Positions 1 through 64,000 of a stretch of DNA of 64,000 nucleotides are shown here, piece by piece; position 1 is the first letter of the stretch; each line of letters starts with the position of its first letter. Below the pieces are notes generated by a model, which made no database searches, was not told the DNA's origin, and was given only the letters and a program-made list of their open reading frames with translations. Both the position numbers and the translations under genes were made by a program. The DNA is from an uncultured beta proteobacterium (GTDB lineage Bacteria; Pseudomonadota; Gammaproteobacteria; Burkholderiales; Casimicrobiaceae). The DNA is taken from NCBI GenBank assembly GCA_963768535.1, contig CAVYID010000010.1:28132-92131 (forward strand), in the 5' to 3' direction.

Positions 1-772
1 TGAGCTCGAAGCCGACCAGCCGGTCGCCCAGCGCGGACTTCAGGTCGCGCAGCAGGCTCACCGCGGCACCGACGTCGGCCACCGCCGCCAGCGCCGTCGC
101 GCGCACCTGCGGGGCCGGGAAAAGCTTCAGCACCGCCGCGGTGACGATCCCCAGCGTGCCCTCGGCGCCGATGAACAGCTGCTTCAGGTCGTAGCCGGTA
201 TTGTCCTTGCGCAGGCCGCGCAGCCCGTCCCAGACACGCCCGTCGGCCAGTACGGCCTCGACGCCCAGCACCAGCTCGCGGGTGTTGCCATAGCGCAGCA
301 CGGCGGTGCCGCCGGCGTTGGTCGACAGGTTGCCGCCGATGGTGCAGCTGCCCTCCGCCGCGAGCGACAGCGGGAACAGCATGCCGGCGTCGGCGGCCGC
401 CTGCTGCACTGCGGCGAGCGTCATTCCGGCCTCCACGGTGAGCGTGGCGTTGTCCCGGTCGACGGCACGCACGCGGTTCATCCGGGCCAGCGACAGGACG
501 ATCGCCGCACCGCCTTCGTCCGGCGTCGCGCCGCCGCACTGGCCGGTGTTCCCGCCTTGCGGCACGATCGGCACTTCTGCGTCGGCGCAGGCAGCCACGA
601 CAGCGGCAACCTCGGCGGTCGACCGCGGGCGGACGATTGCCCGGGCGCAGCCCCGGAAGCGCCCGCGCCAGTCGGTCAGGTACGGCGCGACGTCCGCGGC
701 GGCGGTAAGGACGTGCGCCGCCCCGACCACGCCCGCGAGGCGTGCTTCGAGGGTTGCGCGATTGTCCATCAT
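1..772 (-). CDS. FAD-linked oxidase (GlcD / D-2-hydroxyacid dehydrogenase family), N-terminal part; the gene runs off the left edge
   Basis: Absent from the ORF track because there is no stop in the window. Reverse-strand translation from ATG 772/769 reads MMDNRATLEARLAGVVGAAHVLTAAADVAPYLTDWRGRF...VPIVPQGGNTGQCGGATP...GGNLSTNAGGTAVLRYGNTRELVLG...KDNTGYDLKQLFIGAEGTLGIVT. This is a typical FAD_binding_4 oxidase signature. Confidence 0.8.
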   Translation of the reverse strand, partial: MMDNRATLEARLAGVVGAAHVLTAAADVAPYLTDWRGRFRGCARAIVRPRSTAEVAAVVAACADAEVPIVPQGGNTGQCGGATPDEGGAAIVLSLARMNRVRAVDRDNATLTVEAGMTLAAVQQAAADAGMLFPLSLAAEGSCTIGGNLSTNAGGTAVLRYGNTRELVLGVEAVLADGRVWDGLRGLRKDNTGYDLKQLFIGAEGTLGIVTAAVLKLFPAPQVRATALAAVADVGAAVSLLRDLKSALGDRLVGFEL

Positions 773-858
773 GAACGAGGATAATAGCGAAAAGCCCCGT
801 CCGACGCATCGGAACGGCAACGACTGCCCGGAAATCCTCCCGCCTCCAAGGAGTTGCC

Positions 859-1257
859 ATGAATCCGCCCCCCTCGAACCCGTCGTCGCCACCGGCGGCG
901 TTTCCGTTCACGCCGCAGGATGCGCTTGAGTTCATGCAGAAGATGTGGAATCCGCTCGGCGTGCCGATCCCGGGTTTCGGGCCTGCGGGGGCGCCGATGG
1001 GGGGCCAGCCCGGGGCGATGCCGTTTCCGAATCCGGCGGCGATGTTCGCCACCCTCGACCCGGCCGAACTGGACCGCAAGATCGCCGAGATGAGGGTGAT
1101 CGAGAACTGGCTGACGATGACCCTCAACCTGATGCAGATGAGCATCAAGACCATGGAATTGCAGAAGGCATCGCTCGAGGCGCTGCGCGCTGCCCAGGCC
1201 CCGCCGGCCGCGCCGGCGGCGCCGCCCGGCGGCGCCGCACCGCGCCGGAAATCCTGA
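859..1257 (+). CDS. phaM: PhaM-like polyhydroxyalkanoate granule-associated protein
   Basis: 132-aa ORF with the motif FMQKMWNP...LDPAELDRKIAEMRVIENWLTMTLNLMQMSIKTMELQK and an Ala/Pro/Lys-rich tail, as in PhaM-family proteins of Burkholderiales. Confidence 0.7.
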   Translation: MNPPPSNPSSPPAAFPFTPQDALEFMQKMWNPLGVPIPGFGPAGAPMGGQPGAMPFPNPAAMFATLDPAELDRKIAEMRVIENWLTMTLNLMQMSIKTMELQKASLEALRAAQAPPAAPAAPPGGAAPRRKS

Positions 1258-1344
1258 CTCGCCTCGATTCGCGTTCTTCACGCTTCGCGCCGGGGGGACG
1301 CGCCGAACCGGGTGCGCGTCCCGCGGCAGCCCGTCGCGGGACCG

Positions 1345-3184
1345 TCAGGCGCCCGGCCCCAGCCACTCCCCGCGCAGCTCTGCCGCGGCAGTCGGCGCCG
1401 CGGCATCCGGTTCCAGCCAGCACGTGTCCTGCGGTGCGTCCGCGAGCGTCAGCGGCACCGTGTAGAGCTCGTCGCGCCGGAACGCGTAGACCGCGAGCGT
1501 GTCGCCGGCTGCGCGCGTTTCGCGCAACCGGTCGATCGATGCCGCCGTGGCACGCAGGCCGTCGATGGCCACCAGCGCGTCGCCCGCCGCCAGACCCGCG
1601 CGCTCGGCCGGGCCCCCGGTGAAGACATGCCGCAGCCGCGCCTCGGCGCCGGGCGCTAGCTCGAATCCGAAGGTCGTCCTTGCCGTGCCGGCGATGCCGT
1701 TGCCCGCCGTGCTCGGCCCCGCATCGCCGCCCTCGTCGCGCGCGTTTCTCGCCGCCCGGAGCTTCAGCGTCACGCCGACGGTGGCCAGCAGTTCGGCGAG
1801 CGGGAGATCCCCGGTGCCGTCGACGTGGCGGTCGAAGAAGGCGCGAAGGTCGGTGCCGGCCAGCTCGCTCGCCAGCGCGGCGATGCCGTCCTCCGGCACG
1901 CCGATGCCCGGACGGCCATGGCGCTGCCACAGCGCGCGCATCACGGCGTCGAGCGAGGTGCCGTGCGCGCGCAGCGTCAGATCCAGCGCCAGCGCTACCA
2001 GCGAGCCCTTGGCGTAGTAGCTCACCACCGCGTTCGGCGTGTTCTCGTCGCGGCGGTAGAACTTGATCCACGCGTCGAAGCTCGACTCCGCGACGCTCTG
2101 GACGTGCCGCCCGGGGTTGCGCAGCACCGACGTGATGGCGCGGCCGAGCAGCTCCAGGTAGCTCCTTCGCGTCGATCACGCCGCTGCGCACCAACGCGAG
2201 GTCGTCGTAGTACGACGTGATCCCTTCGAAGGCCCACAGCTGCCGCGTGTAGTTCTCGGCGCCGAGCGCGTAGGGGGTGAACGCTGCCGGCTTGATGCGC
2301 TTGACGTTCCACGCATGGAAGTACTCGTGGCTCGCGAGCCCGAGCAGTCGGCGGTAGCCGGCGGTGACGCGCGCGATGCCCGGCTGCGGCAACTCGTCGC
2401 GGCTGCACAGCAGGCTGGTGCCGGTCCGGTGCTCGAGCCCGCCGTAGCCGTCGCCGACGGCGGCGACCTGGAACAGGTAGCGGTCGAACGGCGCACGGCT
2501 GCCCGGCGCGCCGCCGAAGAGATCGCAGTGCCACTGGCAGATCCGGGCGAGGTCGCGGGCGAGCCGGTCGAGATCGGCTCGCTGCCGCCCGCTCACCGCG
2601 ACGTCGTGCCGCGCGCCGCCCGCTTCGAACGACGCGACGGCAAAGTCGCTCATCTCGACCGGGTGGTCGATCAGTTCGTCGTAATCCGCGGCGCGATAGC
2701 GGCCGAAGCCGGCGGCAGAGGTCTCGGCGGGCGAAAGCGTCGTCGCCACCCGCCAGGCGCGGCCGGCTTCGTGCGGCGGCGCCACGATCTCCACCTCGCA
2801 GCGGCGGTGCTCGCGTCCTTCCGCGCACAGGAACACCGAAGGGCCGTTGAAGTAGCCGCGGGCTGCGTCGAGGTACGCGGTGCGCACCGACAGGTCGAAG
2901 GCGTAGACCTCGGCGATCACCGTCACCGGCGTCGCGCAGGGCGCCGTCCGCCAGGTGTCCTTGGCCTCCTTGGCGACGGCCAGCGGCCGGCCCTGCGTTT
3001 CGGCACGGACGGCGACGAAGTGGCGCGCGAACTCGCGGACGAGGTAGCTGCCGGGAATCCACACGGGAAGGCGAAAGCGCTGTCCGCCGGCGTCCGGATC
3101 GGCGACGGTGCATCGGACCTCGAACAGGTGCGCGTGCGGGTCGAGCGGCGCGATGCGATAGACGATGGGAACCGCGGGGCTCAT
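1345..3184 (-). CDS. M61 glycyl aminopeptidase with C-terminal PDZ domain; reading frame broken once
   Basis: The N-terminal part comes from ORF 1145..3184 (HEYFHAWNVKRIKP Zn motif). The C-terminal part comes from ORF 1345..2127 (FDAWIKFYRRDENTPN..., PDZ-like GLAAGDALVAIDG). The two parts join if one extra base near 2161 is removed (..VIDAKE|YLELLGRAITSVLRNPGRH..). Confidence 0.85.
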
Positions 3185-3206
3185 GGCAGTGGCGCAGGCG
3201 AGGGGA

Positions 3207-3689
3207 TCACGAGACGATGTACGCCGCGGCGCCCGTCGACAGCAGGGTGCCGTCGGCGCCGAGGAACTCCATGCGGGTCGAGGCGACCCGCGAGCCGATC
3301 CGCATCACCTCGGCGCGCAGTTCGAAGTGGTCGCCGATCCCCGGGCGCACGTAGTCGACGCGCAGATCGATGGTGCCGACCCGGGAGAAGCGCGCGAGGC
3401 GCTGCGGCACCGACTCGTCCATGTGGCGCGCGCCCAGCGCGGCCATCACCGCCAGGCCGGCCATTGCGTCCAGCCCCGCGCTGATCACGCCGCCGTGGAG
3501 GCGGTTGTAGGCAAAATGCCCGACCAGTTCGTCGCGCATGTCGATGCGCCCGCTGACGCGTTCGGGCTTGAGCGACGTGATCCGGAGCCCCAGTACCCGA
3601 TTGAAGACGATCTTCTCCTCGAAGATGGCCTTGAGGCCGGCGATGAACTCGGGCTCGAACTCGGCAGGGAGGACAACTTGTCTGGACAT
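3207..3689 (-). CDS. hotdog-fold (PaaI-like) thioesterase
   Basis: Start chosen at MSRQVVLPAEF (ATG 3689). Core motif HFAYNRLHGGVISAGLDAMAGLAV. The upstream part of ORF 3207..3884 is Arg/Ala-rich, looks like a GC artefact and is excluded. Confidence 0.75.
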   Translation of the reverse strand: MSRQVVLPAEFEPEFIAGLKAIFEEKIVFNRVLGLRITSLKPERVSGRIDMRDELVGHFAYNRLHGGVISAGLDAMAGLAVMAALGARHMDESVPQRLARFSRVGTIDLRVDYVRPGIGDHFELRAEVMRIGSRVASTRMEFLGADGTLLSTGAAAYIVS

Positions 3690-4037
3690 GGAGGCAACGG
3701 TGGTGGCGCCGGCGGCTGACGAACCCCGCATTCTGGCACGATCGCGGCCGCCGCCGTGACGCGTGCCTCGGGCCGGCGACGGGATCGGCTTCACGGCGGC
3801 TGCTCTCCGCCACCGCGGGGCTGCAGTCGCGGATTCAGCGGCGCGACTGGTCGCGGGGAAGCGCTTCCCGGAGCCCGGCGCCACCGCGCCGTACTATCAT
3901 CACCGATACGACCGGCCGTCGCGCTGCGGTCGCCATGCGCCCGGCCGTTGCCGCGAAGCGGAGGCTTCGTGCAATTCCGGCGCGGCGACCCGCGGCGTCG
4001 GCCGAATGACCGTCCGGTTTCGGGAGCGAGGACTGCT

Positions 4038-4448
4038 ATGCGCGGCACCACCTGGTATTCACTATTCGCCAAGAGAGCGTCGCATTTCTGCGGCCGGCCC
4101 AGAGTCTTCACGCTGGCCGTCGTCATCATCATCGTCTGGGTCGCCACCGGTCCCGTGTTCCGCTACAGCGACACGTGGCAGCTCGTCATCAACACCGGCA
4201 CGACCATCGTCACGTTCCTGATGGTCTTCCTCATCCAGAACACCCAGAACCGCGACACCGAGGCGATCCAGGTGAAGCTCGACGAGCTGATCCGGGCCAC
4301 CCGGGGCGCCCACAACGCGCTGCTTGACCTCGAGGAACTGGAGGAGGATAGCCTCGACGCGTTCCGGACCCGATATCAGGCGCTGGCAACCGCGGCGCGC
4401 GCCGAGCTCAGCCGCGGCGACATCGATACCGGTACGCCGGAGCCGTGA
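4038..4448 (+). CDS. low-affinity iron permease family membrane protein
   Basis: MRGTTWYSLFAKRASHFCGRPRVFTLAVVIIIVWVATGPVFRYSDTWQLVINTGTTIVTFLMVFLIQNTQNRDTEAIQVKLDELI matches the conserved core of the low-affinity Fe permease family. Start at ATG 4038. Confidence 0.7.
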   Translation: MRGTTWYSLFAKRASHFCGRPRVFTLAVVIIIVWVATGPVFRYSDTWQLVINTGTTIVTFLMVFLIQNTQNRDTEAIQVKLDELIRATRGAHNALLDLEELEEDSLDAFRTRYQALATAARAELSRGDIDTGTPEP

Positions 4449-4621
4449 GCGATCGGGAGGTGTGGCGTGGCCACTCGTTCCAACTGCGTTTCATGGTCGA
4501 GTCTGCCGCGAGGCTCGGAGACGATGCCCTACCGGCTTGGCAGACGAGCTCCACGTCGCCCTCCATCGAATCCTGACGGTCCCGCGGGCGCGCGGAAGCG
4601 ACGCCTACGCCGATGGATTAC

Positions 4622-4666
4622 TGGCGCCCGAGAGACGAATCGAACGTCCGACCTGCCCCTTACGAG
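4622..4666 (-). other. tRNA 3'-half-like fragment (anticodon-loop-like CUCGUAA, variable loop, T-arm, acceptor 3' strand, CCA); possible att remnant
   Basis: The reverse strand reads ctcgtaaggggcaggtcGGACGttcgattCGTCTctcgggcgCCA. The T-arm and CCA end are well formed, but no complementary 5' acceptor strand or D-arm is present upstream. It lies 185 bp from the integrase stub. Confidence 0.45.
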
Positions 4667-4850
4667 TTGGGCCAGACCGGACTTGACGGTCTTCCTTTGT
4701 CCGCCGTTTAACTCATTTTGTCGTTGGTAAATAGAACGTTACATTGCGTTCTTAATCTAATGGGTAACAATCGAGTTCCACGGCACTTAACGCGCAAGGG
4801 GGCACCGCGGGGGCACCGGCACCGCGACCTCGAGCGCCAAGGAGAACACC

Positions 4851-5150
4851 ATGGCGACCACGTCGCGCTTGAACTTTACCAAGACCGCCCTCGCCGCACT
4901 GCCCCCGGCCGCACCGGGTACGCGGCGCGCCTGCTTCGATACCAAGACCCGGGGGCTGACGCTGCTGGTCACGCCCACGGGCAGGAAGAGCTTCTACGTG
5001 CGCCGCAAGATCGAGGGCCGTTCGGAGCGGCTCAGCATTGGTCGGTTCCCGGAGTGGAGTGTTGAGCGGGCGAGGGCGCGCGCCGATGACGTCAACGCCC
5101 GCGTGGGGCGCGGGGAGAACCCGGCTGTTGGTGCGTGGAGGGGAAGATAG
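4851..5150 (+). pseudogene. tyrosine integrase, N-terminal arm-binding (DUF4102-like) fragment only
   Basis: FTKTALAALPPAAPGTRRACFDTKTRGLTLLVTPTGRKSFYVRRKIEGRSERLSIGRFPEWSVERARARADDV resembles the N-terminus of P4-type integrases. It stops after 99 aa, and the catalytic domain is missing. Confidence 0.75.
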
Positions 5151-5203
5151 ACTGGGATTCGGGGGAGGTGTGGGATTGGGCGACCTTGCCGACATTGTCG
5201 TGC

Positions 5204-5425
5204 TCAGCCGTCGCCCAGGTCCTCGGGACCTTGGAGTTTCCCGCGGACGTCCGCGACCAGCGGAATCGTCGTGATGATGCCGATCGCCAGCAGCGTCCAG
5301 CCGAGGGCGCGGCGCGTTTCCGGCTTGAGCCGGTCGCCCAGCAGCAACGCGAGGCCCGCGCCGGCGGCTGCGCGCGTGCCGGCGACAGCGGCGATTTCAG
5401 GAAGCGTGAGTGAAGCGTGTTTCAT
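5204..5425 (-). CDS. small (73 aa) two-helix membrane protein, function unknown
   Basis: ORF preceded by a strong Shine-Dalgarno (SD) sequence (aaggaggtagcccATG). Two hydrophobic segments (IAAVAGTRAAAGAGLALLLG, GWTLLAIGIITTIPLVA). Confidence 0.45.
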   Translation of the reverse strand: MKHASLTLPEIAAVAGTRAAAGAGLALLLGDRLKPETRRALGWTLLAIGIITTIPLVADVRGKLQGPEDLGDG

Positions 5426-5983
5426 GGGCTACCTCCTTCGGGTTGAAGCGCGAGCGGTCGGTCCGACCATCATCGCGCCGATGGTCACCGTGAACAAGGG
5501 CACCGTGGACGCGCTGCTTCGGGCTTGGTACGAGGTCGGGTACCGACTCCGCCGGCGGCGCCTGACGGTCTTGACCGATACCGGCCATTCGGCGAAGCCG
5601 GGGCGACGGCGGTCACCGTCCAGGACCTGCCGTAGATATCTGCGCTCAATACCGGGCGCTCGACCCCGAACGAGGCTCGTCGATCTCCGCACCGCCGGCC
5701 TACGGGTTTGATCAGCGCATCGCGTGGTAACCCCGAGTGTCGACCGCCAACCGCGCCCGACGCCGGGCCGGCGCACACCCGCCGCCGCCCGGCACGTGGC
5801 GCGAAGTCGTTGTCGTTCGTAAGACACCCGCACCCGGTGCCGCCGTAGCCCCGCCGCGACGCCGTATCGGCGCCATGCCGCCGGGTGATTGTTGGCCGAC
5901 GTCACCCTTTGTGTGTGATACCGAACAGACTGATGACGGCCCAGAAACCCACCATCGGAACGTCAATCGAGAGGAGGGTCGTC

Positions 5984-7261
5984 ATGAATCCTGCGATGCA
6001 CCGAGGATTGTTGGCACTGCTGTCCGGAGTGGTAATCGCGATCGCCGGATGCGGCGGGGGTGGCGGCACCGGCGGAGACACGACCGGGGTTCCCGAACCT
6101 ACAGACGTCGTTCCGGCGCTCGCGCTCGCCGGCCCCTTCGCCGTTGCCTGCAGCAACGTAACGCAGGATTTCAGCAGGGTTGAATCCGGCGACAACGTCC
6201 AGGACTACTGGGAAGGCGTTCCCGCATCCAGTGGCAAGCAACGCTACGCCACGGACCTGCTGTCCGACCCCGCGAATACGCTCACAGTGCACATGGTTGC
6301 CCCGAACGACCGCGGTCTCTACGGGTCGTTTGCGGGTAAGCCGGTCACCTTTGTCGTCGTCGCATGCTATCCGACGATCGACGGCAATCCGCGCCCGGAC
6401 TATCCGCTACCGACCGGCAAGATCGTGCCGCACATGCAGATCGGGTCGGACGGTCCTCTATTTGCCGACGCCGCGGCGCGCTACCCCATGCTGGTGTTCT
6501 CCCACGGCTATTCCGGCAGCCCGCTTTCCAACGACCACATCGCCGCGCTTTCCGTGTTCGCGAGCTATGGCTACGTCGTCATAGCCCCGTTTCACGGTGA
6601 TCCGCGGTTTGCAGACCTGAAGGTCGAGAATTTCGGCGACGCCGTGACCCTCCTGACGCACCTGACCGATTTCACCGCGCTCCAGGCGATGCGACCGCTG
6701 ACGCTGTCGGCCGCGATCGATCTGGTGGTCGCGCATCCGCAATGGCGCGACCACGTCGACGTGACGCGCATCGGCGGCTTCGGAGCGAGCATGGGGGGCG
6801 AATCGGTGATGCTGATGGCGGGTGCCGGTCTTACTACGTCGGCGGGACTGTCATGGACCCAGATCGAGAACGACCCGCGCCTCAGTGCGGCCGTCGGCTA
6901 CGTTCCCTATTTTGGAGAGCCGTTTCTCCCTGCCTTCGGGCGCGATGGTCACGGACTGGACGACGTCACGCTGCCGTACCTGGCAATCGGTGGCGGTGGC
7001 GACACGACGGCGCCGGTCATCATGGCGGAACAGGGCCTCGGACGCCTCGCAGGAACGCGCGAGCTCGTGGTTCTGAACAACGTAAAGCACGGTTTCGACG
7101 TTGCTTCGACCAACGACATCTTCACGTGGTCCCTCGTCTTCCTCGATGCGGAAGTGCGCGGCAACGCTGCCGCGCGCCGGCAGTTGTCGACGATGGCCAG
7201 CGTGGCCGGAGGTGGCGACGATCACGTCGTCCTCCGGTACAACGGTCCGCTTGCGCCCTGA
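5984..7261 (+). CDS. lipoprotein alpha/beta hydrolase (PAF-acetylhydrolase/dienelactone-hydrolase-like)
   Basis: Start at ATG 5984 after gaggaggg. Lipobox LLSGVVIAIAGC. Nucleophile elbow GFGASMGG. LVFSHGYSG oxyanion-type motif. Confidence 0.75.
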   Translation: MNPAMHRGLLALLSGVVIAIAGCGGGGGTGGDTTGVPEPTDVVPALALAGPFAVACSNVTQDFSRVESGDNVQDYWEGVPASSGKQRYATDLLSDPANTLTVHMVAPNDRGLYGSFAGKPVTFVVVACYPTIDGNPRPDYPLPTGKIVPHMQIGSDGPLFADAAARYPMLVFSHGYSGSPLSNDHIAALSVFASYGYVVIAPFHGDPRFADLKVENFGDAVTLLTHLTDFTALQAMRPLTLSAAIDLVVAHPQWRDHVDVTRIGGFGASMGGESVMLMAGAGLTTSAGLSWTQIENDPRLSAAVGYVPYFGEPFLPAFGRDGHGLDDVTLPYLAIGGGGDTTAPVIMAEQGLGRLAGTRELVVLNNVKHGFDVASTNDIFTWSLVFLDAEVRGNAAARRQLSTMASVAGGGDDHVVLRYNGPLAP

Positions 7262-8083
7262 GTCGCTTGCCGGACCAGCAGGTCTGCTTCCTGGCGTCAT
7301 CGGCGGCGTCCTTCGCTTCGCCCGGAGTACCCGGTACTCAGGGCCTGGTACGAGGCACGCGGTGACGTCGCCGGCAATTGGCGGGGTACGAGGTTCCAGG
7401 TGTCCGCCCATGGCTGCTGCTGCGCGCTGGACTTCGAGGGCTTCAGTGAGAGTTCGCCCGCGGCCTGCGACCGATCATTGCGGCCGGCTTCCCTTCATCA
7501 TCCTGTCGCCCAACTCCGCAACAGTGGCCGCCTGCGCCCTGCCAGGCAAACCGAGAACACCAACGATGCCGGGTATCACCAGCCGCCGGCATCGTCGATC
7601 CCGGTGAGCGGTCCGGCTCATTGCCTCGCCCGAGCACTCATGGCGTCACTCAGATTGGGACAGACAGCTACGTCGCGATGATGCCGGGGTCAAGCAGCCG
7701 CCCAAACACGTCCCCGTCGAAACCATTGCTCTGTGTGCGACACCGCACAGACCACCGAGCGGTTCAATCTCAAGGTTTCTAGTGTACGGTCGATGTGGTT
7801 CAGTCCGACGGTCGGTCTTCGGCCGCGTACATCATCACCTGACGGAGAAATCATACGAACATTCCCGTCGAAACGAAGCCGGCGCTGCAACCGGGTGGCA
7901 CTCAACAAGCTCGACTCGTGGTCGCGTGGCGACTTCATCGAGATCCTCACGACCGACAGCGACTACTACCGTTATCTGAAGCGGTCCGAAGGCTCGAAAG
8001 CAGGTCCCACGCAACCCCGATGGCGCCGTCGCATCTGGGCAGACGAACGGATCAGGGAGGAATGTCCGAACGGGAGACGCGCA

Positions 8084-8998
8084 ATGAAGATAGTCGCCTT
8101 TGTGCTGGCCGGTGGCTGCGGCTCACGGCTTCTTCCCCTCACGGCTGAGCACGCCAAACCAGCACTCAAGTTCGTTGGTGGCTACCGGATCATCGACTTC
8201 GTTCTAAGCAATCGTGTCAACTCGGGAATCAGTTCCATCTACGTGCTGGCGCAATACAAGCCGCAGTCTCTTGTCGAGCATGTAAGGGCCAACTGGGCAC
8301 CTGAGCTGCGCCGTCTAGGCGGGTTCGTTCATGTAGAACTCTCCGACCCCGACTCGGCGTCGCGTTCGTTCCTGGGCACGGCAGATGCTGTCCACAAGAC
8401 CCTGCATCTCGGTGCGCGTCATGCACCGGACCTGCTGGCAATTTTCGCGGCCGACCATGTCTACCGCATGGACGTGTGTCAAATGACAGAAGCTCACGTG
8501 CAACGCAGGGCGGACGTCAGCGTGGCGACCATCCCGGTTCCCCTCCCACGGGCCAACGCGTTTGGCATCGTCAAGACACAGGACGACGGACGCATTCACG
8601 AGTTCCAGGAGAAGCCCGGGCATCCATGGCAAATGGCGGCACGGCCGGGTCACGCCTGTGCTTCGATGGGCAACTACCTGTTCGATCCGGTGGTCCTGAC
8701 AACGCTGCTGGAATCGGCGGCGAGCCGGGGCGAAACCGATTTCGGCCGGCACATTCTGCCGCGCGCGGCGGCGACCCACCGCGTCTACGCCTACGACTTC
8801 TCGAGCAACCGAGTGAAGGGAACCCTTCCGCATGAAGAACCCAACTACTGGCGCGATGTGGGAACGATCGAAGCATATCGGGCGGCGCAACAGGACGCGC
8901 TGGGACCGGCGCAGACTTTCAGCCTGGCGAACGAGTACTGGCCTATCGGTGGCGTTTCGCGCAGGGGAGAGGTCGATGGCGTTGCGGCTGTGCGGTGA
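8084..8998 (+). pseudogene. glucose-1-phosphate adenylyltransferase (GlgC)-like gene lacking the C-terminal left-handed beta-helix domain
   Basis: MKIVAFVLAGGCGSRLLPLTAEHAKPALKFVGGYRIIDFVLSN...GTADAV...YWRDVGTIEAY...EYWPI aligns with GlgC residues 1 to about 300. It is followed by a stop, with only 180 bp left before aspA. No continuation was found in any frame. Confidence 0.7.
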
Positions 8999-9178
8999 TG
9001 GCGAGGACAGGCCGGGAAACAAGACCGACCAATCCGGGGCACGACTCGGGGTACAGGGTTGACCGGGACGACAAACCTGCAGGCGAGCCTGCAAGCGAGC
9101 CTGCAGGAGGCAATGGCCCACCGGTTTCAGGCGTTCGTGGTCGCGTACCGACGACGAACCGAACCAAGGAGCGACATC

Positions 9179-10583
9179 ATGCCCTATCGAATCGAAAAGG
9201 ACTTCCTCGGCGACAAAGAGATTCCGGTCGACGCCTACTACGGCGTGCAGACGCTGCGCGGGAAGGAGAACTTCCACATCACCGGCATTCCGATGGCGAC
9301 GGAGCCGTACTTCGTCAAGGCGTTCGGTTACGTCAAGAAAGCCGCCGCACTCGCGAACCGCGACCTCGGCGTGCTCGATCAGAAGGTGGCCGACGCGATC
9401 GCCGTCGCCTGCGATCGGCTGATCGCAGGCGAGATGCGCGATCAGTTCGTCACCGACTTCATCCAGGGCGGGGCCGGGACGTCGACCAACATGAACGCGA
9501 ACGAGGTCATCGCCAACCTCGCGCTGGAGCATCTCGGCCGTACAAAGCGGCGAGTATCAGTACGTCAATCCGAACGATCACGTCAACTTCGGGCAGTCGA
9601 CCAACGACGTCTACCCGACCGCCTTCCGGCTCGCGCTGATCCTCCGGCTGGCGAGCTACATGGAGGCGCTGCGCCGGCTGCAGGGCGCGTTTTTCGCCAA
9701 GAGCGACGAATTCGCGAAGGTGCTCAAGATGGGCCGCACCCATCTGCAGGATGCGGTGCCGATGTCGCTCGGGCAGGAGTTCCACGGGTGGGGCACGACC
9801 ATCGGCGAGGAGGTCGAGCGCATCCGCGAGGTGCGCCAGTTCCTCCACGAGATCAACCTCGGCGCCACGGCCATCGGCACTTCCGTGACCGCCGCGCCCG
9901 ACTATCCTGAGCTTGCAACCCGCTACCTGTCGGAACTCACCGGGGTCAAGTTCATTCTCGCCGGCGACCTGGTCGAGGCGACCTCCGACACCGGCGCCTA
10001 CGTGCTGCTGTCCGGCGTGCTCAAGCGGACGTCGTCGAAGCTCACCAAGATCTGCAACGACCTCCGCCTGCTCGCGTCGGGACCGCGCTGTGGCTTCAAC
10101 GAGATCAACCTGCCGCAGATGCAGCCGGGCAGCTCGATCATGCCGGGCAAGGTGAACCCGGTGATTCCCGAGGTCGTCAACCAGGTGGGCTTCCTGGTGA
10201 TCGGACTCGACCTCACGGTGACGCTCGCCGCTTCGGCCGGCCAGCTGCAGCTCAACGTCATGGAGCCGGTCATCACGTTCGCGCTGTTCACGTCGATTTC
10301 GACGATGGAGAACGCGGTCAACAGCCTCACCGTCAATTGCATCGACGGCATCACCGCCAACGTCGAGCATTCGCGGGACATGGTGCTGAATTCGCTCGGC
10401 ATCGTGACCGCGCTGAAGACGACGCTCGGCTACAAGCAGTGCGCGGAGATTGCGCGCGAAGGCTACCTCACGGGCAAGTCGCTGCACGACATCGTGGTCA
10501 CGGAGCGCGGGCTGCTGACGCAGGAGAAATGGGACGAGGTATTCGCCTTCGAGAACCTGATCAGCCCGAAGTTCGAGCAGTGA
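9179..10583 (+). CDS. aspA: aspartate ammonia-lyase; frame broken once
   Basis: MPYRIEKDFLGDKEIPVDAYYGVQTLRGKENF...GGAGTSTNMNANEVIANLALEHLG in ORF 9059..9910. The rest is in ORF 9660..10583, with GEYQYVNPNDHVNFGQSTNDVYPTAF readable in that frame further upstream; it also carries GSSIMPGKVNPVIPE. One extra base near 9548. Confidence 0.9.
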
Positions 10584-10600
10584 ACGTTCCCTGGCCCAAC

Positions 10601-12899
10601 TTCAGGACTCCTGACATACGCGGGATAGGTATGTGAATTGGCTTGACTTTCCCGAGGGAATGCGTAATAATTAACGCATCCTGTTTCGGATATCGTCCAT
10701 GCCAACCCAATTGCACTTGCCGACGCAGCCCGCTGGGGCCGAAGCGATCAATGGCGTGCTGTCGGTGGTGCGCGAGGCCAATGAGGTGGCCTACTTCGCC
10801 TGCGGCGTGCCGATGTTCGTGCATGCCCAGGACGATGCGGTAGGACGGCGGCTGGCGGCGGTGCAGATGATGGAGCTGGGGCTGGCGCGCCAGGACGAGC
10901 TGAGCGCCGCCCTGCAGGTCGATCGCAGCACCCTCTACCGCCAGAGCCGCAAGGTCAAAGCCGAGGGCGTAACCGGATTGGTCGAGGGCAAGCGTGGTCC
11001 GCACGGCCGGCATCGATTTAGCGCCGAGAAGCTCGAGCGGGCCCAGCGGTTGCTGGCGCAAGGTATGTCGAAGCGTCAGGTGGCGACGCAAGTGGGGGTG
11101 AGCGAAGGCACCATTCGCCACGCGCTGCGCCGCGGCGATCTGAGTGAGGCCAAGGCGAGTGGGTTGGCGGGACCCAGCCAGCGCAGTCGGCGCGACGCGA
11201 GCTCCGCTGGTGGGGTGGCGGTGCACAGGCACGCCGAGCGGGCCCTGGCGCGCGCGGGGCGGTTGAGCGAAGCGGCCCCACGGTTTGTGGCGGCCGAAGC
11301 GGTGCGCTACGGCGGAGCGTTGCTGGCGCTGCCGGCGCTGCTGGCGCTGGGATTGTTGGAGGCGGGCGAACAAAGCTACGGCAATCTGAAGAATGCGTTT
11401 TATGGGCTGCGGGCCACGCTGTTGATCCTGGCTTTCATGGCGCTGCTGCGGCTGCGCACGCCCGAGCAATTGCAGGGACATCCGCCCGGGGAACTGGGCG
11501 TGCTGTTGGGGCTGGATCGAGCCCCTGAGGTCAAGACCCTGCGCCGCAAGCTGTGGGAGTTGGCCGCGCGCAAACATGCCACGCAGTTCAGCGGCCACCT
11601 GGCACAGCGCTGGGTACGGGAGAACGCCGAGGCAGTGGGGCTGCTCTACGTCGACGGCCACGTGCGTCCCTATCATGGGACCACGCACACGCTGCCCGAA
11701 GCGTGGGTGGCACGGCGGCGCCTGTGCATGCCGGCGACCACCGATTTCTGGGTCAACCAGCAGGACGCGCAGCCGCTGTTGGTGGTGACGGCTCCGGCCA
11801 ATGACGATCTGCTGGCGATGTTGCGCCGGGAAATCCTGCCGCAAGTGCGCCAACTGGTGGGCGAGCGGCGGGTGACGCTGGCCTTCGATCGCGAGGGCTG
11901 GAGTCCGAAGTTCTTCCAGCAAGTGTTTGCCCAGGGCTTTGACGTGCTCACCTACCGCAAGGGGGTCTATGCGCCTTGGCCCAAGCGGGCGTTTCGCACG
12001 GTCAGCGCGATCATCGATGGGCGCCAGGTGAGCTACGAATTGGCCGAGCGAACCGTGCGCGTGCTGCCGGGCTTTCGCATGCGCGAGGTGCGCCGGCTGT
12101 GCCCGAGCGGCCACCAGACCGCGATCGTGACCACACGTAGCGACTGGCCGATCGAGACCGTGGCCTATCGCATGTTCGAGCGCTGGACGCAGGAGAATTT
12201 CTTCCGCTACATGCGTCAGCACTTCGCCCTGGATGCGCTGGTGAACTATACGGTGGAGCCGGCCGATCCCGAGCGCAGCGTGCCCAACCCCGAGCGCAAG
12301 GCACTGGCCAAGGAGCTTAGCGCCAGCCGCGCTGCCCTCAAGGAACTCGAAGGCGCCTATGGCCAGCAGGCGCGCGCCAACCCCGAGGCGCAACGGCCCA
12401 CTATGCGCGGCTTCAAGATCGCCCAGGCCGCGCTCGGCGAACAAATCACCACCGCGCAGGCGAAGTGCCGCAAGCTGCAGGCACGCTTGGCCAAACTGCC
12501 CCAACGCGTGCCGCTCAACGTGCTGCTCGATGCGGCCGCGATCGTCAAGCTCGCCCCCGAGACCAAGCACTTCACCGACACTATCAAGATGCTCGCCTTC
12601 CGGGCCGAAACGGCACTGGTGCGCTGTCTGATGCAAAACGGCGTGCGCACCGAAGACGATGGACGGGCGCTGGTGCGCGAAATGCTGCTGAGCAGCGCCG
12701 ACATCTTGCCGCAAGCCACCGAGCACCGTCTGCTGGTCCGCATCCATTCGCTGGCGAATCCGCGACATAACAACGCCCTGGCCAAACTGTGTCAAACGCT
12801 CAACGCGCTCGAGGTTCGCTATCCGGGCACCGACCTCATGCTGGTCTACGAGGCACCCGGTGTTGCATAGATTCTTGCGCCCATGTCAGGAGTCCTGAA
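10601..12899 (+). mobile_element. insertion sequence (2299 bp) with perfect 17-bp terminal inverted repeats; family not assigned
   Basis: IRL 10601-10617 ttcaggactcctgacat and IRR 12883-12899 atgtcaggagtcctgaa (exact reverse complement). Single 723-aa transposase gene. Possible 3-bp duplication ACT (10598-10600 and 12900-12902). Confidence 0.75.
10699..12870 (+). CDS. DDE-type transposase with N-terminal HTH domains
   Basis: 723-aa ORF. HTH-like segments (LSAALQVDRSTLYRQ, MSKRQVATQVGVSEGTIRHAL). Candidate acidic triad in LLYVDGHVRPYHG, TLAFDREGWS and FERWTQENFFRYMRQ. Confidence 0.75.
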   Translation: MPTQLHLPTQPAGAEAINGVLSVVREANEVAYFACGVPMFVHAQDDAVGRRLAAVQMMELGLARQDELSAALQVDRSTLYRQSRKVKAEGVTGLVEGKRGPHGRHRFSAEKLERAQRLLAQGMSKRQVATQVGVSEGTIRHALRRGDLSEAKASGLAGPSQRSRRDASSAGGVAVHRHAERALARAGRLSEAAPRFVAAEAVRYGGALLALPALLALGLLEAGEQSYGNLKNAFYGLRATLLILAFMALLRLRTPEQLQGHPPGELGVLLGLDRAPEVKTLRRKLWELAARKHATQFSGHLAQRWVRENAEAVGLLYVDGHVRPYHGTTHTLPEAWVARRRLCMPATTDFWVNQQDAQPLLVVTAPANDDLLAMLRREILPQVRQLVGERRVTLAFDREGWSPKFFQQVFAQGFDVLTYRKGVYAPWPKRAFRTVSAIIDGRQVSYELAERTVRVLPGFRMREVRRLCPSGHQTAIVTTRSDWPIETVAYRMFERWTQENFFRYMRQHFALDALVNYTVEPADPERSVPNPERKALAKELSASRAALKELEGAYGQQARANPEAQRPTMRGFKIAQAALGEQITTAQAKCRKLQARLAKLPQRVPLNVLLDAAAIVKLAPETKHFTDTIKMLAFRAETALVRCLMQNGVRTEDDGRALVREMLLSSADILPQATEHRLLVRIHSLANPRHNNALAKLCQTLNALEVRYPGTDLMLVYEAPGVA

Positions 12900-12915
12900 C
12901 TTATCATTGAACCCC

Positions 12916-13673
12916 ATGCTCAAGCCTTCGTACACCCCGGCGCCGTTGATCCCTACGCTTCCGCTGCAGATCGCAGATCGAATTGGCAGCGCGATTGTCG
13001 ACGAGCACTTTGCGCCAGGCGCGCGCCTGAAAGAGGTCGCGCTCTCAAGAACCTTGGCGTCAGCCGCGCCTCCATCCGGGAGGCCCTTCGGATACTCGAG
13101 AACCGGCATCTCGTCTCGATCGTTCCGCAGCGGGGCGCGCAAGTTACAAACCTTTCGCGCAAGGAGCTCGAAGATATGTTCGAGGTCCGCGCCGTTCTTC
13201 TGGGCCTTGCCTCGCGGCGGGTTGCGCTAGCGTGCAATCCCCAGATCGAAGCAAAGCTTCGCGCGCGGGTCGCAGCATTGGAAAAGGCCCGGCGTGACGG
13301 CACAGCCTATGCCCGGGCGAGCGCGAATCTCGCGCTCGAGATCACTCGACTGTCCGGCAACGAGCAACTTGTCGAGCACATCGCGATGTTCGCCCAGCGA
13401 ATCGGACGATATGCACGAATTGGGCTGAGCACGCAGGCGCGTCGCGACGAATCGCTGGAGAGCTGGAAGCAGCTGCTGTGTGCCATCGTGGCCCACAACG
13501 GAGATCTGGCCAATGCAATTCATCAGGGACTCTCGTTTCGAAATCGAGCAGCCGCGCTCGAAGAGCTCGCGCAGCGCGAGCGTGATGCAAGAAAAGGGAC
13601 TTCTACTCCGAAAGACGATCGACGCTTGCGCGAACGGATCAAAGTGCCTTCGCCGAGCCGGCGTGGTGCATAA
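12916..13673 (+). CDS. GntR-family (FadR/FCD-type) transcriptional regulator; frame broken once
   Basis: N-terminus MLKPSYTPAPL...ADRIGSAIVDEHFAPGARLKEVAL (frame of ORF 12883..13230), then KNLGVSRASIREALRILENRHLVSIVPQRGAQV plus an FCD-like C-domain (ORF 12789..13673). Two extra bases in ctctc near 13045. The ATG lies 16 bp after the IS right end. Confidence 0.75.
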
Positions 13674-14176
13674 AGACCGCGCGAGATTTGTGCGGGACTC
13701 GGACGCCAAATAGCGCAATCGTCTGATTCGCAAACGGCAACGCGTTCACCGGCGGCCACAGTCGCACTTAACGCCATTGCACAAACATGGCGGTGAACCC
13801 CAGCCGTCATGACGTAGCGTTGCGCCGCTCTACCCGTTCAACTTCCTCCTCTGGCGCGTTTCGATATTTGCCACCCTCCTGTTCTTCGTCGCAGCGATTC
13901 AATACCGTCGTTTTCGTCTTACTCATCTCCTGTTTGGCATCGCCATTGCCCACCCAGTATCCGCGCTAGCGCTACCGCCGATTCTCATCGTCATGCGGCG
14001 GGAGGGCCGACCGACGGGCATGAATCAGGTCAGTCAGGGTTACCTCTGCTGTGTAAGTGCTCGCCGTTCACGGCTTGAGCGCGGTCTCGTACGGTGATGG
14101 TCCGTTGATCAAGATCGGTGAGGGTTGATCGGCGAGCGTGATTGGCGTTGTTCCCCGCCGCCGCGCGGGGTGCTGG

Positions 14177-14389
14177 TCAGAACGACTCGTCCGAGTCCGA
14201 TCGTTCGGTCAACCACGGCTGGTCTGGGTTCTCTGGTGGCGGTCGGATGGAGTCGTAGTGTCGCTTGATCTGGCCGAGGAATCGTTGCTCGAATTGCAGG
14301 TGTAGATCGCTGAGCAGCTGCGCGATCACTGATGCGGTTTCGTCGCTGATCGGTCCCAGTTCATCGATGAGGTCCGGGCGCGCTTTCAT
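14177..14389 (-). CDS. 70-aa acidic protein, last gene of the transposition operon, function unknown
   Basis: MKARPDLIDELGPISDETASVIAQLLSDLHLQFEQRFLGQIKRHYDSIRPPPENPDQPWLTERSDSDESF. Its ATG overlaps the stop of the ATPase gene (ATGA at 14386-14389). Confidence 0.5.
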   Translation of the reverse strand: MKARPDLIDELGPISDETASVIAQLLSDLHLQFEQRFLGQIKRHYDSIRPPPENPDQPWLTERSDSDESF

Positions 14390-15240
14390 CGCAGTACCCC
14401 GGCCTTGCGTGCGGTTGGCTTGCTGGCGGAGGTTGGGGTGGCGAACAGCTCGAGGAACAGTTTGTCGTCGAGCTGCATCACCTCGCGCTGCATCGCGGCC
14501 GTCAACAACTGCGCGCCGAGGTTGGTCATCACTCGGTAGTTGCCGCCGGCACGCTCGCACAGCGTCTGCTTGAGTGACGGCGTCATCAGTCCGGGGGTGC
14601 CGGCGCTGCTGAGCAGATGATCGAGACAGGCGGAGAGCTCGTCGCGCGCGGCGTAATCGAGCGACAGCCGCACCCGCATGCGGGTGCCCAGCGGCAACAG
14701 GTCGTCCTTGGCCAGTGCCTCGCACAGTCGCGCATCGCCCGCCAGCACCACCGCCAGCAGCGGCAGCGAGTCGAACCGCGTCGACGCCAGCATGCGCAGC
14801 TCCAGCAGGGTCTTGGCGGCCATCTCCTGCGCCTCATCGATGAGGACGATGGTGCGCCGGCGGGTGGCCTGCAGATGCGCCTGCCAGCGCTCGCGCAGCA
14901 CCTTGAACCCGGCCCAGCGGTTGCTTGGCCGCAGCGCCACGCCGAAGACCTCGCCCAGCTCCCGGTAGAAGTCGGCCAGGTTGCTCTGCGGATGATTGAT
15001 CACGCCGACGGTCAGGTCCGACTGGCGCTCGAGCTGCTCGGCGAGCGTGCGCAGCACGACGCTCTTGCCGGTGCCGGGATCGCCGGTGATCATGGCGAAG
15101 CCACCCTCGCGCACGAGCACGTTCTCGATGCGCCAGAAGAAGTCGATGATCTTCGGCGATTGGTAGAGCGCCTCGGCCGGCAGCTCGGTGGCAAAGGGAT
15201 TGAACTTCAGCCCGTAGGGGGCGAGCAGCGTGCGGGTCAT
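14386..15240 (-). CDS. AAA+ ATPase, TniB/ExeA-like transposition helper
   Basis: Walker A GDPGTGKSVV, Walker B VLIDEAQE. 284 aa. The start overlaps the stop of the upstream transposase gene. Confidence 0.85.
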   Translation of the reverse strand: MTRTLLAPYGLKFNPFATELPAEALYQSPKIIDFFWRIENVLVREGGFAMITGDPGTGKSVVLRTLAEQLERQSDLTVGVINHPQSNLADFYRELGEVFGVALRPSNRWAGFKVLRERWQAHLQATRRRTIVLIDEAQEMAAKTLLELRMLASTRFDSLPLLAVVLAGDARLCEALAKDDLLPLGTRMRVRLSLDYAARDELSACLDHLLSSAGTPGLMTPSLKQTLCERAGGNYRVMTNLGAQLLTAAMQREVMQLDDKLFLELFATPTSASKPTARKAGVLR

Positions 15241-16766
15241 CGGGTTGCCTCGGGGTCCGGTTCTTGGTGATGGATCATGGCCGCCGGCAATCCGGTGGCG
15301 GCGAACTGCGCCAGCAGCTGGCGCAGCAGCGGCGCCGGCTGCGGGTCGGCCGGGGTTGGCGCTGGCAGGGCAGCCGACGGATCGATCGTGACGCGAGGCT
15401 GGCGCCGTCCATCAGCATGGCGGGCCTTGTCGAGGGGGTGGATGGTGGCCAGGACCGTGCCGTCACGGGCATCGACGAGGTCGGCCTGGCTCAGGTCCCA
15501 GCGGGCGTAGCGCAGGTGCAGTTGCCGCAGGTGAGCGAAGGCTTGCGGCACCTCGAAGCGGCGGCCATCGATCGAGACGGTGCCGTCGCTCAGGCGCTGC
15601 CGGCGGGTGATGTCGATGCGAAACGCCCGCCGCAGATCTTCGGAGCCGGGCGAGGCGCGCAGCACCGAGGCGGCGCTGGTGAAGCGCGCCAGGGGCGTGG
15701 CGCCGTTCAACTCGCGGTGCACGCTCGTCTGGTACTCGAACTCCGTCCAGGCATAGGTTGACAGGTTCAGTCGCTCGAGCGATAGATTCGGCTCCGCCTT
15801 GAGCATCGCGATCAGGCGCTGTTCTACGCGGTCCCACAACTTTTCCTGCTTGCCGTTCTGCCAGGCCTTTCCCGCCTGGATCCGGCGGTAATCGATGCCC
15901 AGCCGATCGAGCCCTTGCGCAAACTCGCCGGCGATCATCGCCGAGCCGTTATCGTTGTGCAGCAACCTCGGTAATCCGCGCCGCTGCACCGCCTGGCTGA
16001 AGCAGTGGACCAGGCACTCGGTGTTCTCGGAGCTGGCATACCACTGCAGATGGGCGATCAGGCGCGAGTGGTCATCAATCACGCCGATGCCGAGCGGTCG
16101 GATCCACTGGCCCGAGCGCAGCAGCACGCCAATCGAGCAGACGTGGCCGTCGAGGTGGAACATCGAGCCGACGTGGGTGGCCTCGTAGCTGCGGATCTCG
16201 TTGGGGCCGCTGGGCTTGAGCGCACCCAGCGGCTGGTTCCGATCGGGCACCACGCGGTGCAGGCCGTGGGCGGCAAAGAAGCGCCGCACCGTCGGGTAGG
16301 ACGGCACCGCCTCGGCAACGGCGTCGGCCTTCAAGTTGTCGTAGTGAAGCTGGACGGTCCATTCCGGCGAGCGAGCGTATTGGGCCCGGATCGCCGCGGC
16401 CACCTCGGCGCTGATGGCGCGCTGCGCGCCGGCATCGGCGCGGGCCCGGGCCGTCAGTCGTGCCACCGGATCCGGCTGCTGGCGCGCCTGCAGGTACCAG
16501 CGCTCGATGGTCGAGAAGCCGAAGCGCACGTCGGCACCGGTCAGCGGATGGCGCCAGGTGCTCTGCGCCAGCGCCTTCAAGGCCGCCTGCAGCGCACCAT
16601 CTTCCGGTGGCGAGGCCAACAGCTGGCCGATCACTTGCAGGCGTAACAAGGCCCACCGTTGTCGGTGTTGCCGCGAGTTGGATGGCGTCACGTTCGCTCC
16701 TGAACCGCCGATCCCCCCTTGGGATCGATCGCAGCAAACGATATCGACGGTCGCGGCCGATGGCAC
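15237..16766 (-). CDS. DDE (rve/integrase-core) transposase, Mu-A/TniA-like
   Basis: 509 aa. Catalytic-core-like segments FHLDGHVCSI, LLHNDNGSAM and QNGKQEKLWDRVE. C-terminal Mu-transposase-like region (SDGTVSIDGRRFEV). Confidence 0.85.
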   Translation of the reverse strand: MPSAATVDIVCCDRSQGGIGGSGANVTPSNSRQHRQRWALLRLQVIGQLLASPPEDGALQAALKALAQSTWRHPLTGADVRFGFSTIERWYLQARQQPDPVARLTARARADAGAQRAISAEVAAAIRAQYARSPEWTVQLHYDNLKADAVAEAVPSYPTVRRFFAAHGLHRVVPDRNQPLGALKPSGPNEIRSYEATHVGSMFHLDGHVCSIGVLLRSGQWIRPLGIGVIDDHSRLIAHLQWYASSENTECLVHCFSQAVQRRGLPRLLHNDNGSAMIAGEFAQGLDRLGIDYRRIQAGKAWQNGKQEKLWDRVEQRLIAMLKAEPNLSLERLNLSTYAWTEFEYQTSVHRELNGATPLARFTSAASVLRASPGSEDLRRAFRIDITRRQRLSDGTVSIDGRRFEVPQAFAHLRQLHLRYARWDLSQADLVDARDGTVLATIHPLDKARHADGRRQPRVTIDPSAALPAPTPADPQPAPLLRQLLAQFAATGLPAAMIHHQEPDPEATR

Positions 16767-16776
16767 GCATCAAGTT

Positions 16777-17364
16777 CTACGCGAACTTCACCTCGCTGCC
16801 GCGAGCCTCACGCAGCGTGATGGTCAATGGCGACAAGAACCGCAGGAACGCCAGCAGGCGCGAGATTCCTGGCCGGCGAACAAAGCGACCGACCAGGTCG
16901 TTCGGCAAGTCCAGCACAACCACCGGCGGCAGCAACAAACCCCGCCGCGCGGCCCAGAAGCGGCTCTCGACAAAGCCGTTCTGCCACCACTGGCGCCAGC
17001 GGCGAACCGTCTGTGCCGACACCCCAAGATCGGCCTGCACGCGAGCCAGGCGTCGTGGCGTCAGGCCGGAAACCAGGATGCTGGCCAGCACCAGCACCAC
17101 CCCGACATACACCCGCCGGCCCAGATACACGACCGACTCGGGCATGTGGTGCGCCCGGCAATGCCGGCAACACAGGTTCAGTCGGCGCGGATCGGAATCG
17201 AAATGCTGGAACGGCAGGCCTCGAGGCTTGCGCGCATGATCATTGCGATCCAGCGGGCCGCCGCAGTCGGGGCATCCGAGCGCCTGCACCCGGCGGCACT
17301 CATCCAGGTCGATCTCCTGCTGCAGGCGAAAGAAGCGCCGGCCGTCCTCGGCAGAAAGGGCCAT
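16777..17364 (-). CDS. 195-aa zinc-ribbon plus HTH protein, first gene of the transposition operon
   Basis: Cys clusters CPDCGG...CCRHCRAHH, a hydrophobic stretch, and the HTH-like segment LGVSAQTVRRWRQWW. No family assignment was possible by eye. Confidence 0.55.
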   Translation of the reverse strand: MALSAEDGRRFFRLQQEIDLDECRRVQALGCPDCGGPLDRNDHARKPRGLPFQHFDSDPRRLNLCCRHCRAHHMPESVVYLGRRVYVGVVLVLASILVSGLTPRRLARVQADLGVSAQTVRRWRQWWQNGFVESRFWAARRGLLLPPVVVLDLPNDLVGRFVRRPGISRLLAFLRFLSPLTITLREARGSEVKFA

Positions 17365-17494
17365 AATCGGGGGGTCTCCGTTCTCGACAAACAGAGACTA
17401 CCCTTGCGGATCGTCAGGTCGAGATCCGTGAGGGTCCCCGCCCGCAATACCTCACCCAACTTGACCAGATTCCCGGATATCAACCTCGGGAAGC

Positions 17495-18292
17495 GTGAGC
17501 GCCCTCAGCAGGGTGCTCGCGGGCCTGGGCCTCGACCAAGTGCGCATAGCCGCCAGTGGCTCGGCACCGATCCCGGCTGCGCTGCTGCATTGGTACCGGC
17601 GCCTGGGCCTGAACATGCTCGAGGGCTACGGCATGACCGAGGACTTCTCCTACTCGCACCGCACCACCAGCGAGATTAATGCTCCGGGCCATGTGGGCGT
17701 GCCGCGTCCGGGTGTGCAGGTGCGCATCGGCGACGACGGCGAAGTGCTGATTAAGTCCCCCGGGCAGCTCGTTGGTTACTACAAGCGCCCCGATCTAGAC
17801 GCGAAAAGTTTTACCGAGGATGGATTCTTCCGCACCGGCGACCTCGGCGTGCAGCGCGCAGACGGCCAGCTCAGGATCAACGGGCGCATGAAGGAACTGT
17901 TCAAGACCGCCAAAGGCGAGTACGTGGCGCCGGCGCCAATCGAGGATCGCCTGAATGCGCACCCGATGGTTGAACTGTCGATGGTGTCCGGCGTCGGACA
18001 GCCGGCACCTTATGCGATAGTGATGCTCGCCGAGTCCCTGCGTCCGCAGCTCGGTGACCCTGCGGTACGCGCACGTCTTGACGCTGAACTCAGCAAGCTG
18101 CTGCACGACGTGAATGAGAGCCTCGGCAAGTACGAGCGCCTGAAGGTACTGGTGGTGGCGCCTGAACCCTGGTCGGTCGAGAACGGCTGCTTGACGCCGA
18201 CGTTGAAGTTGAAGCGTAGCCGCGTCGAGGCCACTTTGGCCGTACAGGTGGACGCGTGGTACGCGGAAAAAGGACCAGTGGTCTGGGCCTGA
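17495..18292 (+). pseudogene. long-chain acyl-CoA ligase (AMP-binding), C-terminal ~265 aa only; 5' part removed at the transposon end
   Basis: SGSAPIPAALLHWYRRLGLNMLEGYGMTED...FFRTGDLG...INGRMKELFKTAKGEYVAPAPIE...LTPTLKLKR are AMP-binding core and C-terminal motifs. An in-frame stop lies at 17462-17464. No N-terminal half (no P-loop-like TSGTTG motif) is present upstream. Confidence 0.8.
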
Positions 18293-18556
18293 ACGACCTG
18301 AGGTCTTGGCGGACGGCGCCGGCGACCTAGCATCGCGCCCCTACGATTTCCATAAGCGTACGGCCGTCTTGCGGCATCAGACGCAACGGCCGCTCATGGC
18401 GCCGAAAGAAGACGGGATGCTCGCCGCAGTGAGCACGCCGACTCCGCGTCCATGACCGCTCAGCTTCGCGCTGCGTGCCCCGGTGGCCACTTCAAATTCC
18501 CCCATCTGTGGCCAGGTCAAACTCCCCCAGGCGCGACGACAGGAGCGTGAGGATTG

Positions 18557-19333
18557 TTACTCGGAATCGTTGCCTTTTACAAGACGACGGGCGGCTTCTT
18601 TCAGACGATAGCTGTTGCCGCGGAACTCGGCGAGCACGCTACGATGCATGAGACGGTCGAGGATGGCGGTGGTCAGTGCGGCGTCACCGAGGTACTTCTC
18701 CCAGTCGTCGATGATTCGATTGGAGGTGATGAGGTTGCTGCGCCGTAGTTTGTAGCGGCGGTGCAGGATGGATTGCAGTTCGTCGGCGCTTTCGGGGGCG
18801 ATGCGTCGGGCCAGGAACAGATCGTCGAGCACCAGCAGGTCGGCGTCGATGGCGGGTTTGAACAGCCTGCGCTTGGTCAGCGGCGAGGCCTGCACGAGAT
18901 CGATCAGCAATTCATCGGCCGTGGCATACACCACGCGCAGTCCGGAGCGCACGGCGGCATAGGCGATCGCTTTGGCGACATGACTTTTCCCGGTGCCGGA
19001 CGGGCCGATGATCAGTGCGCTGTCGCCCTCGGCAATGAACTTCAAGGTGTGCAGTTCGAAGCAGGTACGCTTGGGGATTTTGGGGTTGTAGCCCCAGTCG
19101 AACTCGGCCAGCGAGGCGCGCTCGTCGAGGCCGGAGAGCTGGAAGCGGCGTTCGAGCAATCGCGATTGGCGGCGGTCGAGCTCATCCTGGAGGATGGCCG
19201 CGAAGGTTTCGAGAAAGGGGAGGTTCGAGACCTGTGCTTCGATGATGCGGGTTTCCAGCGTGGCGCGCATGCCGGACAAGCGCAACTGTCTTAGTGCTTG
19301 GTCCATTTCCATCATGCTCATGCTCATGATCAA
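18557..19333 (-). CDS. istB: IS21-family helper ATPase IstB
   Basis: 258 aa. Walker A GPSGTGKSH, Walker B LLVLDDL. Typical IstB N-terminus LRLSGMRATLETRI. Confidence 0.9.
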   Translation of the reverse strand: MIMSMSMMEMDQALRQLRLSGMRATLETRIIEAQVSNLPFLETFAAILQDELDRRQSRLLERRFQLSGLDERASLAEFDWGYNPKIPKRTCFELHTLKFIAEGDSALIIGPSGTGKSHVAKAIAYAAVRSGLRVVYATADELLIDLVQASPLTKRRLFKPAIDADLLVLDDLFLARRIAPESADELQSILHRRYKLRRSNLITSNRIIDDWEKYLGDAALTTAILDRLMHRSVLAEFRGNSYRLKEAARRLVKGNDSE

Positions 19334-19507
19334 CGTCTCCAGGGTCGGTGGTGCGGGGTCGGTGACGGCCGGTGGGCGGGGGTAGGTAGGTAGCCGGCAA
19401 GGCCAGCCAATCGCGTGGCGGCGGTTTTAAGCGCCCGGGTTTGGTGCATCGGGGTGGCGCTGGTCATAAATCATCGCCACGGGCTGGTTGCCGTCGCGAC
19501 CGTAGGC

Positions 19508-21130
19508 TCATGGCTCAACCCCTGCCGCAGGTGCGGTGTTGCCGGCGGCGATGCGGGCGAAGAACTCGGCGTACTCGGTGGGCGGGCGAATCAGCTCGTG
19601 CTGCTGGGTCAGCGGAAGTTGTGGTTGGCGAGCATCGAGGTCGATCACCGCTTGGGCGAGCAGTTGCTCGGCGAGCACCCGCACGGTTTTATAGGAGTGG
19701 TTCTGGCGCGCCAGAGCCACCGCGGCCGCCTGGTCGAGGATGCAGGCCGGATAGCGCGGGCTCAAGCCGACGATGCCCCACATCGTTTTTTGCGCTTCCC
19801 GGCCGCGCTGCGCGAACAGTTCGCGGCAGAGGGCGAGAATGTTGGGGCCGATCAGCCCGGCGCGGGCCAGGATTTGATGGGTCTGCCGTGAGGGATTGAA
19901 CACCCGCTCGGCCTCGGGCAATTGGACCTCGCCCTTGCGCGTGGCGAGCGGATGGCGGCGAATGAGCTCCAGGGTGTGCCGATCGCGGATCTCAAGTTCG
20001 CGCGCGTAGACACGAATCAACACTTGGCTGCCGATGCGCGCCGGTCGCGCCGCATACCAGGCGCTGTCGACCTGGATGGTGGTGTCGTCGCCCACCGTGC
20101 GCTCGCCTTCCACGAAATAGCGAAAGCCCTCCAGCGGCAGCGCCTTGAGGTGGGGGCGTTCTTCCTGGAACATCTCTTCGACTTGCCGCTTGGCCCGACC
20201 GTGGATGCGCAGCGCCGCCCACCTCTCTTCCCAGTGCTGCAGGTAGCTGTTTTGCGCCTCCAGCGAGTCGAACCGCCGTCCCTTCAGCGCCGTGTCCTGG
20301 GTGTGGCCGATCGCATTCTCGACCGCGCCTTTCCGATTTGGATCGCGGACGCGAGCGGGGTCGGCGACGACGCCGTAGTGCGCGAGCATCGCGCCATAGA
20401 CACGGTTGAGTTGCGGTTCATAGATGTCCGGCGTGATCACGCCCTCCTTCAAATTGTCGAGGACGCAGTAATTCACGCTGCCGCCAAAGTAGTGAAACGC
20501 CTGCTCGTGCAAGCGCGCCCAGACCTCGCTGCTCGACTTCCACACCACCTGGCGAAACGAGCGACGTGAGTAGCGCAGCGTCATCACGAATAGCCGCGGC
20601 CGCCGGTAGCGGCCGCTGTTGGGATGGCGGGTGAGCGCGCCTTCGCCGTAGTCGACCTGGCACTCCTCCCCGGGGAGGAACTCCAGGCGGTCGAACTGCT
20701 CCGGTTCCCGGCGGCGCAGCGCCCGACAGAAGCGCTTCACGCTGTTGTAGCGTTGGGTGAAACCCAGCCGATCGACCAACTCCTGGTAGATGGCGGTGGC
20801 GTTGCGCCCCAGCCGCACTTGCGCCTCGATCCACTCCCGATGCGCCTCGCAGGCCGAGCGGGCGGGCGCCGGCAACCCGGCCATGGCTGGCGGCGAGCGG
20901 GCTCCAAGAGCCGGTGGCCGGGGTGGGGGAATTTGAACCGCCAGGCCAGCCGAGCCGGTGGCCATGGGGGAAATTGAACCGTCCCCCGCGCGCGCTGCGG
21001 CCATGGCCAGCGCCAACTTGCGCACCGTCTTGCGATCAATGCCCGTCTTGCGACTGATCTCGTGCTGCGAGACCTCGTTCTCGAGCAACGTGATCACAGC
21101 ACCCCTCTGATACGGCTTCAAGACATTCAC
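19508..21130 (-). CDS. istA: IS21-family transposase IstA
   Basis: 540 aa. N-terminal HTH (SQHEISRKTGIDRKTVRK). DDE core (CQVDYGE, VLDNLKEGV, NRKGAVENAI). Confidence 0.9.
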   Translation of the reverse strand: MNVLKPYQRGAVITLLENEVSQHEISRKTGIDRKTVRKLALAMAAARAGDGSISPMATGSAGLAVQIPPPRPPALGARSPPAMAGLPAPARSACEAHREWIEAQVRLGRNATAIYQELVDRLGFTQRYNSVKRFCRALRRREPEQFDRLEFLPGEECQVDYGEGALTRHPNSGRYRRPRLFVMTLRYSRRSFRQVVWKSSSEVWARLHEQAFHYFGGSVNYCVLDNLKEGVITPDIYEPQLNRVYGAMLAHYGVVADPARVRDPNRKGAVENAIGHTQDTALKGRRFDSLEAQNSYLQHWEERWAALRIHGRAKRQVEEMFQEERPHLKALPLEGFRYFVEGERTVGDDTTIQVDSAWYAARPARIGSQVLIRVYARELEIRDRHTLELIRRHPLATRKGEVQLPEAERVFNPSRQTHQILARAGLIGPNILALCRELFAQRGREAQKTMWGIVGLSPRYPACILDQAAAVALARQNHSYKTVRVLAEQLLAQAVIDLDARQPQLPLTQQHELIRPPTEYAEFFARIAAGNTAPAAGVEP

Positions 21131-21277
21131 TCCCGGCCCCTCCCGAATTGGGCAAAGAGGCGATCATGTCCTGTCGTCGCTACCGCCGCGGATCGCCGCA
21201 ACGGCTACAGCTGACTATCCGCTCAGCTGGGGGATTTTGAAGTGGCCATCACTGGGGGATTTTGGGTGGCCACCGGG

Positions 21278-21412
21278 GTGCTGGGGCACCACAACGGGAG
21301 CGTTACGACGCATTACTCGGCCGCGGAAATGGCCGAGCTCCTGGAGGCGGTGAACCGGATCAATGCGACCCGAAACACGCCGGCGATGACCCTGTTGCGG
21401 GCTGTTGCGTGA
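21278..21412 (+). pseudogene. tyrosine integrase C-terminal remnant (catalytic-Tyr region), split by the IS21 insertion
   Basis: Reads VLGHHNGSVTTHYSAAEMAELLEAVNRINATRNTPAMTLLRAVA*, the LGH...Y box of tyrosine recombinases. When the IS and one TSD copy are removed, the frame continues only about 13 codons to the left before a stop. Confidence 0.6.
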
Positions 21413-21441
21413 AAAAAGTCACGCAAAAGTCACGCAGCGCC

Positions 21442-21476
21442 GAAAAAGAAAAGGGGCCGCATCGCTGCAACCCCTT
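21442..21476 (-). terminator. rho-independent terminator downstream of tRNA-Arg
   Basis: The minus strand reads AAGGGGttgcagcgatgcggCCCCTT followed by TTCTTTTTC. Confidence 0.5.
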
Positions 21477-21483
21477 GATTATT

Positions 21484-21560
21484 TGGCGCGCCCGGCAGGA
21501 ATTGAACCCACGACCCCCTGGTTCGTAGCCAGGTACTCTATCCATCTGAGCTACGGGCGC
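21484..21560 (-). tRNA. tRNA-Arg (anticodon ACG)
   Basis: The reverse strand reads GCGCCCGTAGCTCAGATGGATAGAGTACCTGGCTACGAACCAGGGGGTCGTGGGTTCAATTCCTGCCGGGCGCGCCA. Complete cloverleaf with a CCTGG/CCAGG anticodon stem and loop CTACGAA. Confidence 0.93.
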
Positions 21561-21579
21561 GAGCTTCAAGTATAACATT

Positions 21580-23091
21580 CTAGTCCGCTCGATCGCCACC
21601 GTCCCCTGCAGGGCGACCGACTTCGCCGGGCGCGGCGCCCGGCCTCTGGCGCCGCAGCGCCAACGCCTTGCCCAGCATCGCCAGGCCGAGCCAGGCGGCG
21701 ACGATCGCCAGCGGAATCGCCACCACGCGCGGCCAGATCAGCGCCGTCCCGGCCAGCACCAGGGCGAGAATCGCCAGCCTGACCAGCAGCCCCGATTCGG
21801 CGGGCCCAAGTAGCCGTCGATTGGTGAGCGCCGCGCCTACGGCGCTGCCGACCGACAGCGCACCCGCGGCCGCCCGTCCGGCGCTTCCCGACCGCGCGTG
21901 GCGCACGGGCTCGCGCGCGCCCGCCCCGGCCGTCCGCTGCACGCGGTTGCGCTCCGTCAGCACGATCTCGGTCGCCCGGGCAAGGTCCTGCTCGTACATC
22001 GCCGCCATCTGCTCGGCGAAGCCGGCATCCTCGACGGCGATGTCCAGCTCCCAGTTCTGGATCCAGCTCGCGAAGTTGAGGTTGGTCGAGCCCACGCGCG
22101 CCCACACGCCGTCGGCGACCGCGGTCTTGGCGTGCATCATCGTCCCGTTCCATTCGAACACGCGCACGCCCGCCGCGAGCAGCGGCCGATACCCGGCCCG
22201 CGACAGCGCCTGCACCGCCGGAATGTCGCTAGCGCCCGGCACCAGCAGGCGGACGTCGATGCCGTCGCGGGCGGCCGCGCACAGCGCCTGGACGTACGGC
22301 GACACGCCGACGAAATACGCGTCCGTGAGCCAGAGATAGCGGCGCGCCGTCGCCGCGACCACCTGGTCGATACGGAACACGCCGGCGGTGGTGGGCGTGC
22401 CGGCGATGACGCGCACCGCCATCTCCCCGGCCGGCGGATCCGCTTCGACGGCGGCGATGTCGCGGACGTCCAGTGGACTGTCGCCGCAGGCCAGCCACAC
22501 CAGCGCGAACGCCTGCTCCAGCTCGGCGACCGCGGGACCGCGGAGCTCGATCCCGGTGTCGCGCCAGGGTTCGTAGCGGCGGGCCGGATTCCCGCACCAC
22601 CGCGCACTGATGCACACACCGGAGACGAAGCCCACGCGGCCATCGATCACAATCGACTTGCGATGGTCGCGCGACAGCCAGCCCAGCGGGCTGTCGAAGC
22701 GGAACGGATTGAAGCCGCGCACCTGCGCGCCGGCGCGGCGCAGATCCTCCCAGAGCGCGCCGGACCCGCGTGATCCGAGGCAGTCGTAGACGACGCGCAC
22801 GTGCACACCCGCCCTCGCCCTGGCCGCAAGTGCGGCCGTGAACTCGCGCCCGACCCTGTCGTCGACGAACAGGTAGCTCTCGAACAGGATGCTGCGCGTC
22901 GCGGCGCCGATCGCGGCCAGCCACGCCGGGTAGTTCTCCGCCGCGTCGCGGAGCAGGCGCACGGCGTTGCCCTCGATCCGCCGCGAACCGGTCGCCCGCG
23001 TGAACGCCCGGTCGTAGAGCTCCTGCAGCGGCGCCTCCAGCGGGTCGCCCGGCGCGGTGCCGGGCGAAGGCACCGCCTGCGCGTCACTCAC
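21580..23091 (-). CDS. phospholipase-D superfamily protein (cardiolipin-synthase-like) with two HKD motifs and a C-terminal transmembrane hairpin
   Basis: HKD motifs HRKSIVIDGRVGFVSG and HAKTAVADGVWARVGSTNLN. C-terminal hydrophobic LLVRLAILALVLAGTALIWPRVVAIPLAIVAAWLGLAMLG. Proposed GTG start at 23091 overlaps the stop of the upstream gene (GTGA); an alternative GTG lies at 23097. The 998-aa track ORF is an upstream GC-artefact extension. Confidence 0.8.
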   Translation of the reverse strand: MSDAQAVPSPGTAPGDPLEAPLQELYDRAFTRATGSRRIEGNAVRLLRDAAENYPAWLAAIGAATRSILFESYLFVDDRVGREFTAALAARARAGVHVRVVYDCLGSRGSGALWEDLRRAGAQVRGFNPFRFDSPLGWLSRDHRKSIVIDGRVGFVSGVCISARWCGNPARRYEPWRDTGIELRGPAVAELEQAFALVWLACGDSPLDVRDIAAVEADPPAGEMAVRVIAGTPTTAGVFRIDQVVAATARRYLWLTDAYFVGVSPYVQALCAAARDGIDVRLLVPGASDIPAVQALSRAGYRPLLAAGVRVFEWNGTMMHAKTAVADGVWARVGSTNLNFASWIQNWELDIAVEDAGFAEQMAAMYEQDLARATEIVLTERNRVQRTAGAGAREPVRHARSGSAGRAAAGALSVGSAVGAALTNRRLLGPAESGLLVRLAILALVLAGTALIWPRVVAIPLAIVAAWLGLAMLGKALALRRQRPGAAPGEVGRPAGDGGDRAD

Positions 23092-24758
23092 CGGCACAGC
23101 GTTCCCGGTGGACGGAACACCTGCCGCGTGATTGCCTTCGTCTGCGCGATGCCGTTCACCGTGTACGCGAACGATCCGTGGTTGCCGTCGATGAAGGTGA
23201 ACGTCGCCACGCCAGCCGCGCTCAGCGTCACCTGGGCGGGATCGAACGGCACCGCGCTGAAGGCGGGGCCGGTGGTCGTGTACAGCGTGCCCGCGTACAC
23301 GCCGGGCGCGGTCCTGGTGGCCGTCGTGATCAGCCACCAAGGCTTGCCGGCAAGGTCGTAGGTGTACCAGGTGGCGAAGATGATATCGCCCTGGTGCGTG
23401 AGGCTGACGCCCCAGCCCGACTCGACGCCGGCGGGGGCAGCCCACCACAGGTCCTGGTAGTTGGTGGCCGCCGCGGGATCGGTGGCGAGGCCGAACGTGC
23501 AGGTCGGGACCGGCGCGGCGAAAATCTGCCGCGTGATCGGCTTGGTCTGCGCGATGCCGTTCACCGTGTAATCGAACGTGCCGTTGTCGCGGTCGGTGAA
23601 CGTCAGCGTGCCGCTCCCGACCGCGAACGAGTTGACCAGCGCCGGGCTGAACGGCGCCGCGTTGAACGCCGGTCCGCGCGTCTCGTACAGGGTGCCGGAA
23701 TAGTCGCTGCCCGCGCCCTTCTCCGCCGTCATCACCAGCCACCACGGCTTGCCCGTCGCATCGTAGGTGAACCACGTCGCGAAGATCGTGTCCTCCTGAT
23801 GCGCGAGGCTGATGCCCCAGCCCGATTCCGACCCTGCCGGTGCCTTCCACCACAGCCCCTGGTAGGCGGCGGGCAGGAACGGCGCCAGCGTGTCGCGAAT
23901 CGCCGTCTGGCAGACGGCGCAGAACGGGTGGTTGAGCGCGCGCATCCGGCAGTCGAAGCTCGGGCGGTACGCGCCGCAGTGGTGGTAGCGCGCCCCGGCG
24001 TACGCGCCGACATAGCCCGCGGGCCTGGGATCGGGCTGCGCGTCGCACTGTGCGCAATCGGCGTTGACCGTCGTCGGCAGCGCGGCGGCGGGCGAGGTCA
24101 ATACCGAGCGCCACTTGATCGTGGCCGGATCGGCGTTGGCGGTGACGTTGGGCTCGACCGGCTCGCCGCCGGCGTAGTGATCGTGGCCGGCCTCGCCGGT
24201 GCCGCAGCCGGCGTAGTACTCGTACTCGTCGGCAAACCCGAACGCCGTGTGCCCGATCTCGTGTAGCGCGATCTCGGCGGCGCCGGGATGCGCGGAGACC
24301 GTCGCGACGCTGCCGCCCGAGCCGCCGTACTGCGGCGAGTTGACGATCACCAGCGTCACGTGCATTTCCGGCACCTGCGTCAGCGCGACATTCCGGGCGA
24401 GTGTGCTGTTGCAGGTCAGCAGCCGGCGGATGGAGCCTCCTCCGCAGAAGGTCGCGTCGAAGTACGTCTTCGGCGCCGCGCCGCTGCCGGCGCTGCCGTC
24501 GCCGCAGGTCGCCGGATCGTCGGCGCCGCTGTCGGTCGAGACCACGTCGACGCGATGGACGTTGATGCCGCACCACAGATCGGCAAACGGCGCCGCGGCG
24601 TGCAGCGCCGTGACGAAGGCGGCGGCATCGGCGTGGTACTTGGCCATCTCGGCGGCGCGGTAGCCGTCGCCGAGTATCACGATGTTGTAGCGCAGTGCGT
24701 CGTCGCCGTGGTCGACGATCCGGGTCGTCCCGGCGACGAAGCCGTCGGCGGTGCTCAT
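23088..24758 (-). CDS. M64 (IgA-peptidase-like) zinc metallopeptidase with two tandem ~130-aa C-terminal modules
   Basis: Start MSTADGFVAGTTRIVDHGDDALRYNIVILGDGY (M64-type N-domain). Zn motif ALHEIGHTAFGFADEYEY. Cys-rich region. Then two copies of the LWW..PAG.ESGWG..L.HQ.D.IFATW.TYD..GKPWWL..T...G.Y.GTLY.T.GPAF...PF module. No N-terminal signal peptide is apparent. Confidence 0.8.
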   Translation of the reverse strand: MSTADGFVAGTTRIVDHGDDALRYNIVILGDGYRAAEMAKYHADAAAFVTALHAAAPFADLWCGINVHRVDVVSTDSGADDPATCGDGSAGSGAAPKTYFDATFCGGGSIRRLLTCNSTLARNVALTQVPEMHVTLVIVNSPQYGGSGGSVATVSAHPGAAEIALHEIGHTAFGFADEYEYYAGCGTGEAGHDHYAGGEPVEPNVTANADPATIKWRSVLTSPAAALPTTVNADCAQCDAQPDPRPAGYVGAYAGARYHHCGAYRPSFDCRMRALNHPFCAVCQTAIRDTLAPFLPAAYQGLWWKAPAGSESGWGISLAHQEDTIFATWFTYDATGKPWWLVMTAEKGAGSDYSGTLYETRGPAFNAAPFSPALVNSFAVGSGTLTFTDRDNGTFDYTVNGIAQTKPITRQIFAAPVPTCTFGLATDPAAATNYQDLWWAAPAGVESGWGVSLTHQGDIIFATWYTYDLAGKPWWLITTATRTAPGVYAGTLYTTTGPAFSAVPFDPAQVTLSAAGVATFTFIDGNHGSFAYTVNGIAQTKAITRQVFRPPGTLCR

Positions 24759-25258
24759 CGCTTGCCCGGTGGGCGGTCCGGCGTTCCCTGCCCCGGTTCC
24801 GGCGTCTCCGGCGGCAGCCGACGCAGTTCGTCGAAGCCGACGCGGATCAGCTCGCGGGCGGGCAGCGCCTGCAGCTGCGCCTCGGCCGCCGGGCCGTAGA
24901 GGATCAGCGACTGCGCTTCCGGCAGGTCGGGCACCAGGACCTCGAACTCGCCCCGCGGCTCGGCGATCGGGACCCGCGCGATGGTCGGCGACTCGCCGCC
25001 GGTGAAGATCTCGGCGTCGACGCGCACGGGGCTGTGCAGCGCGCGATGAAACAGCAGTGCGCCGTCGGCGGCGCGGACTTCGACCCAATAGCCGGACTGG
25101 CCGCGTTCGGGCGGAGGGGACAGCGCGGGCGGAATGATCATCCGCACCCGGCGCGTGCCGGCGACGGCAAGGTCATTGCCGCGATAGGCGAACGTGACCC
25201 GCAGCACAGGGGCGGGTTTCGCGTCGGGCGAGGCAGCGGCGGCGTCGGGCTTCACCAT
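24755..25258 (-). CDS. 167-aa hypothetical protein, first gene of the M64/PLD cassette
   Basis: MVKPDAAAASPDAKPAPVLRVTFAYRGNDLAVAG...YWVEVRAADGALLFHRALHSPVRVDAEIF...GEFEVLVPDLPEAQSLILYGP. Beta-rich appearance with a Pro-rich tail. Its stop overlaps the M64 start (ATGA at 24755-24758). I recognise no motif. Confidence 0.6.
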   Translation of the reverse strand: MVKPDAAAASPDAKPAPVLRVTFAYRGNDLAVAGTRRVRMIIPPALSPPPERGQSGYWVEVRAADGALLFHRALHSPVRVDAEIFTGGESPTIARVPIAEPRGEFEVLVPDLPEAQSLILYGPAAEAQLQALPARELIRVGFDELRRLPPETPEPGQGTPDRPPGKR

Positions 25259-25575
25259 CGGTTTCTCGGCAGCGGATATTGGCGGTAACGTTCCATGATA
25301 GCGCCCTGCCGGATGCGGTGCACGGCGCGCGTCAGCATGCCGGGGCCGGGCGCCGGCCGCCCGGGGTCATGCGCTAAACTTCGCCAGTCGGGGCCGACGG
25401 GCTTCAGGATCACCGATGACCACTCCTCCCGAATTCGCCTTTCTCTCCCCGCCCGGGGACCGCCCGCTCCGCGGCATCCTGCGCGGCGATGCGCCGCCGC
25501 GGTGGCATACGCGGCGTCCTGCCGGGTGATTTCGCAAGTCGTCGCGCTCATGAGGCGTCACGGAGCCATCCCCGC

Positions 25576-26378
25576 GTGCTGATCGCCCAAATCACCGACA
25601 CCCACGTCCGCGCGCCAGGCGAGCTTGCCTTCGGCGGGCAAGTCGACACCAACGCCCGGCTCGCGGGGGCAGTACGGTTGCTTTGCCGGCTCGATCCCCG
25701 TCCCGATGTGGTTCTTGCCACCGGCGACCTGGCAGACACCGGGCATCCGGACGAGTATGCGCAGCTGCAAGCGCTGCTGGCGCAGCTCGACATGCCCGTT
25801 CTTCCGATTCCCGGCAATCACGATGCGCGCGGGCCGCTGCGCGACGCCTTTCCCGGCCTATGGGACCGGGCGCCCGGCGAGTACGTCCAGTACGTGGTCG
25901 AGGACTATCCGCTCCGTCTGGTCGCCCTCGACACGCTGGTGACCGGACAATCCGGCGGCAGGCTTTGTCCCGCGCGTTTGGCCTGGATCGACGCTGCGCT
26001 CGCCCAGTCGACGCGGCCAACGGTGCTGTTCATGCACCATCCGCCGTATGAGTACGGCGCCGCACCGAATCCCGACATGAGCTGCGAAGGGGCGGACGCC
26101 CTTGCCCGCCTGGTCGCGCCCACGGCAACGTCGCCGCGGTGCTGTGCGGGCACCTGCACCGCTTCACGCTGACGCCGTGGGCCGGTACCGTCGCCTTAAC
26201 GGCGCCCGCGACCGCTCCGGCGCTGGAACTCAATCTCCACGGGCGGCACCCGAAGGGATGGCTCGACGGCCCGCCGATGATGGGGCTGCACCTGTGGCGC
26301 GGGGCGGCCGGGCTCGTGAGCCACGTGATGGCGGCGGACGAGCCGGAGATTCCGCGGTCGTTCACTAGGCCGAAGTAA
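25576..26378 (+). CDS. metallophosphoesterase, CpdA-like cyclic-nucleotide phosphodiesterase; frame broken once
   Basis: GTG start, then VLIAQITDTHV, ATGDLADTG, IPGNHD and LFMHHPP in ORF 25489..26172, then NVAAVLCGHLHR in ORF 26139..26378. About two extra bases near 26117. Confidence 0.75.
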
Positions 26379-26462
26379 ACCGGCCCGCGGGCTGACCTGA
26401 CGCGGCTGGGGAACGACCGCCGGCGGCCTGCGGGTGAACGTGGCGGCGGCGCGCGTGAATAT

Positions 26463-26555
26463 TGGCGGAGACGAAGGGATTCGAACCCTTGATGCAGTTT
26501 TTGACCGCATGCTCCCTTAGCAGGGGAGTGCCTTCGACCTCTCGGCCACGTCTCC
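26463..26555 (-). tRNA. tRNA-Ser (anticodon GCU)
   Basis: The reverse strand reads GGAGACGTGGCCGAGAGGTCGAAGGCACTCCCCTGCTAAGGGAGCATGCGGTCAAAAACTGCATCAAGGGTTCGAATCCCTTCGTCTCCGCCA. Long variable arm; anticodon loop CTGCTAA. Confidence 0.93.
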
Positions 26556-26633
26556 GGAAAACGTTCGATTGTACCGGCGAAAGCTTCGCCGGGTCAAACG
26601 AAGCTTCTCGAAAATCTCTGGAAAAACCGCAAG

Positions 26634-27898
26634 TTAGGGCCGCGCCCCGGCGGTGGCCACCGGCGGCTTGTCGAGCTCGAACACCTTGTGCAGCACCCGC
26701 ACCGCGAGCTCGAGGTACTTCTCGTCGAACACCACGGAGATCTTGATCTCGGAGGTCGAGATCATCTGGATGTTGATGCCCTCCTCGGCCAGCGTGCGGA
26801 ACATCTTGCTCGCGAGCCCGACGTGCGAGCGCATGCCGATGCCGACCACCGACACCTTGCAGATCCGGTCGTCGCCGATGATGTCGCGCGCCTTGAACGA
26901 CCTTGCCGTTCTCGCGGGCGAGCACGTCGAGCGCCTTGCGGTACTCGGTGCGGTTGACGGTGAACGAGAAGTCGGTGTGCCCGCGAGGCGCCGATGTTCT
27001 GCACGATCATGTCGACGTCGATGTTCGCGTCGGCGATCGGCCCGAGGATCGCGTACGCGATGCCGGGCTTGTCCTCGACGCCCATCAGCGAGATCTTGGC
27101 TTCGTCGCGGGTGAATGCAATGCCGGAAATGATCGCCTGTTCCATGCTGTGGTCTTCCTCGAACGTGATCAGCGTGCCGGGTGAGCGTCACCATCGGGTC
27201 CTCGAGCGAGGACAGCACGCGCAGCTTGACCTGGTACTTGCCGGCGAACTCCACCGACCGGATCTGGAGCACCTTCGAGCCGAGGCTCGCCATCTCCAGC
27301 ATCTCCTCGAAGGTGACGCGGTCGAGGCGGCGCGCCTCGGGCACGATCCGCGGGTCGGTCGTGTAGACGCCGTCGACGTCGGTGTAGATCTGGCACTCGT
27401 CGGCGCCGAGCGCGGCGGCCAGCGCGACGCCGGAGGTGTCCGAGCCGCCGCGGCCGAGCGTGGTGATGTTGCCCTCCTCGTCGACGCCCTGGAAGCCGGC
27501 GACGATGACGATCGTGCCCGCCTCCAGGTCGGCGCGCATGTTGTCCTCGTCGATGCTGAGGATGCGCGCCTTGGTGAACGCGTTGTCGGTCAGGATCCGG
27601 ACCTGGCCGCCGGTGTAGCTCTTGGCCTTGTGGCCCATCTCCTCCAGCGCGATCGCGAGCAGGCCGATCGTCACCTGCTCGCCGGTGGCCGCGACCACGT
27701 CGAGCTCGCGCGGATCGGGGCTGGCGAGAGTTCCTTCGCCAGCGCCAGCAGGCGGTTGGTCTCGCCGGCCATCGCCGACACGACGACGACGACCTGGTGG
27801 CCTTCGCGATGGAAGCGCGCGACGCGGCGCGCGACGTTCTTGATGCGGTCGGTGCTGCCGACCGAGGTGCCGCCGTATTTCTGGACGATCAGGGCCAT
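26634..27898 (-). CDS. lysC: aspartate kinase; reading frame broken at four sites (five extra bases)
   Basis: [15 protein letters not shown]...[11 protein letters not shown], ..[50 protein letters not shown], the ACT region [34 protein letters not shown], and the tail [42 protein letters not shown]. The segments lie in different frames. Breaks near 27720 (two bases), 27180, 26983 and 26895. Confidence 0.9.
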
Positions 27899-27941
27899 TG
27901 CGGGTGCCGTGCTGCGGGTGGGCGTTGCGCCGGGCGCCGCG

Positions 27942-29181
27942 TCAGAGCGCGCGGAACACCAGCGTCGCGTTGGTGCCGCCGAAGCCGAACGAGTTCGACA
28001 TCGCGGCGCGGATTTCCATCGGGCGCGCAGTGAGCGGCACGAAATCGAGGTCGCATCTGGGGTCGCGGTCGACGAGGTTGGTCGTCGGGGGCGCCACCTG
28101 GTCGCGGATCGCGAGCACCGAGAAGACCGCCTCGATCCCGCCGGCGCGCGCCGAGCAGGTGACCCGTCATCGACTTGGTCGACGACACCGCGAGCCGGTC
28201 GGCGTGGTCGCCGAAGCAGCGCCGCATGGCCGCGCGTCTCGGCGATGTCGCCGAGCGGCGTCGACGTGCCGTGGGCGTTGATGTACTGGATGTCGTCGAG
28301 GTTCATCTGCGCGTTCTTCAGCGCGTTGGCCATGCTGCGCGCGGCGCCGCGCCCGTCTTCGGGCGGCGCGGTGATGTGGTGCGCATCGGCGCTCATGCCG
28401 AAGCCCGCGAGCTCGCAGTAGATCCGCGCGCCGCGCGCCTTCGCGTGCTCGTACTCCTCGAGCACCAGCACGCCCGCGCCTTCGCCGAGGACGAAGCCGT
28501 CGCGGCCGGCGTCCCAGGGCCGGCTGGCGGTGGCCGGATCGTCGTTGCGGTGCGACAGCGCGCGCGCCGCGCAGAAGCCGCCGACGCCGAGCGGGCTGAC
28601 GGTCGCCTCGGCGCCGCCGGCGACCATCACGTCGGCGTCGCCGTACTCGATCAGCCGCGCGCCTTCGCCGAGGCTGTGGTTCGCCGTCGTGCAGGCGCTG
28701 ACCAGGGCCAGATTCGGCCCCTGGTAGCCGTAGTGGATCGACACGTGGCCCGAGATCATGTTGATGATCGAGCCGGGCACGAAGAACGGCGAGATCTTGC
28801 GCAGGCCGCCCTCGAGGTAGTGCTGCTTGGTCTCCTCGATCATCGGCAGCCCGCCGATGCCCGAGCCGATGCACACGCCGACCCGCTCGCGGTCGCCCGC
28901 GTAGTCGGCGAGGCCGGCGTCGGCGACCGCCTCCATCGTCGCCGCCAGGCCGTAGTGCGTGAACGCGTCGTAGCGGCGCGCCTCCTTCGCCGACAGGTAC
29001 TTGCCGACGTCGAAATCCTTGACCTCGCCGGCGATCCGCGACGGGAACGCCGAGGCGTCGAAGCGGGTGATCGGGCCGATGCCCGAGCGGGCCGCGAGGA
29101 TCGACTCCCAGCCGTCGCCACGCCGATGCCCACGGGCGAGACGATGCCCATCCCGGTGACGACGACGCGGCGTCGGGTCAT
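27942..29181 (-). CDS. fabF: 3-oxoacyl-ACP synthase II; frame broken three times
   Basis: [18 protein letters not shown].., ..[12 protein letters not shown].., [26 protein letters not shown] and the tail [18 protein letters not shown]. Breaks near 29117, 28230 and 28147. Confidence 0.9.
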
Positions 29182-29299
29182 GGCGAGATCGGGTGAAGGG
29201 GAGGAAGTGCCCGGCGAGGAGCGTCGCCGCACGCGGGAATCCGCGGCGCCGCGCCGGCCTGCGCGGCGGATGGGCCGGCCGCCATCGGCCGGGGGAGGA

Positions 29300-29539
29300 T
29301 CACTTCTTGACGTGCGCGGCGATGTAGTCGATCGCCTGCTGGACGGTGGTGATCTTCTCCGCCTCCTCGTCCGGGATCTCGGTCTCGAATTCTTCCTCGA
29401 GTGCCATCACCAGCTCGACGGTGTCGAGCGAGTCGGCGCCAAGATCGTCGACGAACGAGGATTCGTTCTTGATTTCCGCTTCGTTGACGCCGAGCTGCTC
29501 GGCGACGATCTTTCTGACGCGCTGCTCAATGTTTTCCAT
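29300..29539 (-). CDS. acpP: acyl carrier protein
   Basis: [73 protein letters not shown], with the DSLD phosphopantetheine site. Confidence 0.95.
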
Positions 29540-29619
29540 GCTTCTCCTCCCCGATGCGGGAATGATCGATACGAAACTGGCCGATTTTACCAGAATGCCC
29601 GGTGCGGCGGCGCCCGCGA

Positions 29620-30373
29620 TCACGCCATGTACATGCCGCCGTTGACGTGGATCGTCGCCCCGGTGACGTAGCCCGCGCCGGCCGAGGCGAGAAACGCCAC
29701 GACGCTGGCGATGTCCTCCGGCGCGGCCAGCCGGCCGAGCGGAATCTGCTGCAGCAGCTTCTCCCGCTGCGCCTCGGGCAGCGCCCGGGTCATGTCGGTG
29801 TCGACGAATCCCGGCGCCACGCAGTTGACGGTGATGTTGCGGCTGCCCACTTCCTGCGCCAGCGACTTGCGTGAAGCCGATCAGCCCGGCCTTCGCCGCC
29901 GCGTAGTTGGCCTGGCCGGCGTTGCCGCTCGAGCCGACCACCGAGGCGATCTGGATGATCCGGCCGTGGCGCGCCTTCATCATCCCGCGCAGCACGGCCT
30001 TGGCCAGCCGGAAGGCGGGCCTGAGATTGGTCGCCATGATCTCGTCCCACTCGTCGTCCTTCATGCGCACCAGCAGGTTGTCGCGGGTGATGCCGGCGTT
30101 GTTGACGAGGATGGTGACGGCGCCGAAGCGGGCCTCGATGTCGGCGAGCGCCGCGTCGACCGCCGCGGCGTCGGTCACGTCGAGCTGCAGCCCGGTGCCG
30201 CGGTGCCCGCCTTCCTGCAGGCAGCCGGCGATCGCCGCGGCGCCGTCGCCGGTGGTCGCGGTGCCGACGACGGTGGCGCCGTCGCGCGCGAGGGCGACGG
30301 CGATGGCGCGGCCGATGCCGCGCGTCGCCCCGGTGACCAGCGCGACCTGCCCTTCCAGCGTCGACTCAGCCAT
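29620..30373 (-). CDS. fabG: 3-oxoacyl-ACP reductase; frame broken once
   Basis: [23 protein letters not shown] and [11 protein letters not shown] in the first frame, then [18 protein letters not shown]...[13 protein letters not shown] in ORF 29620..29850. Extra base near 29870. Confidence 0.9.
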
Positions 30374-30404
30374 GATCCGCTCCGATGGATTGCGCCGCTG
30401 CGGG

Positions 30405-31348
30405 TCAGCGGCCGGTGACGCCCAGCTCGGCCAGCGCGGCGTCGATGGCCGCGCTGTCGACGAGCGCCAGCGACGCGAGGTCGGGGACGATCCGCTTCGA
30501 CAGCCCCGCGAGCACCTTGCCCGGCCCGCATTCGACCACGTGGGTCACCCCGCGCGCGGCCAGCGCCTGGATCGTCTCCACCCAGCGCACCGGGCTCGCG
30601 GCCTGCTGCGCCAGCGCGGCGCGGATGTCGTCCGGCGCCGGCCGTTCCCGCACGTCGACGTTGTGCAGCACCGGCAGCGCCGGCGCGGCGACCGGCACTT
30701 CGGCGAGGCGCGCGGCGAGACGCGCCGCCGCGGGCTTCAGCAGCGAGCTGTGGAACGGCGCGGACACCGGCAGCAGCACCGCGCGCTTGGCGCCGCGGGC
30801 CTTGGCGGCGGCGCACCGCGCGCTCGACCGCCTCCCGGTGGCCGGCGATGACGACCTGGTTGGGCGCGTTGAAGTTGACGGGCTCGACGCTCTGTCCCTG
30901 CGCGGCGTCGGCGCAGGCGGCGGCCACGCCGGCGTCGTCGAGCCCCAGCACCGCCGCCATGGCGCCCACGCCCGCCGGCACCGCCTCCTGCATCGCCTGC
31001 GCCCGAAAGCGCACCAGCGGCAGCGCGTCGCGGAAGCTGAGCGCGCCGGCGGCGACCAGCGCCGAGTACTCGCCCAGGCTGTGGCCGGCGACCAGCGCCG
31101 GCGCGGCACCCCCGGCGGCCACCCACGCCCGCCAGCACGGCGACGCCCGCGGCGAGCATCACCGGCTGGGTGTTGACCGTCTGGTTGAGCGCGTCCGCGG
31201 GGCCGTCCTCGATCAGCGCCCACAGATCCTGCCCGAGCACGCCGGAGGCCTCGTCGATCGTCGCGCGGACGGCCGGATGCGACGCGTAGTCGGCCAGCAT
31301 GCCCACCGACTGCGAGCCCTGGCCTGGAAACACGAATGCGAACGTCAT
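30405..31348 (-). CDS. fabD: malonyl-CoA:ACP transacylase; frame broken twice
   Basis: [48 protein letters not shown]. Three frames are used, with breaks near 31136 and 30818. Confidence 0.9.
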
Positions 31349-31358
31349 CGCCGTATCC

Positions 31359-32348
31359 TCACCATCGCAAGAAGACCGATCCCCACGTGAAGCCGCCGCC
31401 GACGCCGGCCAGCATCACGTGCTGTCCCGGCCGGATGCGGCCGTCGCGCACCGCCACGTCCAGCGCCAGCGGGATCGACGCGGCCGACGTGTTGGCGTGC
31501 CGGTCGACCGTCGCCACCACCTTCGCCAGCGGCAGGCCGAGCTTGCGCGCCGTCGCGTCCATGATGCGGATGTTGGCCTGGTGCGGGATCAGCCAGTCGA
31601 TCGCATCGGCGGTCATGCCGTTCGCCGCCAGCGCCTCCTGCGCCACCTCGGCCAGCACCTTGACGGCGAACTTGAACACCGCGTGCCCGTCCATCGTCAC
31701 GAACGGCCTGCCCTCGACGACGCCGTTGGCCACACGCCCGGGCACCTCGAGGATCCGGCGGTGGCCGCCGTCGGCGTGCAGGTGCGACGACAGGATGCCC
31801 GGCGTCGGGCTCGGCAGCAGCACGACCGCGCCGGCGCCGTCGCCGAACAGCACGCAGGTGCCGCGGTCGTTCCAGTCGAGGATCCGCGAGTAGACCTCGG
31901 CGCCGACGACCAGCGCGTTGCGCACGGCGCCCGAGGCGACCATCCGGTCGGCAATCGAGAGCGCGTAGACGAAGCCGGAGCACACCGCCTGCACGTCGAA
32001 GGCGGGCCCGCCGGTCGTGCCGAGCTTGTCCTGCAGGATGCACGCGGTCGACGGGAAGATCATGTCGGGCGTGGTCGTCGCGACGATGATGAGGTCGACG
32101 TCCTTCGCCTCGAGCCCGGCCGCGGCGAGCGCCGGTCGCGCGGCGGCCAGCGCCAGGTCGGACGTCTGCTCGTCGTCGGCGGCGACGTGCCGCGCGCGGA
32201 TCCCGGTGCGGTGCGCGATCCACTCGTCGCTGGTGTCGATCCGCAGCGCGAGTTCGGCGTTGGTGACCACCTTCGCCGGCAGGTAGCTGCCGGTACCGGC
32301 GACGCGGCTAAACACCGACGGCTCCGGCCCGGACCGCGGCGACGCCAT
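31359..32348 (-). CDS. fabH: 3-oxoacyl-ACP synthase III
   Basis: Intact [24 protein letters not shown] (active Cys), [20 protein letters not shown]. The true start may be the internal GTG at 32315 (VFSRVAG). Confidence 0.9.
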
Positions 32349-33372
32349 TCACGGCCGGCGCCGCCGGCACCGGCATCGCCGCCATCCGCTGCGCGATCTT
32401 GTCGAGCACGCCGTTGGCCACCTCGGCATGGGCCCGTTGGAGCGCGCTTTCGAACGCCAGCTTGTCGGCGCTGCCGTGGCTCTTGACGACGATGCCCTTC
32501 AGCCCGATCAGCGTCGCGCCGTTGTGCCGGCGCGGATCGATGCGCCGCTTGAACGCCTGCAGCACCGGGTAGGCCAGCAGCGCGGCGAGCTTGGTCATCG
32601 GATTGCGCGTGAACTCGGCGCGCAGGAACTCGTAGAGCATCTGCGCGAGGCCTTCCGAGGTCTTCAGCGCGACGTTGCCGACGAAGCCGTCGCAGACGAC
32701 GACGTCGGTGGTGCCCAGGAAGATGTCGGTGCCCTCGACGTTGCCGTGGAAGTTGAGGCCCGACGCCTTGAGCAGCTCCGCGGTCTCCTTGACCATGTCG
32801 TTGCCCTTGATGTCCTCCTCGCCGATGTTGAGCAGGCCGACGGTCGGGCGCTCGACGCCGTCCACCGCCGCGACCAGCGCCACCCCCATCACCGCGAACT
32901 GCACCAGCTGCTCCGGCGTGCAGTTGACGTTGGCGCCGAGGTCGAGCACCGTGACCACGCCCTGCCTGGTGGGCAGCACGCCGGCGATGGCCGGCCGGTC
33001 GACGCCGGGCAGCATCTTCAGCACGAAGCGCGAGATCGCCATCAGCGCGCCGGTGTTGCCGGCGGAGACGCAGGCCTGCGCGGTGCCGTCGCGGACCAGG
33101 TTGACGGCCACCCGCATCGACGAGTCCTTCTTGGTGCGCAGCGCGAGCGCCGGCGGCTCGTGCATCTCGACGATCTCGGACGCCGCGTGGAGAACGAGCC
33201 GGTCCGCGGCGGGCGAGCGCAGCTTCGCCAGCGCCGCGCGCAGCGGCGCGTCCAGCCCGACGGCGATCACCCGCGCATCGGGGGTGCGCTCCAGGAACGT
33301 CAGCGCCGCGGCCAGCGTGACCGAGGGACCGTGGTCCCCGCCCATCGCATCGACGGCTACGGTGACAGGCAT
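32308..33372 (-). CDS. plsX: phosphate acyltransferase PlsX
   Basis: Intact 354-aa [38 protein letters not shown]. Confidence 0.92.
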
Positions 33373-33407
33373 GCGCCGGGCCGCCTGCGCCGCGGGCAGT
33401 GCGCCGC

Positions 33408-33590
33408 CTACTCCTCGGCCTTGGGCTTGACGACCTGCTTGCCGCGATAATAGCCGGTCGGGCTGATGTGATGGCGGCGGTGCGTCTCGCCGGTGACCGG
33501 CTCGACGGCGAGCGCCGGCGCGCTCAGCGAATCGTGCGCGCGGTGCATCCCGCGCTTCGACGGGGATTTCTTGTTCTGCTGGACTGCCAT
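33408..33590 (-). CDS. rpmF: 50S ribosomal protein L32
   Basis: [20 protein letters not shown]... 60 aa, upstream of plsX as in the conserved rpmF-plsX-fab cluster. Confidence 0.95.
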
Positions 33591-33630
33591 GACATTCTCC
33601 TATCGTGGGTACGGCAACAGTGCCTTCGAT

Positions 33631-34185
33631 TCACCGCGGCGCCTTTTTCGTCGGCTCCGCCTTCAATCCCGCCAGTGCCCCGAACGGCGATCGCGCGGCG
33701 GCCTGCGCCTGCTCCTTCAATGCCGCCGGATCGCCCTCGCGCGGCGTGCCGGCGGCCGCGCAGCCCGCCTCCGGACAGCGCGGCACGAAGGGCAGCGTCA
33801 ACAGCACCTCGTCCTCGACCAGCGCCAGCGCCGCGAGCGGGGCATCCGCCAGCACCACTTCGTGCTCGTGATCCTCGTCGTCGAGCCGCGCGAGCTCGCG
33901 CTCGTCACGTGCCAGCAGCACCCGCGTCGTCTGCTCGAACGGCCAGCGAAACGACTGCAGGCAGCGCTGGCAGGTCAGCGGCACCGTGCCCGCCACCGCG
34001 ATTTCGAGCGCCGGGCGCCCGGCGGCGTCGGCGCCGCCGGTGATGCGATAACCGATCTCGGCCGGCGCGCCGTCCGCCGCAAGCAGGTCGGCCACCCGCG
34101 GCATCGCGGCGGCATCCGCGCGACCGGCAACGACGGCACGGTGCGCGGCAACGGCGAAACCGTCGAAGTGGCCTGCTGCTTTCAT
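33631..34185 (-). CDS. yceD: YceD/DUF177 family protein (23S rRNA accumulation protein)
   Basis: 184 aa. CQRCLQSF...LLTLPFVPRCPE motif. Conserved position upstream of rpmF. Confidence 0.85.
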   Translation of the reverse strand: MKAAGHFDGFAVAAHRAVVAGRADAAAMPRVADLLAADGAPAEIGYRITGGADAAGRPALEIAVAGTVPLTCQRCLQSFRWPFEQTTRVLLARDERELARLDDEDHEHEVVLADAPLAALALVEDEVLLTLPFVPRCPEAGCAAAGTPREGDPAALKEQAQAAARSPFGALAGLKAEPTKKAPR

Positions 34186-34350
34186 TGGACGATGCGTGGC
34201 CGGTTTCCGACGTCAGCTGCGGCTCGCGCCGCCGGCCGCGGGCCCGGTTCGGTCACCGTGGCGGTGGCAGGGCAAGCGCATTTCCGCCACGACCGTCCCC
34301 GGTGATTGCAAAACGTTGGATAATACCGCGAACCCGCAATCCTGTCAAAA

Positions 34351-34998
34351 ATGTCCACAAAAACAACATCAAACCCGCCTCCCTCCGAGCCACGCCGGGC
34401 GCCGGGGTCACGACCGCTGGTGCTGGCGTCGACGTCGCGCTATCGCCGGGCGCTGCTGGAGCAGCTGGGGCTGCCGTTCACGGTGGCGACGCCCTCGACC
34501 GACGAGTCGCCGCTGCCGGGCGAGCCGCCCGTGGCGACGGCGCTGCGGCTCGCCGAGGCCAAGGCCCGCAGCGTGGCCGCCGGCCGCCGCGACGCGCTCG
34601 TCATCGGCTCCGACCAGGTCGCCGACTGCGAGGGCCGGGCCGTCGGCAAGCCGGTCGACCACGCGGACGCCGTCGCGCAGCTGACCCGATTGTCCGGCCG
34701 GACGGTGGTGTTCCACACGGGGCTCGCGCTGGTCGATGCCGCCAGCGGCGATTGCCAGACGGCGATGGTGGACGTGACGAGCACGTTCCGCGAGCTTGCG
34801 CCGGCGGAGATCGAGGCCTACCTCGCGCGCGACCGGCCGTACGACTGCGCCGCCTCGGTCAAGTCGGACGCGCTCGGCATCGCCTTGTTCGTGCGCATCG
34901 AAAGCGACGATCCGAGCGCGCTGGTCGGCCTGCCGCTGATCCGGCTCACCGACATGCTGCGCGCCGCGGGCGTGACGATACTCGCCCCGCCCGCCTGA
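34351..34998 (+). CDS. maf: Maf-like nucleoside-triphosphate pyrophosphatase
   Basis: LVLASTSRYRRALLEQLGLPF, VIGSDQV, YDCAASVKSDALGIALF. Confidence 0.85.
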   Translation: MSTKTTSNPPPSEPRRAPGSRPLVLASTSRYRRALLEQLGLPFTVATPSTDESPLPGEPPVATALRLAEAKARSVAAGRRDALVIGSDQVADCEGRAVGKPVDHADAVAQLTRLSGRTVVFHTGLALVDAASGDCQTAMVDVTSTFRELAPAEIEAYLARDRPYDCAASVKSDALGIALFVRIESDDPSALVGLPLIRLTDMLRAAGVTILAPPA

Positions 34999-35007
34999 CG
35001 CGACGCC

Positions 35008-35752
35008 ATGCCCACGCCGCCTTCCCGCGCGGGCGCGCCGTCGCCCGGTCGCCTGTACCTGGTGCCGAACCTGCTGGGGATCGTGCCGCCGGAGGACGTG
35101 CTGCCGGCACGAACGCTCGCCGTCGCGCGGCGGCTCGGGCATTTCGTCGTCGAGAACGCCAAGCCGGCGCGGCTGTTCCTGAAGACGCTGGGCGCCGCGT
35201 GCCCGCTGCAGCAGCTCGCCATCGCCGAGCTCGGCGAGCGCCCGACGCCGCAGCGCTGCGCCGAGTTGCTGGGGCCGGCACGCGCTGGCGCGGATCTGGG
35301 CCTGCTCTCCGATGCGGGCTGCCCGGGCGTCGCCGATCCCGGGGCACTGCTCGTTGCCGCCGCGCACCGCGAAGGGATCGTCGTCGTGCCGCTGGTCGGG
35401 CCGTCGGCGATCCTGCTGGCGCTGATGGCCTCGGGGATGAACGGCCAGGGCTTCGCGTTCCACGGCTATCTGCCGGTCAAGGCCGGACGCGCGCGGCGAC
35501 GCGATCCGGCGGCTCGAGGCGGCGTCGCAGCGCGACGGCTCGGCGCAGCTGTTCATCGAGACGCCCTATCGCAACGCCGCGCTGATCACCGCGCTGGTCG
35601 CGACCTGCCGGCCCGGCACGCGGCTGTGCGTCGCGGCCGACCTGACCACCGCCACCGAGTCCGTCGAGTCGCGCGAGATCCGCGCCTGGCGGGGCCGCGA
35701 TCCCGGCGCCTACGCGCGGCGGCCGGCGATGTACGTGCTGCAGGCGTCGTGA
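35008..35752 (+). CDS. SAM-dependent methyltransferase of the tetrapyrrole-methylase (RsmI-like) superfamily; frame broken once
   Basis: RLYLVPNLLG, LLSDAGCPGVADPG, VPLVGPSAILLALMASGMNGQGFAFHGYLP, then (after an extra base near 35485) QLFIETPYRNAALI...RPAMYVLQAS*. Confidence 0.7.
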
Positions 35753-35779
35753 CGGCGACCGCGGCAGGCGTGATATTTC

Positions 35780-35864
35780 GTAGCCCGGGTTGAGCGCAGC
35801 GAAACCCGGGGGTTGCGGCGATGGCCACTTCCCCCCGGGTTTCGCTGCGCTCAACCCGGGCTAC
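35780..35864. repeat. REP-like inverted-repeat element, copy 1
   Basis: Arms gtagcccgggttgagcgcagcgaaacccggggg (35780-35812) and cccccgggtttcgctgcgctcaacccgggctac (35832-35864) with a 19-bp spacer, in a convergent intergenic region. Confidence 0.75.
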
Positions 35865-35907
35865 GCTCAATCCTGGCTACGGTACGACGATGCGGTGACG
35901 GCAAATG

Positions 35908-36342
35908 TTATGTACGGTCGTCGCTGATGTAGCTCTTGAGCATCCGGTTCTCGAAGATCTGCTCCTCGTACACCGCCTTGGCGACGTCGTGGAACGAGAT
36001 CACGCCCAGCAGAGTGGCGCCGTCCAGCACCGGGACGTAGCGGGCATGGCGCTCCAGCATTATCCGTCGCAGCTCCGTGACGTCGAGGCCGGGCGTCGCG
36101 GCCAGCGGCTGGGGCTCGGCGATGGCGCCGATGCGCAGGTCCCCCAGCGCCCCGCTGCGCTCGGAAAGCGCCTGCAGCACCTCGGCGAAGGTCACCAATC
36201 CCACCATCCGGCCGCGATCCATCACCACCAGCGAGCCGATGTCGTGCTGCGCCATGACCCGCACCGCGTCGAGCACCGGTGCGTCCGGCGACGTCGTGAA
36301 CAGCGCGTTGCCCTTGATGCGCAGGATTTCGCTGACGAGCAT
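35908..36342 (-). CDS. CBS-domain pair protein
   Basis: 144 aa, two CBS repeats (VMAQHDIGSLVVMDRGRMVGLVTFAEV; MLERHARYVPVLDGATLLGVISFHDV). Confidence 0.8.
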   Translation of the reverse strand: MLVSEILRIKGNALFTTSPDAPVLDAVRVMAQHDIGSLVVMDRGRMVGLVTFAEVLQALSERSGALGDLRIGAIAEPQPLAATPGLDVTELRRIMLERHARYVPVLDGATLLGVISFHDVAKAVYEEQIFENRMLKSYISDDRT

Positions 36343-36489
36343 CGTGGCCTCCTTGTGCGCGACGCGCGCGGCGACGTTGGTCTGCCGGCGCAGGGTACTC
36401 CCCCGCGCCGGCCGATGGCAATGGGCAGGTCCGGCGGCCGCCCCCGGGGCGCGCGAAGGCCTCGACGCAGGGGCGCGGGGCGCCGGCGG

Positions 36490-36675
36490 TCAGGAGTCGG
36501 GGTCGTCCTTCTCGCGCACGACCTCGATGAAGTTGTAGACCATCGCGGCGACGCCGATCAGGATGACGATGATCATCGCCGGATCCTTCAGCTTGATGAC
36601 CGGCGGTGCGAAGAACGCCAGCGCCATGATCAGGGCGATGAGGCCCATCACGATCTTTCCGGTTTTCGATTGCAT
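36490..36675 (-). CDS. 61-aa small membrane protein
   Basis: MQSKTGKIVMGLIALIMALAFFAPPVIKLKDPAMIIVILIGVAAMVYNFIEVVREKDDPDS. Two hydrophobic helices with codon usage typical of the neighbourhood. Confidence 0.5.
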   Translation of the reverse strand: MQSKTGKIVMGLIALIMALAFFAPPVIKLKDPAMIIVILIGVAAMVYNFIEVVREKDDPDS

Positions 36676-36690
36676 CGGTCGCCTCCGTTC

Positions 36691-38058
36691 TCAGCTCGCG
36701 CCGCGCTCCTGCGCCTGCGCCCAGTCCACGAGCCAGCGCGCGGTGCGCAGCAGCCGCGCATCGTCGCCGCGGCGCCCGACGAGCTGGATCCCCATCGGCA
36801 TCCCGTTGTCCGCGCTCAGCAGCGGCAGCGTCACCGCCGGCATGCCGGCAAAGGTCCACAGCGTGCAGAACGCCGGGCTGCCCGTCGACTCGAGGCCGTG
36901 CGGCGCCGGGCCTGCCGTCGCCGCGGTGAGGATCGCGTCGCAACGGTCGAACAGCTCGTCGAACGCGAGCCCCACCGCGCGGATCCTGCGCGACCGCGTT
37001 GTTGTAGTCGACGGCCGTCACCCGCCGCCCGCGCTCGAGCTGGCCCGCGCAGCGACTCGCTCAGCCGGTCGCGACCGCGCTCGTAGAGCTCGTGGTAAGT
37101 TGCGGGCGAGATCGGCCTCCATGATCGTGGCGTGCCATTGCCACGCGTCGTGGAAGACCGACGGCACCTCGAAGGCGAACGACTGCTCGCCCAGCGCCTG
37201 CCCGACCTCGTCGAAGGCGAGCCGCATCTGCTCCTCGGCGTCGTCCCAGTTCGGCGTCTTCGTGAACGCGAACACCGGCGGCAGCGGCGGCTCCTGCAGC
37301 GCCACCGCGCGCAGGTCCGGCCTGCGCGATCGGCCTCGTGTCCGGATCGCGCTCGTCGTATCCCATCAGCGGCTCGGCGATGATCGCGAGGTCCTCGACC
37401 GTGCGCGCGATGAAGCCCACCTGATCCAGCGGCCGCGATTGCTCGAGGATGCCGTGGCGCGGCACCAGGCCGAAGGTCGGCTTGTAGCCGTAGACGCCGC
37501 AATAGGCCGCGGGGCGGATCACGCTGCCGTTGGTCTGCGTGCCGAGCGCCACCGGGACCATGTGCGCCGCGACCGCGGCCGCCGATCCGCTCGACGAGCC
37601 GCCCGGCGTGTGCTCCGGGATTGTGCGGATTGCGCGTCTTTCCCGGTGCGTAGGTGGCGAGCTCCGTGCGTGACCGTCTTGCCGAGGATGATCGCGCCCG
37701 CCGAGCGCAGCCGCTCGACGACCGTCGCGTCGAAATCCGGGCGCCGTCCCGCGTGCAGCACGGTGCCGTCCTCGGTCGGCATGTCCGCGGTGTCGATGAT
37801 GTCCTTGACGCCCACGGGCAGCCCGTGCAGCGGGCCCAGCGCGTGGCCCTCGCGGCGCACGCGGTCGACGTTGCGGGCCTGGTCCAGCGCGCGCTCGTCG
37901 TCGACGAAAGCCCAGGCCTGCACGCGCGGCTCGTCGGCGCGGATCCGCGCCAGGCACCCCTGGACGAGCTCTTCGGCGCTGGTGCGGCCCTCGCGCAGCG
38001 CGGCGAGCGCCTGCGCCGCGGTGAGCGAGGTGATGTCGACGAGATCGTCAGCCTTCAC
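36691..38058 (-). CDS. amidase (amidase-signature family); reading frame broken six times
   Basis: GTG start VKADDLVDITS.., LHGLPVGVKDIIDTADMPT, GGSSSGSAAAVAAHMVPVALGTQTNGSVIRPAAYCGVYGYKPTFG, and the tail FAGMPAVTLPLL...GIQLVGRRGDDARLL. The pieces are spread over ORFs 37519..38058, 37061..37957, 37018..37305, 36831..37502 and 36691..36975. Extra bases near 37665, 37616, 37319, 37098, 37046 and 36986. Confidence 0.8.
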
Positions 38059-38073
38059 GCCGCGTCCTCTGCG

Positions 38074-39423
38074 TCAGTTGCCGTAGAACACGTTCGGCAG
38101 CCAGTAGACGAGCTGCGGAAACACGTAGACCAGGAACATCGTCACGAACACCATGGTCGAGGAACGGGAAGCAGCCGCGGAAGATCGTCCACAGCTGCAC
38201 GTAGGGCGGGGCGATGCCCTTCAGGTAGTACGCCGACATCGCCATCGGCGGCGAGAGGAACGAGGTCTGCAGGTTGAGCGCCACCAGGATCCCGAAGAAC
38301 AGCGGATCGACGCCGAAGTGGGGCAGCAGCGGCAGGAAGATCGGGACGAAGATGATGATGATCTCGCTCCACTCCAGCGGCCAGCCGAGCAGGAAGATGA
38401 TGACCTGCGACAGCAGCAGGAAGGTGATCGGCGTCAGATTGCATCGCCGAGCACGAAATCCTTGATCAGGCTTTCGCCGCCGAGATAGGAAAAGATCGAC
38501 GAGAAGGTCCACGAGCCGACGAACAGCCAGCAGACCATCGCCGAGGTGCGCGCGGTGAGGAACACGGCCTCCTTGAGCCGCCCCCAGCTGAACGCCCGGT
38601 AGCCGATGGCGAGCAGCATCGCGCCCAGCGCGCCGATCGCGGCGGCCTCGCTCGGGGTGGCGAGCCCGAACAGGATCGCGCCGAGCACCGACATGATCAG
38701 CACGGCGAGCGGGAAGAACGCCTGCAGCAGCAGCAGGACCACCTTGGCCCAGGGGACGTCGGTCTCTTCCTTGGGCAGCTTGGGCGCGAGCTTCGGGTTG
38801 ATCGCCGTGCGCGTGATCACGTAGGCCACGTACAGGCTGGCGAGCAGGAAGCCGGGAATGATCGCCGCCGCATACAGCTTGACCACGGACACCGCCGAGG
38901 TCGCGCCGTAGACGATCAGCATGATCGACGGCGGGATCAGGATGCCCAGCGTGCCGCCGGCGCAGATCACGCCGGAGGACAGCTTCTGGTCGTAGCCGGC
39001 CTTGAGCATCGCCGGGAACGCGAGCAGGCCCATCAGCGTCACCACCGCGCCGACGATGCCCGTCGCGGTCGCGAACAGCGCGCAGGTGATCAGCGCCGCG
39101 ACCGCCATCGCGCCGGGAATCGCCCGGAGCGCGACCTGCAGGCTGTAGAACAGGCGGTCGAGGATGTTCGATCTCTCTATCATGTAGCCCATGAACAGGA
39201 ACAGCGGCACCGCCGTCAGCACGTCGTTGTTCATGATGCTGAAGGTGTTCTGCGACAGCAGGTAGAACACCCGGCTGTCGAAGAACTCCTGCCCGGGCAC
39301 GTAGTAGGCGTAGTAGCCGAACATGACCCCCATCGCCATCAGCGTGAACGCGATGGGGAACCCCAGCAGGATGATGAAGATGAAGCTGCCCAGCATCAGC
39401 AGCGCGAGCTCGGGATTGGTCAT
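38074..39423 (-). CDS. TRAP transporter large permease subunit; frame broken at two sites
   Basis: ORF 38434..39423 carries the N-terminal 329 aa. LTPITFLLLSQVIIFLLGWPLEWSEIIIIFVPIFLPLL follows in ORF 38048..39454. The last 30 aa (TMVFVTMFLVYVFPQLVYWLPNVFYGN*) are in the third frame. Breaks near 38441-38446 and 38158. Confidence 0.85.
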
Positions 39424-40010
39424 TTGGCACCTTCCGCCGAGGCCTGCTGCTCATGCTCGTGCTGGATCATGGTCTCGAGCTCTTCGACGTCGTGGAGCTG
39501 TCGCGGCCAGCGCCCGGTCCGGATGCACAGGATGCAGCGGATCACCTGCGCGATGCCCTGGATGAACAGCATCCCGCCGGCGAGCGGGATCAGCGCCTTG
39601 AGCTGCCAGATCGGCACGCCCACCGGACTGTTGACGCTCACCTCCTTGTAGCCGAAGGAGTCGTGCGCGTAGCCGTATCCGGCGATGATCAGCGCGGTGA
39701 CGCCGGGATAGAAGAAGATGAAGTACAGCACCAGCTCGATGGTTGCCTGGATGCGCGGCCGCAGCAGCCGGAACAGCACGTCGCCGCGGACGTGGGCGTT
39801 GCGCGACAGCGCGTAGGCGCCCGACATGATGAACAGTCCGCCGTAGAGGATGTAGCTCATGTCGAACGCCCAGCTGGTGGGATTGTTCAGGACGTAGCGC
39901 ATGAAGACCTCGTAGGAGGTCCCCAGCGTCAGGATGAGGATGCACCACGCGAAGGCATGGCCGACGGCCATGCTGAAGCGGTCGATGCTGATCAGGAATG
40001 TCTGAAGCAT
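39420..40010 (-). CDS. TRAP transporter small permease subunit
   Basis: Intact 196-aa ORF with four hydrophobic segments. Its stop overlaps the large-subunit start. Confidence 0.85.
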   Translation of the reverse strand: MLQTFLISIDRFSMAVGHAFAWCILILTLGTSYEVFMRYVLNNPTSWAFDMSYILYGGLFIMSGAYALSRNAHVRGDVLFRLLRPRIQATIELVLYFIFFYPGVTALIIAGYGYAHDSFGYKEVSVNSPVGVPIWQLKALIPLAGGMLFIQGIAQVIRCILCIRTGRWPRQLHDVEELETMIQHEHEQQASAEGAK

Positions 40011-40057
40011 GGCGATTGCTCCTCAGGGCGGCGTCCGGGCGGATCTCACGGTTCGGC

Positions 40058-40088
40058 AAAAAAAAGGCGGCGCATCGCTGCGCCGCCT
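40058..40088 (-). terminator. rho-independent terminator between the TRAP binding-protein gene and the permease genes
   Basis: The minus strand reads GGCGGCGCAgcgaTGCGCCGCC followed by TTTTTTTT. Confidence 0.65.
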
Positions 40089-40130
40089 CCGATAGAGACA
40101 CTTCACGCGCCGCGGGGCCGGCGCAGTCCA

Positions 40131-41301
40131 TCAGAAGCCGAGCTTGCCGTAACAGGTGCTCGTACGCCTGCTTGTAGTCGGCGTTGTTGAAGAAGTAGTA
40201 GTAGCCGACGCGCTTGGCCCACGCCTTCTGCGATTCCCAGACCTTCTCGAAGAACGGGTCTTCGTCGGAGAGCTTCTTGACGAGCACGTCCCAGGCCTTG
40301 AGCTGCGCGGCGAAGATGTCCTTGCGGCGTGCGCAGGACGTGGACATGGTCCTTGTCCTTGAGCTCCTGCAGGTCCATGCGAGTACTTGTCCATGGCCAG
40401 CGCGTAGTTCGACGTCGACGCCGCCTCCGCCGCGTACCGCAGGATCACCTGCAGATCCTTGGGCAGCGATTCGTACTTCTTCTTGTTGAAATCGATCTCG
40501 AAGAACTCCATGCGCCTGGTGGTAGCTGCCCATATAGTAGTACTTCGCCACGTCCTGGGCGCCGAAACGGCGTGTCCGAGGTCGGGTTGTTGAACTCGAA
40601 GGCGTCGATCACGCCGCGCTCCATCGCCGGCACGATTTCGCCGCCCGGCAGCTGCGTGACCTTCATGCCCATGTTCCTGCATCAGGTCGGCCGCCAGGCC
40701 CACGGTGCGGTACTTGAAGCCCTTGAGGTCGGCGGCGCCCTTGATCGGCTTCTTGAACCAGCCCAGCGGCTGCGTCGGCATCGGCATGGCGAAGAACGCC
40801 GACCACGTCGAGGCCCGAGCTTCTTCGACGAGCTCGTCGTAGAACGGCATGCCCTCGCTGTGGATCCAGGCGAGCATCTGGTTGGCGTTGCAGCCGTTGA
40901 CCGGACCGGAACCGAACAGCGAGGCGACCTTGCTCTTGCCGTACCAGTACACGGCAACGGTGTGCGCCGCGTCGATCACGCCCTTGCTGGTGGCGTCCAT
41001 CACCTCGAACGGCTTCACGACCGAGCCGGCGACGAGGTAGTCGATGCGCAGGCGCGCCGCCCGCCATCTCGTTGACGCGCGTGACGTACTGCTCGGCCAT
41101 CTCGTTGAAGATGTCCTTCGCGCCCCACGCGCCCTGCATCTTCAGGACGATCGGCGACTGAGCGACGGAGATCATCGGGAAGCCGAGAGTCGCAGCGCCC
41201 GCGGCCGCGCCAGACGCGGCCTTGAGGAACTTGCGGCGCGGGCTGGTGGCCTGCGGCGCGGCGGGTTGCACTTGCACGGGTGCTTTTTCGATGTTCTTCA
41301 T
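40131..41301 (-). CDS. TRAP transporter substrate-binding protein with twin-arginine signal; frame broken seven times
   Basis: MKNIEKAPVQVQPAAPQATSPRRKFLKAASGAAAGAATLGFPMISVAQ (Tat signal). Then LKMQGAWGAKDIFNEMA.., KPFEVMDATSKGVIDAAH.., MGMKVTQLPGGEIVPAMERGVIDAFEFNNPTSD, AKYYYMGSYHQ, MEFFEIDFNKKKYESLP, DLQELKDKDHVHVLRTP, KDIFAAQLKAWDV.., and the tail YGKLGF*. Extra bases near 41055, 40676, 40564, 40513, 40380, 40325 and 40151. Confidence 0.85.
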
Positions 41302-41490
41302 GAGCCCTCCAGATTGACGTTGTGGAGAAACCGACGTGGCAACGGAGCGCCCCCCTCCGTCTGAACGCATTCACCTCCATGGGCAGCTTCGAGCCGCCTC
41401 GATTTCTTTGTTCAGCTTGCCCGATGATTATGCCCCTCAATTCGGAGTGAGTCCAGACCGCGCCGGAGCCGGCGGAAGCGGATGCGCGCG

Positions 41491-42129
41491 TCACGGCTCG
41501 AGCGCGCGCCGCTCCCGCAGCGCCTGCGCCAGCGTCCCGCTGTCCACGTACTCCAGCTCGCCGCCGACCGGAACGCCGCGCGCGAGCCGGCTGACCTTGA
41601 GGCCGCGCGCCGTCAGCAGCTCGCCGATGGTGTGCGCGGTCGCCTCGCCCTCGTTGGTGAAATTGGTCGCCAGCACCACCTCCTTCACCGCGCCGTCGGT
41701 CGCGCGCCTGAGCAGCCGCTCGAGGCGGATCTCCCTGGGCCCGATGCCGTCCAGCGGCGACAGGCGTCCCATCAGCACGTAGTACATGCCGCCGTAGGCA
41801 TTGGTCTGCTCGACCATCAGCAGGTCGGCCGGCGTCTCGACGACGCACAGCAGGCTCGGGTCGCGCTTCGCCGACCGGCACAGCGCGCAGACCTCGTCCT
41901 CGGTGAACGTGTTGCAGCGCTCGCAGTGGCGGACCGTCCGCGCCGCGTGCTCGAGCGCGCGCGCGAGGCTCACTGCGCCTTCCCGGTCGTGCTGCAGCAG
42001 GTGCAGCGCCATCCGCTGCGCGGCCTTCGGGCCGACCCCGGGCAGGCAGCGCAGCGCACGCGCGAGCTCGTCCAGCCCCGACCCCGGTTCCCGGGCCGTC
42101 GCAGTGCCCGGCTCGCGGCGGGGGTCCAT
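41491..42129 (-). CDS. recR: recombination protein RecR
   Basis: [17 protein letters not shown], zinc finger [16 protein letters not shown], Toprim [14 protein letters not shown]. Intact. Confidence 0.93.
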
Positions 42130-42152
42130 GTCGAATCAGCGGCGCGCGGGGC

Positions 42153-42479
42153 TCAGAACGGCAGCTTGAACCCGGGCGGCATGGGCATGCCCGTCGTGAG
42201 CCCGGCCATTTTCTCCTGCGTGGCCGCTTCGACCCGCCGGACCGCGTCGTTGATCGCCGCCGCGATGAGGTCCTCGAGCATGTCGCGGTCCTCGCCCAGC
42301 AGCGACGGATCGATGGTGACGCGCTTGACGTCGTGGCGGCAGGTCATCAGCACCTTCACCAGGCCGGCGCCGGCCTGGCCCTCGACCTCGACGCGGGCGA
42401 GATCCTCCTGCGCCTTCTTCAGGTTGTCCTGCATCTGCTGGGCCTGCTTCATGAGGCCGGCAAGCTGGTTCTTCATCAT
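42153..42479 (-). CDS. ybaB: nucleoid-associated protein YbaB/EbfC
   Basis: [61 protein letters not shown]... Conserved dnaX-ybaB-recR order. Confidence 0.9.
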
Positions 42480-42551
42480 CGGTGGGAGCTCCAGGATGCG
42501 CCGCGCGCCAGCGCCCGCCCGCGTGGCGGGACGCGTGGCCACGGCAATGTT

Positions 42552-44311
42552 TCAGGGCACGCGCTTTATCGAATCCGGCCGGATCCGGGCGTCGAATCGG
42601 GCAATGGTGTCGCGCACGAACGGCTCGCCGCGGAATTCCGCCTCCGCCTTCGCCTTCTGGTCGGCGCGCTCGCGGCGACCCTGCTCGGCCAGCGAAGCGT
42701 CGGCGGCGGCGAGTTCGAAGGTCAGCCGCAGCCTGGCGCCGGTCGCGTTCTCGAGCGCCGCCTTGAGCTTGTCGGCGTACGCCTTCTCGGTCAGGTGGCG
42801 CCGCGCCTCCGGCACGCACAGCACCAGGTCGCGCCCGCTCGCGCGCACGAGCGCGGATTCCGCGGCGAGCTGGCCGGCGATGCCGCCGAGGCCGAGGCTG
42901 GCGACGAACCCAGGCCATTCTGCCGGCTCGGTGGGCAGCGCCACGGCGCCGGCCCGCAAGGCTGCCTCAGCGACGGTCGGGGTTTCCGCACCCGTTCGCA
43001 CCGGCTCGGTGGGTGCGGCTCGGTGGGTGCGGCCTCGGTGAGCGCCGGCGCGGAACGAAGTGCCGCGGTGCCGGTGGGTCCCGTGCGTACGGTCTCGGTG
43101 CGTGCCGGCGCGGTGTCCGCCGACCCGGCGCGTACCGGTCCGGCATTTCCGGGGGTCGGCCGCGCGGGTCGGGTCGCGGGCGCGACCCGGGGCGTTTCGC
43201 CGGTGGGGGACGACCGCTGCGGCTCGCCGCCGGGCTCGAAAGCGAGCAGGCGCAGCAGCGTCATCGCGAAGCCGGTCGCCTCGTCGGGCGCGAGTGCGAG
43301 GTCGGCGCGACCCTGCACGCAGATCTGGTAGGCGAGCTGCACGGACTCGGGCGCGAGCGTCGCGGCGTACGCGGCGACCTGCCCGCCGTCGGACATCGTC
43401 TCGGCGGCCCCGGCGACCGCCTGCTCCGTGGCGATCCGATGGAACAGCGACGCGAGCTCGTCGAGCGCGGACGAAAACCCGATGCTGCGCGCCGCGATCG
43501 CGTCGGCCTCGGCGAGCAGCGCCGGGCCGTCGGCGCGCGCCAGCGCGTCGACGATCCGGTAGACGTGCTCACGGTCGACGGCGCCCAGCATTTCGCGCAC
43601 CGCGTCCTCGCGCACCTCGCCGCTGCCGTAGGCGATGGCCTGGTCCAGCAGCGACAGCGCGTCACGCATCGAACCCTGCGCGGCGCGCGCGATCAGGGCC
43701 AGCGCCGACGCGTCGCCGGCGATGTTCTCCGCGGCGAGGATCGCGCCCAACCGCTCGCCGATGAGCGCCGCCGGCAGCTGCTTCAGGTTGAACTGCAGGC
43801 AGCGCGAGAGCACCGTGACGGGAATCTTCTGCGGGTCCGTCGTCGCCAGCACGAACTTGACGTGCTCGGGCGGCTCCTCGAGCGTCTTCAGCATCGAGTT
43901 GAACGCCTGCTTCGACAGCATGTGCACTTCGTCGATCAGGTAGACCTTGTAGCGGCCGACCGTCGGCGCGTAGCGCGCGTTGTCGAGGATGTCGCGCATG
44001 TTGTCGATGCCGGTGTTCGACGCCGCGTCGAGCTCCAGCAGGTCGACGAAGCGGCCGGCGTCGATGTCGGTGCACGCGGCGCAGGTCCCGCAGGGCGTCG
44101 CGGTCACGCCATGGGTCATGCAGTTGAGGCTCTTGGCCAGGATGCGCGCAATCGTCGTCTTGCCCACGCCGCGGGTCCCCGTGAGCAGGTAGGCGTGGTG
44201 CAGCCGGCCGCGGGACAGCGCGTTGGTCAGCGCCTGGACCACGTGCCCCTGCCCGGCGAGCTCGCCGAACGTCTTCGGCCGCCACTTGCGGGCGAGAACC
44301 TGATAGGTCAT
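42552..44311 (-). CDS. dnaX: DNA polymerase III subunits tau/gamma; frame broken by a 14-bp tandem duplication
   Basis: MTYQVLARKWRPKTFGELAGQGHVVQAL..GTRGVGKTT..CGTCAACTDIDAGRF..YLIDEVHMLS in ORF 42791..44770. The C-terminal domain (WPGFVASLGLGGIAGQLAAESALV...) is in ORF 42552..43001. The two frames join exactly if one copy of ggctcggtgggtgc (43003-43016 and 43017-43030) is removed. Confidence 0.9.
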
Positions 44312-44488
44312 GGACGGTCTGGGGCGTTCGACGGGTGGCGGTTGACGGACGGCAATCGGCGTTCCCGGGTCCGGACGGCACGCGGCCCTGCGTCCCGCCT
44401 CAGGCGCGCACCCCGCCGGCCGCCCGGAACGTTGCCGCGGCGGGGCGCGGGCCCCGCCCGTCCGCGACACCGGACGTCCGACCGCAAA

Positions 44489-44588
44489 GGGTGGCGAGCC
44501 GTTCCCCCGGCACTTGCAGTGAGTCGCTGTGGCTGCTTCCTTCCGGACCTGACCAGGTTCACGACGCTGCAATGCGGGGCGACCCGCC
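44489..44588 (-). ncRNA. ffs: signal recognition particle RNA (4.5S-type)
   Basis: The minus strand contains CCUGGUCAGGUCCGGAAGGAAGCAGCC (the conserved domain-IV motif, identical to the E. coli 4.5S core). It is flanked by complementary arms: GGCGGGUCGCCCCGCAUUGCAG pairs with CUGCAAGUGCCGGGGGAACGGCUCGCC. It lies directly upstream of dnaX, a common arrangement. Confidence 0.85.
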
Positions 44589-44796
44589 GTTGATCTGTCG
44601 CGCCAACAGCGCGAGCAGGCATTATCGGCGATCGCTCCCGGGTCAGCAAGCGCGCCCGCGGTTTGCGTCCCCGGTGGCGCGGCGACCGTCTGGCCGCCCG
44701 CCCGGCCGCGCTGTCGCGCGGGCGCCCCGACGGCATCGCTATAATCGCCCGCGTCACCGTCGATCGCCACCTTCCTCCTTCGCCGCCCAGCCGCCC

Positions 44797-47655
<2,859 letters not shown>

Positions 47656-47705
47656 GGCGCGAGTTTACCAAAGGTGGCTTGCATTCGCCGGCTTGTGTGG
47701 CCGGG

Positions 47706-49026
47706 TTACGAGTCGTCGTCGCGCGCCTTCCGGTCCTGCGCGCGCAGCCATTCGAGCCGCTCGCGGATCTTCGCCTCCAGCCCCCGCTCGGTCGGCGCAT
47801 ACCAGCGACGGCTCGGGCATTCCGTCGGGAAAGTAGCGCTCGCCGGCGGCGTAGGCGCCCGCCTCGTCGTGCGCATAGCGGTAGCCCTTGCCGTAGTCGA
47901 GGTTCTTCATCAGCCGGGTCGGCGCGTTGCGCAGCCGCAGCGGCACCGGCCGCGAGCCGTCCTCGGCGATGAACGCGCGGGCGGCACCGTAGGCGGCGTA
48001 CACGGCGTTGGACTTCGGCGCGCAGGCGAGATAGACGACCGCCTCGGCCAGCGCCAGCTCGCCCTCCGGCGTTCCCAGCCGCTCGTAGACCGCCACCGCG
48101 TCCAGCGTCAGCGCCAGCGCGCGCGGATCGGCGAGCCCGATGTCCTCGCTCGCCATGCGGATCAGCCGCCGGCCGACGTAGAGCGGGTCGGCGCCGCCGT
48201 CGAGCATCCGGCACATCCAGTACAGCGCCGCGTCGGGATTGCTGCCGCGCACCGACTTGTGCAGCGCCGAGATCTGGTCGTAGAACGCTTCGCCGCCCTT
48301 GTCGAAGCGGCGCAGCGAGCGCGCGATCGTGGCCTCGACGAAGGCGAGGTCGATGGGCGTGGTCCGGTTCCCGCCGGCCGCGGTTCCGAGCTGCTCGACC
48401 ATGTTGATCAGGCGGCGGCCGTCGCCGTCGGCGTAGGCGATCACCGCCGCGCGCGCATCGGGGGCGACGGCCACCCCCGGCAGCGCGGCCGTCGCGGCGC
48501 GGTCGAAGAGCTCGCGCAGGTCCTCGGCCGTCAGCGGCTCGAGCACGTAGACGGCGGCGCGCGAGAGCAGCGCGCCGATCACCTCGAACGACGGGTTCTC
48601 GGTGGTCGCGCCGATGAACGTCACGAGCCCCTGCTCGACGAACGGCAGGAACGCGTCCTGCTGCGCCTTGTTGAACCGGTGCACCTCGTCGACGAACAGG
48701 ATGGTGTGGCGACCCGATTGCGCCAGCGTCGCCTCGGCGCGCGCCACCGCGTCGCGGATGTCCTTGACCCCCGACAGCACCGCCGACAGGGCGATGAAAT
48801 CGGCGCTGAACGCATCGGCCATCAGCCGCGCGAGCGTGGTCTTGCCCACACCCGGCGGGCCCCACAGGATCATCGAGTGCGGCTTGCCCGAGGCGAAGGC
48901 CACCGCCAGCGGCTTTCCCGGCGCGAGCAGGTGCCGCTGCCCGATCACCTCGGCGACGCTCTTCGGCCGCAGGCGCTCGGCGAGCGGCGCGGCCGGGTTG
49001 GACGCGGCAAACAGGTCGCTGGTCAT
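47706..49026 (-). CDS. rarA: replication-associated recombination protein A (AAA+ ATPase); frame broken once near the C-terminus
   Basis: LRPKSVAEVIGQRHLL, WGPPGVGKTTLA, LFVDEVHRFNKAQQDAFLP, ALHKSVRGSNPDAALYW. The last 40 aa (RWYAPTERGLEAKIRERLEWLRAQDRKARDDDS*) are in another frame. Extra base near 47809. Confidence 0.9.
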
Positions 49027-49053
49027 GCGTGCGGGCCGGCCACGACGGCCGGT

Positions 49054-49691
49054 TCATTCGCCGACGACGTCGGCCCCCTTCGGCGGGACGAAACGGAACT
49101 GCGCCGCGTCGAGCGGCGGGTTGCGCTCGAAGGTGCCGAATTCCAGCGTGGTGAGATTGCCGAAGGCGTCGGTCAATTCCATCCGCCGCGGCAGGTTGTC
49201 GCGGAAGCCGATGCGCACGCGCTCGAAGCCCGTGTCCGCCGCCTTCGGCCGGGCATCGACGAACTCCAGCCCGTCGCTGCGGCCGGCGTCGACGAGGTCG
49301 AAGTTCTTCTCCAGTGCGTTGTCGCCGGCGAGCAGCGCCGCCGGGCTGCCGCCGAGCGCCACGTCGAGCGTGCGCACGATCACCTGGTTGAGGTCGCGGT
49401 CGTAGATCCACAGCTTGCCGCCGTCGCCGACGATCAGCTGCTCGTAGGGCTGCTCGTAGGCCCAGCGGAACCGGCCCGGGCGCTGGAACGTGAACGTTCC
49501 CGTCGATTCCTGCGCCGGCGACCGGCCGCGCGGGGCGACGGTCTGGCGGAAGGTCGCCTTGCCGCTGCTTGCGCCGCGGTGATGAACGCGTGGAGCTGGT
49601 CGAGGCCGGCGCCCTCGCCGGCGCTCGCCGCCGCGAGGCACAGCGCGCCGGCCAGCGCGCGCCAGCCGCGGCGGGTCAGCTGCCGGCCCAT
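49054..49691 (-). CDS. lolA: outer-membrane lipoprotein carrier protein LolA; frame broken once
   Basis: Signal peptide MGRQLTRRGWRALAGALCLAAASA, then GLDQLHAFITAA, then SGKATFRQTV..GTFTFQRPGRFRWAYEQPYEQLIVGDGGKLWIYD in ORF 49054..49641. About two extra bases near 49572. Confidence 0.85.
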
Positions 49692-50044
49692 GGCTGGGTG
49701 CCGGGAATGTTGGCCACGCAGTTGCCCACGTCGTCGAGAACGACGTACGAGTGGTCGCGGCCGCGGATGTCCTTCTCGCCGTTCACGAGCTTGTACTGCT
49801 GCGCGAACACGCGCCAGCTGTCGAAGGTGCGCTCCGGATCGAAGATGCAGCCGCTCACGTACCACGACGGGCCGCAGAAGTCCTTCGGCAGCAGCGCCTT
49901 GGCGCGCTCGACCGCCTGCGCGGCGGTGATCCGCGGCGCCGTGGCGGGCCGGTCGTGCGGGGGGCAGAATTCCTGGCCCTCCCGGTAGATCAGCACGGGG
50001 CTCGCGAGCGCCGAGCACGTGAACGCGAGCGCCCCCACGGTCAC
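49676..50044 (-). CDS. 122-aa exported hypothetical protein
   Basis: Signal-like N-terminus MTVGALAFTCSALASP. Four Cys residues. Overlaps the lolA start by 16 nt. No motif recognised. Confidence 0.55.
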   Translation of the reverse strand: MTVGALAFTCSALASPVLIYREGQEFCPPHDRPATAPRITAAQAVERAKALLPKDFCGPSWYVSGCIFDPERTFDSWRVFAQQYKLVNGEKDIRGRDHSYVVLDDVGNCVANIPGTQPWAGS

Positions 50045-50074
50045 CGCCAGCGCGCGCCACAGCCCGACGGCTGG

Positions 50075-50173
50075 TCCCGGGTTGAGGTAGCCCGGGTTGA
50101 CGTAGCCCGGGTTGAGCGCGAGCGAAACCCGGGTGGGCCGCCGACGGCGAGCATCCCCCGGGTTTCGCTTCGC

Positions 50174-50187
<14 letters not shown>
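50075..50187. repeat. REP-like inverted-repeat element, copy 2, with stuttered left arm
   Basis: cccgggttgaG gtagcccgggttgaC gtagcccgggttgagcgcgagcgaaacccggg (50076-50133), a spacer, then cccgggtttcgcttcgctcaacccgggctac (50157-50187). Overlaps the last codons of ftsK. Confidence 0.75.
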
Positions 50188-53632
<3,445 letters not shown>

Positions 53633-53660
53633 CGATTTCGCGGCGGCATGACCCGGCCCC

Positions 53661-53749
53661 GTAGCCCGGGTTGAGCGCCAGCGAAACCCGGGGGGATGTG
53701 CCCCCGGGCACGATTGCCCCGGGTTTCGCTGGCGCTCAACCCGGGCTAC
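53661..53749. repeat. REP-like inverted-repeat element, copy 3
   Basis: Arms gtagcccgggttgagcgccagcgaaacccgggggg (53661-53695) and ccccgggtttcgctggcgctcaacccgggctac (53717-53749), downstream of trxB. Confidence 0.75.
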
Positions 53750-53802
53750 GAACCGCGGGCTTCGACGCGCCGCGCGGCGGCAGCGGCGTTCAGGGATCGG
53801 CC

Positions 53803-54514
53803 ATGGCAAAACTCTCGGACCTCAGGAAGCTCGTCGACGCGGCCCGGGCGGCCGCGCCGGCTTCGTCCACGCCGCGCGCCGAACGGGACGAAGCCACCGG
53901 CCGTGCCGAGCGGCGCGCACGGCGGCGCGGCCCGGGCGGCACCACCCCCGCGCCGGAGCATCGCCGCGCAGAAGCACGCCACCGGCGACGTCGATCTGGC
54001 CGCGGCGTTCGCCGACGTGCGGCCGCTGCCGCCCAGCACCCGCGTCCGCCACGCGCCGCCGCGGCCCGCGCCCATTCCGACGCAGCGTCTCGCGGACGCG
54101 CGCGACGCGCTCGAAGCGTCCAAGTACGGGGCCGAGCCCGCGCCGAACACCTGGGACATCGGCCAGGAGCTCGAAGGCGAGCAGACGTTCGTCCGGCGCG
54201 GTCTCGGCGCCGACGTCCTGACCAAGCTGCGGCGCGGGCACTGGTCGGTGCAGGGCGAGCTCGACCTTCACGGGCAGACCTCGGTCGAGGCCCGCGACAC
54301 GCTGGCCGATTTCCTGGCCGAGGCGCGTCAGCACGGCTAGCGCTGCGTGCGCGTCATCCACGGCAAGGGCCTCACCTCGCCCAACCGCGAGCCGGTGCTG
54401 AAGGGCAAGGTGCGCAAGTGGCTGTCGCACTGGGACGACGTGCTCGCGTATTGCGAGGCGCCGCAGCACGCCGGCGGCGGCGGCGCGGTGCTGATCCTGC
54501 TGCGCGGGCGCTGA
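53803..54514 (+). CDS. Smr-domain protein; one frame break plus an in-frame TAG
   Basis: MAKLSDLRKLVDAA... in the first frame. Then DVDLAAAFADVRPLP...LDLHGQTSVEARDTLADFLAEARQHG*RCVRVIHGKGLTSPNREPVLKGKVRKWL...AVLILLRGR*. The Smr motifs (LDLHG, HGKG) lie on either side of the TAG at 54338-54340. Confidence 0.7.
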
Positions 54515-54594
54515 GCGCGCGCTCCATGTCCTCCGGGCTGGCGCCAGCGAAACGGGTGCGGTGCGCTCGATCTCGGCCCGGTCGGCGCAGGCGC

Positions 54595-55419
54595 CTAGCG
54601 GAAGACGCGATGGCCGAGGGCGGGCAGCTGCGCGCGCACTTCGGCGAGCCGCGCGGGATCGACGTCGCCGACGACGATGCCCGGTCCCTCGTCGCGCTCG
54701 GCGACGACGTCGCCCCAGGGATCGATCAGCACCGAATGGCCGTAGGTCCGGCGGCCACTGGGATGCTCGCCGCCCTGCGCCGCGGCGAGCACGTAGCACT
54801 GGTTCTCGACGGCGCGGGCGCGCAGCAGCAGGTGCCAGTGCGCCGCACCGGTCGTCGCGGTGAACGCCGAGGGCACGAGGATCAGCGCCAGCTCGCCCAG
54901 CGCGCGATAGAGTTCCGGGAAGCGCAGGTCGTAGCACACCGACATCCCCACCCGGCCGCAGGGCGCGTCGAACGCGACGGCGGCGGTTCCGGGCTCGATG
55001 GTGCGGCCTTCGTCGTAGCGCTCGTCGCCGCGGGCGAACGCGAACAGGTGGATCTTGTCGTAGCGCGCGACGCGCGCGCCGTCCGGGCCGTAGACCAGCG
55101 AGGCGCTGCGCACGCGCGCGGCGTCGCCGCAGGCGAGCGGCACCGTCCCCCCGACCACCCACGCGCCGTGCGCGCGCGCCATCCGGGCGAGCCAGTCCTG
55201 CTGCACCCCGCGGCCGTCCTCTTCGCGCGCGGCGAGCTTGTCGGTCGCGCGCGCGCCGAGGATGCCGAAGTACTCGGGGAGGACGATCAGCCGCGCGCCG
55301 GCGGCGGCCGCCGCCGCGACGAGCGGCTCGGCCTGCGCCAGGTTCGCCGCGACGTCGCCGCCGGAGACCGTCTGCACGGCCGCGACGCGGAAGGACTGTG
55401 GGGGCTGCATCGGCGTCAT
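54595..55419 (-). CDS. carbon-nitrogen hydrolase (nitrilase superfamily)
   Basis: Intact 274 aa. LIVLPEYF (Glu), RYDKIHLF (Lys), [12 protein letters not shown] (Cys). Confidence 0.85.
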
Positions 55420-55462
55420 CCTCGCGGGTGAAACGGCGGTTGCGCAGTGCGTCGTGCCGCGG

Positions 55463-58400
55463 CTATCGACGCGGCGATTCCGGCAGCGCGGTCGCGGACA
55501 CCTCGCCCTCGCGCGTGACCACGGGATCGGACCAGCTGCCGGTCACGTCGTAGCCATAGCTGAACATCTGCTCGATCGGGTCGCTCAGCACCTTCTGCGC
55601 GAGCAGCGATCCGGCGCCCACCGCGGCGCCGACGAGTGGATTGGCGAACAGCAGCAGCATCGCCCCCGCCGAGACGCTGGACGAAAGCGCCGGCTGCACC
55701 CGCACGGTCAGGCGCTGCGTTTCCCGGGCGAGGTCGGCGCTGCCCGAAATGCTCACCTTCGCCGCCGGCCCCTCCAGCCGCAGATTATCGCTCATCAGCA
55801 CGCCGTTGCGGATCTGCACGTCGCCATTGATCTCGTCGAACGCGAAGCCGTCGGAGAAGACGTCGGTGAAGTCGAGCGTGATCCGGCGCGGCAGCGACTG
55901 CAGCGACAGCACGCCCAGCAGCTTGCCGATCCCCGGCTCGATCTTGGTGAATCGCCCGGGACCGACCTCGATCCGGAACGCGCCGGAGAGGGTCGGGTAG
56001 TCGAATTTGTTCGGGGCGCCGGCCCAGCCGAGCTGCCCCTTGATCGTGGTCGGCGCATTCTTCACCGCATCGGGATAGCCGACGCGCGACAGGAATCCGG
56101 CGGTGTCCTTCAACTCGACGTCGACGTCGAGCTGCGTCTGCTGGTCCGGGCCGGCAGAGCGCCACAGGCCCTCGGCCGCCACACGACCCCCGCTGTTGAC
56201 GAGCGTCATCCGGTCGATCCGCCAATCGGCGCGTTGCGGATGGGCGACGAATTCGAGCTGCCCGACGTCCCGGCCGCGCATGAAATAGCGGGCGGCGGCG
56301 ATGTCGATCGCGGGCCACGGGTTGGCCGCCCCGGCGGCCGGCTCGTCGGATCCGACGCTCGCCTCTTTCCATGGCTTCAGCTCCCCGGAATCCGGCGGAA
56401 CCAGCCGCGAAAGACGGGCCGACAGGCGTCCGTTCGGTGCGCCTGCGGAAGCCGCCGTCCATGTCGCGCTGCCGGCGAGCTCGCGCGCGTCGAGGTCGAG
56501 CCGCCAGTCGTGGTTCGACCGGCGGGCACCGACCTTGATCGCATGGAAGCGACGACCGAACGCTTCCAGCACGCCGACGTCGAGGTCGATGCCGTCGAGC
56601 GCGAGCTCGCCGTCGCCCCCCGCGCCCGGGGACGCGCGCCGCTGCAGCAGCAGCCAGTCGTCGAAATTGAACTGCGGCAACTCGCCGCGCACCCACACGC
56701 CGGGGCGCTCCGGGCGCGCGGACGGATCGGCCACGGCGGCGCTGCCCAGCAGCACCAGCGCACGGTCGACGGTGGTGCGCTCGCGCGCCCAGCTTGCGGT
56801 GCAGCAGCAGGCGGCCCACGTCGCCGTAGCGGATGGTCAGCGTGTCCTCGTCCGGCTGCGCCGGATCACCGCGACGCTCGATCTTGAGCGGAACCGCGTC
56901 GCCCGCGGGCTTGCCCAGCGGCGCCGGCAGATCGATGGCGCTGCCCTCCAGGCTGCTCTGCACCGTCCACGTCGAGCCCTCCCCCGTCATCGCGAGGTCC
57001 AGATTCCAGTCGAGCGTCCCCGACAGCGCATCGCCGTACGGCGGATCGAATTCGCGCCGCAGCGCCGCCGCCGTCGCGGCGCCGCTGCCGGTGACGCGGG
57101 TCCCGCCGGCGTCGGCGGCGATCGCGAACTGCGCCGGACCGCCCACCACGTTGACCGCCAGCGCGGGCGCGCGCACGCCGGACTCGGTGAACGTCAGCGT
57201 GCCGTTGACCTGCGACAGTCGCGGCAGGCCGGCGAAGCGCAGCTCGTTGTCGATGAACTGGAACTCGCCGGCGACCGTGTTGCCGCCCGGCGTGCCGAGC
57301 GGGATGCTGATCTTCAGGTCGAGTCGCCCGTCGCCGCTCACCTGCGCGTTTTCGGTCGCGTGTCCGATCCAGCCTGCGACCGGGCTTGCGTCGATGAAGC
57401 GCTGGAAGTCGACGGACGGACCGGCCGCCTTGCCGGCGATCACGAGCAACGGAAATTCCGCGCGCAGATCGCCGATCTCGGCATGGATTGCGCCCAAGGG
57501 CGCGTCGGCAACGCGGCCGCGCGCGGCCTCGATCGCCAGCCGCGTCCCGGCGAGGTCGACCTCGCCTTCGAGCTCCGACAAGGGCGGCCAGCCGGGCGCG
57601 TAATCGAGACCGACGCCGCGCGCCTTTCCGGTCACCGTGAACGTGCCGCCCTTGCCGTCGGCGAACGGAAACTGCGCCAGGTCTCCCGCCAGCCGGAGCC
57701 TGACGTCGGACGCGCTGCCGGCGGTCAGGCCGGTGCGCAGCCAGTCGCGCACGCCAGGCTCGACCGCACGCGGCAGGTAGCGGTGGATTCGCGTCACGTC
57801 GGCGCGCGTCAGGCGGGCATCGAGCTCGACCGCGCCCGGCCCCCTGGGCATCGTCCTGAAGGTTCCCGCGACGCTCCCGGCGGTGTCGCGATTGGCGAAC
57901 TCCAGCCGCTTGATGGCGATTGCGGTGCGCTCCGGGGTCCGCGTCCAGTTGACCGCGCCGGCAAGGCTGTCGAACGCGATGGGTCCGACGAAGACCCGCG
58001 GCAGCGTCAGCACCGCATTGCGACTCGCAATCGTCAGGTCGCCGGTCGTCTGGGTCATTTCCACGCGGCCGGTCAATCCCTCCACGCCCGGCATGCCGTC
58101 CTGCGCCGCGACCCCCAGGCCGCTGAATTCGCTCGCCGCGCTGAAGATCTCCGGCGTGTCGCCGCGTCCCTCCCACAGGAAGCGGCCGCGGGTCAGCGTC
58201 CCTTTCGGCGCGTACCGCGCGACGTCCGCGCGCACCCGCTCGGACAGCGGCAGACGCGCGAGCAGGTCGCGCAGCGGCCCGAGCTGCAGGCGATCGAACT
58301 CGACCAGTCCGGTGGCGGCGCCGCCGCCGGTCGCGCCGCGCAGCGTCACCTTGACGTCCGTCGGCTCCACGCGCTGCCCGTCGGCGGTCACGTAGGCGAG

Positions 58401-59399
58401 CGCGTGCGTCTGGAACTCGCGCCGCGGCGGGGCCTCGCGCCAGCTGCCGCGACCGGAGAGGCTGACGAGCGCGAGCTCGGGAAGATCGGCGCGGAGCTTC
58501 ATTTTCGCGTCAAGGAGCTCGACGTCGGCCACGGCCGCCGCGGGCTGCCCCTGCGCCAGGTCGAGCCAGAGCCGCAGCGCGCCGCTGCCGGTGGCGGTCG
58601 CCAACGGCAGCGGCACCCAGTCGGCCAGCGCCCCGATGTCCACGGCGTCGAGCCGGAGGTAAATCCTGCCGTTCGCCTGCCGCCAGGCGCCGGCCGGGCC
58701 CCGGCGGATGTCGCCGCGGACATCGATCGGCGCCGCCAGCGCCGCCGGCGGCGTGCCCCGCAGTCCGAACCGGTGGTGGCCGAAGCGGCTGTCAAGACGC
58801 AGCTGCACCTCTTCGACGACGAGCTGTGGCGCGTTGCGCAGGTCGTCGTTCCAGGTGATCACCGCATCGCGCACCTCGATGTGGGGCTGGCGCAGAATCC
58901 AGGCCGCGAGCGGCGCCTCGTCGCCGACGCGGGCCGGATCGACTTCCAGTCCGGCAGCGTGCAGGATGCCGGCCCGGTCGCGGCGGATCGCGACCCGCGG
59001 CCCGGCGAGCAGCAGGCTCTTCAGCCGCAGGTCGGCGAGCACCAGCGATGTCCACGCGACGACCATCTCCACCCGCGGCAGCGCGAGCAGCACGCCCGAT
59101 GCCGGCGTCGCGCCGCTGCGCACCCGCAAGCCGTGCACGACGATCTTGGGGTTCCAGCCGTCCCAGCCGGGTGTCAGCCGGTCGATCTCCACCGGCCGCT
59201 CGAGCTGCCGCGACAGCGCGGCGGCGACGTCGGCGCGATAGTCGTCCACGCGCGGGAAGGCGACGAAGCGCACCGCGAGCAGTGCCGTGCACAGCAGCGC
59301 CACCGCCACGACGATCGCAAGGCCGGCGGCGCTGGCGGCGCGCGCCACGACGGAACGCGGCGCGCGCCGGGCGCGAGGGGAAGCGCGCGGGGAAGGCAT
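55463..59399 (-). CDS. YhdP/AsmA2-family large inner-membrane-anchored protein; frame broken once
   Basis: About 1310 aa. N-terminal anchor AGLAIVVAVALLCTALLAV. Long beta-rich body. The conserved C-terminal region (FDYPTLSGAFRIEVGPGRFTKIEPGIGKLLGVLSLQSLPRRITLDFTDVFSDGFAFDEINGD) is in ORF 55463..56755. Extra base near 56786. Confidence 0.8.
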
Positions 59400-59494
59400 A
59401 ATGGACGGCGATTATCGCACCCTGACGGCGGTGGCCGGCCGGCCCGCGCGCTGCCCCGGTGCCGACCGACTCCGCCGAACCGGCACGACTTCCC

Positions 59495-62219
59495 ATGGCC
59501 TCCCCTGCCCCCCTCGCCTTCAGCCGCTACGCGACCGCGGCACTGGCCGCCCATCCCGCGGCCGCGGAGGCGCTGGCGGCGAGCATCGGCGCGCCGTACG
59601 ACTGGACCGCCGCGCAAGCCGATCTTGCCGCGCGCGTCGCGGCCGGCGACGCCGCCGAACTCGACGCAGCGCTGCGCCGGCTTCGCCGCGAGGTCCTGCT
59701 GCACACGCTCGCGCGCGATCTCGCCGGACGCGCGGACCTGATCGAAGTCTGCGCGGCGATGACGCGGCTGGCGGAGATTTCGCTTGGCGCGGCGCTGTCG
59801 CTGCACCACGCGGCGCTGGCCGCCGTCTGCGGCGAGCCGCTGGACGCCGACGGCGCCCCGCAGGCGCTGGTGATCATCGGCATGGGCAAGCTGGGCGGCG
59901 GCGAGCTCAACGTGTCCTCGGACATCGACCTCGTGTTCGCCTATCCCGACGACGGCGAGACCGCCGGCCCGCGCCCGCTCGCCAACCGCGAGTTCTTCGA
60001 CCGGCTGGGCCGGCGGGTGATCGGGGCGCTGGACGAGCGCACCGCCGACGGCTTCGTGTTCCGCGTCGACATGCGCCTGCGGCCCTACGGCGACAGCGGC
60101 CCGCTGACGGTGCCGTATTCCGCGCTCGAGCAGTACCTGGTGACGCAGGGGCGCGCCTGGGAGCGCTACGCCTGGCTCAAGGCGCGCAATCTCACCGGTG
60201 CGCGCCACCAGGAGATCGACGAGATCGTGACGCCGTTCGTCTACCGCAAGTACCTCGACTACGATGCCTACGAGGGCCTGCGCGACATCCACCGCCAGAT
60301 CCGCGCGCAGGGCCGGCGCCGCGATTACCAGCCGAACATCAAGCTCGGGCCGGGCGGCATTCGCGAGATCGAGTTCACCGTGCAGGCGCTGCAGCTGGTG
60401 CGCGGCGGACGCGAGCCGGCGCTGCGGGAGCGCGGGACGCTCCCGGCACTCGCGGCGCTCGCCGCCCGCGGCCTGCTGCCGGAATCGGCGGCGACGGGGC
60501 TGCGCGACGCCTACGTGTTCCTGCGCAACCTCGAGCACCGGCTGCAGTACCGCGACGATGCGCAGACGCAGACGCTGCCGGCCGCGGGTCCCGAGCGCGA
60601 CGCGCTGGCGCAGGCAATGGGCTTTCCCGACGTCGCGGCGTTTCGACGCGGCGCTCGGCGACCGGCGCGTCTTCGTCGAGGAGCAGTTCGCGGCGGTGTT
60701 CGGTCCGCCCGCGACGGACGCCGCCGCGCCGGGCGCGGGAATCGCCGCCGATGGCCTCGTCGAGCGGCTGGCCGCGGTCTGGCGCGGCGACGTCGGCCCG
60801 GAATCCGCGGTGGCCGCGCTCGGCGCCGCCGGCTTCGACGATCCCCCGGCCCTGGCGGCGACGCTGGAGCGCGTGCGCGCGAGCCCGCGCTACCTGCAGC
60901 TGCCGGTGCGCTCGCGCGGGCGCTTCGACGCGCTGCTGCCGCAACTGCTGGCCACCGCCGCCGCGGTGCCGATGCGCGGCGCCAGCGCGCAGGCGGTGTT
61001 CCTGCGCCTGCTCGACCTGCTCGAAGCCGTCAGCCGGAGAAGCGCCTACCTCGCGCTGCTGATCGAGCACCCGCCGCTGCTGCCGCGGCTGGCGCAGCTG
61101 ATGGGCCGTTCGGCCTGGGCCGCCGACTACCTGACCCGGCATCCGCTGCTGCTCGACGAACTGCTCGATGCGCGCGTGCTGCTCGCCGAGCCCGACTGGG
61201 GCGCCTGGCGGACCGAGCTCGCCGGCACGCTGGCCGCGCACGCCGGCGACCCCGAGCAGCAGATGGATGCGCTGCGCCACTTCAAGCACGCCCAGTCGTT
61301 CCGCCTGCTCGCGCAGGATCTCGCCGACCTGCTCACCGTCGAGCGTGTCGCCGATCACCTGTCGGCGCTGGCCGACACCATCGTCGCGGCGACCCTTGCG
61401 GAGATCTGGGCGCAGATCTCGGGGGCCGATGCCGCGCCACCGCGATTCGCGGTCGTCGGCTACGGCAGGCTGGGCGGCAAGGAACTGGGCTACCTCTCGG
61501 ACCTCGATCTCGTGTTCCTGTACGAGGACGACGACGAGCGCGCACCGGTGCGCTACGCCCGGCTCGCGCAGCGCATCGTCAGCTGGCTCACCACCACCAC
61601 CGCGGCGGGTCCGTTGTACGACATCGACCTGCGGCTGCGGCCCGACGGCGCGGCCGGCATGCTGGTCCTGCCCTTCGCCGCGTTCTGCCGCTACCAGCGC
61701 GACAAGGCCTGGACCTGGGAGCATCAGGCGCTGACCCGTGCGCGCTTCGTCGCCGGCGACCCGGCCATCGGCGCGGCGTTCGAGGCCGAGCGCGACGCGA
61801 TCCTCCGCCTGCCGCGCGAGCCCGCCGCGCTCGCCGCCGACGTCGTCGAGATGCGGCGCAAGATGCTGGCGGGGCACCCCAATCCGACGCCGCAGTTCGA
61901 TCTCAAGCACGATCCGGGCGGCATGGTCGACATCGAGTTCGCGGTCCAGTACCTGGTGCTGACGCACGCGCATGCCCACGCGCCGCTCACGCGCAACGCC
62001 GGCAACATCGCGCTGCTGGCGATGTGCGGGGAACTGGGCCTCGTGCCCGCGGCGATCGCGGCCGGCGCCGCCGACGCGTATCGCGACTACCGGCGAGCGC
62101 AGCACGAGATCCGGCTGACCGGCGCGCGGCACGCGCGCCTGCCGCCGGCATCGCAGGCCGCGCGGCGGGCGGTGGTCGCGGCGCTGTGGCGGCACGTGTT
62201 CGGCGCTCCGTGGGCATGA
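59495..62219 (+). CDS. glnE: bifunctional glutamine synthetase adenylyltransferase/adenylyl-removing enzyme; frame broken once
   Basis: Two nucleotidyltransferase modules (GMGKLGGGELNVSSDIDLVF...VDMRLRP and GYGRLGGKELGYLSDLDLVFLY...IDLRLRPDG). Extra base near 60644 (..FPDVAAF|DAALGDRRVF..). Confidence 0.9.
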
Positions 62220-62293
62220 TCGATGCGGGCGCCACGGTTCGAGCACGGGGGATCGGGTAAAATCGCATCCTTTGGCTGCGGGGAGACGACGCC

Positions 62294-63217
62294 ATGTCAA
62301 TGGCCGACCGTGATGGCTGGATCTGGTACGACGGCAAGATGGTGCCGTGGCGCGACGCCACGACCCATGTGCTGACGCACACGCTGCACTACGGCATGGG
62401 CGTGTTCGAGGGCGTCCGGGCGTACATGACGCCCGAGGGACCGGCGATCTTCCGGCTGCGCGACCACACCGACCGGCTGTTCCGGTCGGCGCACATCTTC
62501 GGGATGAAGATCCCGTACAGCAAGGACGAAATCGACGCGGCCCAGCTCGCGTGCGTGCGCGACAACAAGCTCGAGTCCTGCTACATCCGGCCGATCGCGT
62601 TCTACGGCTCGACGGCGATGGGCGTGGCGGCGAAATCGAACCCGGTCCGGGTGGCCATCGCAGCGTGGCCCTGGGGCGCGTACCTCGGCGCCGAGGGCCT
62701 CGAAAAGGGCATCCGGGTGAAGACCTCGTCGTTCACCCGTCACCACGTGAACATCACCATGACCGGCGCCAAGGCCTGCGCGAACTACCTGAACTCGATC
62801 CTCGCCAACCAGGAGGCGACGCACGACGGCTACGACGAGGCGCTGCTGCTCGACGCGCAGGGCTACGTGTCGGAAGGCTCGGGCGAGAACGTCTTCCTCG
62901 TGATCAACGGCGAGCTGCACACGCCCGACGTCGGCTCCGGCGCGCTCAAGGGCATCACCCGCGACACCGTGATGACGCTCGCGCGCGAACAGGGGCTCGC
63001 GATCCACGAGCGGCGGGTCCTGCGCGACGAGGTCTATTGCGCCGACGAGGCGTTCTTCACCGGGACCGCGGCCGAGGTCACGCCGATCCGCGAGCTCGAC
63101 AACCGGGAGATCGGCGCGGGGCGGCGCGGACCGATCACGGCACAGCTGCAGGCGGTGTATTTCGACACCGTCAACGGGCGCAACCCGTCGAAGGCGGCCT
63201 GGCTCGCCAAGGTCTGA
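62294..63217 (+). CDS. ilvE: branched-chain amino acid aminotransferase
   Basis: Intact 307 aa. HTLHYGMGVFEGVRAY, GAKACANYLNSILA, EGSGENVFLV, FFTGTAAEVTPIRE. Confidence 0.93.
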   Translation: MSMADRDGWIWYDGKMVPWRDATTHVLTHTLHYGMGVFEGVRAYMTPEGPAIFRLRDHTDRLFRSAHIFGMKIPYSKDEIDAAQLACVRDNKLESCYIRPIAFYGSTAMGVAAKSNPVRVAIAAWPWGAYLGAEGLEKGIRVKTSSFTRHHVNITMTGAKACANYLNSILANQEATHDGYDEALLLDAQGYVSEGSGENVFLVINGELHTPDVGSGALKGITRDTVMTLAREQGLAIHERRVLRDEVYCADEAFFTGTAAEVTPIRELDNREIGAGRRGPITAQLQAVYFDTVNGRNPSKAAWLAKV

Positions 63218-63219
63218 GG

Positions 63220-63420
63220 ATGGCCGACGCGAAGGAAGCCGCTGCCGTCGAGGTCGACGCGAAGGACCTGCCGGTGCATTGCCCCAATCCGGCGATGCCG
63301 CTGTGGTCGTCGCACCCGCGCGTCTTTCTCGACATCGCGGAGACGGGCAGCGCGATGTGCCCGTATTGCGGCACGCACTATCGGCTGCGCGGCGGGCCGC
63401 GCCGCGGCGGCCACCACTGA
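63220..63420 (+). CDS. zinc-finger (zf-CHCC-like) small protein
   Basis: MADAKEAAAVEVDAKDLPVHCPNPAMPLWSSHPRVFLDIAETGSAMCPYCGTHYRL. 66 aa. The ATG lies 3 nt after the ilvE stop. Confidence 0.7.
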   Translation: MADAKEAAAVEVDAKDLPVHCPNPAMPLWSSHPRVFLDIAETGSAMCPYCGTHYRLRGGPRRGGHH

Positions 63421-63496
63421 GCCTCCCGGCGGGACGCACCGGCGGCAGCCGGGCGGCGCTGCCGCGCCCACTGGTTCCCTCTCCCGTGCCACGACC

Positions 63497-64000
63497 ATGA
63501 GCGAGCGAATCCTGATCGTCGCGCCGTCGTGGGTCGGCGATGCGATCCTCTCCGAACCGCTGATCGCGAGGCTCTCCGAGTCGTACGCGAATTCCGCGAT
63601 CGACGTGCTGGCGCCGCCGTGGTGCGCGCCGGTCTACGCACGGATGCGCGGCGTTCGCGAAGTCATCACGAATCCGTTCGGCCACGGCCGGCTCGCGTTG
63701 CGCGCGCGCGCCGCGCTCGCGCGCACGCTGCGCGCGCGCCCGCCGCAGGAGCGCTACACGCGTGCGGTCGTGCTGCCCAACTCGTGGAAATCGGCGCTGG
63801 TGCCCTGGCTCGCCGCGATTCCCGTCCGCACCGGCTATCGCGGCGAATCGCGCTGGGGCCTGCTGACCGACCTGCGGCACCTCCCGCGGCGCGCGCCGCC
63901 GCGTCTCGTCGACCGCTTTGTCGCGCTGGCGGAAGATGCCGGCGCGCCGCCGTCGGCGACGGCGTCGATCCCGGTGCTCGTTCCCGACGCGGCCAATCGC
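63497..64000 (+). CDS. waaF: ADP-heptose:LPS heptosyltransferase II, N-terminal part (runs off the right edge)
   Basis: MSERILIVAPSWVGDAILSEPLIARL...IDVLAPPWCAPVYARM...VVLPNSWKSALVPWLAAIPVRTGYRGESRWGLLTD matches the RfaF N-terminal pattern. Absent from the ORF track because there is no stop in the window. Confidence 0.85.
   Translation, partial: MSERILIVAPSWVGDAILSEPLIARLSESYANSAIDVLAPPWCAPVYARMRGVREVITNPFGHGRLALRARAALARTLRARPPQERYTRAVVLPNSWKSALVPWLAAIPVRTGYRGESRWGLLTDLRHLPRRAPPRLVDRFVALAEDAGAPPSATASIPVLVPDAANR

Follow-up and report, generated by a model that had tools for sequence, protein, structure and literature searches.

Insertion-biased frame breaks in core genes of a Casimicrobiaceae genome are very probably artefacts of long-read consensus

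Results

Core genes of the window are split over several reading frames

The window, a 64,000-nt stretch of a contig from an uncultured Casimicrobiaceae bacterium, carries between positions 25,576 and 62,219 a series of core genes with interrupted reading frames (all coordinates are those of the window). The gene names proposed in the original prediction agreed with the Pfam domains found: AA_kinase+ACT, ketoacyl-synt, adh_short, Acyl_transf_1, TP_methylase, Amidase, DctM, DctP, DnaX, SBP_bac_3+SLT, SerRS, MgsA/RarA, LolA, FtsK, Smr, YhdP, GlnE and Metallophos. As ORF filters based on GC3/GC1/GC2 alone were too noisy for frame tracing, homology-based alignment and a codon HMM were used. In tblastn searches, the ORFs of relatives gave HSP chains over two to five frames for each of the named genes. 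Frameshift-aware protein-to-DNA alignment with up to 11 related genomes recovered in the deposited sequence 38 of the approximately 41 breaks that had been predicted, with dynamic-programming positions within a few bases of those proposed, at least 70-75% of the reference genomes covering a site, and usually all of them (2-9), agreeing on each consensus event. These 38 sites comprised 32 single +1 events, two +2 events, one 14-nt tandem duplication (in dnaX), two -1 events and one site of undecided sign. A further predicted site, 40151, was left outside the 38, with merely 5-6 residues of DctP remaining beyond it.

The site of undecided sign lies on the plus strand at 26115..26119, in a cpdA-like gene (Pfam Metallophos) with a phase change of +2/-1; a -1 at 26117 was obtained with the homologue of G006, which is 47% identical, and a shift of 2 at 26115 with the codon HMM. 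It is followed on the minus strand by lysC, with +1 events at 26898 (a C on the plus strand, uniquely placed, 6/6 references), 26983..26984 (6/6) and 27185 (a G on the plus strand, before CG, 8/8) and a -1 event at 27718..27722 (8/8), where the window reads CCA GC- CCC and the relatives CCC AAC CCC. The minus-strand gene fabF showed the same combination, with +1 at 28146 (8/9 references) and 28236..28237 (9/9) and -1 at 29112..29116 (8/8; GCG AC- GGC in the window). Only +1 events were found in fabG (29870, 9/9 references) and fabD (30814 and 31135, 6/6 each), both on the minus strand, and in the plus-strand gene for an RsmI-like TP_methylase identified by Pfam (35483..35484, 9/9).

The breaks at lysC 27720 and fabF 29114 had been taken for +2 insertions, with the claim that no site requires a deletion. 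That claim stands on phase only; all eight references carry exactly one base more than the window at both sites, so that the loss of a single base is the more parsimonious reading, compared with a gain of two bases and the loss of one codon. The excess of insertions itself was borne out, single +1 sites outnumbering -1 sites by 32 to 2 (binomial p < 1e-7). With two sites that are probably deletions, the bias is of about 10:1 rather than absolute.

The minus-strand genes for an amidase and a TRAP transporter were the most heavily affected. In the amidase gene, a +1 at 36991 was found with the six references reaching the site, all of them homologues from short-read metagenome-assembled genomes (MAGs), which placed it at 36976-36991; further +1 events were located by alignment to relatives at 37046, 37098..37101, 37324, 37619 and 37668. 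The gene for the DctM permease showed a +1 at 38155..38157 (5/5 references) and a +2 at 38442..38447 (6/6), the latter apparently the sum of two distinct one-base insertions (GGC g ATG c AAT). In the gene for the DctP binding protein, a +1 at 40324 was supported by 7/7 short-read references, and alignment to relatives located others at 40376..40379, 40512, 40569..40573, 40673..40675 and 41055. The density of breaks was thus uneven, this cluster holding 14-16 of about 40 in 12.6% of the span. Uniform random error is insufficient to account for such clustering, which needs an added assumption, e.g. locally lower coverage.

Programmed frameshifting is a highly improbable cause of the breaks

The linker of dnaX (minus strand, 43002..43040) contains a period-14 tandem array of 2.7 copies with 96% matches (Tandem Repeats Finder), in which the window has one additional 14-nt copy, as predicted; this +14 is equivalent to +2 in phase, and a net +2 was obtained with 9/10 references. 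As dnaX and prfB are known for programmed frameshifting in other bacteria, and nearly all the shifts have the same sign (+1), it could be argued that the organism decodes across the sites through programmed +1 frameshifting of the ribosome or slippage during transcription. A frame change inside dnaX is indeed shared with those systems, but the break here consists of an additional 14-nt unit in the linker array and not of a slippery heptamer. Moreover, no slippery motif or stop codon is common to the sites, the contexts of which are heterogeneous, and the positions of the breaks are conserved in no relative. Together with the dependence on assembly type described below, these data make recoding hardly credible.

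Several essential genes were among those affected between 43 and 61 kb. The minus-strand gene serS carries +1 events at 46897..46898 and 47335..47336 (7/7 references each), and the ftsK gene, also on the minus strand, three at 51033, 51713 and 51991 (6/6 each), whereas lolA (minus strand) has a +2 at 49576..49582 (2/2), in agreement with the original prediction. A +1 at 47805 in rarA (MgsA, minus strand, 7/7 references) leaves the C-terminus running on in the next frame, and it is this frame that encodes, after the break, the C-terminus of the best intact RarA homologue (P0001). Among the matches in a database of 5.8 billion proteins, the 120 best RarA homologues listed were of 406-478 aa and aligned to just about 90% of the window ORF; the best RarA match in that database was 94% identical, and the search thus brought up no independently assembled genome of this species. 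A net +1 was also detected in an MltF-like gene (SBP_bac_3+SLT, plus strand) at 45130..45244, best placed at 45153 (7/9 references; the linker is poorly conserved), and +1 events in a yhdP-like gene (minus strand, 56785, 5/5; Pfam YhdP) and in a TTT run of glnE (plus strand, 60641..60643, 6/6; Pfam GlnE). The plus-strand gene smr has a +1 at 53869..53873 (3/3; its N-terminal part is poorly conserved). A further defect, absent from the original prediction, is an in-frame TAG in smr at 54338..54340, where four references have TAC, TAT or TTC, and which is a substitution without indel.

Sequence conservation does not decay beyond the breaks

Pseudogenes accumulate in bacteria with a host-restricted or recently specialised lifestyle, e.g. 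Mycobacterium leprae and Sodalis-type symbionts. The presence of these breaks in the deposited sequence, along with the true-looking nonsense codon of smr, could be read as real and recent pseudogenisation in a lineage undergoing genome decay. Frameshifts in many genes are common to both situations. However, real decay involves deletions, insertions, nonsense mutations and IS insertions, spares essential genes, comes with relaxed constraint and is in part common to related genomes, and none of these features holds here. The genes struck include the essential single-copy genes lysC, fabF, fabG, fabD, dnaX, serS, ftsK and lolA, and the nonsense codon in smr is the only consensus one in about 12,000 aligned codons. 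Bacterial indels are deletion-biased, and the frameshift-aware alignment to orthologues, which had been proposed as a check, revealed no decay-like mixture but insertions in excess at about 10:1.

Conservation was not relaxed past the breaks either: amino-acid identity to orthologues was 72.7% ahead of the first break and 73.2% beyond it, and identities of successive segments were 0.95/0.95/0.93/0.89/0.90 for lysC and 0.79/0.78/0.93/0.92 for ftsK. Finally, the breaks were private to this assembly, the orthologues of the relatives being in frame at these positions and no break being common to any of them. Pseudogenisation thus appears very improbable, also in view of the number of events, about 2,000 or more in a 4-Mb genome of 70% GC, and of their distribution among sister genomes (see below), and we infer that the real genes of the organism are intact.

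The bias extends over the genome and follows assembly type

In positions 1-140000 of the contig, 53-60 '+1', 4-7 '-1', 5-6 '+2' and 1-2 '-2' events were detected. The reference-free codon HMM called 1,985 frameshift-like transitions on 31 of the 32 contigs, and none on one contig of 7.8 kb, with 1,470 '+1' versus 514 '+2/-1' transitions. The mean rate was about 5 calls per 10 kb (0-15 per contig), compared with 0.4-0.7 per 10 kb and no bias in the controls. Two '+2' calls of the HMM, at 23112 and 24786, were rejected as deletions: an intact orthologue from G010 spans 23091-24842 in one frame, and both calls, lying at the ends of this match, look like ordinary gene boundaries; thus, the '+2' class of the HMM overstates deletions.

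A similar +1 bias, with private and differing sites, was detected in each of the six few-contig MAGs tested from the genus, with +1:-1 counts of 22:1 (G007), 21:4 (G010), 20:2 (G009), 16:2 (G005), 49:5 (G001) and 70:11 (G003); event density in few-contig MAGs was 3-16 per 10 kb. In contrast, the fragmented, short-read-type MAGs G002, G004, G008 and G012 showed a single '+1' in 53 kb versus 28 expected (P = 1.7e-11). The break pattern therefore follows assembly type and not phylogeny.

Discussion

A long-read consensus artefact as the probable origin of the breaks

The private nature of the breaks, the unrelaxed conservation, the genome-wide +1 bias and its dependence on assembly type all argue for the insertion-biased technical error put forward in the original prediction, and the breaks can with little doubt be attributed to a sequencing or consensus artefact of long-read metagenome assembly and not to biology. 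The genome (4.08 Mb in 32 contigs, 70% GC, 72% marker-gene completeness, 0.66% contamination) would be of long-read origin judging from its contiguity and its relatives, and an error of basecalling or consensus would presumably be the cause. One of the sister MAGs, G003 (CAVOHM010000009.1, MFD09964.bin.2.42), belongs by its naming (MFD...bin, Flye-style contig_NNNN) to the Microflora Danica long-read catalogue, the MAGs of which are Nanopore-only, assembled with Flye and polished in one round with Medaka 1.8.0 (PMC12313526).

The window would thus come from a MAG built on long, error-prone reads, most likely assembled from Nanopore data alone with a single polishing step, as in the Microflora Danica MAGs that form much of this Casimicrobiaceae-like genus. 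Its consensus would have been under-corrected, probably through low coverage or mixed strains, so that about one spurious base per kilobase would have been kept, shifting reading frames and leading gene callers to split or truncate genes. The pattern shares with known Nanopore-only indel artefacts (the IDEEL problem) private, genome-wide single-base indels that split conserved genes, lower marker completeness, and presence in the long-read but not in the short-read MAGs of the genus.

Sequence context of the insertions

The classical Nanopore signature consists of missing bases in long homopolymers. Published work on long-read indels likewise stresses homopolymers (Sereika et al., bioRxiv 10.1101/2021.10.27.466057; PMC12313526), unlike the errors described here, which are insertions at about 10:1, lie mostly outside homopolymers in DNA of 70% GC and show a preference for G before CG. 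Among 51 placed insertions of this genome (G000), no concentration in homopolymers was found and no long homopolymers were present at the sites: 11 (about 22%) lay in runs of 2-4 nt compared with the 51% expected within runs for random insertion, 30 were uniquely outside runs and 10 were ambiguous, as anticipated from the sequence. In a literature search, no specific account was found of an insertion bias for GC-rich DNA in R10.4.1 data treated with Medaka.

In 16 of the 30 uniquely placed insertions, the added base was a G preceding CG, or the complementary case (p = 6.5e-7; null expectation, 14%), and 11 of the 30 created GCGC (p = 1e-7), whereas no excess of G before CG was found in the sister MAGs (14/82); base placement in these counts relies on relatives just 70-85% identical. 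As a refinement of the artefact reading, part of the insertions could then stem from basecalling or polishing that errs systematically in certain contexts, possibly at a methylated CGC/GCGC motif, rather than from random noise at low coverage, and the sole nonsense substitution also produces such a context (TA[G]CGC). Nevertheless, the pattern was spotted post hoc and the unbiased enrichment of 4-mers was just modest over 136 tests (CGCA, p = 1e-4; GCGC, p = 2e-3, in this genome). In the scan of seven few-contig MAGs, four of them with 17-20 events each, nothing survived the 136-test correction except a marginal CGCA in G000. Taken together with the distance of the relatives used for placement, these data leave context-tied errors as a rather unlikely contribution. 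The more specific proposal of an organism-specific signature, in which a G would be called before CG(C), giving GCGC, by basecaller or polishing models mishandling a DNA modification, is to be regarded as decidedly doubtful. Were it true, methylation motifs could be deduced from the contexts of frameshifts in publicly available Nanopore MAGs, and thousands of species-representative genomes could be corrected without reads. A GATC context in G003 looked suggestive by eye and was rejected, as it was not among the top five 4-mers of the scan.

Consequences for annotation

A long-read consensus artefact implies no new biology but a practical issue of annotation quality, in a genome that is the sole representative of its species in a GTDB-based collection. 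With about one false frameshift per kilobase, a large share of the genes, including essential ones, would appear in annotations as pseudogenes or in two to three fragments, inflating the counts of 'novel' short proteins, lowering completeness estimates (here to 72%) and possibly misleading metabolic reconstruction. The same consequences apply equally to the sister few-contig MAGs tested. As the insertion bias is strong and association with homopolymers is absent, corrections aimed at homopolymers would leave these genomes unrepaired. One of the few-contig sister MAGs is rated 96% complete, yet it carries 22 extra-base breaks in 66 kb.

Confirmation of the frame breaks by alignment with relatives

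When the ORFs of G007, a syntenic relative from the same genus, were used as tblastn queries, each gene named in the original prediction was recovered as a chain of HSPs across differing frames. For lysC, five HSPs were found in frames -1, -3, -1, -2 and -3, with junctions at 27720, 27185, 26983 and 26902. For this analysis a frameshift-aware local aligner of protein against DNA was written, in which +1, +2 (extra bases in the window), -1 and -2 (missing bases) are explicit moves. Stop-to-stop ORFs from six syntenic genomes of the same genus served as references, supplemented at a later stage by the contigs of five more; acceptance of an event required agreement between at least two reference genomes, amounting to 70-75% or more of those that cover the site. 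The breaks previously listed were re-found within a few bases, all except that at 40151 in DctP, where just 5-6 residues lie beyond the site. The frame breaks in core genes were thus confirmed by both methods, and the gene identities were borne out by Pfam.

As most relatives have no orthologue of the amidase, short-read MAG homologues from the species collection were used as references, revealing six +1 events (36991, 37046, about 37100, 37324, 37619 and 37668). Six +1 events were also detected in DctP with seven independent short-read references. The break at 26117 in the cpdA-like gene, aligned against a homologue 47% identical, is compatible with either +2 or -1.

Sign of the events

Between 25576 and 62219, the span originally described as broken, the frameshift-aware alignment detected 32 single extra bases versus two -1 sites. 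Two +2 sites were found, at 38444 and 49579, the former of which reads best, from its sequence, as two separate insertions (GGC-g-ATG-c-AAT). The claim that none of the breaks requires a deletion holds as far as phase is concerned, but not as the simplest account of two sites. At lysC 27720 the window reads CCA GC- CCC compared to CCC AAC CCC in the relatives, with all eight references one base longer, and at fabF 29114 the eight references are again exactly one base longer than the window. As the peptides originally restored by removing two bases are one residue short of every orthologue, a 1-nt deletion is the simpler reading at both sites.

The +14 shift in dnaX was traced to a 14-nt tandem copy in the linker. 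This Pro/Thr/Glu-rich region (43002-43040, minus strand) is a near-perfect tandem array of period 14 (2.7 copies, 96% matches), so that a single additional copy accounts for the shift. It differs from the remaining breaks in being a duplication, and may reflect either an artefact of the consensus or true variation.

Evidence against genuine pseudogenes

The encoded protein was as close to its best orthologue before the first break (72.7% amino-acid identity) as after it (73.2%). By segment, identity was 0.95, 0.95, 0.93, 0.89 and 0.90 in lysC, and 0.79, 0.78, 0.93 and 0.92 in ftsK. In about 12,000 aligned codons there was a single nonsense codon supported by multiple references, an in-frame TAG in smr (54338-54340, plus strand), at a codon that reads TAC, TAT or TTC in four relatives; it is a substitution, and its context, TA[G]CGC, resembles the insertion hot-spot described below. 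No break common to the window and any relative was found among the reference genomes compared. As for RarA, the 120 best matches listed in a search of a 5.8-billion-protein database measure 406-478 aa, and their alignments span only about 90% of the window ORF; for the best of them (P0001), the C-terminus lies in the following frame directly after 47805. The frame breaks are very probably not a real biological feature, and the chief value of the finding is as a data-quality warning.

Extent across the genome

The MAG carrying the window (G000) comprises 4.08 Mb in 32 contigs with 70% GC, and marker genes give an estimated completeness of only 72.2% with 0.66% contamination. Over positions 1-140000 of the contig containing the window, reference alignment detected 53-60 +1, 5-6 +2, 4-7 -1 and 1-2 -2 events, counts that rest on the approximately 63-65 kb for which two or more references were available. 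The rate is about 9 per 10 kb, with further events past the window.

A reference-free seven-state codon HMM was trained on G000 itself, a transition being counted as frameshift-like when both ORFs overlap the switch point. It called 1,985 such transitions, spread over every contig (31 of 32) but the 7.8-kb C4. There were 1,470 transitions in phase +1 compared to 514 in phase +2/-1, part of the +2 calls being ordinary gene boundaries, and the bias was kept under stricter criteria. False positives, assessed on a complete genome of the same order and on fragmented same-genus contigs, amounted to 0.4-0.7 per 10 kb and were unbiased. As just 31 of the 73 events known from reference alignment were also called by the HMM, the true number is higher.

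Within the window, +1-type switches were also called at about 2160 (minus strand) and about 9546 (plus strand), so that on the codon-HMM calls the first 25 kb would be affected too. The large ORF of an IS transposase (10743-12852, plus strand) was modelled as a single coding segment without interruption, unlike its single-copy neighbours; higher coverage of multi-copy DNA would fit as a candidate cause.

Distribution among relatives

The same alignment was run with each relative as target (62-69 kb per genome). In the six relatives with 8-40 contigs each, +1 events always exceeded -1 events: 22 versus 1 in G007, 21 versus 4 in G010, 20 versus 2 in G009, 16 versus 2 in G005, 49 versus 5 in G001 and 70 versus 11 in G003. 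In contrast, the four fragmented MAGs (360-500 contigs) showed one +1 in 53 kb versus 28 expected at the few-contig rate (P = 1.7e-11), and this one has a -1 partner 37 nt away.

Relatives matched by FabH, amidase and DctP queries bear labels such as "MAG: Casimicrobiaceae bacterium" and "uncultured beta proteobacterium isolate MFDxxxxx.bin…". Contig C9 of G003 is CAVOHM010000009.1 from MFD09964.bin.2.42 (100% match), and the form of its isolate name (MFD…bin) and of its contig name (Flye-style) assigns G003 to the Microflora Danica long-read catalogue. That catalogue was built from Nanopore reads alone, with Flye as assembler and a single round of polishing by Medaka 1.8.0, and its authors used coding density to look for Nanopore-associated errors (PMC12313526); the same group had earlier placed near-finished accuracy at a coverage of about 40x (10.1101/2021.10.27.466057). 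As the six few-contig MAGs are +1-biased, the four fragmented ones nearly free of events and G003 Nanopore-only, the pattern therefore tracks assembly type, not lineage. Together with the identity kept past the breaks, the private sites and the genome-wide +1 bias, this supports the insertion-biased technical error originally proposed, which from sequence comparison is very probably the origin of the breaks.

The break density on G003:C9, 16 per 10 kb, was the highest of all genomes compared. G007 is rated 96% complete, yet 66 kb of its contig C15 contain 22 breaks due to extra bases, and both yhdP and glnE are split there; the artefact can stay hidden behind high completeness scores.

Sequence context and local density

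Inserted bases were positioned by maximal nucleotide identity to all references. Among 51 placed +1 events in G000, 30 were unique and outside homopolymers, 11 fell in 2-4-nt runs and 10 were ambiguous; random insertion would be expected to extend a run in 51% of cases. Across seven MAGs taken together, the inserted bases with a unique placement were G in 37 cases, C in 36, T in 22 and A in 17. Within G000 (C10:1-140000), a G preceding CG, or its complement, made up 16 of the 30 ([G]CG / CG[C], p = 6.5e-7), and 11 created GCGC, an excess absent from the uniquely placed insertions of the sister few-contig MAGs. As this pattern was recognised only after the fact and reached just modest significance when 4-mers were scanned without bias, context-specific or methylation-linked miscalling is offered as a lead, not a result.

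The breaks were unevenly distributed, with 14-16 of about 40 falling in the amidase/TRAP cluster (36691-41301), which represents 12.6% of the span (P 1e-3 to 1e-4), at about three times the average density. The cluster is accessory, G003 alone among six syntenic relatives having it; a plausible candidate cause of the excess would therefore be strain-variable DNA sequenced at lower local coverage.
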